A stretch of DNA of 30,170 bases, from assembly GCA_030638625.1 (NCBI GenBank), contig DAOWEE010000365.1:1-30170 (forward strand), in the 5' to 3' direction. The notes beneath the pieces are model-generated. The model had not been told where the DNA came from, did not search any database, and saw only the letters and a list, made by a program, of their open reading frames with translations. This stretch comes from Methanosarcinales archaeon (GTDB lineage: Archaea > Halobacteriota > Methanosarcinia > Methanosarcinales > Methanocomedenaceae). This document shows positions 1 through 30,170 of this stretch, in pieces. The position numbers and the translations under genes are program-made. The first letter of the stretch is position 1. Each line of letters opens with the position of its first letter.

Positions 1-2
1 AC

Positions 3-980
3 GCATTCTGGGAGCACCTGCCCAATTTCGGTCCCCCTGCCAAGGATTACCGGTGGTGCTGCAAGGTCTGTAAACTTTCCCCTGCCGGCGGAATTGTGGA
101 AGAGGGGAAGTATTTGACCATGGACGGCAAGCGCAGGTATGAATCCTTCAGCCGCGCCCGTATTCCGCCAAAGGAGGAGAATACTCTGGTGCCTGGCCAG
201 GTGAATGTATATCCCATCCGCGACTGGCGTGCCATTGAGGTATGGCTGTATATCCACTGGCGGGGGCTGGAATATAATCCCCTGTACGATGAGGGGTTCG
301 AGCGGGTGGGGTGCTGGCTGTGTCCTGCGGCACTGGGTGCGGAATACCGGCGCATGCTTGAGTTACATCCTGACCTGTACCACAGGTGGGATACATTCCT
401 GCGGGACTGGGCCAAGGGGCGGGGGCTCCCTGCCGGGTATGTTGAGCATGGGTTCTGGCGCTGGCGTGAGCACCCTCCAAAGATGCGCCTGCTGGCCGAG
501 CAGCTGGGCATTGATGTTGTCCCGCGGGATGTAGGGAGTGAAACGTTCCAGATATCGGTGGTCTCAGGTGTCTCTCCCTGCAAGGCGGGTGGGTACAGTA
601 TCGAGGGGAGTGCCATGGGGGTCAGGCCGCTGGATGTAATGGATATGATGAAGATGGTGGGTGAGGTCCGTTATTCTGAGGACCTGGGTGTTCTGGTGGT
701 CCAGACCCGGGAGGGGAGTGTTAAGGTGTACTCAGATGGCACTTTTCAGGTCAATGGGGGGGACAGGGGGACGACTGAAGGGCTCTTTGAGATGGCGGCG
801 CGGCAGTTGATGAGGGCGGTGAAGTGTACAGGGTGCAGGATATGCGAGAAGGCATGTCCGAAAAATGCTATTTCTTTTGAGGATGGGCATTTGAGGGTTG
901 GGGATGGGTGTGATGGGTGCGGGAAGTGTGACGGGGTTTGTGTTGTTACACGGTATATGAGCGGGATTAGTAACCCGTGA
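3..980 (+). CDS. PAPS/APS reductase family protein with C-terminal 2x[4Fe-4S] ferredoxin domain (5'-truncated by window edge)
   Basis: The frame is open from position 3, upstream of the track's start at 96. It reads ...FGPPAKDYRWCCKVCKL...DGKRRYESFSR...YPIRDW...VWLYI...NPLYDEGFERVGCWLCP, carrying the CC...CXXC cluster motif of the family. The C-terminus has CTGCRICEKACP and CDGCGKCDGVC. Confidence 0.9.
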   Translation, partial: AFWEHLPNFGPPAKDYRWCCKVCKLSPAGGIVEEGKYLTMDGKRRYESFSRARIPPKEENTLVPGQVNVYPIRDWRAIEVWLYIHWRGLEYNPLYDEGFERVGCWLCPAALGAEYRRMLELHPDLYHRWDTFLRDWAKGRGLPAGYVEHGFWRWREHPPKMRLLAEQLGIDVVPRDVGSETFQISVVSGVSPCKAGGYSIEGSAMGVRPLDVMDMMKMVGEVRYSEDLGVLVVQTREGSVKVYSDGTFQVNGGDRGTTEGLFEMAARQLMRAVKCTGCRICEKACPKNAISFEDGHLRVGDGCDGCGKCDGVCVVTRYMSGISNP

Positions 981-1184
981 ACAGAAAAACTAATCATGCT
1001 CTGAAATAGATGAACCTGTAAAGGTAATGGCTGCAATCATCAATCAAATGGACACTTGCCGTTCAGATTTAATGGCAGATATTGATGCAAAGAGCATTTC
1101 CTGAACGATTTGGAGATTTCAGATAGACTTAAGGGAAATTGGGATTGCCAGAAAGATAAAAACGTAAAATAATCAGGGATAAAA

Positions 1185-1535
1185 ATGGAACTCAAAGAAA
1201 TTGAAAACAGATGCGATGAGATCGAATCGAAAAACGCTGACTTTGTAACCATTATAAGCAACATACTCGAAGAACTTGAAGATAAGGGTATTGAAATGGA
1301 AACGAAGAACACTGAACTTGTAAAGAGTATAAGTGGTATTCTCGAAGAGGTTGAAAAGGAATATAGAGAACTGGAAAAGAGAAACTCAGACATCGTGACA
1401 GTTTTAATCAGCATAATTGATGAAATGGATAAAAGCCGTTCGAGTATTAAAGAAGGTTATCACTGGAAAAGGTCATTCTTACGAGAATTGGATATATCAT
1501 CTTCGCTCGGCAAGGAACTAGATTCAAAGCAGTAA
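1185..1535 (+). CDS. Hypothetical acidic coiled-coil protein with three 25-aa repeats
   Basis: 116-aa ORF; an in-frame TAA at 1170-1172 fixes the ATG. Repeats are IESKNADFVTIISNILEELEDKGIE / METKNTELVKSISGILEEVEKEYRE / LEKRNSDIVTVLISIIDEMDKSRSS. Confidence 0.65.
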   Translation: MELKEIENRCDEIESKNADFVTIISNILEELEDKGIEMETKNTELVKSISGILEEVEKEYRELEKRNSDIVTVLISIIDEMDKSRSSIKEGYHWKRSFLRELDISSSLGKELDSKQ

Positions 1536-1570
1536 AAATAATAACAGTGATTTATGGTGTATTAAAATGA

Positions 1571-1655
1571 TGCGGGGGGAGGGATTCGAACCCTCGAACT
1601 CCTGCGAGACTAGGCCCTGAACCTAGCGCCTTTGACCTGGCTGGGCAACCCCCGC
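1571..1655 (-). tRNA. trnL: tRNA-Leu (anticodon CAG), CCA not encoded
   Basis: Minus strand reads GCGGGGGTTGCCCAGCCAGGTCAAAGGCG-CTAGG-TTCAGGG-CCTAG-TCTCGCAGGAGTTC-GAGGGTTCGAATCCCTC-CCCCCGCA. It shows an acceptor stem, an anticodon stem-loop with CAG, a long variable arm and a TTCGAAT T-loop. Confidence 0.97.
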
Positions 1656-1790
1656 ATTAGGGGTTTGTTTTCTGATTATTGTGCGCTTGAGCGTAGCGAA
1701 ACGCACACTTCGATTGAACCTTGTAAGGTTCAGCTGCGGCAACAACCGCATTGGGGTTTTTTTGTTATTGTGCTATTGAGCGAAGCGAAA
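1652..1790. repeat. Imperfect ~45-50 bp direct repeat in the rpoD-tRNA spacer
   Basis: 1652-1701 ccgcattaggggtttgttttctgattattgtgcgcttgagcgtagcgaaa versus 1746-1790 ccgcattggggtttttttgttattgtgctattgagcgaagcgaaa. A perfect palindrome TGAACCTT-GT-AAGGTTCA (1715-1732) lies between the copies. Confidence 0.65.
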
Positions 1791-1798
1791 TTAATGCC

Positions 1799-1830
1799 AA
1801 AGAGAAAACACGTGGGGTTAACCCCCCACG
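1799..1830 (-). terminator. Hairpin plus T-rich tract immediately after the rpoD stop (possible terminator or processing signal)
   Basis: Minus strand CGTGGGG-GGTTAA-CCCCACG followed by TGTTTTCTCTTT, 2 nt after the rpoD TGA. Confidence 0.45.
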
Positions 1831-1832
1831 GT

Positions 1833-2624
1833 TCATTCTATGGATTCAAGTATCTCGTTTAACTCTCTTGCCTTCTCAATAATGGTATCAGCACCCTGGA
1901 TTACCAGTTCCCTGGCGGGGTATGACCCATCAGACTCAGCAGTGAATACGTACGTACTTACATCTTCATCCACAGTGATGGCATTGATATCACAAGCATC
2001 CACACAAAGTTTACACAGGATACATTGCAGAGGGTCCTTGACAATCACCGCATTGCTTTCTATACTCAGTATCTCCCTGGGACACTCCTCTACACACTTA
2101 CCGCATGCATCACAGTCCTTATCGAATGTGAACACAGGCATGTTCTTATAACCACATGCCACACCTGCCTGGTATTTGACATGCTTGCGCCCGGTCCCAA
2201 GTTTGGCAACGGCCTCAAGCACCAGCTTCTGGCGTTCTTTCAATTCAACAATAGGAATCTTCTTATCAGCCGCAGAGACATTAGGGTCACTGGACTGGAT
2301 ATCACCTGAATATACCATACTAGGACCTTCTGCACTCAAGGTCAGGGTAAGCTGGCATTTAGTGCAGCCCTCGCCCTGACAGTCGCACTCCTCTGGCAGC
2401 ACGTACGAGTCCAGGTCAGTGATGATGGGAATAAGTCCCATACGCAGACCCAGCTGTTCATCGAACAGCACTGACGTGTTGTCGTAGATGTTAATGTAAT
2501 CTATTGCCATTGTCGGGACTTCTGATAGCATACTCTTACGCAGCCCGTTGGCAACAGCAGGATTTACACCTTTTAATACGAACCTGGCTTTGTCATCTGA
2601 TAGCTCTATAATATCGATTTCCAT
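1833..2624 (-). CDS. rpoD: DNA-directed RNA polymerase subunit D (Rpo3) with 2x[4Fe-4S] ferredoxin-like insert
   Basis: MEIDIIELSDDKARFVL...ANGLRKSMLSEVPTMAID...NTSVLFDEQLGLRMGLIP, with insert CDACGKCVEECP / CILCKLCVDACD. It follows rps11. Start placed at ATG 2624 behind a GTGAGGTTGAGG RBS; the track extends it to GTG 2636. Confidence 0.97.
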   Translation of the reverse strand: MEIDIIELSDDKARFVLKGVNPAVANGLRKSMLSEVPTMAIDYINIYDNTSVLFDEQLGLRMGLIPIITDLDSYVLPEECDCQGEGCTKCQLTLTLSAEGPSMVYSGDIQSSDPNVSAADKKIPIVELKERQKLVLEAVAKLGTGRKHVKYQAGVACGYKNMPVFTFDKDCDACGKCVEECPREILSIESNAVIVKDPLQCILCKLCVDACDINAITVDEDVSTYVFTAESDGSYPARELVIQGADTIIEKARELNEILESIE

Positions 2625-2636
2625 CCTCAACCTCAC

Positions 2637-3026
2637 TTATACTCTTCTGCCCCTGCGTCCGCCTTTGGCCTGGGTACCGTCGTGTGGTATTGGTGTAACA
2701 TCTTCAATCCGGCCTATCCTGATACCAGCCCTGGCAAAAGCCCGAATGGCTGCCTGAGCTCCCGGACCCGGACTTCTCTGTTTATTACCACCCGGTGCCC
2801 TGACCTTGACATGGATACCCAATATACCCTTGTCAATGAGCTTTTCAGCCAGCTGGTTCGCCATCTGCATAGCAGTATAAGGAGAACTCTCATCCCTGGC
2901 TGCCTTGACCACCATACCACCACTTATCTTGGCGATGGTCTCAGCTCCGGTCACGTCGGTAATGGTGATTATGGTGTTGTTGAATGATGCTTGTATATGG
3001 GCAACTCCCCATTTTCCGTCTGTCAT
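2637..3026 (-). CDS. rps11: 30S ribosomal protein uS11
   Basis: [25 protein letters not shown]...[11 protein letters not shown]...[32 protein letters not shown]. Start at ATG 3026 (MTDGKW); the track's start is 3041. Confidence 0.98.
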
Positions 3027-3057
3027 AATCTCATACTCCAAATAATTATATTACGGC

Positions 3058-3663
3058 TTATTTGCGACCTCTTCGCCTGCCGCCTCTGCGCTCATCCTGC
3101 ACTTCCTTGATCTGTTGGATCTCGCGCTTGACAATCTCCACCGGACGTTCCGGATGATTTTCCTTTTGCATTGGTGAGTTCACATAATAACCTATATTCA
3201 GTTCCTCATCTTTCGTCACCACATAACTTGGAATTGTGATCTTCTTATCGCCCACCGTGATGTGGCCGTGTGTGATGAACTGGCGTGCCTGTTTCAAGCT
3301 GTTGGCAAAACCCTGCCTGTACACCTGGGTCTGGAGCCTGCGGTCCAGGAAACTCTTGGTGTCCAGTGTCAGGATATTATCAAGGTCAGCGTCTGCTGGA
3401 AGTATACCATATCGCTTGAGCTTGTTCAAGATATCTTCGCTCATCTGTTGTTTATGGCCAGTCAATTCGCCCTCTGTAGTCTCTGCCAGCAGTTTCATGG
3501 CTGACCGGCGGTAATTTCGAAGCAAACTCTGAGCTTTCCATACCTCACGTTTATTTCTCAGCCCGTATGACTTCAAATATTCAAGTTCTTCCGTCATCCT
3601 GACAGATTGCCATGGATGCTTTGGAGTCTCATATGATTTAGTGTTCTTACCTGGATATCCCAT
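3058..3663 (-). CDS. rps4: 30S ribosomal protein uS4
   Basis: MGYPGK...YETPKHPW...YGLRNKREVWK...RRLQTQVYRQGFANSLKQARQFITHGHI (S4 RNA-binding motif). Start at ATG 3663 behind a GGTGA RBS. Confidence 0.98.
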   Translation of the reverse strand: MGYPGKNTKSYETPKHPWQSVRMTEELEYLKSYGLRNKREVWKAQSLLRNYRRSAMKLLAETTEGELTGHKQQMSEDILNKLKRYGILPADADLDNILTLDTKSFLDRRLQTQVYRQGFANSLKQARQFITHGHITVGDKKITIPSYVVTKDEELNIGYYVNSPMQKENHPERPVEIVKREIQQIKEVQDERRGGRRRGRK

Positions 3664-3675
3664 GACTCTCACCGC

Positions 3676-4146
3676 CTATCGTGATTTCCTCTTAACGCCT
3701 ACACTAAGTCCCTTTCTGCCAGTGGACCGGGTTCTCTGACCCCTAACCTTGTGCCCACGGTCGTGCCTGACACCTTTATAGGAACGAGTCTTTTTAATGG
3801 TGTTCAGGTCTTCCAGTTTAATGAGCATTACATCAGTGCCGACAATATGCTTATCCTCACCAGTCATAATATCCTTCCGCCTGTTCAACATCCATACAGG
3901 CAGGATATTTTCAATATCGTCAATAGTCTTTTTCATGGCATCGATCTGGTCATCTTCCAGATATCCAATGGTTGCCTTTGGGTCCACGCCGGATACGTCA
4001 GAAATAATGCGCGCTGAACGTCGATTTATGCCCTTTATGCCAGTCAATGAATACTGTACGCTCTTTTTTCCTTCAAGATCAGTATTGGCGATACGTACAA
4101 TATGTCTAATTTCATCTGCTTCAGTATTATCTTTCTTCTTTGCCAT
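3676..4146 (-). CDS. rps13: 30S ribosomal protein uS13
   Basis: IRHIVRIANTDLEGKK...LTGIKGI...WMLNRRKD...SYKGVRH..GHKVRGQRTRSTGR, with a GGAGG RBS upstream. Confidence 0.98.
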   Translation of the reverse strand: MAKKKDNTEADEIRHIVRIANTDLEGKKSVQYSLTGIKGINRRSARIISDVSGVDPKATIGYLEDDQIDAMKKTIDDIENILPVWMLNRRKDIMTGEDKHIVGTDVMLIKLEDLNTIKKTRSYKGVRHDRGHKVRGQRTRSTGRKGLSVGVKRKSR

Positions 4147-4245
4147 ATATTATCCTCCGATAGGAACCTTTTTCCCATAGCCCCGGACCATTTGTCCGGC
4201 GCCACCCTATGTATTATGGGTGCGGTGTTCGGAATACACCCCATA
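4147..4245 (-). promoter_or_regulatory. Hairpin-rich putative 5' leader of the rps13 operon
   Basis: Minus-strand stems are GGTGT/ACACC, CACCC/GGGTG, CCGGAC-AAATG-GTCCGG (4183-4199) and ATGGGAA-AAAGG-TTCCTAT. The last lies directly before the GGAGG RBS. Confidence 0.4.
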
Positions 4246-4255
4246 GATGCATTGC

Positions 4256-4272
4256 TACTTAAAAAACCTTGT
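4256..4272 (-). promoter_or_regulatory. Putative BRE/TATA promoter for the rps13-rps4-rps11-rpoD operon
   Basis: Minus strand ACAAGG-TTTTTTAAGTA, about 110 nt upstream of the rps13 ATG. The same ACAAGG element precedes TATA-like boxes at 5446 and 14188. Confidence 0.5.
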
Positions 4273-4344
4273 GCAACTTTCAGGCGAAATAATTTCGGGA
4301 TACTACACAACCTTCAATGAATGACCAACAGTAAATTGTCCCAA

Positions 4345-5364
4345 TCATTCCGGCTGTACTATCCAGCATTGGGAATCACCCGCAAGGATGTCATCATTTG
4401 CAAATGCCCTGCATCTTGCACCCCCACATTCATCCTTCATCAAACAATTCCCACAAGTGCCTTTCAGGTTCTTACGGTCCCTGAGTTCATTTAATACATC
4501 AGACGTGTTCCAAATTTCCTCAAAACTTTGTTCCCTTACATTTCCAGCAGATTTTGACAGAAGCATGCACGGAAACACAGTACCATCGTTGAAGATACAG
4601 GCAATGGTGTTTCCTGCACCACAACAACTGCCGCTTCGGTGATAATTATCACTTTTACCACCTTTTTTGAGCAATATATCAAATTGTGGTACACCAATCA
4701 TTCTAACTGGCATATCAATTGAAGTCAATCGAAGCATCTCATCGACCACTTGCTGCCGAATCTGTGCATCCAGTTCATACTCATAACTCCCGCGCCCGGT
4801 CTTTACGAATTCAAAAGCCTCAATTCCCACAGCGCCCATATTTCTGGCAATGTTTAGCAGGTCAGATAGTTCATGATAGTTCTTTTTATGTATGCAGGGA
4901 TTTACCTGGAATGGTATCCCTTCGTCCCTCAGGTATCCAATCCCTCGTATTGCGTCATCAAAACATCCATTCACACATCTAAAACTATCATGGGTCTTTG
5001 CATTGGCACCATCAAGACTGACTGCGCACATCTTGAGGCCTGCATTTTTAAGGTCCTTAACCAGCTTTCTTGTTAAGGTAGTCCCGTTAGTACCCAGGAC
5101 CGGGATAAGCCCGATATCTTTAGCATGTTTTATCAGCCTCAGCAGGTCAGACCTGAGGGTAGGTTCTCCGCCATCGAAAATAATTAGTTTTGTACCCGCC
5201 TTTTTTACCTGACTAATAATCTGCAAAGCCTCCTCGGTAGACAGTTCGTTCAAGCCAGGATATGCCGAAGACCTGCTGTAACAGTGTTTGCATTTAAGGT
5301 TACACTGCTGTGTAATAGAAAAAGTGACTAGGATTGGAGGGGGTAATGCTATTTTTGCAGGCAT
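4345..5364 (-). CDS. Radical SAM/SPASM-domain protein (NirJ/AhbC/AhbD/PqqE-like)
   Basis: CX3CX2C motif TQQCNLKCKHCYS, then GGEPTLR and GTNGT. The C-terminal SPASM region reads SCCGAG...GTVFPC...GNVREQSFEEIW...CGNC...ECGGARCRA. Confidence 0.88.
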   Translation of the reverse strand: MPAKIALPPPILVTFSITQQCNLKCKHCYSRSSAYPGLNELSTEEALQIISQVKKAGTKLIIFDGGEPTLRSDLLRLIKHAKDIGLIPVLGTNGTTLTRKLVKDLKNAGLKMCAVSLDGANAKTHDSFRCVNGCFDDAIRGIGYLRDEGIPFQVNPCIHKKNYHELSDLLNIARNMGAVGIEAFEFVKTGRGSYEYELDAQIRQQVVDEMLRLTSIDMPVRMIGVPQFDILLKKGGKSDNYHRSGSCCGAGNTIACIFNDGTVFPCMLLSKSAGNVREQSFEEIWNTSDVLNELRDRKNLKGTCGNCLMKDECGGARCRAFANDDILAGDSQCWIVQPE

Positions 5365-5445
5365 GATTTTTTGTTAAAATGTTTTTATGTGAATATTATA
5401 TATGTATTTTAATATGTTTCACTCCCTTCAACCAGTCACATTATT

Positions 5446-5462
5446 ACAAGGACTTTATTATT
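5446..5462 (+). promoter_or_regulatory. Putative BRE/TATA promoter for ccmF
   Basis: ACAAGG-ACTTTATTATT in the AT-rich 150-bp divergent spacer between the radical SAM gene and ccmF. Confidence 0.35.
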
Positions 5463-5514
5463 AGATTATAATATAAGTAATATGGGATATTATTTGACGG
5501 AGCTATAAAATAAA

Positions 5515-7443
5515 ATGTTCAGACTCGGTGATTATCTTCTGTTTTCCAGTTTTATAGTATCAATAATAATCCTTTTTGACCATTTCTTCCTGAAACGAAA
5601 CCTTACATTACGGCTTCTTTACCTTGTGGTTTCACTGTTAAGTCTTGCCATAGTTCTTATTACCTACTATTTTATTACAGGGGATTTTACAGTCTACTAT
5701 GTCTGGCTCTACAGCAATACAGCGACTCCATTCATCTACCGGGTCGCAGGAGTCTGGTCCGGACAGGAAGGCACGTTCTTGCTATGGGTATGGATAATAT
5801 TTATCTCACTTCTATGGACTGCCAGGAAATACCAGACCGATGACGAATTTATAAAAAAAACCCTGATTGTAGGAGTATTGATGGGGACATTCTTCCTGAT
5901 ATTATCAATTAATGCTTCACCTTTTAAATCCATATATGATTACAAATATTTCTACCAGGGCATGGACATCTCAGACGGCAATGGACTTGACCCCATCCTG
6001 CTTAATTTCTGGAACACCATCCACCCACCTATGACCTTCATAGCATATTCTCTCTTAACCATGCCTTTTGCATACTCCATTGCACAAATGTGGCACCAAG
6101 ACCGACGCTGGGTATCGTTATCCTTGCCCTGGCTTCGGCTTTCATGGCTTTTTTTTGCAGTAGGTGTAGGACTCATCGGCGGACTCTGGACTTATGAAGC
6201 TGGCTGGAGTATATGGGCATGGGACCCGGTTCAAACTGTTTCGATAATTCCTATGTTTGTCATTACTGCTGTTTTGCATGCCGCCTCTCGTAAGCAGAAT
6301 CCCATGTTCGACAAACTCCTGCCAATTATTACATCAGCGTCCCTTGTCCTGGTGATACTTGCCACCTTCATTACCAGAAGTGGAATGTGGGGTTCAGTTC
6401 ATGAGTTCACTCAAACATCTAACAATATCCTGCTAATAGGGGCCCTGGTTCTGATGACTGTGGCAGTAATATATCTTTCAATAAAAAAATGGCCAAACCC
6501 CTCTTACACCAAATTTGCTAAAGGAGACAACTGGTTCATATATTCAGTAGCTGTATTCCTAATATTTACTCTGGTATTATTAATCGGCCTATTGCTGCCA
6601 GTATTAGTTTCACCCGATTTAACCATCACACCGGATTTCTTTAACCTCTGGTGCTATCCACTGGTCATATTATTGTTTGTTTTACTGGGTATATGCAACC
6701 TTTACGGCATAATTAGTCAACAGGTTATGCAAAGATTATTGATTATAACTTTATTGACATCATGTATACTGGCTTTCATTGTCCCTTCAGCGGATTTCCA
6801 GTTCATTTTAACCAGTAATGGTCAGGCAACTTCCATCTTCACCAGTCTTGGAACTCATTTCTCTATATTGGGTATGGTACCTGCTGTCGTATTTGCTTCA
6901 GGTGGCATTTTCAAACGAATAAAGCATGATATCGGATATGGAATAACTGCCCGCCAATTTGGAATACATCTCATTCATTTTGGCATAATACTGGCACTAA
7001 TAGGTGGAGTTATAAGTACCCAGTTCCAGGAAAAATATACCCTTGAATTCAACATGAATGAAATCGGGCAGGTAAGGCAAAATGCGGGTGAATTTTCAGT
7101 ATCAACATCCCATTTCATAGTGAATGAAGGAGAAAAGGACAGTTGGGTACAGACGGCTACCTTTGATATCTATAAAGACGGTAGAATGATAGGTTCAAAG
7201 GATGCAATTTACATGCGGGATATAGGGGGAGTAGAGTATACCCTCCCTTCAATTATAAGGGGCCTTTCCAAAGATATCAAAATCGAATATCACGGATTGA
7301 CTCCAAAAAAGAATGAGCCACCCACTATACCTGTTACTATTAAAGTGGTCCCATTTATCAATCTGTTATGGGTGGGTATGGCGGCTATTGGTCTGGGTGC
7401 ATTTATCGTTTTTTCTTACCCAGGTAAACCAGGAATCCGATAA
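5515..7443 (+). CDS. ccmF: Cytochrome c biogenesis heme lyase CcmF (System I), divergent WWD motif
   Basis: 642-aa polytopic membrane protein with YYVWLYS, WSGQEGTFLLW, NGLDPILLNFWNTIHPP, a WWD-like WTYEAGWSIWAWDPVQT, and TFITRSGMWGSVHEF. Confidence 0.93.
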   Translation: MFRLGDYLLFSSFIVSIIILFDHFFLKRNLTLRLLYLVVSLLSLAIVLITYYFITGDFTVYYVWLYSNTATPFIYRVAGVWSGQEGTFLLWVWIIFISLLWTARKYQTDDEFIKKTLIVGVLMGTFFLILSINASPFKSIYDYKYFYQGMDISDGNGLDPILLNFWNTIHPPMTFIAYSLLTMPFAYSIAQMWHQDRRWVSLSLPWLRLSWLFFAVGVGLIGGLWTYEAGWSIWAWDPVQTVSIIPMFVITAVLHAASRKQNPMFDKLLPIITSASLVLVILATFITRSGMWGSVHEFTQTSNNILLIGALVLMTVAVIYLSIKKWPNPSYTKFAKGDNWFIYSVAVFLIFTLVLLIGLLLPVLVSPDLTITPDFFNLWCYPLVILLFVLLGICNLYGIISQQVMQRLLIITLLTSCILAFIVPSADFQFILTSNGQATSIFTSLGTHFSILGMVPAVVFASGGIFKRIKHDIGYGITARQFGIHLIHFGIILALIGGVISTQFQEKYTLEFNMNEIGQVRQNAGEFSVSTSHFIVNEGEKDSWVQTATFDIYKDGRMIGSKDAIYMRDIGGVEYTLPSIIRGLSKDIKIEYHGLTPKKNEPPTIPVTIKVVPFINLLWVGMAAIGLGAFIVFSYPGKPGIR

Positions 7444-8407
7444 TTACCACCAAAAGCAGACCGGCCAATAGATTATCATAAGATTGTGTTGATGTAGTTG
7501 TATCCATGATAAATATGTCACCACTGCCTTGCCTGTCAGACCAGAATGCTATTGTAGTGTTATCAGGGCTCCAGATATTGCACATATCTATACCATCATA
7601 ATGAGTCAACTGCCTGAGATTGCTGCCGTCAGCATCCATAATCCATATCTCCATGTTGCCACTTCGCTCAGAATCAAAGGTAATATATTTTCCATCATGG
7701 CTGAACGATGCACCCCAATCTTCGGCAGGATGGTCAGTAATCTGTGTCAGGTGGGTCCCGTCATAATCAATCATCCAGACATCACCGTTACCGGTACGCT
7801 GGGAGCGGAACAGGATTCTCCTGCTGTCCGATGCCCAGGAAGGAATCATATCATCGGCCGCAGAAGTAGTGACCTGGGTCCGGTTCGAACCATCGGAATC
7901 AATGACCCAGATATCTGAATTTCCTGACTGGTCTGAAGTGAACACTATTTTTGTACCGTCAGGGCTGAAAGATGAGTAGAAATCATAAGTGGGATTCGTA
8001 GTCAACTGGGTGAGATTAGTACCATCAATGTCGATTTTCCAGATATCCATGTTGCCAGAGCGTTTGGAAGTGAAAGTGATTGTTCTGCCATCAGGACTCC
8101 AGCCCTTAGGCAGGGAATCTTCGGACGGGTGTGTGGTAAGACGGGTAGTTTCAAGGGTGGTGATGTTCACTATCCAGATATCAGCATTTCCACCAAAAGT
8201 AGATTCAAAGGCTATATATTGCCCGTCAGGGCTGAAACTGGGCGCCCGTTCAAAACTATCGGTTGAGGTAATCCTGATTGCATCGTCAGATGCCGCTGAA
8301 GCTATTGCGCTGCCAGGAAATATACTGATACTTAGCAGAATGAACATTGGAAGTATTGAAAGTATTAATAAAGTAGCACCAGTTTTTGTTCTTTCAGGAA
8401 TCCACAT
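7403..8407 (-). CDS. Secreted TolB-like (PD40/WD40-like) beta-propeller protein with C-terminal membrane anchor
   Basis: N-terminal hydrophobic signal, then six or so repeats of (F/W)SPDG..I.F.S.RSGN.DIW..D.DG....QLT. The C-terminus is LLAGLLLVVIIGFLVYLGKKKR. Overlaps the ccmF 3' end by 41 bp. Confidence 0.9.
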   Translation of the reverse strand: MWIPERTKTGATLLILSILPMFILLSISIFPGSAIASAASDDAIRITSTDSFERAPSFSPDGQYIAFESTFGGNADIWIVNITTLETTRLTTHPSEDSLPKGWSPDGRTITFTSKRSGNMDIWKIDIDGTNLTQLTTNPTYDFYSSFSPDGTKIVFTSDQSGNSDIWVIDSDGSNRTQVTTSAADDMIPSWASDSRRILFRSQRTGNGDVWMIDYDGTHLTQITDHPAEDWGASFSHDGKYITFDSERSGNMEIWIMDADGSNLRQLTHYDGIDMCNIWSPDNTTIAFWSDRQGSGDIFIMDTTTSTQSYDNLLAGLLLVVIIGFLVYLGKKKR

Positions 8408-8472
8408 TGTTTTGAAATACCGCCTCTTTAATTAACAACATTTATATTATATTTGACGATATTTAAATATTT

Positions 8473-10104
8473 ATGGAAATGGATACGGTGAAAAAGAAAT
8501 TGAAGGGAATCAGGATTCACCATATCCAATTATCAGTTCTTTTGGCATTATCCTTCGCTCTTCAATTCTCCAAATTGGACTGGGGAATGGTCACTAATAA
8601 TATCGGGATTAACGGACTTAACGCTTTTCATATCGTTGAACCGAATCTTGTGAACATACCCCTTCAAATGATGCAATCAGGTGACCTGAACCCGCACTTT
8701 TTCGATGAACCAAGCCTGTTCTACAATTCGATGTATGTTGTTTTTTCAGTAATTACAGGCATCATTGGACCATTATCATTTGTGGAATATATCAGGATTG
8801 CCCGGTTAATGACTATTCTTCTGAGTGTTGGGGTGGTTTTCCTGACTTATCTTACCGCAGAAAAGATGTGCAGTAGGGAAGTGGGCCTTTATGCAGCACT
8901 TTTCATGTCAATAAATCCATATTACCTCTGGTTCTCTTCCATAGCAAAAGAAGACCCGATGATGGTATTTTTCATCACTCTGTCCATGTACTTCTTTGTC
9001 AGGTATTTGAAAGATAGCAATCAGAGAAATTTTCTTTTTTCGATGGCGTCGGCCGGACTTGCTGTATCCACCAAATATCCTGCCGGAATGATGCTATTTT
9101 TACTGCCGGTATTATATTTATTTTACAATCAAACCGAACCGGTCAAAGAAAGAATTGTGGCCATAAGCAAATCCATTGCAATATACGCAGGAGCTTTCGT
9201 AATCGGCACACCTTTTTCAGTCTTGTCATTTGGAGAATTCATCAGAGGCTCTGTGGGTGAGCTGGGACATTATACTACAGGTCATCCTGGTTTTGAACAT
9301 TTTACCTGGTTCGTGCATGTACAGACCATTACCGGCCTGTGGGATGCAACCAATATATGGGGTAAGAACGGATATGGTCTTATCCTTATATTGTTTATAT
9401 CCGGAATGGTCACGATAATTTCTCAGCTGGAACATAATACAGAAAATAAACATAATGCAGAAAAACCAGGTAGATTTAACTGGTATTTAATCACAGGCTG
9501 GATATTATTAACTGTGCTGGTCTTCGGTTTCATAATTAAAGTCAAGATGGGGAACCAGATGATGATTCTGACCCCTGCTGCGATGGTGGTTTCAGGATAT
9601 GGATTTGCTGCTCTGTTACATAGATTGCCGAATCAGAATCTAAGGCGCATTATTGGAAGCGCGATCGTCCTCTTGATTTTCACATATGCCCTATCAGGTA
9701 TTGTGAGCAGTGCGAATGATAACCGGTATTATGCGGCTGATTGGCTTACTGAAAATGTCCCACCCGAAGCTATGATTGCCACGACCCTTTTTGTTCATGT
9801 ACCTGATGAATTCATTGAGGTATCTTTTCTTCCTATAAATACAGATTACCTGGAAAACTCAGATTATGATTACATTATCCTATCTTCATGGGACTTCGAG
9901 CGATATCTTGACTCACCTGATACGTATCCAGTCGAGTCAATGTTTTACCGGACCGTACTTGACGGAAATACTAGCTATAGACCGACAGCCAGTTTCAAGC
10001 GCACCGAAAATGCACGACAGAGAACCCTGAACTTTGGATTTGGTGCATTGACAAAAAGCGATTATCGCGGGGAAGTGGATATTTTTATTTTCCAGCGGAT
10101 GTAG
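8473..10104 (+). CDS. GT-C fold membrane glycosyltransferase (ArnT/PMT-like, GT39/GT83-like)
   Basis: Polytopic membrane protein with acidic first loop HFFDEPSLFY, then ARLMTILLSVGVV, ALFMSINPYYLWFSSIAKEDP and GLAVSTKYP, followed by a C-terminal soluble domain. Confidence 0.82.
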   Translation: MEMDTVKKKLKGIRIHHIQLSVLLALSFALQFSKLDWGMVTNNIGINGLNAFHIVEPNLVNIPLQMMQSGDLNPHFFDEPSLFYNSMYVVFSVITGIIGPLSFVEYIRIARLMTILLSVGVVFLTYLTAEKMCSREVGLYAALFMSINPYYLWFSSIAKEDPMMVFFITLSMYFFVRYLKDSNQRNFLFSMASAGLAVSTKYPAGMMLFLLPVLYLFYNQTEPVKERIVAISKSIAIYAGAFVIGTPFSVLSFGEFIRGSVGELGHYTTGHPGFEHFTWFVHVQTITGLWDATNIWGKNGYGLILILFISGMVTIISQLEHNTENKHNAEKPGRFNWYLITGWILLTVLVFGFIIKVKMGNQMMILTPAAMVVSGYGFAALLHRLPNQNLRRIIGSAIVLLIFTYALSGIVSSANDNRYYAADWLTENVPPEAMIATTLFVHVPDEFIEVSFLPINTDYLENSDYDYIILSSWDFERYLDSPDTYPVESMFYRTVLDGNTSYRPTASFKRTENARQRTLNFGFGALTKSDYRGEVDIFIFQRM

Positions 10105-11113
10105 TGCTTCTTCGTTTGCTCAGGAATATGAAGGACATGAACAGGCCAAATATGGACAGAATTGCATAGGATGAAGGGATGTTCTCCTTTTTATTCAAAT
10201 CCACTAACCAGATGTCAGACCCACCGTATTGTTCGCTGTCTATGTCGATTATCTTGTCCTGGAAAACTATCTTAGTCCCATCCAGACTCCAGGAAGGGGA
10301 ATAATAATCTGTGTTCACGTTTCCTGGGACCACTACGGTCTTATTGGAACCATCTGCATCCATCACCCATATATCGCCGCTTTCTTTTGTGTATGCATGG
10401 TATGCAATTTTAGTCCCGGCCGGACTCCATGAAGTAGACATCAGGTTCGGGCAGAAATTATCTGGCGGGCACCGTTCATAATGAGCATCAAAGGTCAGTT
10501 GGGAATATTCTCCAGTTTCAACATCCAGTTTCCACAATTGCTGGTCTCCGGACCTTGTGGATACAAAGACGAGATACCTGCCGTCAGGGCTCCATGAAGG
10601 AACGTCATCATCACCTGCCCCTGTGGAAAGCTGCATCTGGTTATTTCCGTCAGCGTCTATTATCCATATTTTGAGAGCACCGGACCTGGTAGAGGTAAAG
10701 GCAATACTACCATCGGGACCCCACGCAGGATTTCCATCCCATCCCGGATTGTCAGTAATCTGTCGTTCATTAGTTCCATCCACATCTATTGCCCATATTT
10801 CAGAATTTCCGGTCCTGTCAGAATAAAAAACAATACTATTGCTGTCCGGACCCCAGGAAGAGTATAAGTCTAATGAAAGGTTGGTGGTCATTTGTGTCAG
10901 ATTACTCCCGTCAGTATCCATGACCCAAATATCTGCACTCTCACCCCTATCTGACTGGAAGGCTATCTTACTTCCGTCCGGACTCCAGTCCGGTTTTGAA
11001 TCCGGCACCGGGTCATTGGTCAATTTTTTTATGTGAGATGTCTCTGAAGCAGACCCGACCATAATCAGGGATAAAATAACACACAGTAGTAATAGTAGTA
11101 ATATCTTATTCAA
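10085..11113 (-). CDS. Second secreted TolB-like (PD40) beta-propeller protein with C-terminal anchor
   Basis: TTG start and signal peptide, then repeats of P.WSPDG..IAF.S.R.G..DIW.MD.DG. The tail IPSSYAILSIFGLFMSFIFLSKRR resembles a degenerate PGF-CTERM signal. Confidence 0.9.
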   Translation of the reverse strand: MNKILLLLLLCVILSLIMVGSASETSHIKKLTNDPVPDSKPDWSPDGSKIAFQSDRGESADIWVMDTDGSNLTQMTTNLSLDLYSSWGPDSNSIVFYSDRTGNSEIWAIDVDGTNERQITDNPGWDGNPAWGPDGSIAFTSTRSGALKIWIIDADGNNQMQLSTGAGDDDVPSWSPDGRYLVFVSTRSGDQQLWKLDVETGEYSQLTFDAHYERCPPDNFCPNLMSTSWSPAGTKIAYHAYTKESGDIWVMDADGSNKTVVVPGNVNTDYYSPSWSLDGTKIVFQDKIIDIDSEQYGGSDIWLVDLNKKENIPSSYAILSIFGLFMSFIFLSKRRSTTSAGK

Positions 11114-12005
11114 TGTCCATTCCTTCTATTCCGTCCATTCCCTCTAGTCCTTCCATTACTGTCATTAAGGCTTCAGGTATCATTTCTATTAAAGATAAAA
11201 TTGATGAATCCGGCTTGATATTACTGTAAAGTCCGGCCAATCTGTTAATTTTGGCAGCCATACAGCATGCCTTTTCTAACGTTTCTTCCTGAAATACCAG
11301 GGCTGATACAATACCTGTCAGGGTATCACCGGTACCGCCAACAGCTTCCATGGCAGGGATATTGGGCGAGTCTACCTTCTGGATAATATTGCCGCTTCGG
11401 GTTATATAATCTGTACTGCCTTTAACCAGCATAGTGTCAGGACACAGGCCGTTCTGCGATGCATTAGGTATCAGTTCAGGCATGCGGTCCCCTGCAAAGT
11501 CGTAAAGGTTCTCATTAACAAACATGGGATGTACCGCTTCAACATCGGCAAGAAATGCCAGCTCTCCCTTGTCAGGAGTAAATAAATCAAATATATGTCC
11601 TAATCCCGATATCTTTGCTCCGTACATGGCTCCTGCATCTGCAATCAGTTTTGGATTTTGGCCACTATCTTCAAGAGCAAAACCAAAATCAACCATTCCC
11701 TCAATCAGTGGTGTGATATAATGCAATGTGATTACATCAGGGTGAAGTGAAAAAATATCATCTTTTAGATATTTGTAAAGGCTGATGCTACCGTTTCCCT
11801 GGCCAGTATCTCCTGCAAGGACGCAGTATGGCAAGTCAATATCAAGTACGGAACACGTTGATACGGCAGCGGCAACCATCGCGGGTGTGCCGGCAGAAAT
11901 GTCTATATGTTTTCCCCCGATAACCAGTATGCCATCTACAATCTCCGCATTGCCACTGATAATCCCGGCATCGTCGTCAGGATATGTGCCTACTAATGTC
12001 AGCAT
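11106..12005 (-). CDS. Ribokinase-fold / YjeF-C (NAD(P)HX dehydratase-like) protein
   Basis: ADAGAMY.AK...DLFTPDKGELAFLAD...HP...MLVKGSTDYI...MEAVGGTGDTLTGIVSAL, carrying the GGTGD anion-hole motif. Coupled to the upstream DUF3343 gene by an ATGCTGA overlap. Confidence 0.75.
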   Translation of the reverse strand: MLTLVGTYPDDDAGIISGNAEIVDGILVIGGKHIDISAGTPAMVAAAVSTCSVLDIDLPYCVLAGDTGQGNGSISLYKYLKDDIFSLHPDVITLHYITPLIEGMVDFGFALEDSGQNPKLIADAGAMYGAKISGLGHIFDLFTPDKGELAFLADVEAVHPMFVNENLYDFAGDRMPELIPNASQNGLCPDTMLVKGSTDYITRSGNIIQKVDSPNIPAMEAVGGTGDTLTGIVSALVFQEETLEKACCMAAKINRLAGLYSNIKPDSSILSLIEMIPEALMTVMEGLEGMDGIEGMDIE

Positions 12006-12523
12006 CCACTCTCCTCCATGAATGTTCTTTTAGCTTCTGATAATGCCCTGTCAAGCAGGTATGCGCACAAAGAAGACCCGATGTCCAGGGGTTTAATGGG
12101 CGAGGCCAGGTTGGTATTTATCAACTGTTGGGCAATGTAGGGAATATCCGGGCATCCCCCACCCGAAACATTAACTATGTCTCCATTGGTTTTTGAGAAC
12201 GTAAGTTTCATATTGCCGGATTTGACCATAATAAATCCGTCAATCTCTTTTTTTGTGGTCAATTCAACAGGTTTTTGTCCGCACGTGTAAGCTATCAGGT
12301 CAATATAGTATATACATTCATTATCCAACAGTTTCATGACGTCTATCTGCTGGCCGGCATCTACCATTACAGATAAGTCACACCCTTTACGAATATCCGG
12401 AGGGGGTGCCGCCAGCATTACTTTAAATCCGTGCTTTTTCAGGATATACTCTGCACGTATAGCACTTTTTGAGTGTTCAAATAATATGGTTGCACTGCTA
12501 TCTGGTTCAAAGTTTTGTTTCAT
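11999..12523 (-). CDS. DUF3343-domain protein with Cys-containing C-terminal domain
   Basis: ILFEHSKSAIRAEYILKKHGF...APPPDIRKGCDLSV (DUF3343/Se-S carrier-like), followed by VNVSGGGCPDIPY...SLCAYLL. Confidence 0.7.
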   Translation of the reverse strand: MKQNFEPDSSATILFEHSKSAIRAEYILKKHGFKVMLAAPPPDIRKGCDLSVMVDAGQQIDVMKLLDNECIYYIDLIAYTCGQKPVELTTKKEIDGFIMVKSGNMKLTFSKTNGDIVNVSGGGCPDIPYIAQQLINTNLASPIKPLDIGSSLCAYLLDRALSEAKRTFMEESGC

Positions 12524-12525
12524 AT

Positions 12526-13047
12526 CTATATCCCAAATATTATGGAAATGATGGGTTTCACAATAAACCCGAAGACGAGGGCAGCAAAATAAAATCCCAG
12601 GATGTAAACAAGTGAGCCTTTATCTCCTTCCGATGCCCTGATATGCTGCCTGAAAGGACACCCATCGGCCATGACAGAGAACAGGCCAACACCAGCCCCT
12701 CCAATGATTGTAAGAATCACAATTCCAAATACCGTGTTACTGCTTTCATGGTCAACATTTCCTAATGGATTCGTACACGGATTATACAGGCTTTCAATGT
12801 TACCGCTGAGTCTGCTGGTAAAGGCCGGGAAATCCTGTGCACCTCCTCCTGCCAGATGGAGGACAAAAAAACCCACGGCTGCTGCTGTAATAATGGCAAT
12901 AACACCTTTCAATAGATGCGTGTCCCTCATCAGTGTGAAGTCCCTTATCCCACCGATTGTGCAAAAACCTGAGCGCTGTCCCATATAACCGATGATGAGT
13001 CCAACAATGAATGTTCCGGTAGAAATTATTGGGTCTATGAGCCCCAC
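12526..13047 (-). CDS. YeeE/YedE-family sulfur-compound transporter, half-size subunit B
   Basis: GLIIGYMGQRSGFCTIGGIRDF and GLFSVMADGCPFRQHIRASEG carry the FC and GC motifs of the family. Start placed at GTG 13047, overlapping the upstream stop; the track extends it to 13092. Confidence 0.8.
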   Translation of the reverse strand: MGLIDPIISTGTFIVGLIIGYMGQRSGFCTIGGIRDFTLMRDTHLLKGVIAIITAAAVGFFVLHLAGGGAQDFPAFTSRLSGNIESLYNPCTNPLGNVDHESSNTVFGIVILTIIGGAGVGLFSVMADGCPFRQHIRASEGDKGSLVYILGFYFAALVFGFIVKPIISIIFGI

Positions 13048-13499
13048 CTCCTGAGTATAGCAATCCCTGCAATAACACCGACAACCATCCACAGACCGCC
13101 GAACAATGCCAATGGTTCACCATATGCAATCCTGAGCAATAGACGGATGGGACAGGCAGCAAGCAGGAGTGCAAAGGTCATAACCAAAAATCCCAGCAGG
13201 AACATTCTGGTATTACTATCAACCCCACTGTTAGGCTGAACATTGTGCCTTCGGGCAGCCAGATGTGCCCCCGCCATAATGCCAACTACAGTCAACAGGG
13301 GAGTAAATAATCCTGCATTTGTCACTTCTATAATGTTTGAAGAAATAAGATGGTTAAATATCCATCCCAGCATATCACGGCTATGGCAGGCGACACATAT
13401 CCCGTATGCCTGGGGGCTGGACCAATTGAATGACCACTGGGCTGCCACGGCCAATAACCCGATGGCTGTTCCCGTTATTGCTGGTGTTATCCTGCTCAT
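13035..13499 (-). CDS. YeeE/YedE-family half-size subunit A with CXXCH-containing loop
   Basis: About four TM helices with PQAYGICVACHSRD, PLLTVVGIMAGAHLAA and LLAACPIRLLLRIAYG. Start at ATG 13499, 4 nt after the upstream stop; the track extends it to 13541. Confidence 0.72.
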   Translation of the reverse strand: MSRITPAITGTAIGLLAVAAQWSFNWSSPQAYGICVACHSRDMLGWIFNHLISSNIIEVTNAGLFTPLLTVVGIMAGAHLAARRHNVQPNSGVDSNTRMFLLGFLVMTFALLLAACPIRLLLRIAYGEPLALFGGLWMVVGVIAGIAILRRWGS

Positions 13500-13503
13500 G
13501 GAC

Positions 13504-14007
13504 TTACCTTTTAAAGCGTATCCTGCAGACTGCATCTCCATCTGGTATCATTGTTTCTTTGGTCATTTTTGCGTCAGGGAAAAATTCGAAAAAGAGAGCT
13601 TCTGTTGCCTTGAAGTAAAGTCTGCATGCTTCCTTGATAAGGTCAGGTGATAGGCCCAAATCCTGCCATGCTTTGAACTTTGCACATGAAGAATGTTCAA
13701 GGACCACCTCATCAGGAGATACAATTTCCATTTTAATTGGAGAGATGATACTGTTGGTCTGCCCCCTTAGAGACATGCCGTAATATTTCCCAAAATCTTT
13801 GAAGGATTCAACCTTAAAGCCAGAATCTTTCATTGCCTTAGCATCCAGACGTCCCTTTTCTTCCATGGCACGTTCAATCATCTTTAATCCATTTGAACCT
13901 GATATTTTGTAGATCTCATTGATAATAGATCCGAACATAGTAGCATTATCAGACCCCATAAAATGAATGAATTCCCTACAGTTTTTCACCGCATTTTCGT
14001 TATGCAT
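13504..14007 (-). CDS. L-2-amino-thiazoline-4-carboxylate hydrolase-like / V4R-fold protein
   Basis: 167 aa with pattern HSSCAKFKAWQDLGL...EAC...FFP..KMTKETMIPDGDAVCRIRF (three conserved-looking Cys). First gene of the minus-strand run. Confidence 0.6.
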   Translation of the reverse strand: MHNENAVKNCREFIHFMGSDNATMFGSIINEIYKISGSNGLKMIERAMEEKGRLDAKAMKDSGFKVESFKDFGKYYGMSLRGQTNSIISPIKMEIVSPDEVVLEHSSCAKFKAWQDLGLSPDLIKEACRLYFKATEALFFEFFPDAKMTKETMIPDGDAVCRIRFKR

Positions 14008-14082
14008 TTTAATTCCTCAAATGTTAGTATTATTCTTCAATATATGTTAAAATTATTTAAATCAGATGTGTGTTAACCAATC

Positions 14083-14160
14083 TCTAAACAGTGAACACTA
14101 TTAGAAATGTGTGGTGCAGTAAATGTAAATTTCGACGGTTAACAGTGCAAACTGTTTAGA
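14083..14160. promoter_or_regulatory. Paired palindromic operator-like sites AACAGT-N4-ACT(A/G)TT
   Basis: AACAGT-GAAC-ACTATT (14087-14102) and the perfect AACAGT-GCAA-ACTGTT (14141-14156). The outer 10-mers TCTAAACAGT (14083-14092) and ACTGTTTAGA (14151-14160) are exact reverse complements. Confidence 0.55.
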
Positions 14161-14187
14161 TGTTTTTAGGACTGTGTAGATATTAAT

Positions 14188-14201
14188 ACAAGGTTATATA
14201 T
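14188..14201 (+). promoter_or_regulatory. Putative BRE/TATA promoter of the giant cytochrome gene
   Basis: ACAAGG-TTATATAT about 80 nt upstream of ATG 14281 and about 30 nt downstream of the second palindrome. Confidence 0.55.
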
Positions 14202-14280
14202 GTCTGAAAATCTGAATGTATTATGGTTAGACTGTGGGCTCTGATTACAGTATATTAACAACGCGCTAAAGGGTGGTCGG

Positions 14281-17200
14281 ATGATAAAAACAAATGGAAT
14301 TTTGTTAAAACAAGTGTTAGTAGGTTATATATTAATTTCAATCATAATTTTATCAGTATTTGCTTCAATTACTCCCGGCCTAGCCGAAGGTTTGGAAGAA
14401 ACAGCAATAGACAATTCTTTTGAATTAGTTTCTCAAAATGGCCTGAACATTCTCTATAGATTGTTCAATCCTTTAATGGGTACTGCCTCCGAACTTGCCA
14501 ATATTGCAAATGATTCATCAAACACCCTAGATATCACCAACTCAACCCTTAACACATCAACAAATTCCACTCCGGCCCCAACCCCAACTTCAACATTAGC
14601 TCCGACCTTAACTCCAACATCGATTCCAACACTAACTCCAGAACCAGTATTCAATTCATCAGAAGAGACCTCATCCAATAATCCACAAACCACCAGCCCG
14701 AAAAAAACCCATGTAACAGGCAATGTCAAGGACCATGAAAACCAGCCAGTATCAACAAATATCTATGTGACAGGACATGATAACCGAAACCGGATGATAC
14801 ATACATCCAGCCAGAATTTCAATCTTGAACTTGAAGAGGGCGATAATGTTGTCTTTGATGCCGGGACAAAAGGTGTGACTGCCCGGTTCAAAATAAAGGG
14901 CAACTCCAGCAATTCCATCATTACCCTTGACAATTTCGGCAAAGCCAAACCTGCTATCACTGGAACTCCACAGTTCAACTCAATGAAATTCGTTGAGGTT
15001 CATGCAGATAACACTGACTACGAAACTGTCACCATCACAATCTCATACTCAGAGGACGAACTATCCGGATTTGACGAAGGGCTACTGACAATCTATCATT
15101 ATACAGGTGGGCAGTGGATACCAACCATATCTCATGTCGATAGAGCCTCGAACACCATCACTGCCACCGTTAACAGTCTATCCTATTTTGCTGTGGGACA
15201 GGGTAGTGGAATCAACATTTTTGCCAGATTTGACAGTACAGTGAATCCTGATGATACTATCACTGTATCCGGTGGTGTATACTATGACAACCTGACAACT
15301 GTACCGGACGCAGATATTAATATCACAATCCAGACAACTGCCATCAGTACAGATATAACCACAGATAGTCTTGGTAATTTCAAAGCAACCCTCCCCCCAC
15401 CTGCCAGCACTGGCTCTTATAACCTCAAGATAAATGCCGTCAAAGGTGCCATGGATGCCAATACCACCAGCAACCTTCAGGTAACTTCCACACCTCTGTT
15501 CAGGATAACCGGAACCATGCAGATAGACAATGAAGATGTGGTTGCATCTGATGCAAACATTACCATCAGCAGTGAACTTCCAGCACAGTCAGTATCTGAC
15601 AGTGCCCAGTTAACACTTACAGGTACAACATCGGTCACAGGTACCAAAATTTACAACCTGTTTACAGATACTAAGGTGGATGACGGTATTAATGCCACAG
15701 GGACATACACGTTCCTGGTGGATTCCCTCACATCTGGTGAGGTCACCAAGAACTGGGCCAGTATCTATCTGTATGCTATCTCCTATACCGGGCTGAGTGT
15801 TGCCGAAGAAAGTTATGACACATATCTGGACGGGACATACAAGGATTCTTCTTCTTTTGTCAAGCCGTGGGACCAGTCGACATGGTACTGGAACAATTCC
15901 TTAGCAACAGGAGATATTCTATATAATACCACACAGACCGTAGATGTGGTCACCCCGAATCCGTCCACACTGGTCCGGTTCAACCTGACCGGGGATATGC
16001 ATATCAATTTCACCAGTTCAGGTCTTAGCAAACCTTCAAATTCAAAACTGTATGCTGATAATGTGCTTCTACTCTCCACCACCGGTGACCTTACAACAGA
16101 GAATATTAACCTTACCGGTTTTCTGGGTGATAGCAATGACCTTATCGTTACTTCAGATACAAAAGGCGGTATCAGTTATGCCCTGACATCCCAGTTCCAC
16201 AAATATATGAACGCTTCCGTGGTCGATGACGGAGTTAACTATACAGTCACGCTTACAGCCACCAATAACAATTCAGAATCATGGTACTCTCCAGCCTTTG
16301 GATATACTGTTCCCCAGGGTGCCGGGAATTTCGTGATTATTGATAAGGATAACAATGAACTGAATGTCACATCTTCATGTACTCTTCCATCTGATGGTGG
16401 TGAAGTTGACATACCTGCATCAGTGATAGGTGAGATTAAAAGCGGCATTATCAGGACATTCACACTTTCGTATAGTCTGAAGCAGTTGGATGTTACAACC
16501 CGTCCTTTTGCTGACACTTACATGCCCGGGCAAACTGTTGATATCTATACAGATGTGTTGTACAATGGGTCTGTTGTCAGTGATGCGACGGTTACAATAA
16601 CTATAAAAGACCCACTGGATGTAACAGTATTTAACGGCCCTGCAACATGGAACGGTAAAAATTATTCCATCACAAAAACCACCAACGATACCTGGCTCAT
16701 TGGCGTTTATCATGTGAATGCCAGTGCTTCAAAGACCGTGGACAGTGTGCTTCGTACCGGCATTAATAGTACCAGTTTTGTTGAAAAACGTCTCATATTA
16801 TATGTGCAGGCCAACGGTCCCTATCCACCACTTAGAAACATCACCCTCTCAGGCCGGGCATATTACAGCGATGAGAGTGCAGAAGGGGGCAAGACTGTCA
16901 ACATCTCTGTGGGTGGAATCAATACTACTGCCACTACAAATGCCACCGGACATTTCCAGACAATTGTTCCGGGTATGGCAGTCGGTTCTTACCCAGTCAT
17001 CGCCAATATCACCAACGGATACGGCCTTACCGATTCAGATAGCGATACTGTACTCGTGCTGGACACACCATTCTTTATCCTTATTGATACTGAACTTAGC
17101 GAAACATCAGGCCAAGCATTGCTTGAACCCGACCATAATTTTACAGTAAACATTCCCAATAGCATGGATGTGCTCAGTTCCACCATCACACTGACTGGAA

Positions 17201-20200
17201 TTACACAAAAGACCGAAGAGTATGACATCTCACCACCTCCCATTTCAATGCTTTCCATCGGTACCACACAATTCGATTTTGTAAACGGGACATTTACCGT
17301 GATAGTACCTCCGTACAGAAGCGTTACCGTCAATGATGTCAGTATGACAGTCACAGCCTTCCCACAGGGCTCGGGTGTCCAGGAATCGGTATTCAATAAT
17401 TCGATTGACGGCATTGATGTAGGTGAATCACGATATGTTGTTCCTGATACACCTTCAACCCACACCTGGACTGATGATATCACTGCAAGAGTTACACCAG
17501 GGACCGCACATGATGTCAGGATTACGAAACTTGATACATTCACAATCGATTACAAGTTCTTAGTGATGATGCACGTGAACAGGACAGGATTCCTGGACAC
17601 ACCATTGAATCCACGTGCATATGTGGTCGGCAACATCATTTATGCTGAACCGGGAGATATGCTGACCAATTCACATACTACAGACATTACTAAGTTCCTT
17701 GAGGCGGGCAGCAATTCAGTAAACTTTGTCAATGACCGCAATGCACTGGTGAATTATATTATACAAACAAGGGTCAGAGATTGGAATTATACACAAGAGA
17801 CAATAGCAGAGATTCCCAGCAGATTCGAGATTGAGAACGTATTGTACGCTGCAGCTACTGACCAGAAACTGATGAACCCTGAGGTCAGGCATCCGTTAAA
17901 GAGATTAGCATCTAATCTTACAGTCTATGACATTGACAATAATACCGACATAACAGCAAGCTGTACCGTAGCAGATAACGAACTGTTCATCCCGACCAAC
18001 CTTATCGGTCCCATTAACGCGGGCGATACCAGACTCTTCAATGTCTCGTATGATGCACCCCGACCCAATATCTCACCGTCGCTCAACACATCAGTATGCA
18101 ACCATAATGATACCATCCTGATATCAGTAGACATAGAATTCTACGGCGTCCCGATGACTGATGCGAATGTTTCTGTCACAATCGCCAACAATACCAATAC
18201 AACCTGGCAGGGTACTCTGACCCATACCGGAAGCGGGACATATACTGTCCTTTACCAGATACCGGCCAACGCAACATTGGGCATCTATAATGTCACAGTG
18301 TCTGCATATAATGAATCTACCAATATGGACGACGAAGTGGTGTCGTACCAGTTAAGCCAGCTTACCATTACTCCATTTACTATCGGGCCATTCGTGACCG
18401 GGAATGGTGGAAATATAAACGGGAATGTGAACGATTCCAGGACTGATGCACCTATAAATAGCGCAACGGTTGAAATTACCATTTCCAACCAGTCAGGAAT
18501 CGTGAACCAGACAGAAGTGTATTCCAATGTCGCCGGGTACTTCTCTTTTGTATGGGACGCAACAATGGCAGGAGATTACCTTCTCACGATAACTGCCAAT
18601 GATTCTGACCTCACAATAGGTACACTGGAACAACCCATTGCAGTAGAATACGATGTGGTACTGGTACCGAACAGGACAGATTACAATGTCAATTATACAG
18701 CCACACTGAACGTGTCTGTACACGACCTGGGCAGTATTGATGTGCCAGGTGCTAATGTATCCGTACTTATCGATATTCCGGCAGCAGGTAATGAGACACT
18801 GTCAACCGGTAACGGACGGTTATCGTATCTCGGCGGCGTATATACGGGGACGTTCAATACTACCGCTAACATGGGTACGTACAATTATACTGTAAATGTT
18901 TCAAATGTTACGGCTAACGGCACCATTACGGGTAATGATGTCGGCAGTTTCAGGGTGAGCGACCTACACATAACCGAAATGTCGGACAAATTGGTGTATA
19001 TTGTTGATGAAAACGTGACTGTATGGGGCAGTGTTGAGGATTTGGAAACAGGACTCTTTGTTGAAAACGGTACTTACAATATCTCTTTATTCAACTCATC
19101 GGGTTTTGTGACTTCCAGGTCAGGGAGTATATTGACAGTACCGGACACTATAGGTGCGGCATTGTATGATGAAGATACGTTCGAGGTTGCAGGTGATGAC
19201 TGGAATTCTCGCAACAATGAAGACCCTGTCCGTGACTCCTCCACTGCTTATGCCGGGTCATGGAGTTTGCATATGACCTGGCCCGGTACTACTGCCTGGG
19301 GAGGACGAAACTTTGAAGGGACCAATAACCTTGAAGCTGGTCAGACCTCTTCAGGATATTCCACCACTGATTATCCGTACATGAGCATGGCATACCGTAT
19401 CAGTCCTGACGACAAGATCAATATGCTCATACTGGTGAACGGTGCATGGCGTTCGTTAGATGTTACCCAGGGAATCAATACAACAGGGAGTTACCCCACA
19501 GTGGCTAACTGGGGTTCGGTAAATTCAGATGACCAGTGGCACTGGACCGAGATTGATCTGGACGGGCAATTGGACGCATCCATGGGAATAGGGAATCACC
19601 AGATAACTGGTATTATCTGGTATCCAAATAGTGCAATAGACGGGTATCTTACCGGCGATTTCTGGATAGATGATTTCAGGATTTCCAATAACTCCATTGC
19701 CACTTCATATGAGGAGACGTTCAGCGGTCTTCCTGCCGATCCATATACTGCAATGGTAGATATATCATACCTGACTCTAGTTGGAGCAAATTCATCTGAT
19801 TTTACTATCAATTACAATGTTAACTCCAGTATTCCCTCTCCACTGTACAGTGTGGGCAGGGATGTGAATATCAATATCAGTGTATTTGATACGGGTTCGA
19901 TTCCTGTTACAGGTGCCAACCTTACAGTCAATATCACGAACAGTACAGGCTTAGTCAAAAGCATATCAGGTTCAAATATTACCGATAACAATAACGGCTA
20001 CTATAATACTACATATATTACTGAAATTGAAGGCGATTTCAATATATCGGTCCATGTCGAGAAGGGCTCGGCTGTAGGTGATGCTCCTGTGTTGCCATTC
20101 AGGGTAACCCAGTTCTATGTGGACGTTGCACCTGAATTCCAGTGGTATGAGGTTGGAGATAATGTTACATTCACCACACTTACAGGCCGGCTTTGGGACT

Positions 20201-23200
20201 TACAGGGAGCACCAAAATGGGCCAATGTCACAATTCAAGTATTCGGCCCTGTGGGTACCCTGATACAGAATATCACACTCACAAACCAGTATGATAACTT
20301 CACTCACAGTTTTTATCTGGGTTCCACCAACAATTCAGGTACTTACTCCATCCAGGTAAATGCCAGCGAAATTGAATCAGGTGGTAACCTTGCAGCATCC
20401 AATACATCATCGTTCAATGTGGAATATTTCGTGGATTCTGCTACGAACCGTTCGCAATATAATACTGATGATACCGTCAACGTGACACTTAATATCAAGA
20501 ACAGTACCACCAATATCAACAGTGCCTCCGTTGATGTCAATGTGACCTATATTGGTCCGTCCGATTGGTGGAATGCAAGTTACTGGAATTTTGACCGTGA
20601 GTACAGAGTGGGTATCAGTACAGTAAATACATATAACCGCAGCAGGGAAGATACTTATATTGTGGTTCGTGGTTCTGACCTTGCGTCTGCGGGAGTATCA
20701 TTGACCAACCTGCCTATAAATTCGACAAGGGTTATTGCGTATTCAACACAGGAAAACCTTTCATCCAGGAATGAGGTTGCCAGGGTTGTATCTGATATTA
20801 ATGGTGACGGGTACCTGAACACCAGTGATGAAATTATATTCCTTGCCAATTTCTCAGCCAGTGAAAGTAAGAATTACTGGTTGTATTACGATTACGGTTA
20901 TGACATAACCGCTTCCCCCGAATACACCATTCCCCTGAAACTTCAGTTATACCTTGCCGAAGAATTCATTATAACCAGTGATTACTATGCCCGTGTTTAC
21001 TATAAACACAGTAACAGGGACGGCACATTCGGCGGATATGTCCAGATAGATGACAACAATTATTATGCCAGGGGGGCTGTCATTGCTGATTTCGACAATG
21101 ACGGTGACTATGATGTAGTATCTGGCGACCGTTACAACCTCTTCTTCCATGAATGGACCGATGTGGGTACATTCACTAAAACCAGTGTCACGCCAACCTT
21201 CTCTGCCAGTAATTATTTAATGGATATGGCTACTGCCGATTTTGATGAAGACGGCAACATGGATTTCATTGTAGGCGGCAATAACGATGACCTGTACCTG
21301 TACGAGGGTGATGGGATGGGGGATTTCACTAAAATCACCATAACCACCAACGCACCGGGAACAGCAGGCAGAGGGAAAGATGCGGGTGACGTGAACGAAG
21401 ACGGGCATATGGATTTTGTCTATGCAGAAAACCCGACCGGTAAGGTATATGCATATTATGGAAATGGTGCCGGTACATTCGCAGCTCCGGTCGAGCTTGT
21501 GACCTTACCAGATACTGACCCCTATGGTGTTGCATTGGGCGATTTTGATAATGACGGTCATCTTGATATCATTGCAAATGGCGGAGCAGGAGGGGCATAT
21601 CATATCTACAGCGGGGACGGGACTGGTATTTTTGTTGATGAAGGCATGAAATTTGATGTCAATCGCCTTGGTGGTGTTGATGCATTTGATTATGACCATG
21701 ACGGTAACCTTGATGTTATCCATACCACTTATGATACTGAATATACCTATTACCGGGCAGGAAATGGCAATTTCGGATTCGGGTCATTGAGTCTTGGAGT
21801 CAATGGTTACAATGTAATGGGTATCAGTGCACCGCCAATGCAGGATATTATGATTCCATCCATTGGTATCAAGCAAAACCTCAGCCATACCCAGGTAGGA
21901 AGCAGTCTTGCCACTGGTCTGGGTAACGGTAACTACAATGCTGAGTTCACTCTCTCGGATGCACAGCTTGGTATTTACCTGGTTGAAACCGATGTTACGT
22001 CACCCTGGCCGGGTGATGATGCTGTTACATTCTTTGTACGCAGCCTGGATGAAGTAAATAATACCTACGGCCCGCACAACTTCAATGGCACACACCAGTC
22101 CCCCATCCTTCCTGTTATAATTTCAGGGACCATCAGGGATAGTGAATTCAATAATACCCTGAACAATGCCTATGCAAATATCACTATCAGGTACCCCAAT
22201 AACACAGTTGCTGCCTACCAGTCAATAACTACCGATGCCAATGGTATTTTCAATCACGACTTTACGTCCCAGTTCAACAGCAACTCACCTGCCGGCACCT
22301 ATAATGTCAGTATCCTGGTAAACGATGGCGGGATAATTCAGTTAATTGAGACTTACCTTACAGTATCAGATGTGTACTCCAGTTGGGCTGACCCTGCCAA
22401 AGATTACCGGGTTGCTATTATACTGAACAATTCAGCCAATTCAACACCAGTAACGTACAACGAAAGAGGTTTCGTGCTTGAATTGCCTGGCAGTGTAGCT
22501 CAATCTTCAGTGGCAATCACGGATATCAACGGGAACGCTGTTGGCAACTCGCTTATCTGGGACAATGCCAATACCATAAATGTCACACTGGACAACTTCA
22601 GTCTCGGCATGTTCGAAGGCGGGCTTGTCTACATTTATTTTGACAGGGATGCACAACTTCCTCCAGATAATACATCACTTACCAGCAGTATCTGTCCGTT
22701 AATTGAAGGTGCAATTGAAGGATATTGGATGGTCATCACAAACGACCTTGCCATATACAATCCCTCCACTACTGCCCAGATAACTGCAAACCTGACACTT
22801 GCCAATGGTACACAATTAACTGGTTCCACTGTGAATTTCAGTGTTTATTATCCAGATATGGCACTTGCATACGGACCGCACAATATAGTCAGCGACCCTG
22901 CAAATATCTCGGTTTCAGGAAATTCAAATACACTATCATATTCAATTCCAAACCTGAAAGGCATATATACAGTCGTTGTCAATGCCACATCCCCCAACGG
23001 CATACCCAGGACAGAAATCTCAACATTCAATGTGGGCGGTCTGGGCGTAACAGCAGATACTGACAGGTCATATTACAATACCAGGGATGATGTATGGCTC
23101 ACAGTCGATGTTACTGATTTAGGTGTCCCTGTAAACAATGCTTTAGTTACAGTGGATTTCAATGACCCCAGTGGTCTGTTACCCTATGAATACAACGAAA

Positions 23201-26200
23201 TAAATTCAACGAATTCAGATGGTATTGCAATCATACACTGGCCAATGATATCCCCGGATTCACCAGTCGGGAACTATTCCATCACAGTGAATGCCAATAC
23301 CGCCAACGATTCAGGCTATAATGGTTCACAGACCATAGAGATTGACAACTATGTAACAACTCTCGACCTGAACGATAATTTAGTAAGCCTTACCAATCCC
23401 GTCACAGCCAGCGGTTCCACAACCCACAACGGCAGTGAAATCCCGTCCTGGGTCAACATTTCAGTGACGTACCAGTCTGCATTTATCGATGATACCGTTC
23501 CCTATGGTGCAAGTACAGGAAATCAATGGATATGGGATTACAATAACGTGCACAGCGGCAGTTACTCCCATCTCCAGGAAGTCCAGGGTCCGGCAAGTGT
23601 TCAGCATATATTCTACGATGCATACAGCGGATACCGTGCAGGCAGCGGCGAAAATATCTCGGTCTGGGTTTATGTTGATTCCATTCCTGAAACAGTTGAT
23701 GAGATTATGGTCCAGTTCCATGCCAACGATAGCTGGAACCACCGTGCCTACTGGGGTGTGGACAATATTCCCCTGGGTACCAATAATACCACATCGAGAC
23801 AATATATTGGCCCACTTCCCGCAGCAGGTACATGGTACGAACTTGTCCTGACCAGTTCACAGGTTGGCCTGGACGGACTGGTAGTGGACGGCATGGCCTT
23901 TGCCGTAAACGAGACCAGCAGCAACGTGGCAAGGGTATGGTTCGATGAAGTAACCTTCGAATTTGCCAATACTCATGATTCATATCTTGAGAACCAGAAT
24001 GTCTCAACCCCTTATTCGTATGTCATATCCAATACTTTCACAGAAGGATTCAACGACACCTTCACTACATTCAACAGCACTGAATGGGACAATTCTTCCA
24101 CCTCAATCCACAACATCTCAGCAGAATGGATGGAATTAAACGGCAACGGCCTTGATTTCAATGCCAATTTCTCAGGCAGTACCACCTATTCCAGAACAGC
24201 GTACCCGGTACTCACCGCCGATTTCATGACCGATAACCTCAGCGGCGGACTGGTCGTTGCAGTTGAAGGCAACCCCACATCAGGCTATCGCCGCCATGGT
24301 ATCTATATCGATAAAGCCGATGGCATACTCAAAACCCAGACCTATGACCTTGACGGCTGGCATTATGAAAACCTGTTCACTCCCGAGATTGGTAAATGGT
24401 ACACAATGGAGGTCCGGTTCTATGCTACGGAATCACAGCTATTCGTGTATTCCAGGGATGACAGTTCCAGGCCCATGCCCGATAAAGCAGACAGTACCTA
24501 CAACCTGACCGACTGGAACCCGAATTTCCATTTCTGGACATTCGACAATACAGGCTACATTGATAATGCTGCAGTCACCACCCGCTCTAATACCAGTGCA
24601 CTGCCATGGGTAGGCGATTATATCGTAACAGGCCTAAGCAGTTATTCTAACCTATACACCGTAAACGTCAGCACCATACTGGTATCCAACTTGAACATCA
24701 CTGTCAATACAGGTGATTCCTATGACCTCACAATAGGAAACCCTGAACTCAATAATGTCACCATCAACGGAACTGTGCAGGATAACCGCTCAGGTGTACC
24801 CCGTCCGTCCCCCGTACTTGTGTATGTAACCGCACCTGACGGATTGATATCGGTCTACAACCTGCAAACAGATGTTAACGGTTCCTTCACAGTCAGTTTC
24901 ACAAGGCCATCCCTTATCGGTACTTATGATGTAACCGTCACAGCCAAGGATACAGCAGGTACCACCGGCAGGACCGATACATCCTTTGACATCCAAATCG
25001 GGTCAACCATTGCACCCACCATCGAGACCATCAATCTCATGGATACTGCCATACTTACGGTTGAACTGTTCGATGACGTTATCTTCGATGATATGGAACA
25101 GGTCACTTCCAACTGGTCATACCGTGCCGGTACTACAGGAACCGTCCGGAATATGTCAGAAGAAGTCCATGACAGAACACGCCTGTATCATAAGAGCGGG
25201 ACCCAATCCCAGAAAGTGGATTATTACGTCACCAAAAGCACAAACGAATACATGTACCTTGAATCGGGCTTAGGTCCAATTGATGTGTCACAGGTCAACA
25301 ATATAACATTCTGGCTCTACCTGGACCTGGTTGACGCATTCGATGCAGTGGCACTGGTCCTTGAAAATGACGCCACAGGAACGAGCAGTGACGAGCGTAT
25401 CTACGGTCAAAACCCCGTACCTGGCTGGAACTATTACTCATTCAATGTCAGTGATTTTGGTATGGACCTCACTCATGCTCACTACCTTACAGTCCTGATA
25501 GATGACGATAATAGTGCCAGTGAAGTAGAAACCAGAGGTTCGGTCTACATTGATGATTTCAAGGTCATTAACGGCAATTCCATCACAGGTGCCAGTGTAT
25601 CCATCAACATCACCAAACCTGGCATGTCAGTATTGAGTTATTCAACTCCGGCAGACATTACCGACCTTGGAAACGGAAGATATTCATTAGACTTTGCAGG
25701 AACTGATGAATATGGCAACTATAACATATCAGCCATATCCACCAGTGATGGTTACACCAGTACCGCCACTACCCAGTTCATAGTAGACCGTCTGAATGTT
25801 TCACCGGTATTACTGGAAACACCATACATAGTTGGTGATACCGGTAACTTCAGTGTCAGTGTCCATTCCAATATGTCAACACCATTCGATGGAACAGTTT
25901 CCCTGAACCTGACCCTACCAAACGGCACATCTGTTAATTATAACACATCCGCATTCAGCCAGTCAACTGAAAATTATGCCCGCACCGGTACTGCCGGCGG
26001 GTCAGGATTTGGCAGTGTAACCAGAATCAACGACGGTTCATTTGTATATCCTGCAACCACTGCTGCCTGCATTGGGGATTATGCACAGATAACATGGGCA
26101 CAACCCGTAACCATTAACCAGGTCATGGTGTATTACGATACCAACAAATGGCCAACCTCATACAGGATACAGGTACTGGATACCGACGGTGTCACCTGGG

Positions 26201-29200
26201 TTGATAAAAAGGTCGTGAATGGATTCACTACAACCAGTTTCCCTTATGTCATCGACGATATTCCCACCTCGACCACAAAAGGTGTGCGTATCTCCTATGA
26301 AACTTCCAATAACGCCCAGAACATATACATCTTCGAAATGTGGGTCTATAATACAGCAGCCACATTCACTCCCTTGTTACCCATATCAGGAGACTATACC
26401 GCCCAGTTCACTGCCCTGGACTCAAAAGATGTCAGTGGAACCACTTCAATTACAGTCCCTGTCAACTTCAACGTTGAGACCGTCTTTGATAAATTAAGCT
26501 ATGACCCTGGCGACAATGCCACGGTATCTATCAGTGTCTTTAACGGCACCCATTACGTGCCAGGTGTTTCAGTCTCTTCACAATTGAGTTATATCGGTAA
26601 CGGGTCATTGATTGCAAGCAACTCGACGACCACCGATTCGAATGGTACTGTGGATGTTATGTACCAGATTCCTGAAGACTATTCATCATATTACATTAAT
26701 TCATCAGTAGCACATAACGGAATAACAGGTTTGGATTCGGAAGTTACCACGTCTGCCCATCTTAAAATGTGGATAGACCCTGCTGAAGTCCTGGTTGGTC
26801 ACCCAAGCTGGAATGCTGACCTTACTCCTGAAGAATACAGGGATATTTCCATTCATGCTGAATTCCTGACCAAAGCCGGTCATATCCTTGATGACCAGAC
26901 GATTACTGCCAATATCTACAAGTATGACGGAACTCTTGTAACCAGTCTTCCCTTGACCGGAGTAGATGGTCTATATACGGCTGATTATACCATCGCCGGA
27001 AACAGTCCCGAAGGCACGTACTGGGTTGAACTGGATAAATATCCAGGCATTAATGAATATTTCAGTGTCATGGAATGGGGCTGTACCAGATGTCATATAA
27101 ATCCTGGTATGGACTATAATCACTATTACGCCCATGCCATTACCAGTGGTGCCTACGGTAATTCTGACGGGCCAGTGTCCCCATCCAATTTCAGCAAGGA
27201 ATATGTTCATGAGGTGCATCCGCTGGTAGACCCTGCTCCGGCAGGTACAGGGGGTTCAAATTGTGGTTATCACAACAATGCAAGGGATGTTAATTGTGTC
27301 AAATGTCACCTGACCGAAGTACTCCCCTCTGCCTGTCCTGATTGCCATAACAGCGGTCAGGATAAATGGTCTAATGTTTTGTCAGAAGATTATGGTGCAG
27401 ATGTACATGCAGGCATCAATGTTGACACAGCCAAAAACAAAATCGCTAATTCATCACATGGAGGCAATCCATCTTTTGCAGTGGACAGCAATGATGATAC
27501 GTACTGGTCTCCTGATGGTGTCACCAATCAGATCATGGAAATCGACCTTGATGGTGCATATTATGTGGACGGTGTCCGAATTGCGATGTCCAATTATAAA
27601 TCCACCTATACCGTGCAAGGACTGAACAATGGCAGCTGGATAACCCTGATATCGTCCACCACATATTCAAATTATGATAATGAACAGCTCTATACTTTCA
27701 GCAGCCAGAATATCTCAAGGGTCAGGTTCACGGTCAGTTCATGGAGCAGAGTGTGGACTGGTACGGGTTATTGCAGCTCTCCCACCCATACTGCCGCCGT
27801 TCTTACCGAACAGCCGAAACTTAAATCCCTGAATGTATATTTACCCAACAATGTTTCCCTGACATTACTCAATCCGGATACACATGATTCATGCCAGGTC
27901 TGCCATGGCGGCGATATCTCCAACGATATCCAGCCCACAATTCCGGATTGTACAGACTGCCACCCTGAATCCTCGGGTTCCGGTATGCAGGTGATGCCGG
28001 ACAACATGAGCACTGTCAGCAGGGAACTGGAAGATTATGAGGATGTTTCAGATATCATTGTATATTCCGCACCTGGTTTCCCTGTCTCTACAGTCAGCCT
28101 GACGGCATCAACCGACCAGGCTGTGGAAGGGACAAAATCAGGTAAACTGGATTATTCCATGGCTCTGGGTGTTGGCAGGATATATATTGACCAATCAGAC
28201 CTTGAATTCACCAATGCTACCAGTATCAAATTCTGGCTTTATGGAAATCCGGCAGACGACAATACCCAGTTCCAGGTCAGTATCAGGAACAATAAGTCAG
28301 GCAAATGGCATTACAACACAGCCCAACATCTGAACTGGTCAGGCTGGAAAGAGGTCGAAATTCCAATAACATCATTGAGCGAACTTGAAATTCTTTATAT
28401 CTCCCATGCAGATATGCTTCGGATACAGCTTGAGAATTATGATTCAGACAGTGGTACCATTTACATTGATGATTTGCATGTGGAGCGCAAAGGCACACAT
28501 ACCCAGTATCAGGAAATTGAATGCGGTACGTGTCATGAATCAGTACACAATACCCAGTATTCTTATGATTGTGAGAATTGCCACCAGACACAAACCCATG
28601 GCAATATGACAGCTTCTGAACCAACATGTGTCAACGTGGATTGCCACCATTATATGGAAAATGGCAGCCTCATTGTGCGAAATAGTACAAATGAAACCAC
28701 CCTGGTTGAGATACCAATGGATGGTGCCAAGATATCAGAATGCGGCGTATGCCATAGTCTGGCCGAACCTCACGATAAACAGTGGAACTATGTATGTATG
28801 GACTGTCACCGCGACAGCGAACACGGTCAGGTAGATGAGTCATATACCGACTATGAAAAAGCGTCAACCTGCCTGAAATGCCACAATGACCCCCATGACC
28901 TCCAGAATGAACTATCAGCCAAAGGCGGATGTAACGGCTGTCATCAGCACCGTATCCACGGCCAGAACAGTCTCACCACCCCATACAATGAATCCATCCA
29001 TTTGGACTGTTTGCGGTGTCACGGAAACCCTGTGAATGATTCAGAACCAATACCTGTAGGCCTCGGTCATCCCGGCGAGATACATATCACACAGACCTAT
29101 GGACTTACCGCAGCAGAGTGCATGTTCTGTCATGAGAATGCCACAAACTCGTATGAATTGCATACCGGATTGAATGTGGATTTGGCAGATACCACACTGG

Positions 29201-30170
29201 TCGAATCAATTGAGAATGAAAGTGTTTGTATCATCTGCCATGACCCTGTGCCATTATTTAGCAACACTAGCCTGGAAGCAAGAGATGACCTCTTACTCGA
29301 ACCCCATGCCACCCAGGTGGCAGGTCACGGTAATGTCAGTTGCTTTGTATGTCACGGTCACAGCCCTGCCCAGTTAACCCTGAATTTCGGTGCGGATTGT
29401 GTAGGCTGCCATATTAATGAAGCAGTGGCTCCTGTAAATTCCACTAACGGCACCGATATCCCACCCACACAGGTCCTGGGTCACGGGAACACCGAATGTT
29501 CAGAGTGCCACGGGCATACCAACTCACAACTCACTTTTGTAGGTGAAACCGCGGAAGAATGTATGGCATGCCATGAAAATGCGTCCGCTGAAGTTAAGTT
29601 ATTGGAATATGAGGACCCCGTATCCAATGGAACCGTGCCCTTAAGCCAAAGCGGTAATGTGTGGACAGTAACACCCCCACAGGTTGTGGGTCACGGCAAT
29701 GTTACCTGTCTTGAGTGCCACACCCATGCTCCCAGCGACTTCGTAAATGTTGAGGATTTCCTTGGTCCCGATTGCACAGCATGTCATATGAATGAAAGCA
29801 GGAACGTATCATTGATCAATGACACCATACCAAAGAACAGCAATACCGTTGTAGTGGATAATTCCAATTCTACCTGGGTTGTCACATCACCAATAGTCCT
29901 GGGTCATGGTAATGCATCCTGTGCTGAATGTCACGGGCATACCAATTCTAACTTGACTTTCCTGGGCAGCACTATCAGTTCATGTATTGACTGCCATGAG
30001 AACAGTTCCAGGGAATCATTGCTGCTGGATGATACCATACCTGAATCAGATACTACGACCATAATCAACGATACTGTTAATCCCAAGATAGTAAATCCAC
30101 CGCAGGTAGATGGGCATGGAAATGTGAGCTGCTTTGTATGCCATGACCACGCACCCAGTGATTTCAGCAA
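14281..30170 (+). CDS. Giant secreted adhesin-like multiheme c-type cytochrome (>5,296 aa, at least 23 CXXCH; 3' end beyond window)
   Basis: Manual translation of frame +1 from ATG 14281 finds no stop to the window end. It has a signal peptide (MIKTNGILLKQVLVGYILISIIILSVFASITPGLA), a Pro/Thr linker, many Ig-like repeats, FG-GAP repeats, and discoidin- and CBM-like sandwiches. CXXCH motifs start at 27082, 27295, 27334, 27892, 27949, 28522, 28570, 28741, 28795, 28870, 28930, 29008, 29119, 29227, 29341, 29398, 29497, 29560, 29707, 29773, 29920, 29983 and 30130. It is absent from the supplied ORF track. Confidence 0.95.
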   Translation, partial: MIKTNGILLKQVLVGYILISIIILSVFASITPGLAEGLEETAIDNSFELVSQNGLNILYRLFNPLMGTASELANIANDSSNTLDITNSTLNTSTNSTPAPTPTSTLAPTLTPTSIPTLTPEPVFNSSEETSSNNPQTTSPKKTHVTGNVKDHENQPVSTNIYVTGHDNRNRMIHTSSQNFNLELEEGDNVVFDAGTKGVTARFKIKGNSSNSIITLDNFGKAKPAITGTPQFNSMKFVEVHADNTDYETVTITISYSEDELSGFDEGLLTIYHYTGGQWIPTISHVDRASNTITATVNSLSYFAVGQGSGINIFARFDSTVNPDDTITVSGGVYYDNLTTVPDADINITIQTTAISTDITTDSLGNFKATLPPPASTGSYNLKINAVKGAMDANTTSNLQVTSTPLFRITGTMQIDNEDVVASDANITISSELPAQSVSDSAQLTLTGTTSVTGTKIYNLFTDTKVDDGINATGTYTFLVDSLTSGEVTKNWASIYLYAISYTGLSVAEESYDTYLDGTYKDSSSFVKPWDQSTWYWNNSLATGDILYNTTQTVDVVTPNPSTLVRFNLTGDMHINFTSSGLSKPSNSKLYADNVLLLSTTGDLTTENINLTGFLGDSNDLIVTSDTKGGISYALTSQFHKYMNASVVDDGVNYTVTLTATNNNSESWYSPAFGYTVPQGAGNFVIIDKDNNELNVTSSCTLPSDGGEVDIPASVIGEIKSGIIRTFTLSYSLKQLDVTTRPFADTYMPGQTVDIYTDVLYNGSVVSDATVTITIKDPLDVTVFNGPATWNGKNYSITKTTNDTWLIGVYHVNASASKTVDSVLRTGINSTSFVEKRLILYVQANGPYPPLRNITLSGRAYYSDESAEGGKTVNISVGGINTTATTNATGHFQTIVPGMAVGSYPVIANITNGYGLTDSDSDTVLVLDTPFFILIDTELSETSGQALLEPDHNFTVNIPNSMDVLSSTITLTGITQKTEEYDISPPPISMLSIGTTQFDFVNGTFTVIVPPYRSVTVNDVSMTVTAFPQGSGVQESVFNNSIDGIDVGESRYVVPDTPSTHTWTDDITARVTPGTAHDVRITKLDTFTIDYKFLVMMHVNRTGFLDTPLNPRAYVVGNIIYAEPGDMLTNSHTTDITKFLEAGSNSVNFVNDRNALVNYIIQTRVRDWNYTQETIAEIPSRFEIENVLYAAATDQKLMNPEVRHPLKRLASNLTVYDIDNNTDITASCTVADNELFIPTNLIGPINAGDTRLFNVSYDAPRPNISPSLNTSVCNHNDTILISVDIEFYGVPMTDANVSVTIANNTNTTWQGTLTHTGSGTYTVLYQIPANATLGIYNVTVSAYNESTNMDDEVVSYQLSQLTITPFTIGPFVTGNGGNINGNVNDSRTDAPINSATVEITISNQSGIVNQTEVYSNVAGYFSFVWDATMAGDYLLTITANDSDLTIGTLEQPIAVEYDVVLVPNRTDYNVNYTATLNVSVHDLGSIDVPGANVSVLIDIPAAGNETLSTGNGRLSYLGGVYTGTFNTTANMGTYNYTVNVSNVTANGTITGNDVGSFRVSDLHITEMSDKLVYIVDENVTVWGSVEDLETGLFVENGTYNISLFNSSGFVTSRSGSILTVPDTIGAALYDEDTFEVAGDDWNSRNNEDPVRDSSTAYAGSWSLHMTWPGTTAWGGRNFEGTNNLEAGQTSSGYSTTDYPYMSMAYRISPDDKINMLILVNGAWRSLDVTQGINTTGSYPTVANWGSVNSDDQWHWTEIDLDGQLDASMGIGNHQITGIIWYPNSAIDGYLTGDFWIDDFRISNNSIATSYEETFSGLPADPYTAMVDISYLTLVGANSSDFTINYNVNSSIPSPLYSVGRDVNINISVFDTGSIPVTGANLTVNITNSTGLVKSISGSNITDNNNGYYNTTYITEIEGDFNISVHVEKGSAVGDAPVLPFRVTQFYVDVAPEFQWYEVGDNVTFTTLTGRLWDLQGAPKWANVTIQVFGPVGTLIQNITLTNQYDNFTHSFYLGSTNNSGTYSIQVNASEIESGGNLAASNTSSFNVEYFVDSATNRSQYNTDDTVNVTLNIKNSTTNINSASVDVNVTYIGPSDWWNASYWNFDREYRVGISTVNTYNRSREDTYIVVRGSDLASAGVSLTNLPINSTRVIAYSTQENLSSRNEVARVVSDINGDGYLNTSDEIIFLANFSASESKNYWLYYDYGYDITASPEYTIPLKLQLYLAEEFIITSDYYARVYYKHSNRDGTFGGYVQIDDNNYYARGAVIADFDNDGDYDVVSGDRYNLFFHEWTDVGTFTKTSVTPTFSASNYLMDMATADFDEDGNMDFIVGGNNDDLYLYEGDGMGDFTKITITTNAPGTAGRGKDAGDVNEDGHMDFVYAENPTGKVYAYYGNGAGTFAAPVELVTLPDTDPYGVALGDFDNDGHLDIIANGGAGGAYHIYSGDGTGIFVDEGMKFDVNRLGGVDAFDYDHDGNLDVIHTTYDTEYTYYRAGNGNFGFGSLSLGVNGYNVMGISAPPMQDIMIPSIGIKQNLSHTQVGSSLATGLGNGNYNAEFTLSDAQLGIYLVETDVTSPWPGDDAVTFFVRSLDEVNNTYGPHNFNGTHQSPILPVIISGTIRDSEFNNTLNNAYANITIRYPNNTVAAYQSITTDANGIFNHDFTSQFNSNSPAGTYNVSILVNDGGIIQLIETYLTVSDVYSSWADPAKDYRVAIILNNSANSTPVTYNERGFVLELPGSVAQSSVAITDINGNAVGNSLIWDNANTINVTLDNFSLGMFEGGLVYIYFDRDAQLPPDNTSLTSSICPLIEGAIEGYWMVITNDLAIYNPSTTAQITANLTLANGTQLTGSTVNFSVYYPDMALAYGPHNIVSDPANISVSGNSNTLSYSIPNLKGIYTVVVNATSPNGIPRTEISTFNVGGLGVTADTDRSYYNTRDDVWLTVDVTDLGVPVNNALVTVDFNDPSGLLPYEYNEINSTNSDGIAIIHWPMISPDSPVGNYSITVNANTANDSGYNGSQTIEIDNYVTTLDLNDNLVSLTNPVTASGSTTHNGSEIPSWVNISVTYQSAFIDDTVPYGASTGNQWIWDYNNVHSGSYSHLQEVQGPASVQHIFYDAYSGYRAGSGENISVWVYVDSIPETVDEIMVQFHANDSWNHRAYWGVDNIPLGTNNTTSRQYIGPLPAAGTWYELVLTSSQVGLDGLVVDGMAFAVNETSSNVARVWFDEVTFEFANTHDSYLENQNVSTPYSYVISNTFTEGFNDTFTTFNSTEWDNSSTSIHNISAEWMELNGNGLDFNANFSGSTTYSRTAYPVLTADFMTDNLSGGLVVAVEGNPTSGYRRHGIYIDKADGILKTQTYDLDGWHYENLFTPEIGKWYTMEVRFYATESQLFVYSRDDSSRPMPDKADSTYNLTDWNPNFHFWTFDNTGYIDNAAVTTRSNTSALPWVGDYIVTGLSSYSNLYTVNVSTILVSNLNITVNTGDSYDLTIGNPELNNVTINGTVQDNRSGVPRPSPVLVYVTAPDGLISVYNLQTDVNGSFTVSFTRPSLIGTYDVTVTAKDTAGTTGRTDTSFDIQIGSTIAPTIETINLMDTAILTVELFDDVIFDDMEQVTSNWSYRAGTTGTVRNMSEEVHDRTRLYHKSGTQSQKVDYYVTKSTNEYMYLESGLGPIDVSQVNNITFWLYLDLVDAFDAVALVLENDATGTSSDERIYGQNPVPGWNYYSFNVSDFGMDLTHAHYLTVLIDDDNSASEVETRGSVYIDDFKVINGNSITGASVSINITKPGMSVLSYSTPADITDLGNGRYSLDFAGTDEYGNYNISAISTSDGYTSTATTQFIVDRLNVSPVLLETPYIVGDTGNFSVSVHSNMSTPFDGTVSLNLTLPNGTSVNYNTSAFSQSTENYARTGTAGGSGFGSVTRINDGSFVYPATTAACIGDYAQITWAQPVTINQVMVYYDTNKWPTSYRIQVLDTDGVTWVDKKVVNGFTTTSFPYVIDDIPTSTTKGVRISYETSNNAQNIYIFEMWVYNTAATFTPLLPISGDYTAQFTALDSKDVSGTTSITVPVNFNVETVFDKLSYDPGDNATVSISVFNGTHYVPGVSVSSQLSYIGNGSLIASNSTTTDSNGTVDVMYQIPEDYSSYYINSSVAHNGITGLDSEVTTSAHLKMWIDPAEVLVGHPSWNADLTPEEYRDISIHAEFLTKAGHILDDQTITANIYKYDGTLVTSLPLTGVDGLYTADYTIAGNSPEGTYWVELDKYPGINEYFSVMEWGCTRCHINPGMDYNHYYAHAITSGAYGNSDGPVSPSNFSKEYVHEVHPLVDPAPAGTGGSNCGYHNNARDVNCVKCHLTEVLPSACPDCHNSGQDKWSNVLSEDYGADVHAGINVDTAKNKIANSSHGGNPSFAVDSNDDTYWSPDGVTNQIMEIDLDGAYYVDGVRIAMSNYKSTYTVQGLNNGSWITLISSTTYSNYDNEQLYTFSSQNISRVRFTVSSWSRVWTGTGYCSSPTHTAAVLTEQPKLKSLNVYLPNNVSLTLLNPDTHDSCQVCHGGDISNDIQPTIPDCTDCHPESSGSGMQVMPDNMSTVSRELEDYEDVSDIIVYSAPGFPVSTVSLTASTDQAVEGTKSGKLDYSMALGVGRIYIDQSDLEFTNATSIKFWLYGNPADDNTQFQVSIRNNKSGKWHYNTAQHLNWSGWKEVEIPITSLSELEILYISHADMLRIQLENYDSDSGTIYIDDLHVERKGTHTQYQEIECGTCHESVHNTQYSYDCENCHQTQTHGNMTASEPTCVNVDCHHYMENGSLIVRNSTNETTLVEIPMDGAKISECGVCHSLAEPHDKQWNYVCMDCHRDSEHGQVDESYTDYEKASTCLKCHNDPHDLQNELSAKGGCNGCHQHRIHGQNSLTTPYNESIHLDCLRCHGNPVNDSEPIPVGLGHPGEIHITQTYGLTAAECMFCHENATNSYELHTGLNVDLADTTLVESIENESVCIICHDPVPLFSNTSLEARDDLLLEPHATQVAGHGNVSCFVCHGHSPAQLTLNFGADCVGCHINEAVAPVNSTNGTDIPPTQVLGHGNTECSECHGHTNSQLTFVGETAEECMACHENASAEVKLLEYEDPVSNGTVPLSQSGNVWTVTPPQVVGHGNVTCLECHTHAPSDFVNVEDFLGPDCTACHMNESRNVSLINDTIPKNSNTVVVDNSNSTWVVTSPIVLGHGNASCAECHGHTNSNLTFLGSTISSCIDCHENSSRESLLLDDTIPESDTTTIINDTVNPKIVNPPQVDGHGNVSCFVCHDHAPSDFS
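14569..14646 (+). repeat. Pro/Thr-rich low-complexity linker within the giant ORF
   Basis: TPAPTPTSTLAPTLTPTSIPTLTPEP. Confidence 0.85.
21085..21720 (+). repeat. Five FG-GAP/VCBS-like Ca2+-binding repeats (beta-propeller) within the giant ORF
   Basis: ADFDNDGDYDVV, ADFDEDGNMDFI, GDVNEDGHMDFV, GDFDNDGHLDII and FDYDHDGNLDVI at about 50-aa spacing. Confidence 0.9.
27082..30144 (+). other. Multiheme region of the giant ORF (23 CXXCH plus one CX4CH within the window)
   Basis: Motifs in order: CTRCH, CVKCH, CPDCH, CQVCH, CTDCH, CGTCH, CENCH, [CVNVDCH], CGVCH, CMDCH, CLKCH, CNGCH, CLRCH, CMFCH, CIICH, CFVCH, CVGCH, CSECH, CMACH, CLECH, CTACH, CAECH, CIDCH, CFVCH. Confidence 0.93.
29311..30170 (+). 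repeat. Tandem diheme repeat (xQV.GHGNxxCXXCHxH...CXXCH), alternating A/B types, at least 4.5 units
   Basis: The His of GHGN starts at 29326, 29482, 29692, 29905 and 30115, giving spacings of 52, 70, 71 and 70 codons. Confidence 0.9.

Follow-up and report, generated by a model that had tools for sequence, protein, structure and literature searches.

ANME archaea and Methanoperedens build huge multiheme proteins that are thought to carry their electrons to bacterial partners or metal oxides; on how they do so, the sole published genomic clue, to our knowledge, is a CcmF paralogue encoded beside the cytochrome MHC-B. The window analyzed here, a whole stretch of 30,170 nucleotides on contig C250 of a cold-seep, methane-oxidizing ANME-2 archaeon, adds a candidate set to this clue: a second CcmC/E/F line (Ccm2), an AhbD-like enzyme, and a pair of propeller and glycosyltransferase genes that follow one giant adhesin-cytochrome family in their occurrence across three archaeal families. 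In the preferred reading, to which a probability of roughly 55% is given on the basis of comparative sequence analysis, the accessory Ccm2 line and a trio of two propellers and a GT-C fold glycosyltransferase would serve exported cytochromes of very large size, among them the giant encoded in the window. The preliminary description of this DNA had named a heme lyase, a radical SAM enzyme, a membrane glycosyltransferase, and two anchored propellers upstream of the giant gene, in mixed orientations rather than as one operon; Pfam and NCBIfam searches find every one of these genes in its place (Table 1), and the orientations are indeed mixed.

Table 1. Features of the window, with coordinates in nucleotides from its first letter.
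Feature	Position	Strand	Basis or remark
Ribosomal protein S13 gene	3676..4146	-	Pfam Ribosomal_S13; left flank, outside the island
rSAM-W, AhbD/NirJ2-like radical SAM/SPASM paralogue	4345..5364	-	Radical_SAM + SPASM
CcmF-W, CcmF/NrfE-type heme lyase paralogue	5515..7443	+	Cytochrom_C_asm + CcmF_C
PD40a, membrane-anchored TolB-like beta-propeller	7403..8407	-	PD40, 187 bits
GT-C fold membrane glycosyltransferase (PMT_2/PMT-like)	8473..10104	+	PMT_2/PMT Pfam
PD40b, second anchored PD40 propeller	10085..11113	-	PD40, 143 bits
Five overlapping genes: carbohydrate-kinase-like, Se/S-carrier-like, YedE C-half, YedE N-half, ATC-hydrolase-like	11106..14007	-	Pfam + NCBIfam
Divergent intergenic region, 273 bp, AT-rich	14008..14280	.	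Separates the ATC...PD40b unit from the giant gene
Giant adhesin/multiheme cytochrome gene, first 5,296 codons	14281..30170	+	Open frame (14281-30168) running off the contig; rest on C246

These genes belong to an island of about 33 kb, which forms one insertion between the ribosomal protein S13 gene and a PD-(D/E)XK nuclease gene. The window covers most of the island, from position 4345 to the end of the contig, and the remainder lies on contig C246, which is joined to C250 through an exact 141-bp overlap and adds the rest of the giant gene, CcmC2, CcmE2, and an MTAP gene. A second giant-like paralogue is present on contig C12 of the relative G003, and a paralogue artefact was therefore considered for the join; it is ruled out by the 80% identity, end to end, between the C246 frame and the C-terminus of the giant on contig C65 of G003, versus 65% over a partial length for the C12 paralogue. 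In congeners without the island, the flanking genes abut: about 255 bp separate the S13 and PD-(D/E)XK genes in G007 and G013, and in G001 and G006 the S13 gene adjoins the same gene that comes after the giant gene in G003, where the entire block is kept and the giant orthologue begins at the block end. Within the genus, the whole set, giant gene included, is present or absent as one block.

The joined giant frame encodes 6,943 amino acids with 66 CXXCH, two CX3CH, and three CX4CH motifs (about 70 hemes), and the 6,597-residue orthologue of G003 aligns with it collinearly over the whole length. The part inside the window holds 23 CXXCH and one CX4CH, all after residue 4268. A large heme-free N-terminal region with a pectin-lyase-type fold marks the ANME MHC type C (Chadwick 2022); the heme-free N-terminal region of the giant spans 4,267 residues and has no pectin-lyase match among the Pfam models. 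From the N-terminus onward, Pfam recognizes MG2, CarboxypepD_reg, FG-GAP, Filamin, F5/8-C, and CBM11 domains, followed by MtrC/MtrF-like, c7, and c3 heme domains. N-x-S/T sequons number 281 versus 123 ± 10 in shuffled sequences, and the giant, being exported and heavily sequon-enriched, is a likely substrate. No part of it has an S-layer match in Pfam, and the sequence ends ...YWACSTCH with no C-terminal hydrophobic tail; in these respects it differs from the published ANME MHC types with their S-layer domain or C-terminal helix.

The heme lyase CcmF-W exceeds the Pfam cut-offs for Cytochrom_C_asm (PF01578, 68.8 bits) and CcmF_C (PF16327, 50.6 bits) and stays below the NCBIfam subfamily cut-offs of its best matches, the CcmF/NrfE models TIGR00353 (177 bits vs 569) and TIGR03145 (176 vs 927); by its sequence, it is a divergent member of the CcmF/NrfE family. 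NrfE, acting in NrfEFG, attaches heme at the CXXCK site of NrfA and thus offers a precedent for a CcmF-family paralogue with a particular client, although CcmF-W differs from it in the low subfamily score, in having no NrfF/G or CcmH partner, and in the giant, which contains no CXXCK motif. In the tree, CcmF-W belongs to a clade of its own (13 rows, SH-aLRT 99) and does not fall within the separate clade of MHC-adjacent, CcmF2-like lyases (12 rows, SH-aLRT 99). Its WWD motif is a clade-specific variant, GGLWTYEAGW-x-IWAWDPVQT; the HPP, LHA, and SVHEF histidines are kept in alignment with all other clades, and within a hydrophobic segment, His488 is invariant.

The lyase gene is not adjacent to the giant gene, being about 7 kb away; CcmC2 and CcmE2, the latter with the archaeal CxxxY motif (VKCPTKYEP), follow the giant gene directly downstream. 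An assignment of the locus to the housekeeping ccm genes is ruled out, since CcmC2, CcmF-W, and the ATC-like gene were not found in 39 of 40 relatives, with a CcmC2 orthologue in G003 only, and a different, housekeeping CcmC is found in nearly all. Two checks named in the preliminary description, for a separate housekeeping set and for an unusual CcmF phylogeny, came out in its favor: at least four other full-length CcmF paralogues, together with CcmC, CcmE, and CcmB, are encoded elsewhere in the genome, and the clade described above is not an ordinary CcmF placement. Its picture of a self-contained system does not hold, however, because the single CcmB of the genome lies on contig C150, with CcmAB outside the island, and the canonical AhbD is on contig C195.

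The radical SAM enzyme adjoins CcmF-W in eight of the nine loci examined. It had been called NirJ/Ahb-like, a label that stands insofar as its best NCBIfam matches, aligned over the full length, are NirJ2 (269 bits) and AhbD (TIGR04545, 259 bits), and fails insofar as both lie below the equivalog cut-off of 500. The protein shares with AhbD and NirJ2 the radical SAM plus SPASM architecture, including a CX3CX2C motif at residues 21–28 (CNLKCKHC), a C-terminal cysteine cluster, and a SPASM Pfam match; nevertheless, it is only 36% identical to the canonical AhbD on C195 (585 bits) and is regarded as a paralogue. Among solved structures, only generic SPASM enzymes are matched, the best being PqqE at 82 bits.

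Each of the two propellers starts with an N-terminal signal or anchor and ends in a hydrophobic helix followed by basic residues, and this C-terminal helix is conserved in PD40a. Their scores against the TolB equivalog (306 bits for PD40a and 215 for PD40b) lie below the cut-off of 343, and an N-terminal TolB domain is missing among their Pfam matches; on this evidence, they are classed as TolB-like propellers only and not as TolB. PD40a is 62–86% identical across three families, and PD40b, whose ends overlap the carbohydrate-kinase-like gene and the GT-C gene, has orthologues in the same position in G003, G281, G103, G072, and G101. The GT-C protein clears the cut-offs for PMT_2 (56 bits vs 26.1) and PMT (54.5 vs 22.7). 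PMT/GT39-like enzymes have a conserved acidic Asp-Glu pair in their first extracytoplasmic loop; in this loop of the GT-C protein, Asp71 and Glu79 do not vary and Asp78 is not conserved, the sequence reading FDEPS in the window protein and in G281 and F(I/L)EPS in the Methanoperedens orthologues. The variable Asp78, like the low AhbD score of the radical SAM protein, counts against the preferred reading. Structure prediction from a six-row alignment (mean pLDDT 43.9) was too poor to place these residues, and prediction of a GT-C/PD40a complex scored 0.00 and returned no verdict.

Among the 284 genomes of the order, orthologues of PD40a and GT-C occur in exactly six, the same six for both genes, spread over three families and all among the seven genomes with a CcmF-W orthologue. 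The giant-family cytochrome is found in nine genomes, including these six; it is therefore present in 6/6 PD40a/GT-C genomes versus 3/278 elsewhere, counts that overstate independence because carriers within a genus are related, with only about three lineages clearly independent. Named carriers include Methanoperedens MnB_21 and FeB_1, and since samplable Mn- and Fe-reducing enrichment organisms are among the carriers, the question is testable. The order rSAM, CcmF-W, PD40a, GT-C, PD40 is found in G000, G003, G103, G072, and L045; G101 has PD40b, GT-C, PD40a, CcmC2, CcmE2, and G281 has rSAM, a small cytochrome, CcmF-W, PD40a, PD40b, ..., ATC, CcmC2, CcmE2, MTAP, and the giant. In G070, the linked core stands beside a 3,346-residue, 50-heme cytochrome. 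PD40a and GT-C keep to the neighborhood of ccm paralogues in three different arrangements. The preliminary description had rested the link between the genes on proximity only. The joint recurrence of these genes in a few distant relatives takes the link beyond chance, and a purely accidental neighborhood, lacking any evolutionary or functional connection, is highly improbable: the mixed orientations and the lack of a single operon would suit it, but it is contradicted by adjacency conserved over three families, by identical phyletic patterns, and by gain and loss as one island.

A rather unlikely alternative, though one that several observations favor, is a mosaic island whose genes travel together and work independently, such that the Ccm2 line boosts cytochrome c maturation in general, the PD40 and GT-C proteins serve ordinary envelope glycosylation, the YedE operon imports sulfur or selenium, and the giant gene merely landed in or near a ccm locus. 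The order between the ccm genes and the giant differs in every lineage, and the giant homologues of Methanoperedens G072 and G103 are encoded on contigs apart from the module, each directly preceding a CcmF of the CcmF2-like clade; their lyase is therefore not necessarily CcmF-W. In L044 and G070, the ccm core comes without PD40 or GT-C, and G070 also lacks a giant-family protein. G071 (99% complete) has a giant homologue, and CcmF-W, GT-C, and PD40a were not found in it with these queries. Moreover, the GC content of the island (0.445) matches that of the genome (0.454) and so gives no sign of a recently acquired coherent cassette. Against independent functions stand the restriction of PD40a and GT-C to genomes with a giant-family gene, their persistence beside ccm paralogues in all three arrangements, and the presence or absence of the whole set, giant included, as one block in the genus. 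The co-occurrence with giant cytochromes that the preliminary description had proposed to examine holds in all six PD40a/GT-C genomes, and the synteny does not extend to Methanoperedens or the module to G071; its proposed tests were mostly favorable, and its interpretation is partly supported overall. The module is best regarded as accessory, probably neither self-sufficient nor the sole maturation route for giant cytochromes.

The small cytochrome noted in G281 points to a further alternative, in which rSAM-W and CcmF-W form a pair dedicated to another client, as NrfE is to CXXCK, and the giant gene is incidental. The client could be this membrane-anchored pentaheme protein of 163–182 residues, whose gene adjoins rSAM and CcmF-W in four loci (G281/L042, L045, L044, and G070), lying between the two in G281/L042 and L045, and which has homologues elsewhere in G072 and G103; or it could be the non-canonical CX3CH and CX4CH sites, of which the giant has two and three, respectively, and the clade-specific WWD loop of CcmF-W is in keeping with an unusual client. 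However, the small cytochrome has canonical CXXCH motifs only, five in all, and the protein was not found in G000 (by tblastn) or in G003 (100% complete), both of which keep rSAM and CcmF-W. This alternative is accordingly regarded as quite improbable.

The comparisons establish what the genes are, where the island ends, which clade the lyase belongs to, and that adjacency and phyletic co-occurrence are conserved. Under the preferred reading, the proposed roles of heme supply, ligation, glycosylation, and chaperoning would be divided as follows. CcmC2 would load heme onto CcmE2, and CcmF-W would ligate it to CXXCH motifs, the line presumably being fed by the single CcmAB exporter of the genome. 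On the cytoplasmic side, the AhbD-like paralogue may supply extra or modified heme, with an MTAP-type phosphorylase possibly clearing the 5'-deoxyadenosine/MTA by-product. Outside the membrane, PD40a and PD40b may hold or scaffold the unfolded or exported chain, and GT-C may glycosylate either this chain or the propellers; the island also holds a sulfur/selenium-trafficking operon. A bolder version is speculative and judged unlikely: PD40a, GT-C, and PD40b would constitute an archaeal extracytoplasmic assembly machine for giant adhesin-cytochromes, analogous to CcmH/I, the bacterial apocytochrome chaperones, and to the propeller lipoproteins of nanowire clusters; it would work with the private CcmC2/E2/F-W line and an AhbD-like enzyme supplying modified heme or a dedicated pool, and the island would be a transferable kit for surface conduits of about 70 hemes.

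CcmF paralogues are already known to be paired with giant cytochromes, and the locus adds a new variant of this arrangement. For the CcmF2 paralogue that adjoins ANME MHC-B, a role as a specialized lyase acting on apoproteins of huge size or unusual kind has been proposed (Chadwick et al. 2022, PLoS Biol, PMC9012536), and in both cases, an extra CcmF of ANME-2 and Methanoperedens is tied genomically to an extracellular multiheme cytochrome of very large size. Unlike the CcmF2 loci, the island has its lyase in a separate clade and at a distance from the giant, as well as its own CcmC2, CcmE2, AhbD-like radical SAM enzyme, two PD40 propellers, and GT-C; the signal peptidase and 8xTMH genes of the published loci are absent from it, and the words propeller, TolB, AhbD, NirJ, and glycosyltransferase do not occur in the main text of PMC9012536. 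Methanosarcina acetivorans uses a streamlined archaeal System I in which CcmABCEF suffice with no extra factors (Gupta et al. 2022, eLife, PMC9084895), which means that such factors are not generally required; the island resembles this system in its CcmC, CxxxY-type CcmE, and CcmF and in having no CcmH/I/D, and differs in that an accessory island carries second copies of CcmC, CcmE, and CcmF, with CcmB remaining single.

The OmcE nanowire clusters of Desulfuromonadia place an extracellular cytochrome gene beside resB/ccsB, two beta-propeller lipoproteins, and often GT39 enzymes (mBio 2026, PMC13712944), and a passage in PMC12246660, citing Skennerton 2017, refers to a SEEP-SRB large-MHC operon with a beta-propeller protein. 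The likeness of the OmcE clusters to the island, namely heme-maturation genes, two membrane-attached propellers, and GT39-type enzymes beside an extracellular cytochrome gene, is one of gene content only; unlike the island, the OmcE and SEEP-SRB systems are bacterial, with System II (resB/ccsB), lipoprotein propellers, and an outer-membrane beta-barrel. Literature searches on CcmF together with radical SAM enzymes, and on TolB in Methanoperedens, gave no match.

With regard to regulation, a k-mer comparison of the divergent intergenic regions of the locus gave AT-rich, promoter-like words and a weak ATTTGACG(G/A) common to the ccmF and GT-C upstream regions, from which no specific shared regulatory motif was established. 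A sequence search of public datasets with a 10-kb block or ccmF alone listed no matching RNA dataset; the matching DNA datasets are cold-seep metagenomes of one study, probably the source of the sequence itself. Five genes between PD40b and the giant gene had been passed over in the preliminary description. With PD40b as the last gene, they overlap tightly in a single unit on the minus strand, which diverges from the giant gene; the five-gene block adjoins the module in G003 and G281 and lies about 10 kb off in G103, and its ATC-like gene adjoins CcmF-W or CcmC2 in L044, G070, and G101.

The genes named in the preliminary description are all present, and Pfam and NCBIfam agree on their families (see table); together with their continuation on a second contig, they are best read from sequence comparison as an accessory island for cytochrome maturation and surface handling (probability of about 0.55). 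The genome (G000) is a MAG, 84% complete in 385 contigs, of which the window is the entire contig C250; proteins of close relatives carry the label "ANME-2 cluster archaeon", and the window DNA is present in cold-seep metagenomes, with no RNA data set turning up for its 10-kb block or for ccmF alone. A housekeeping S13-S4-S11-RpoD operon lies to the left of the radical SAM gene (rSAM), and both PD40 propellers have a signal or anchor N-terminally and, at the C-terminus, a helix bearing a basic tail. The stretch from PD40b to the giant gene holds five minus-strand genes that overlap one another (carbohydrate-kinase-like, Se/S-carrier-like, split YedE, ATC-hydrolase-like); a putative S/Se-trafficking operon, they form with PD40b a single unit divergent from the giant gene. 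The YedE gene consists of two overlapping half-genes, the N-terminal of which has a CVACH scored as a heme motif; because the orthologues of G003, G281 and G103 also show this one motif, it is probably a conserved YedE cysteine site, not a heme site.

Coordinates of the features discussed (window positions unless a contig or locus is given)
Feature	Position	Strand	Support
Radical SAM/SPASM protein (rSAM)	4345-5364	-	Pfam, NCBIfam
CcmF-type heme lyase (CcmF-W)	5515-7443	+	Pfam, NCBIfam
PD40 propeller PD40a	7403-8407	-	Pfam, NCBIfam
PMT_2-type GT-C glycosyltransferase	8473-10104	+	Pfam, NCBIfam
PD40 propeller PD40b	10085-11113	-	Pfam, NCBIfam
Split YedE	12526-13541	-	
Giant gene, open-ended frame, 5,296 codons in window	14281-30168	+	
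C246 continuation: rest of giant gene, CcmC2, CcmE2, MTAP, PD-(D/E)XK nuclease	30171-38368 (joined)		
Word shared by ccmF and GT-C	5480-5500; 8445-8460		
Small pentaheme cytochrome	L042:1716-2216; L044:625-1116; L045:415-915; G070:C42 22207-22755 (stitched)		
Second giant-like cytochrome (L087)	G003:C12:12198-17594		
System II pair (L001)	G000 C378:2217-5470		
Second AhbD-like gene (L049)	G000 C300:148-1734		

The window shares its final 141 bases, without a mismatch, with one end of contig C246, which supplies 1,647 further codons and 43 further heme motifs (42 CXXCH) of the giant gene. Once joined, the frame encodes 6,943 aa (66 CXXCH, 2 CX3CH and 3 CX4CH), and the join is corroborated by G003, a genome of the same genus, since the alignment to its collinear orthologue (6,597 aa, 67 CXXCH) runs unbroken through the junction. 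The portion from C246 shares 80% identity with the C-terminus of that orthologue and just 65%, across part of its own length, with another giant-like paralogue, on G003:C12. This paralogue (>1,798 aa, 47 CXXCH) is 72% identical to the main giant of G003; because it, and not the main copy, precedes CcmC2-CcmE2-MTAP-PD-(D/E)XK there, duplication or recombination between giant genes is suggested.

All 24 heme motifs in the window part of the frame come after residue 4268; the N-terminal 4,267 residues lack heme motifs and contain MG2, FG-GAP, filamin, discoidin and CBM-like domains, followed by MtrC/MtrF-like, c7 and c3 domains in the rest. N-x-S/T sequons exceed twice the expected number (281 versus 123 ± 10 in shuffles) in the giant protein, with enrichment in both heme-free and heme-rich parts, which points to a densely N-glycosylated protein; such glycosylation would be a job for an AglB-type enzyme, not for the PMT-like GT-C.

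On the 3' side of the giant gene, C246 encodes a 222-aa CcmC (CcmC2), a CcmE (CcmE2) with the archaeal CxxxY and an MTAP-type phosphorylase, after which the PD-(D/E)XK nuclease gene marks the right flank of the island. The same block, from RpoD through the ATC-like gene and on to the giant gene, is kept in G003, where a contig break with a 45-bp overlap falls inside the ATC-like gene. S13 lies only ~255 bp from the nuclease gene in G007 (same genus) and G013 (same family), and in G001 and G006 it abuts a gene that in G003 comes after the giant gene; from these junctions, therefore, ~33 kb, rSAM through MTAP, is either there or missing as one piece. The GC content of the island is 0.445 versus 0.454 for the genome.

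Nine Cytochrom_C_asm matches occur in G000, including at least four other full-length CcmF paralogues, a CcmC of housekeeping type whose gene is divided between two contigs, and one member of a ResB/CcsA System II pair, alongside three CcmE genes and one CcmB. Among 40 relatives, only G003 yielded orthologues of CcmF-W, the rSAM paralogue, GT-C, the ATC-like protein and CcmC2, and housekeeping CcmC and canonical AhbD are near-universal. A housekeeping role for the island ccm genes is rejected on these grounds, and the separate ccm set sought after the preliminary description does exist; the island system is accessory. Contrary to what had been proposed, it is not self-contained, since the genes for heme export (CcmAB) and for the canonical Ahb pathway lie in other parts of the genome. 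On the AhbD model (cut-off 500), the window radical SAM protein reaches 259 bits, compared with 585 bits for a gene on C195. Another AhbD-like radical SAM/SPASM gene (L049; 393 aa, 135 bits) directly adjoins the third CcmE paralogue (CxxxY), making a second rSAM-ccm pairing in G000. The System II pair, ResB-like and CcsA-like, adjoins a cytochrome fragment with at least eight hemes; Systems I and II thus coexist in this archaeon.

In a 56-row tree, the window CcmF falls in its own clade of 13 rows (SH-aLRT 99) instead of showing an ordinary phylogeny. Two other groups lie outside this clade: the CcmFs encoded right next to large MHC genes in genomes of Methanoperedens, g4 and ANME-2a/b-like archaea, here taken as CcmF2 of Chadwick et al., and ~770-aa proteins that form a widespread clade of their own. 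The WWD signature of the window clade is one residue shorter and lacks the WGG glycines with the histidines kept, a clade-specific form that bears out an earlier remark on the CcmF motif.

CcmF-W orthologues are found in seven of 284 genomes of the order: G000 and G003 (family 1, genus g1); G281 ("Methanosarcinaceae archaeon E21"; f4, g31); and G070 (Methanoperedenaceae archaeon FeB_1), G072 (Ca. Methanoperedens sp. MnB_21), G101 and G103 (uncultured archaeon LFW-280_2_2 and LFW-280_3_2), all of f3, g6. As carriers within a genus are kin, these amount to about three independent lineages only. GT-C and PD40a orthologues occur in an identical six genomes, each a CcmF-W carrier, always as neighbours and near ccm paralogues in three arrangements: rSAM, CcmF-W, PD40a, GT-C, PD40; PD40b, GT-C, PD40a, CcmC2, CcmE2; and, in G281, a free-standing GT-C/PD40a pair besides PD40a and PD40b next to CcmF-W. 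Homologues of the heme-free N-terminus of the giant protein occur in 9/284 genomes, including all six PD40a/GT-C carriers; the giant homologue of G281 immediately follows CcmC2-CcmE2-MTAP, and in G070 the core adjoins a different cytochrome (3,346 aa, 50 hemes).

The link to the giant gene, previously drawn from proximity only, is thus raised to co-inheritance and co-occurrence, but several observations sit poorly with a dedicated system. In the Methanoperedens genomes G072 and G103, giant homologues occur on G072:C86 and G103:C87 (L101/L102, L107/L108), away from the contigs of the module, and a CcmF gene of the CcmF2-like clade comes immediately after each; the homologue has 5,428 aa and 52 CXXCH and is split in G103 into frames of 1,964 and 3,441 aa. 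Moreover, the 284-genome orthologue survey found a giant homologue without the module in G071 (99% complete), as well as in G005 and G107, both incomplete genomes. Overall, the preliminary interpretation is borne out in part. That the module serves the giant cytochrome specifically is a tentative proposal, held with less confidence than the accessory-maturation reading.

A candidate alternative client of rSAM and CcmF-W is a small membrane-anchored pentaheme cytochrome, conserved at ~165 aa with five CXXCH, which four loci place beside the two genes; rSAM adjoins CcmF-W in eight of the nine loci examined, metagenome contigs counted, and in G281 (L042) and L045 the small gene sits between them. 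However, this cytochrome is absent from the window and was found neither in G000 nor in the complete G003.

Under the accessory-maturation reading, CcmC2, CcmE2 and CcmF-W would form a second line of heme delivery and ligation fed by the shared CcmAB; from family knowledge, the AhbD-like enzyme may supply extra or altered heme and MTAP may salvage a by-product of the radical SAM reaction, while the PD40 propellers and GT-C, working outside the membrane, could have very large exported proteins as their targets. The CcmF2/MHC-B pairing is among the nearest published parallels (PMC9012536). Bacterial OmcE nanowire clusters, which adjoin resB/ccsB and include a pair of beta-propeller lipoproteins and, often, GT39 enzymes, are alike by gene content only (PMC13712944), and an MHC operon of SEEP-SRB that encodes a beta-propeller protein is cited in PMC12246660. 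Methanoperedens extrachromosomal elements carry Ccm systems (PMC13444090), which might explain how the module came to be so patchily distributed. Lastly, the word ATTTGACG(G/A) stands ~15-30 nt 5' of both the ccmF and GT-C start codons, which could be a coincidence, given how AT-rich this promoter DNA is.

Follow-up and report, generated by a model that had tools for sequence, protein, structure and literature searches.

Giant multiheme cytochromes (MHCs), i.e., secreted proteins with 20 to 80 or more CXXCH motifs, are found in ANME-2, ANME-2d and ANME-3 archaea, and those termed MHC-B, MHC-C and MHC-D are known to carry heme-free N-terminal regions of carbohydrate-binding-type fold (PMC9012536; PMC12180501). 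Typical sizes of MHC-A, -B, -C and -D are 1,200, 2,200, 2,400 and 3,200 residues, respectively, as given in a study of ANME-3 (PMC12180501). The same study describes a locus in which MHC-B and MHC-C are encoded with ccm genes, and models MHC-B as the conduit and MHC-C as its outer extension (PMC12180501); that is, MHC-B is proposed to cross the S-layer and MHC-C to touch the partner cell (PMC9012536; PMC12180501). A protein with 86 hemes has been reported from ANME-2c (Chadwick et al. 2022, PMC9012536), which is probably the sequence P0011, with 86 CXXCH motifs, and MHCs with up to 113 hemes are described from Methanoperedens (Leu et al. 2020). In Shewanella, extracellular electron output is the role of MtrC and OmcA, lipoproteins of ~650 residues that are docked on a porin complex.

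Here we describe a cytochrome gene in a stretch of 30,170 nucleotides (the window), which is the entire contig C250 of a metagenome-assembled genome (MAG) that is 84% complete and comprises 385 contigs with a median length of 3.7 kb. The nearest named relatives of the cytochrome are assigned to 'ANME-2 cluster archaeon', and the source is a cold seep. An ORF scan finds one open frame of 5,296 codons at 14281..30168 on the forward strand (frame +1), open at its 3′ end; it is the single frame of more than 15.8 kb that an earlier note on this DNA had reported. The first CXXCH motif stands at residue 4268, as that note had also read, and the 4,267 residues before it are heme-free, with only 5 Cys; exactly 23 motifs fall within the window, where at least 23 had been claimed. 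The note had further supposed that the gene is cut at the contig end. Its remainder indeed lies on contig C246 (L004:3257-8338, minus strand), whose reverse complement matches the end of the window exactly over 141 nt, which we read as a k-mer overlap left by the assembler. Extension to the stop, as the note had proposed, gives a joined frame of 6,943 codons with 66 CXXCH, two CX3CH and three CX4CH motifs. The protein ends in ...MGTYWACSTCH, followed by TAG, two codons and TGA; pyrrolysine read-through of the TAG was considered and rejected, as it gains two residues only. At 6,943 residues (~754 kDa, pI 4.45, K+R 4%), this is the longest multiheme cytochrome polypeptide among the matches retrieved. 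By reading, the ATG is preceded by a Shine-Dalgarno-like GGGTGG and, farther upstream, by a TTATATA box, in an AT-rich spacer of 273 nt.

Several independent sequences bear on the integrity of this frame. A public protein (P0003) is exactly 6,943 residues long, differs at 35 of them, and is encoded on an independent 44,906-nt ENA scaffold from a different sample. The junction between the heme-free arm and the heme region (nt 27082) is spanned by Logan contigs from three cold-seep runs, which reach up to 3,247 nt beyond the end of the window with flat depth, no joints and no indels. Across the compared assemblies the gene has no stops or indels, and its GC content is 0.459 versus 0.454 for the genome. 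Because the independent scaffold, the Logan contigs of all three runs and two orthologs (below) span the junction, we conclude that the gene is not chimeric. The chimeric join that the earlier note had named as a possible refutation is thus contradicted, and its central claim, namely that a heme-free arm and a heme wire are parts of one polypeptide, holds. Self-BLAST of the arm gave almost no internal repeats and no near-identical tandem repeats, so that repeat collapse of the arm is not a concern.

The same contig encodes rpoD and the ribosomal proteins S4 and S13, and the cytochrome gene is therefore chromosomal. Upstream of it, Pfam identifies a ccmF paralog (5515..7443, forward strand) and a PMT-type (GT-C) glycosyltransferase (8473..10104, forward strand) flanked by two PD40 beta-propeller genes on the minus strand (7403-8407 and 10085-11113); we regard the GT-C and PD40 genes as context only. 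Downstream of the stop, C246 carries ccmC, a 50-residue ORF and ccmE (Pfam), and the ENA scaffold has the same order after P0003, continuing with a PNP/MTAP gene. In total, the MAG has 3 CcmE and 9 CcmC/F-type genes. Separate S-layer MHC genes of MHC-A/MHC-B size are found elsewhere in this genome and in the complete genome that holds the full-length ortholog (G012).

A hydropathy scan of the complete protein shows a single hydrophobic, membrane-helix-like segment, at approximately residues 5-30. It belongs to an N-terminal signal (14281..14385, forward strand) consisting of two Lys, a hydrophobic core of ~20 residues and the sequence TPGLA/EG, with the slash at the predicted cut. The cleavage-type site TP[GS]LAEGLE is kept in the G012 ortholog as TPSLAEG. 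The segment is thus probably a cleaved Sec signal peptide, in agreement with the earlier note, and possibly an uncleaved signal anchor. There follows a low-complexity linker rich in Thr, Pro, Ser and Asn (14563..14730, forward strand; sequence reading), which varies in length, the ortholog having a 29-residue insertion.

The arm is populated along its whole length by Pfam beta-sandwich families (MG2, Filamin, Big and CarboxypepD_reg-like). Residues 400-1300 (15478..18180, forward strand) are blank in Pfam, and an AlphaFold2 (AF2) model with a mean pLDDT of 83.6 predicts them to be all-beta, a chain of about nine MG/Ig-like beta-sandwich domains. Foldseek relates this model to the MG arrays of complement and alpha-2-macroglobulin, to adhesin extenders and to the GhpA grappling hook. 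In sequence, the module has 11 matches among 1.84 billion representatives and is shared with giant proteins of Methanoperedens; the ESM atlas returned nothing usable for it. Farther along, an FG-GAP (integrin-alpha-like) beta-propeller is recognized at 20968..22140 on the forward strand (PF13517, E = 3e-39, five stretches) and has Ca-binding loops of DxDxDG type at five sites, residues 2270, 2320, 2370, 2421 and 2470.

Weaker domains of the arm were searched in Pfam down to E <= 1. A discoidin-like stretch at residues 3905-4075 reached only a sub-threshold F5_F8_type_C_2 match (E = 0.04) and an ESM-atlas lead of 0.84. A PDB sequence search with residues 1520-1720, 3050-3440 and 3590-4070 gave only a marginal CBM22 match (E = 0.033), NCBIfam added nothing further on the arm, and for the modules that look like jelly-rolls by eye the ESM atlas gave leads only, with no significant match in PDB sequences, Pfam or the ESM atlas. 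An AF2 model of residues 2990-3790, from an alignment of 8 rows, has a pLDDT of 46.5 and was discarded. For most arm modules no family match reaches significance, so that the label 'lectin-like' is largely visual for this part of the protein. Of the domains that the earlier note had placed in the arm, the Ig-like and FG-GAP domains are thus borne out by Pfam, whereas the supported discoidin and CBM_11 domains lie after the first hemes. In the giant cytochrome, N-X-S/T sequons are 2-2.8-fold more frequent than in shuffles, and the best explanation, judged from sequence, is a heavily glycosylated, acidic, extracellular protein.

Two families outside the cytochromes resemble this arm. Its MG2 domains recall alpha-2-macroglobulin and complement; unlike these, the giant cytochrome has no C[GL]EQ thioester motif, with 5 Cys in the arm. 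Giant fibrillar adhesins (the RTX adhesin MpIBP; GhpA of Aureispira) likewise consist of a chain of beta-sandwich extenders with interspersed ligand-binding modules, although the arm is without the RTX repeats of the former. We know of no adhesin with a heme wire.

The heme region (27082..30168 in the window, forward strand) begins with 23 of the 66 CXXCH motifs, in c7/c3-type and MtrC/MtrF domain II/IV-type units; in Pfam the matches are Cytochrome_C7, c3 and the MtrC/MtrF II/IV domains. Among the latter, PF22113 (E = 1.5e-32) matches the C-terminal part in five stretches and the part within the window in one. NCBIfam whole-family models for MtrC/OmcA score far under their cut-off, and the likeness to that family is one of domains only. 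The median spacing of CXXCH motifs is 33 residues, and 96 further His are candidate distal ligands. The first hemes are interrupted by two beta-domains. An F5/8 type C (discoidin) domain (residues 4391-4491; 27451..27753, forward strand; PF00754, E = 2.6e-13) is housed between hemes 3 and 4, in a 186-residue gap from the CXXCH at 4352 to that at 4538, and a CBM_11-like jelly-roll (residues 4573-4700; 27997..28380, forward strand; PF03425, E = 4e-7) stands between hemes 5 and 6. Conservation with the Methanoperedens homologs peaks over hemes 4-5 and the CBM_11-like domain (43-47% identity); by BLASTP, residues 4537-4774 align to 3229-3461 of one of these, P0007. After the first five, interleaved hemes, ~60 closely spaced c-type heme sites continue up to the last residue. 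With its PF22113 heme domains, and with an alternation of beta- and heme domains around the junction, the protein is reminiscent of MtrC/OmcA; it differs from those ~650-residue lipoproteins in being an archaeal 66-heme protein with a giant arm.

The C-terminal membrane helix or PGF-CTERM anchor that the earlier note had suggested looking for is absent; outside residues 5-30 there is no hydrophobic segment. PGF-CTERM is used by other proteins of the same organism. The S-layer domain PF07752 has no match at E <= 0.01 in any segment of the giant cytochrome, and none on the contig of the ortholog.

The 100%-complete genome G012, of the same genus, encodes a full-length ortholog of 6,593 residues with 67 CXXCH on a 107-kb contig, with the same C-terminus and TAA as stop. 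A partial ortholog of 3,618 residues (78% identity), from an 'ANME-2 cluster archaeon' (GCA_023544495.1), occupies the whole of a 10.9-kb contig and spans the junction with five CXXCH; it was the only one found in a search of genome contigs for related loci. In Methanoperedens, three giants of 5,412-6,532 residues (P0007, P0008 and P0009), annotated at NCBI as 'hypothetical protein' in public MAGs, are collinear with the giant cytochrome over its full length at ~30% identity. The search for homologs of the same architecture that the earlier note had proposed was thus positive. Like the giant cytochrome, the Methanoperedens proteins have an N-terminal signal, a heme-free arm (3,000-3,400 residues), the same rare N-terminal module and beta-domains between the first hemes, followed by 52-70 hemes in total. 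By contrast, the FG-GAP propeller and several modules of the mid-arm are missing from them, and at the C-terminus they have a PF07752 S-layer domain and a membrane helix, whereas the giant cytochrome ends earlier, at the conserved CSTCH tail.

Two further kinds of relative vary the arm itself. The paralog-like protein P0006 (5,402 residues) has the same scaffold at 40-55% identity, and carries Laminin_G_3, pentraxin/sialidase-N lectin and DUF2341 cassettes in its mid-arm instead. Armless MHCs of 2,233-2,251 residues, among them P0016, P0018 and P0019 of the same genus (2,233-2,246 residues), have the C-terminal half in common with the giant cytochrome; these three show 42-44% identity to it across the 1,100-1,400 C-terminal residues and are nearly identical to it in the final ~45 (...WVFY..EPG.LHNQ.MGTYWACSTCH). 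Like the giant cytochrome, they have neither an S-layer domain nor a membrane helix; unlike it, they start with heme 1 straight after the signal peptide and have only short FN3/MG2 inserts. Armless paralogs and the giant cytochrome occur together in two genomes, G012 and G015.

Between species, the core of the wire (residues 4801-6000) is 88-92% identical, versus 44-78% for the arm, and the G012 ortholog lacks two whole arm modules (residues 1617-1812 and 3586-3763). The arm is under purifying selection (dN/dS ~0.16, dS 0.76), and dN/dS values for the gene are 0.12-0.17. Sampled at family level, the arm is restricted to one genus (g1); sampled at order level, 3 of 31 genera have its N-terminal module. 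Variation between strains is concentrated in a patch at residues ~737-1190 (16489..17850, forward strand), which is seen both in the differences to P0003, 29 of the 35 lying at residues 740-1163, and in alternative unitigs of run X2, with 0 versus 14 differences in 168 nt. A diversity-generating retroelement (DGR) as the origin of this patch was rejected, since substitutions of every type occur in it, without A-specificity.

With 66 CXXCH motifs and an N-terminal signal, the protein belongs to the general class of giant ANME MHCs. MHC-A and MHC-B have a C-terminal membrane helix and an S-layer domain (PF07752/DUF1608) whose linker bears a heme motif; the giant cytochrome has neither. The likeness to MHC-C is closer, i.e., a large heme-free N-terminal region, no S-layer domain, no C-terminal helix, and ccm genes nearby; however, MHC-C has ~2,400 residues and a pectin-lyase-like beta-helix, and the giant cytochrome has 6,943 residues and an MG/Ig-like and FG-GAP arm. 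The beta-helix families PF13229/PF05048 have no Pfam match in it, where the MHC-C papers used InterProScan superfamily models. Because the beta-helix and the size of MHC-C are both missing, we place the protein outside that class, a separation by size (~3x MHC-C) and domain description rather than by homology to reference sequences. No heme-bearing beta-helix protein is encoded in its own genome or in the complete G012 genome; Beta_helix matches in the two genomes were considered as MHC-C and rejected, being heme-free PGF-CTERM or dockerin surface proteins. Peptidase_M6, the N-terminal annotation of MHC-B, was not found in the genome. By domain content and size the protein fits none of MHC-A, -B, -C and -D; it is functionally closest to MHC-C, and unclassified.

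In the ANME and Methanoperedens MHC literature we found no description of an MG/Ig-FG-GAP arm of such length, or of the arms of the Methanoperedens giants. Giant arm-bearing ANME cytochromes as a kind are already known, and the 6,943-residue form is an unusually large, unclassified variant of them. The novelty claimed by the earlier note goes too far: heme-free binding regions and contact with a partner had both been published (PMC9012536; PMC12180501), and the collinear Methanoperedens giants were already in public MAGs. The 'grab-and-wire' function that it had proposed seems reasonable, its partner-contact element having been put forward for MHC-C.

Our preferred reading, to which we assign a probability of roughly 0.6, is that the protein is a secreted extracellular wire that is fed at its C-terminal heme tail by S-layer cytochromes, with the arm directed outward to bind a glycan or protein target. 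In this mechanism, the heme part would serve as the extracellular electron wire, and its conserved C-terminal tail would take electrons from separate, S-layer-embedded cytochromes resembling MHC-A/B. The arm would project from the cell and attach the wire to a target with a glycan or protein coat, most likely a sulfate-reducing partner or the intercellular matrix, and the lectin-flanked hemes 1-5 would be the output end. The outward direction of the arm is suggested by the collinear Methanoperedens homologs, because these are anchored at the heme end by their S-layer domain and membrane helix. In favor of a binding role of the arm we count its FG-GAP domain and the F5/8C and CBM_11 domains, the gain and loss of modules, the cassettes of P0006 and the variable patch. 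The mechanism as a whole is further favored by the ccm context, by the S-layer MHC genes elsewhere in this genome and in G012, and by the published model of the analogous MHC-B/MHC-C pair (PMC9012536; PMC12180501). Against it, most arm modules match no family significantly, and an arm stretched out beyond the last heme would separate whatever its tip binds from the hemes by a long distance. In addition, the linkage to ccm genes is not kept in the genome of the G012 ortholog, and transcript levels of other large ANME MHCs are low (PMC9012536).

The polarity would be reversed if the N-terminal segment were an uncleaved anchor. In this alternative, which we consider unlikely but the strongest of those examined, the arm binds the S-layer glycans or exopolymer matrix of its own cell, or the N-terminal segment is a membrane anchor continued by a Thr/Pro stalk, and the heme wire is free, i.e., distal or embedded in the matrix. 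The only hydrophobic segment, of ~20 residues, is indeed N-terminal and leads into a T/P-rich linker, as is typical for surface stalks. Moreover, the C-terminus has no anchor, glycans of the producing cell itself would be just as suitable a ligand for lectin-type modules, and the modeled arm module is predicted to fold as generic beta-sandwiches of extender type. These points are opposed by a conserved small-residue cleavage site directly after the hydrophobic core, by the anchoring of the collinear Methanoperedens homologs at the opposite, heme end, and by the armless paralogs, in which the C-terminal tail is kept and heme 1 directly follows a cleavable signal of ordinary type.

Still less probable is a terminal reductase of metal oxides or humics, in which mineral or organic particles, bound by the arm and by the lectin-flanked hemes, would support a respiration independent of any partner. 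Methanoperedens, which encodes the collinear homologs, has been reported to carry out metal-dependent AOM and to express large S-layer MHCs (Leu et al. 2020), and the MtrC/OmcA-type domains, with an alternation at the junction that may resemble MtrC/OmcA, would suit such a function. The organism, however, comes from a marine cold seep and belongs to ANME-2, whose members typically associate with sulfate reducers (PMC9012536; PMC12180501), and the folds of discoidin, CBM and FG-GAP domains bind glycans or proteins. Finally, an assembly artefact or a decaying, unexpressed relic gene might be suspected from the fragmented MAG, the splitting of the gene over two contigs and the internal repetitiveness of the heme part, and is highly improbable given the same architecture in an independent scaffold, in three Logan assemblies and in two other species, together with the intact frame, the flat depth, the genome-like GC content and the low dN/dS.

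Returning to the outward-facing wire, we tentatively propose a more specific idea, which we hold to be possible and somewhat doubtful, that these proteins form a distinct, unclassified ANME class of 'armed wire'. A strongly conserved 66-heme conductor would dock via its family-specific tail onto an S-layer conduit, and a fast-evolving, cassette-swapping 460-kDa arm at the far end would set the specificity for partner or substrate; the same scaffold would be fused and membrane-anchored in Methanoperedens, and armless in the paralogs. If this is true, the 'armed wire' family records how archaea assembled and re-targeted extracellular electron conduits. The armless paralogs and the anchored Methanoperedens versions constitute natural 'controls', and specificity may be determined by the variable patch and by the swapped cassettes. 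As this case shows, giant cytochrome genes of this kind are routinely cut by contig ends when MAGs are assembled. For ANME archaea, the finding concerns both the transfer of electrons to partner bacteria and the recognition of these partners, in that a long heme chain is physically coupled to a large and variable set of putative binding modules.

The gene for the giant multiheme cytochrome lies among genes for cytochrome c maturation. A ccmF paralog (5515-7443) is found on its upstream side. On its other side, on the contig where the giant gene continues (L004, C246), positions 1861-3102 hold ccmC, a 50-aa ORF that is possibly ccmD, and ccmE. Genome-wide, the MAG encodes three CcmE and nine CcmC/CcmF/CcsA-type genes; its complete same-genus relative, G012, encodes five CcmE, with ccmE absent from the contig that carries the ortholog of the giant gene. 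The giant has System I (ccm) genes on its flanks, whereas ResB and CcsA-type genes come after its armless relative P0018 (L030; GCA_019429385.1, JAHYIS010000022.1, 16853-19109); these belong to System II of cytochrome c biogenesis, and the archaeon that carries them is an ANME-2.

The stretch from ccmF to the giant gene includes a PMT/GT-C-type glycosyltransferase (8473-10104), with PD40 beta-propeller genes on either flank (7403-8407 and 10085-11113). This trio might be connected with glycosylation of the Thr/Pro linker in the giant protein. On the minus strand, 11999-13541 holds a Se/S-carrier-like gene adjoining two half-size ORFs; one of these matches PF04143, the YeeE/YedE sulfur-transport family, and the second has no match in Pfam. 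The 5' end of the contig (3-980) is GC-rich (0.57, versus 0.45 for the genome) and codes for a protein, incomplete at the contig end, in which a PAPS-reductase-like domain is joined to a 4Fe-4S ferredoxin domain; a tRNA is at 1571-1655 (minus). All Beta_helix proteins found in the MAG and in G012 are heme-free surface proteins. The MAG has one, which carries a PGF-CTERM tail (G000:C26, 1680-4127, minus), and G012 has several consecutive ones that end in dockerin (C19, 879-4739).

To assess synonymous divergence (dS), the whole giant gene was compared with its ortholog in G012 (contig C65; L028/L029). dS is strongly non-uniform: about 0.84 for residues 4801-6000, about 1.1 for residues 201-1200, and saturated (>2) for residues 1201-4267. 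This unevenness suggests that the gene is a mosaic that has undergone interspecies recombination.

At the strain level, the gene is nearly identical outside a localized hypervariable patch, at residues ~737-1190 (16489-17850), where 29 of the 35 residue differences from the second-sample allele P0003 are concentrated. In the cold-seep run X2, two alternative unitigs occur together for this patch, with 0 and 14 differences in 168 nt. All substitution types are present, which rules out a DGR-like origin. Because the same part of the heme-free arm is the best conserved when species are compared, the sequences suggest that the patch allele was imported by recombination.

The rare N-terminal module of the arm (residues 400-1300) also has a 54%-identical copy, a fragment at a contig end, in a different family of the order (G246:C226, L033; family f4, genus g28). 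Horizontal transfer of large multiheme cytochrome genes, which has been reported for ANME-3, would fit this occurrence.

Follow-up and report, generated by a model that had tools for sequence, protein, structure and literature searches.

The window analysed here, one whole contig of 30,170 nucleotides, carries a contig-end-truncated gene (14281–30168, + strand) for a giant secreted multiheme cytochrome c, in which two sandwich domains of the galactose-binding-domain fold lie between hemes near the start of the heme series. Homologues that lack one or both of these inserts keep the same heme and histidine register, and we consider it very probable, from comparison of their sequences, that the inserts are looped out of a continuous heme chain.

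The gene is a single stop-free frame of 5296 aa that runs off the end of the contig still open; its product has 23 CxxCH motifs, beginning at residue 4268. A full-length database copy (P0001; 6,943 aa, 99.4% identical to the window protein) contains 71 CX2-4CH motifs, corresponding to about 71 hemes, and is ordered as an N-terminal signal peptide, a stalk of about 4,230 aa made of MG2/Ig, FG-GAP and sandwich domains, and then the hemes. Its one hydrophobic segment is N-terminal, and there is no C-terminal membrane helix. As a secreted chain with at least 20 CxxCH motifs, the protein falls among the ANME giant multiheme cytochromes. In Pfam searches, its N-terminal 4,260 aa matched MG2, FG-GAP and Ig-like families and no beta-helix family, the domain used to test for MHC-C, while an S-layer search across the entire chain, used to test for MHC-A and MHC-B, gave no match.

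Among the giant cytochromes described from ANME are (i) MHC-A, -B and -C, together with an unclassified 86-heme ERB4 protein (Chadwick et al. 2022, PMC9012536); and (ii) MHC-D (PMC12180501). The domains fused to such proteins are of S-layer, peptidase-like or pectin-lyase-like type (PMC9012536, PMC12180501); in types A and B one S-layer domain interrupts the hemes, and a role in partner recognition has been suggested for the pectin-lyase-like domain (PMC9012536). The window protein shares with them an ANME-2 host, secretion, tens of CxxCH motifs per chain, fused non-redox domains and a proposed role in extracellular electron transfer. However, no S-layer, M6-peptidase-like or pectin-lyase domain was detected in it, P0001 lacks the C-terminal helix, and both the 4,200-aa MG2/FG-GAP stalk and the inter-heme lectin-fold domains are undescribed in PMC9012536 and PMC12180501. 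Our literature search likewise found no report of discoidin or CBM inserts between hemes. Judged by its domain content, the window protein is a novel form of ANME giant multiheme cytochrome, outside types A, B and C.

The McrA of the host is 77–79% identical to that of named Methanoperedens and about 70% identical to that of Methanosarcinaceae, and proteins of the same genus carry the label 'ANME-2 cluster archaeon', which together place the host in ANME-2/3; it presumably belongs to ANME-2a/b (Methanocomedenaceae). The McrA of family f3 is 88–90% identical to that of named Methanoperedens.

Sandwich domains between the first hemes

In the region of interest, CxxCH motifs start at 27082, 27295, 27334, 27892, 27949 and 28522. 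Hemes 1–3 (27082–27348, + strand) are directly downstream of the last MG2-like domain and are followed, as a sequence-only reading of this DNA had proposed, by an F5/8 type C (discoidin/CBM32-fold) domain (insert 1; 27412–27846, + strand), with the motifs picked out by that reading in place. The next segment, His4535 with hemes 4 and 5 (27883–27963, + strand), precedes a CBM11/Lyase_N/FlaA-like sandwich of the galactose-binding-domain fold (insert 2; 28021–28488, + strand), after which the chain resumes, again as proposed, at heme 6, with His4740 ahead of it (28498–28536, + strand). No other of the 70 gaps between motifs in the full-length protein is as long as the resulting spacings of 186 aa (hemes 3 to 4) and 191 aa (hemes 5 to 6).

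Insert 1 scores 45.3 bits against Pfam F5_F8_type_C (E 1e-11), well over the cut-off of 28.2, and a profile search retrieved CBM32 structures at E 2e-31. Its AlphaFold2 model (pLDDT 84.7) has the CBM32 fold, matching 4zxe with Z 16.4 and an rmsd of 2.0 A over 121 residues; the match to the non-lectin IFT25 is about equal (Z 16.2). Insert 1 shares its fold and the retained Ca-site Asp and Thr with CBM32 modules (Paenibacillus chitosanase DD1/DD2, 4zxe, 4zz5; AlyQ CBM32), but identity is only about 22–25%, the last loop, extended by about 16 residues, contains a Cys, the last-strand Glu is substituted, and no carbohydrate-active enzyme is attached. The lengthened loop (27736–27810, + strand) matches the variable ligand loop of CBM32s (PMC5651945) and is modelled at low pLDDT; Trp, Arg and Cys4498 (27772–27774) are invariant in the six of six orthologues that cover it, the Cys having been overlooked in the sequence-only reading. 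Binding sites are variable among CBM32s (PMC5651945), and the discoidin domain is the least conserved segment here (47–49%).

For insert 2, the Pfam CBM_11 score is 36.3 bits (cut-off 27) in a partial match covering profile positions 12–137 of 182, and the Lyase_N score is 29.7 bits. Foldseek with the 550-aa model returned CtCBM11 (1v0a, 6r31; E 6e-7), and the Atlas neighbours of this insert are Lyase_N, CBM27 and CBM30. Although single-sequence PDB searches with each insert as query gave no matches, the profile searches did, and profile and Foldseek comparisons thus bear out the discoidin and CBM folds (4zxe; 1v0a, 6r31). Insert 2 has the fold and acidic Ca-site motifs of the CBM11 of Clostridium thermocellum Cel5E (1v0a, 6r31), together with core tryptophans; however, the two are only 16–17% identical, and Lyase_N, CBM27/30 and FlaA are about as near. 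Non-lectins (FlaA, NDUFAF1) match the fold equally well. The profile alignment to 1v0a does not recover the binding cleft of CtCBM11, whose tyrosines we take to be residues 22, 53 and 129: a counterpart exists for Tyr22 alone, in the ANME-2a/b clade but not in Methanoperedens, while Tyr53 is replaced and the Arg126–Tyr129 loop is absent. Conservation of the CBM-like insert (75–81%) is similar to that of the hemes (69–81%).

Sandwiches also occur in the heme-free stalk, where a related CBM-like domain (25186–25569, + strand; iE 5e-10) and a weakly related discoidin-like domain (25969–26355, + strand; iE 0.006) were identified.

Homologues with and without the inserts

A related-loci search of genome and metagenome contigs returned no matches. 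Orthologues with the discoidin insert were found in three of seven same-genus genomes and as three database proteins, and wherever these sequences extend far enough, the CBM-like insert is present as well. P0004 comes from a contig of 1 kb, and we took its 'Anaerolineales' label to be a probable case of misbinning. The discoidin domain is missing from seven homologues, namely P0003 and six giants of Methanoperedens type, in which a linker of 14–17 aa bridges the D-x-H motif to heme 4. A second CBM-like sandwich follows heme 8 in five of the six Methanoperedens-type giants, the sixth ending before that point; the window protein has none there. Heme 8 itself (28627–28647, + strand), overlooked in the sequence-only reading, has a CX4CH motif in the window and CX2CH in orthologues.

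Neither insert is present in 13 Methanoperedenaceae proteins from 11 genomes, which have the same MG2 end, W-G-C-x-x-C-H start and heme series with spacings of about 28 and 31 aa, compared with 186 and 191 aa in the window protein. In the G038 protein, heme 4 follows D-x-H after four residues, and heme 6 follows heme 5 after 26. The insert-excised query scored 285 against this protein, whereas 500 motif-preserving shuffles scored 102 ± 13 (maximum 154) and 28 unrelated cytochromes of the genome at most 134, indicating that the relation is one of homology and not generic motif likeness. With motifs masked, the insert-free family scores 58–111 and the controls at most 58, so that its weakest members overlap the controls.

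The histidine register is equally constant. His4376 (27406–27408, + strand), which borders insert 1 on its 5' side, belongs to a G-x-D-x-H motif whose G, D and H are invariant in the alignment, and is a candidate distal heme ligand. The His-x7-Cys spacing ahead of heme 6 is the same in insert-free homologues, and both this His and G-x-D-x-H keep their position in every architecture; His4535 is restricted to discoidin-bearing orthologues. In a tree of the heme segments with the inserts excised, the discoidin-bearing group (98/99) and the insert-free group (100/100) were recovered; as the insert-free family is on a long branch, the order of gain and loss is deduced from parsimony rather than from rooting. 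The termini of CBM32 domains converge (PMC5651945). Together, the insert-free homologues, the fixed register, the tree and these converging termini establish insertion into loops and point to a heme stack that is likely preserved, in agreement with the looping out envisaged in the sequence-only reading.

An AlphaFold2 model of residues 4251–4800 built from 12 sequences had a mean pLDDT of 44, and of about 30 in the heme parts, at which heme–heme distances are unreadable. A complex prediction combining the heme 1–3 module, four hemes and the discoidin domain scored 0.04, which is evidence in neither direction.

Other ANME cytochromes, from four genomes (G105, G070, G103 and G009; L064–L066, L075), have a different insert of about 140–165 aa between hemes; insertion into heme chains thus recurs. 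The giant gene is split across several adjacent frames in G107 (L048, G107:C2:58195-75045) and G103 (L045), unlike in G071 and G072, where it occupies a single frame. In G072 and G103 the chain terminates in a membrane-helix-like segment, which would put the hemes considered here at the distal end of the wire. Such a position fits recognition modules close to the electron exit; P0001 is without such an anchor.

Origin and possible roles of the inserts

In the account that we regard as probable, the segment would be where the heme wire of a giant surface cytochrome of ANME starts on its N-terminal side, and it would descend from a compact MG2-plus-multiheme module that survives insert-free in Methanoperedenaceae. 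Galactose-binding-domain-fold sandwiches, with termini side by side, would have entered inter-heme loops: the CBM11-like insert in all giant forms, the discoidin domain only in the ANME-2a/b clade, and the second CBM-like domain only in Methanoperedens. The hemes would most likely remain stacked and conducting, with the sandwiches jutting sideways around the first of them, where they would shield or position the wire end and present non-redox surfaces to which a glycan, a protein, a mineral or the extracellular matrix could bind. Within the ANME-2a/b clade, the Cys of the discoidin loop may tether its domain back to the degenerate heme site described below. In this account the folds, the points of insertion, the distribution of the inserts among homologues and the residue conservation are observed, whereas the heme stacking, ligand binding, Cys tether and role in extracellular electron transfer are what we infer.

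The glycan recognition that had been proposed for the inserts does not follow from the data, as the resemblance is at the level of the fold, which non-lectins share, and most CBM11 binding residues are missing. That the inserts bind glycan of some kind seems to us, on their sequences, somewhat short of an even chance.

They might instead be purely structural and work without a ligand, as spacers or shields stabilised by Ca, insulating the terminal hemes or stiffening the stalk where it meets the wire. This plausible though not favoured reading would suit the retention of Ca-site residues and the loss of most known sugar-contact residues, the sandwiches nested elsewhere in the same stalk and the heme-burying inter-heme expansions of archaeal OmcZ (PMC13748539); it fits less well with lectin-fold domains having been gained whole at three loops in different lineages, and with the conserved Trp and Arg on the discoidin ligand face.

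Rather unlikely, in our estimation, is that the inserts are true lectins docking the wire on the glycosylated surface cytochrome or envelope glycan of a sulfate-reducing partner, a variant of which had been the suggestion of the sequence-only reading. Carbohydrate-binding modules have both of these folds, the Trp and Arg ahead of the discoidin ligand loop are invariant, and the discoidin insert is variable and confined to the marine ANME-2a/b clade; putative N-glycans have been reported on archaeal OmcZ wires (PMC13748539), and the pectin-lyase-like domain of ANME MHC-C has been proposed to serve a comparable role (PMC9012536). However, the CtCBM11 binding tyrosines are mostly missing, non-lectins match the folds equally well (IFT25 with Z 16.2, FlaA, NDUFAF1), sandwiches are also present in the heme-free stalk, and Methanoperedens keeps the CBM-like insert. 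Methanoperedens mostly respire without a sulfate-reducing partner. Furthermore, the protein is rich in N-glycosylation sequons, so that self or matrix glycans would be equally available as ligands.

It is very unlikely that the inserts break the wire into separate redox modules (hemes 1–3 and hemes 4–5, as capacitor or sensor) on flexible tethers, since, although the two spacings are the longest in the protein and one first-module heme site has decayed in two groups, the register and invariant His are as in the insert-free homologues and the heme 4–5 segment has too few residues, and too few His, to be a module by itself.

The family bears on how ANME archaea direct their electron wires towards a partner or mineral. 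On a single heme scaffold, nature provides deletions in series, from proteins with no insert to those with one or two and with differing pairs. The series shows that a heme chain can accept entire domains of binding type, and it supplies small expressible constructs in the form of 150-aa inserts and an insert-free cytochrome of about 555 aa.

The degenerate heme site and the neighbouring genes

Between hemes 1 and 2 lies a degenerate heme site, C4328-x-x-H4331 (27262–27273, + strand), which was also overlooked in the sequence-only reading. The Cys and His positions align in 15 of 15 homologues. In 17 relatives the site is an intact CX2CH to CX4CH motif, whereas the second Cys has been lost, and the first Cys and the His kept, in each of the seven sequences with a discoidin domain and in one group from Methanoperedens (G072, G103, P0008). 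In P0006, this Cys and the discoidin-loop Cys are the only non-motif cysteines in 1,836 residues. In G072, the C-x-x-H Cys is the sole non-motif Cys in 5,442 residues; it can thus persist alone, as would suit a single-thioether heme, and, as the site here occurs without a discoidin domain or partner Cys, Cys4328 and Cys4498 need not be linked. Strict co-occurrence of C-x-x-H with the discoidin Cys was rejected because the former is present and the latter absent in G072, G103 and P0008, and a pairing of Cys4498 with Cys3930 of the upstream sandwich was rejected because Cys3930 is missing in P0006 and P0003.

From these patterns we tentatively suggest, as one candidate among several, that a disulfide or Cys2His2 metal staple joins the C4328 site to Cys4498. 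It appears distinctly unlikely that C4328-x-x-H4331 still binds heme and that Cys4498, 170 residues away, contributes either an iron ligand or the second thioether; other possibilities are a thiolate ligand and roles of the two cysteines that are unrelated. Were such a split motif real, a heme-binding site in two separate pieces would link a lectin-fold domain directly to a redox centre where the wire ends. The degenerate site illustrates how a putative heme site can be invisible to CxxCH counting. Atypical motifs are known, such as CX15CH of MccA/SirA and CXXCK of NrfA, often with a dedicated lyase (PMC6976685). The window site resembles these as a non-canonical attachment site inside a multiheme protein, but it lacks the second Cys, and its heme occupancy is putative.

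Other unusual cysteines were noted. A cytochrome of 3,653 aa with 77 hemes, encoded near the homologue in G107 (L049, G107:C2:83741-94699), has extra cysteines at about residues 520–526, forming another atypical motif that follows the W-G-C start. Past the window, P0001 has CX5CH (residues 6101–6108) and CX11CH (6588–6601) motifs that are kept in G003 and are probably additional atypical heme sites.

Genes neighbouring the giant cytochrome include those for S13, S4, S11, archaeal RpoD and a CcmF. The CcmF paralogue (5515–7443) is 7 kb upstream of the giant gene; a fixed linkage was not supported, the CcmF orthologue of G003 (77%) being on a different contig from its cytochrome. In G072 and G103, which have the single-Cys C-x-x-H site, a CcmF paralogue is immediately downstream of the giant cytochrome (L050, G072:C86:44359-46446; L052, G103:C87:5635-7755), whereas none was found in the flanking sequence retrieved for G071 (CX4CH) or G107 (CX2CH); with two close relatives set against two others, this apparent association is only a lead. 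Other features of the window include a tRNA gene (1571–1655, − strand) and two PD40 beta-propeller genes on either side of a PMT-type glycosyltransferase gene (7403–11113), next to which is a split Sulf_transp (YeeE/YedE) cluster (11106–13541).

Follow-up and report, generated by a model that had tools for sequence, protein, structure and literature searches.

The 3' end of a 30,170-nucleotide stretch of DNA from a Methanosarcinales archaeon (GCA_030638625.1 DAOWEE010000365.1:1-30170; hereafter the window) encodes a repeat rich in CxxCH heme motifs (29311-30170), raising the question of whether the repeat is a new kind of electron-transfer system or a variant of a known one. It lies within a giant open reading frame (ORF) on the plus strand (14281-30168, frame +1; annotated as 14281..30170), which is open at its 3' end and runs off the window after 5,296 aa. 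Residue 5011 of this ORF corresponds to nt 29311, and the ORF listing contains no competing ORF of at least 80 aa across 29311-30170. The giant ORF resumes on a second contig of the same genome (contig C246 of G000; L004:3257-8338, minus strand), the end of which overlaps that of the window by 141 bp with 100% identity, and the joined protein is 6,943 aa long.

A motif scan of the 6,943-aa protein identified 66 CxxCH and five CX3-4CH motifs (~71 hemes), all of them past residue 4267. The only hydrophobic segment found by a Kyte-Doolittle scan (aa 4-38) is an N-terminal signal peptide or signal anchor (14281..14385, plus strand), and the same scan revealed no C-terminal transmembrane helix in the full-length protein, which ends in ...WACSTCH. 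The next 4,232 aa (14386..27081, plus strand; Pfam and motif scans) are extracellular and free of hemes: the motif scan found no CxxCH there, and the Pfam scan found MG2, CarboxypepD_reg, Filamin/YtkA-like Ig and FG-GAP domains; counted from residue 1, the heme-free N-terminal stretch is 4,267 aa. The cytochrome region forms the C-terminal ~2,680 aa, and its in-window part (27082..30168, plus strand) contains 23 CxxCH motifs and is broken by F5/8 type C and CBM11-like domains. N-glycosylation sequons are very abundant in the protein. We conclude that the giant cytochrome is secreted.

The source is a cold-seep methane-oxidising archaeon of the ANME-2 cluster, from a marine seep genus and not Methanoperedens, an affiliation based on the homologs of its CcmF, on the McrA encoded in the genome and on the cold-seep origin of the source metagenome. 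The gene for the CcmF-type heme lyase (5515..7443, plus strand; Pfam Cytochrom_C_asm and CcmF_C) is located 6.8 kb upstream of the giant gene, and its nearest named homologs, from 'ANME-2 cluster archaeon', share 77% and 59% identity with it. On C246 (L004), genes for CcmC and CcmE follow the giant gene, such that the three Ccm genes bracket the cytochrome gene. This arrangement fits the association of a CcmF paralog with the giant ANME multiheme cytochromes (MHCs) that have already been described (Chadwick et al. 2022, PMC9012536).

Within 29311-30170 there are 4⅓ diheme units, all on the plus strand and ordered A B A B A, with the pattern H-x4-CxxCH-x-H-x14-19-CxxCH. Unit 1 (type A, alpha; 29326-29412; HGNVSC FVCH G H ... 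CVGCH) is orthologous to unit 1 in all homologs and is separated by a 23-aa linker (29413..29481), shorter than in most homologs (alignment A1), from unit 2 (type B; 29482-29574). Linkers of 39 aa follow unit 2 (29575..29691), unit 3 (type A, gamma; 29692-29787; linker 29788..29904) and unit 4 (type B; 29905-29997; linker 29998..30114). Unit 5 (type A; 30115-30168) is cut by the end of the window, and its remainder is on C246, followed by units 6 to 12. The A+B tetraheme cassette, put at about 140 aa in a preliminary description of this locus, has a measured period of 141 aa (unit starts at residues 5068 and 5209, and at 5138 and 5279). The complete array contains 12 units and 24 hemes: nine units that read A B A B A B B A B, followed by three divergent ones. 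The alternation of types noted in the preliminary description thus holds within the window but is no longer strict past it, where two B-like units (6 and 7) stand next to each other and units 10 to 12 are divergent. Most units are separated by spacers of 22-45 aa (that between units 9 and 10 is only 4 aa). All but one of the 49 Cys residues in the array (48/49) fall within CxxCH motifs, which leaves no room for hidden non-canonical heme sites and makes the units truly diheme.

Units 1 to 4 each contain exactly four Cys and four His residues (two His from the CxxCH motifs, one from GHGN and one from CH-x-H). The same preliminary description had proposed that each unit combines two CXXCH motifs with exactly two extra His residues, the stoichiometry for bis-His ligation of both hemes. 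We defined units by the order of CxxCH motifs only, ignoring His residues, which yielded 81 units from 12 homologous proteins. The first motif had CH-x-H plus a His no more than 17 aa upstream in every one of the 81 units, and the second motif had CH-x-H in none (0/81), so that both extra His residues proved to be conserved throughout. In a 48-row alignment of cassettes, invariance was confined to eight Cys columns, eight His columns and the two Gly in the GHG of the first unit; no conserved Met was present either in this alignment or among the 81 units. With both extra His residues always present and no conserved Met, bis-His axial ligation, which would fit the stoichiometry and invariance of the His residues, is the only ligation option supported by sequence. 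The pattern of His ligation in the N-terminal half of cytochrome c3 offers an analogy, by which the GHGN His would be the ligand of the first heme and the CH-x-H His that of the second; both hemes of each unit would then be low-spin and bis-His.

The distinction between A and B units is real, if modest: B units are 49-65% identical to one another in their cores and A units 42-53%, and comparisons of A with B mostly give 38-48%. The cassettes are old copies; they share 38-48% amino acid identity and 51-57% DNA identity with one another, and Tandem Repeats Finder called no repeat. The clustering of units by type, the recurrence of linker flavours and the grouping of positional units in orthologous clades of their own support the idea, advanced in the preliminary description, that the array arose by internal duplication. 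Arrays of 12 units occur in the source genome and a strain variant, in each of the two paralogs of a second species and on contigs from four seep samples; the Methanoperedens homologs have five units and one other relative has four. The trees give no direction (gain or loss) for these changes. The term 'length-tunable', which had been applied to the repeat, is therefore apt over deep evolutionary time (12, 5 or 4 units) but not within the seep lineage, where the number is fixed at 12 across species, paralogs, strains and samples. The array protein is narrowly distributed.

Profile searches with PF02085, PF14522 and PF14537, tested as a group, suggest that the array belongs to the class III c3/c7 superfamily. 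The whole array scored 79.6 bits against PF14522 (cut-off 24.8) and 46.1 bits against PF02085 (cut-off 22.9). No known repeat family matched the unit in full, as the preliminary description would predict: single cassettes gave borderline scores of 21-30 bits against c3/c7 profiles with partial profile coverage, and units 9 and 10 together covered positions 24-101 of the 101 in PF02085 at 29 bits. Paired_CXXCH_1 (PF09699) reached at best 18.6 bits (E = 0.0015), with other matches at 10-11 bits, below its gathering score of 20.6, and the doubled CXXCH domain TIGR01905 in NCBIfam gave no match. PDB searches found no close solved structure; the best match of the profile search was a protein with a c7-like domain (8k9e_A, E = 2.8e-5), followed by ACIII ActA, NrfH, c3 and c7, and all feature neighbours in the ESM Atlas belong to c7, c3 or Paired_CXXCH clusters. 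The best explanation is that each unit is a small diheme node akin to the heme I and heme II half at the N-terminus of class III c3/c7 cytochromes; its layout, H...CxxCH(x)H...CxxCH, resembles that half of cytochrome c3 (PF02085). Unlike cytochrome c3, units 1 to 8 of the array have long inserts between the two c3-like halves, and each half provides both of its own distal His residues; heme III of c3 instead draws on one N-terminal His.

What does the array do? The reading we favour, with moderate confidence, is that it relays electrons along the chain and is part of an extracellular electron-transfer protein with ~71 hemes. The 12 units and 24 hemes would form part of the electron path, the nodes would alternate with conserved beta segments predicted to be folded, and the neighbouring CcmF, CcmC and CcmE would serve maturation of the giant cytochrome. 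This reading joins observed features (motif architecture, ligand invariance, copy numbers, gene context and narrow distribution) to others that we infer (His-to-heme pairing, inter-unit heme distances, continuity of the chain, electron direction and physiological partner). [quoted passage not shown] It is possible, but doubtful, that the array goes further and represents a new structural solution for a single-chain heme conduit, in which self-sufficient bis-His diheme nodes alternate with small folded beta domains bearing N-glycans to form a rigid rod over 20 nm long, with its length, set by cassette number (4-5 units in Methanoperedens versus 12 in the seep ANME-2 genus), matched to the distance to a syntrophic partner or mineral.

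Alternatively, the nodes could be redox beads on a string, with the 22-45-aa spacers that separate most units acting as tethers and electrons passing between nodes, or to outside partners, as domains move and collide, not through a fixed continuous heme chain. An architecture of this kind has been proposed for Geobacter PgcA (PMC10570954), and the AF2 models contain no inter-unit geometry that would speak to it: the six-unit model (pLDDT 36.7) was unusable, no model gave usable heme geometry, and fold searches with these weak models returned no matches. However, the spacers are conserved in sequence (e.g. N-x-T-x-P ... W-x-V-x-PPQV-x-G, the latter part of which forms the C-terminal end of linker 2) and are predicted with the highest confidence in the AF2 cassette model, in which the heme cores have pLDDT values below 50. 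Linker 2 (pLDDT 76-92; strands E21-26 and E29-33) and linker 3 (pLDDT 78-91; strands E77-80, E92-95 and E102-104) are both modelled as beta structure. The spacers are thus predicted to be folded domains rather than floppy linkers, and we regard the bead arrangement as unlikely.

Somewhat less likely still is that the array, together with the rest of the ~71-heme region, serves chiefly as a capacitor that buffers surface charge of the cell and not as a carrier of directed current, a role that would be compatible with that of a wire. Heme density is very high, the protein has no obvious membrane-proximal entry point for electrons, and the concept of a capacitor is established for monomeric multi-module cytochromes, having been proposed for GSU1996 (PMC10138318). 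GSU1996 is periplasmic, however, whereas the seep protein joins its hemes to 4,232 aa of adhesin-like extracellular domains, as would suit contact with a partner or mineral outside the cell. Finally, although the contig ends within the array, the notion that the repeat is an assembly error in repetitive sequence or a chance run of CxxCH in a non-coding frame is refuted by an independent protein of identical length on a single 44.9-kb contig of another assembly (P0002; 35 residues differ), by Logan contigs from two runs (X2 and X3) that cross the junction between the window and C246 with no indels, by the presence of 12 units in two paralogs of the second species and by a DNA identity between cassettes (51-57%) that is too low to confuse an assembler.

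Among known systems, the 6,943-aa protein is a member of the giant ANME MHC class, its 66 CxxCH and five CX3-4CH motifs falling within the range that characterises the ANME-2/3 giants (20-80+ CxxCH on a single chain). Its true homologs are the giant MHCs of Methanoperedens (P0004-P0010, 5,300-6,500 aa; e.g. contig VEPN01000007 of Ca. Methanoperedens sp. MnB_21), which are 38-43% identical across the array region and share the overall plan, a heme-free N-terminal region with Ig, MG2 and CBM domains followed by a long C-terminal multiheme region, as well as the diheme array itself, in which units 1 to 3 are orthologous. The Methanoperedens arrays differ in having five units rather than 12, and some of these homologs have a C-terminal transmembrane helix that the seep protein lacks. 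The CcmF-type gene near the giant gene may correspond to the CcmF paralog reported beside ANME MHC-B genes. The S-layer domain PF07752 (DUF1608), by contrast, gave no match in the seep protein at E <= 0.01 and is absent from the Pfam list of P0002, though present in homologs P0005, P0007, P0008 and P0009, and the Pfam search of the heme-free region found MG2, FG-GAP and Ig-like domains in place of the peptidase M6-like region described for MHC-B. [quoted passage not shown]

The array is a real and tidy case of the known 'many hemes on one chain' design, and not a new kind of system. The single-chain heme wire has a precedent in Geobacter GSU1996, which, with GSU0592 and GSU2210, constitutes a group of monomeric 'nanowires of hemes' built by concatenation of modules (PMC10138318, PMC11492766). 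These proteins (PDB 3OV0), like the array, are single chains of repeated small heme modules of the c3/c7 superfamily, are distantly related to it in sequence through the c7 profile, arose by module duplication and have been discussed as intramolecular wires or capacitors in explicit contrast to polymerised filaments. That contrast, put forward in the preliminary description of this locus, had already been drawn for the Geobacter proteins, and giant ANME MHCs were known as well (PMC9012536). The modules of GSU1996 have three hemes each, one of them His-Met, and are joined by short linkers in a periplasmic bacterial protein of 42 kDa; those of the array, with two CxxCH per unit and no conserved Met, are diheme and all-His, mostly with 22-45-aa beta spacers, in an archaeal extracellular protein of 6,943 aa. 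PDB sequence and profile searches detected no similarity to the filament subunits OmcS, OmcE, OmcZ or archaeal extracellular cytochrome nanowires. The array would share with these filaments the presumed task of carrying electrons over long distances outside the cell through stacked bis-His hemes, but whereas they gain length by polymerising subunits of 4-8 hemes, length here is set within one chain.

Translation of the 29311-30170 stretch gives a series of diheme units with the pattern G-H-G-N-x-x-C-x-x-C-H-x-H, 14-19 residues, C-x-x-C-H, which fall into two types and occur in the window as A, B, A, B and a fifth, truncated A unit. Their cores lie on the forward strand at 29326-29412 (unit 1, type A, starting at residue 5016 of the encoded protein), 29482-29574 (unit 2, type B, residue 5068), 29692-29787 (unit 3, type A, residue 5138), 29905-29997 (unit 4, type B, residue 5209) and 30115-30168 (unit 5, type A, residue 5279, cut by the window end). 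There are exactly four Cys and four His in each of units 1-4, as the preliminary description had claimed in assigning to every unit two CXXCH motifs and two extra His (those of GHGN and CH-x-H), and the A+B period is 141 aa, in agreement with the proposed tetraheme cassette of about 140 aa. The full array comprises twelve diheme units and hence 24 hemes, with units 6-12 starting at residues 5353, 5405, 5480, 5554, 5595, 5659 and 5724. Forty-eight of the 49 Cys in the array lie inside CxxCH motifs, which leaves no room for hidden non-canonical heme sites and makes the unit a genuine diheme one; the same count excludes units of three or four hemes with concealed CXnCH sites. Classified by core identity, the units of the whole array follow the order A B A B A B B A B and then three divergent units. 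The alternation of A and B that had been proposed therefore holds within the window but is not strict beyond it, where two B units are adjacent.

A single open reading frame (14281-30168, frame +1, 5,296 aa) contains this stretch, with residue 5011 corresponding to nucleotide 29311, and is still open at the window end; no competing ORF of at least 80 aa lies over 29311-30170 in any other frame. The window comprises an entire contig (C250), and its last 141 bases are identical to the end of a second contig of the same genome (C246, called L004 in coordinates), whose minus strand extends the frame by 1,646 residues before a stop; the C246 part of the gene lies at L004:3257-8338, minus strand. 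The merged protein is 6,943 aa long and contains 66 CxxCH and 5 CX3-4CH motifs, every one of them after residue 4267. P0002, a 6,943-aa protein-database entry from another assembly, is encoded on a single 44.9-kb contig and differs from the merged protein at 35 residues, all outside the array, and Logan contigs from two sequencing runs cross the junction without indels, so the C250-C246 join is independently confirmed. Mis-assembly is ruled out by these two lines of evidence together with the paralogs of a second species. Twenty-nine of the 35 differences from P0002 fall within 424 aa of the heme-free Ig-like region (aa 740-1163; window 16498-17769), with only 6 in the remaining 6,519 residues, and this segment resembles a hypervariable or recombined patch at strain level, in a presumed outward-facing part of the protein. 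The only hydrophobic segment is N-terminal, and there is neither a C-terminal transmembrane helix nor an S-layer domain, the latter being present in several Methanoperedens homologs; the giant protein therefore falls outside the published MHC-A, -B and -C types of giant ANME cytochrome.

To keep the test of His conservation from being circular, units were defined solely by the order of their CxxCH motifs, with His ignored. Across 12 proteins, which include pairs only about 40% identical, the first motif carried x-H on its downstream side and a His no more than 17 residues upstream in 81 of 81 units, and x-H came after the second motif in none of the 81. In a 48-row alignment that combined orthologous with paralogous cassettes, invariance was confined to the eight Cys, all eight His and both Gly of the GHG in the first unit, with no conserved Met, so the extra His singled out at the outset are indeed conserved. 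Linkers contribute only two surplus His across the first ten units, leaving the extra His as the only sequence-encoded candidates for distal ligands. The natural reading of this pattern would be bis-His ligation of the hemes. In cytochrome c3, heme I is ligated by an upstream His and heme II by the one after CxxCH, and by analogy the same pairing of His with heme can be assigned, putatively, to the array units.

Single cassettes matched the Pfam families Cytochrome_C7, Cytochrom_c3_2 and Cytochrom_CIII at 21-30 bits, matches that were partial and borderline; Paired_CXXCH_1 was under threshold for single cassettes, and the whole array clearly passed PF14522 (79.6 bits) and PF02085 (46.1 bits). 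Units 9 and 10 (aa 5554-5636; L004 about 6500-6740, minus strand) are separated by a four-residue spacer and jointly cover positions 24-101 of 101 in the PF02085 c3 profile at 29 bits; they look like a compact tetraheme form of the same modules. A profile search of the PDB returned the c7-like domain protein 8k9e_A as the closest match (E = 2.8e-5), followed by ACIII ActA, NrfH, c3 and c7, phmmer with the array region against the PDB gave chance matches only, and the ESM Atlas feature neighbours were all clusters of c7, c3 or doubled-CxxCH type. Judged from these profiles, the unit is a diverged half-c3/c7 module that has no full match to any curated repeat family.

An AF2 model of six units (401 aa, 13-row alignment) had a mean pLDDT of 36.7 and was unusable. 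For a single-cassette model (141 aa, 48-row alignment) the mean pLDDT was 66.9; its confident parts were the two linkers, predicted as beta strands with pLDDT 76-92, and its heme cores fell below 50, as expected for cores modelled without hemes. This model favours folded beta structure over flexible tethers for the spacers. It is weak and uninformative on fold: Foldseek found nothing in the PDB at E <= 0.001, the best Z in a wide VIA-align search was 2.3, and an ESM Atlas shape search reached TM <= 0.34, to unrelated families. The heme chain may be continuous between units.

A phmmer search of 1.84 billion cluster representatives with the in-window array matched only 12 proteins at E <= 0.001, namely giant cytochromes of Methanoperedens, fragments of relatives, and a few bacterial proteins that resemble c7 polymers and matched weakly. 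Within the order, the array was found in 6 of 284 species genomes (the window's genus accounts for 2 of these, out of 8 species, and the genus with the Methanoperedens matches for 4, out of 49) and in none of the other 227. Lateral transfer could explain this patchy spread, as could loss and poor assembly of such large genes. Homologs from Methanoperedens carry five units, which are orthologous one by one between species, and the relative P0003 carries four. In the window's genus the number is twelve, in the window genome as well as in each of two paralogs from a second species (G012). Across these proteins the units group by position into separate, well-supported clades, indicating that the 12-unit state is older than the paralog split and the speciation. 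The G012 paralogs, L025 (contig C65, 614-20407, plus strand) and L027 (contig C12, 12201-17594, minus strand), each carry the same 12-unit array; one, an open frame of 6,598 aa, terminates in the manner of the window's protein, and the other is truncated at a contig end and has a different, CarboxypepD_reg-like C-terminus.

Recurrence of units and linker flavours indicates that the array arose by internal duplication, which upholds the expansion of the cassette proposed earlier; the unit trees resolve positional orthologs and not the order of duplication, and gain here and loss in Methanoperedens both fit. Cassettes are 38-48% identical in protein and 51-57% in DNA, and Tandem Repeats Finder detected no array, as fits old, diverged copies. 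An active, strain-variable tandem repeat is ruled out by this DNA identity, by the same 12 units in P0002 and by the absence of length variants among contigs from four seep samples. Its sequence marks the array as old and fixed, not as a repeat whose length is being tuned at present. The length-tunability envisaged in the preliminary description is seen among homologs, which have 4, 5 or 12 units, but not between the two array-bearing species of the window's genus, where 12 is fixed, and the comparison of copy number between strains that the preliminary description called for showed no variation in P0002 or the four-sample contigs.

The window is chromosomal, with genes for an RNA polymerase Rpb3/RpoA-type subunit and for ribosomal proteins S4, S11 and S13; the DNA comes from a cold-seep metagenome, and the genome encodes McrA. 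CcmF is encoded upstream of the giant gene (5515-7443, plus strand), and CcmC and CcmE, the latter with a CPTKY-type motif, directly downstream (L004:2434-3102 and L004:1861-2322, minus strand). The nearest named relatives of the CcmF protein are labelled 'ANME-2 cluster archaeon' (77% identity), and its close homologs occur only in ANME-2/Methanosarcinaceae MAGs (47-77% identity; at most 37% beyond them), which points to a specialised clade of lyases. Chadwick et al. (PMC9012536) reported that giant ANME MHC-B genes have a dedicated CcmF paralog next to them. Between the CcmF and giant cytochrome genes lies a gene for a 543-aa membrane glycosyltransferase of the PMT_2/PMT family (8473-10104, plus strand), flanked by genes for two paralogous PD40/WD40-like beta-propeller proteins (7403-8407 and 10085-11113, minus strand); the glycosyltransferase may have a part in glycosylating the giant protein. 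That protein contains 281 N-x-S/T sequons, against 124 ± 9 expected from composition (200 shuffles), and sequons occur right at heme sites: of the 81 units, 45 have GHG-N-x-S/T-C and 49 have CH-x-N-x-S/T, a pattern that would imply heavy N-glycosylation of the heme array.

Giant ANME cytochromes are thought to export the electrons of anaerobic methane oxidation from the cell, and to our knowledge none has been structurally solved or biochemically characterised. The AB cassette, with four hemes and strictly conserved putative ligands in 141 aa, is a small, well-defined piece of such a protein that could be expressed and measured, and natural 4-, 5- and 12-unit variants exist. Giant ANME cytochromes with 20-86 heme motifs have been described at genome level (PMC9012536), and Geobacter GSU1996, GSU0592 and GSU2210 are single-polypeptide 'nanowires of hemes' built of concatenated c7 modules, which have been explicitly contrasted with polymerised filaments (PMC10138318, PMC11492766). 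The contrast between an intramolecular nanowire and polymerised filaments that the preliminary description put forward had thus already been drawn; the single-chain heme wire is not a new concept, and the gain here would be detail within a known kind of system. Overall, what the preliminary description saw in the sequence is confirmed, and its interpretation is supported in part. Compared with known single-chain cytochromes, what is particular to this array is the putatively self-sufficient bis-His diheme node, the alternation of these nodes with conserved, predicted beta spacers, and the series of 4, 5 or 12 units among its homologs. Whereas Geobacter polymerises subunits for wire length, this archaeon, if the nodes form a continuous chain, would encode the length of its wire in one polypeptide.
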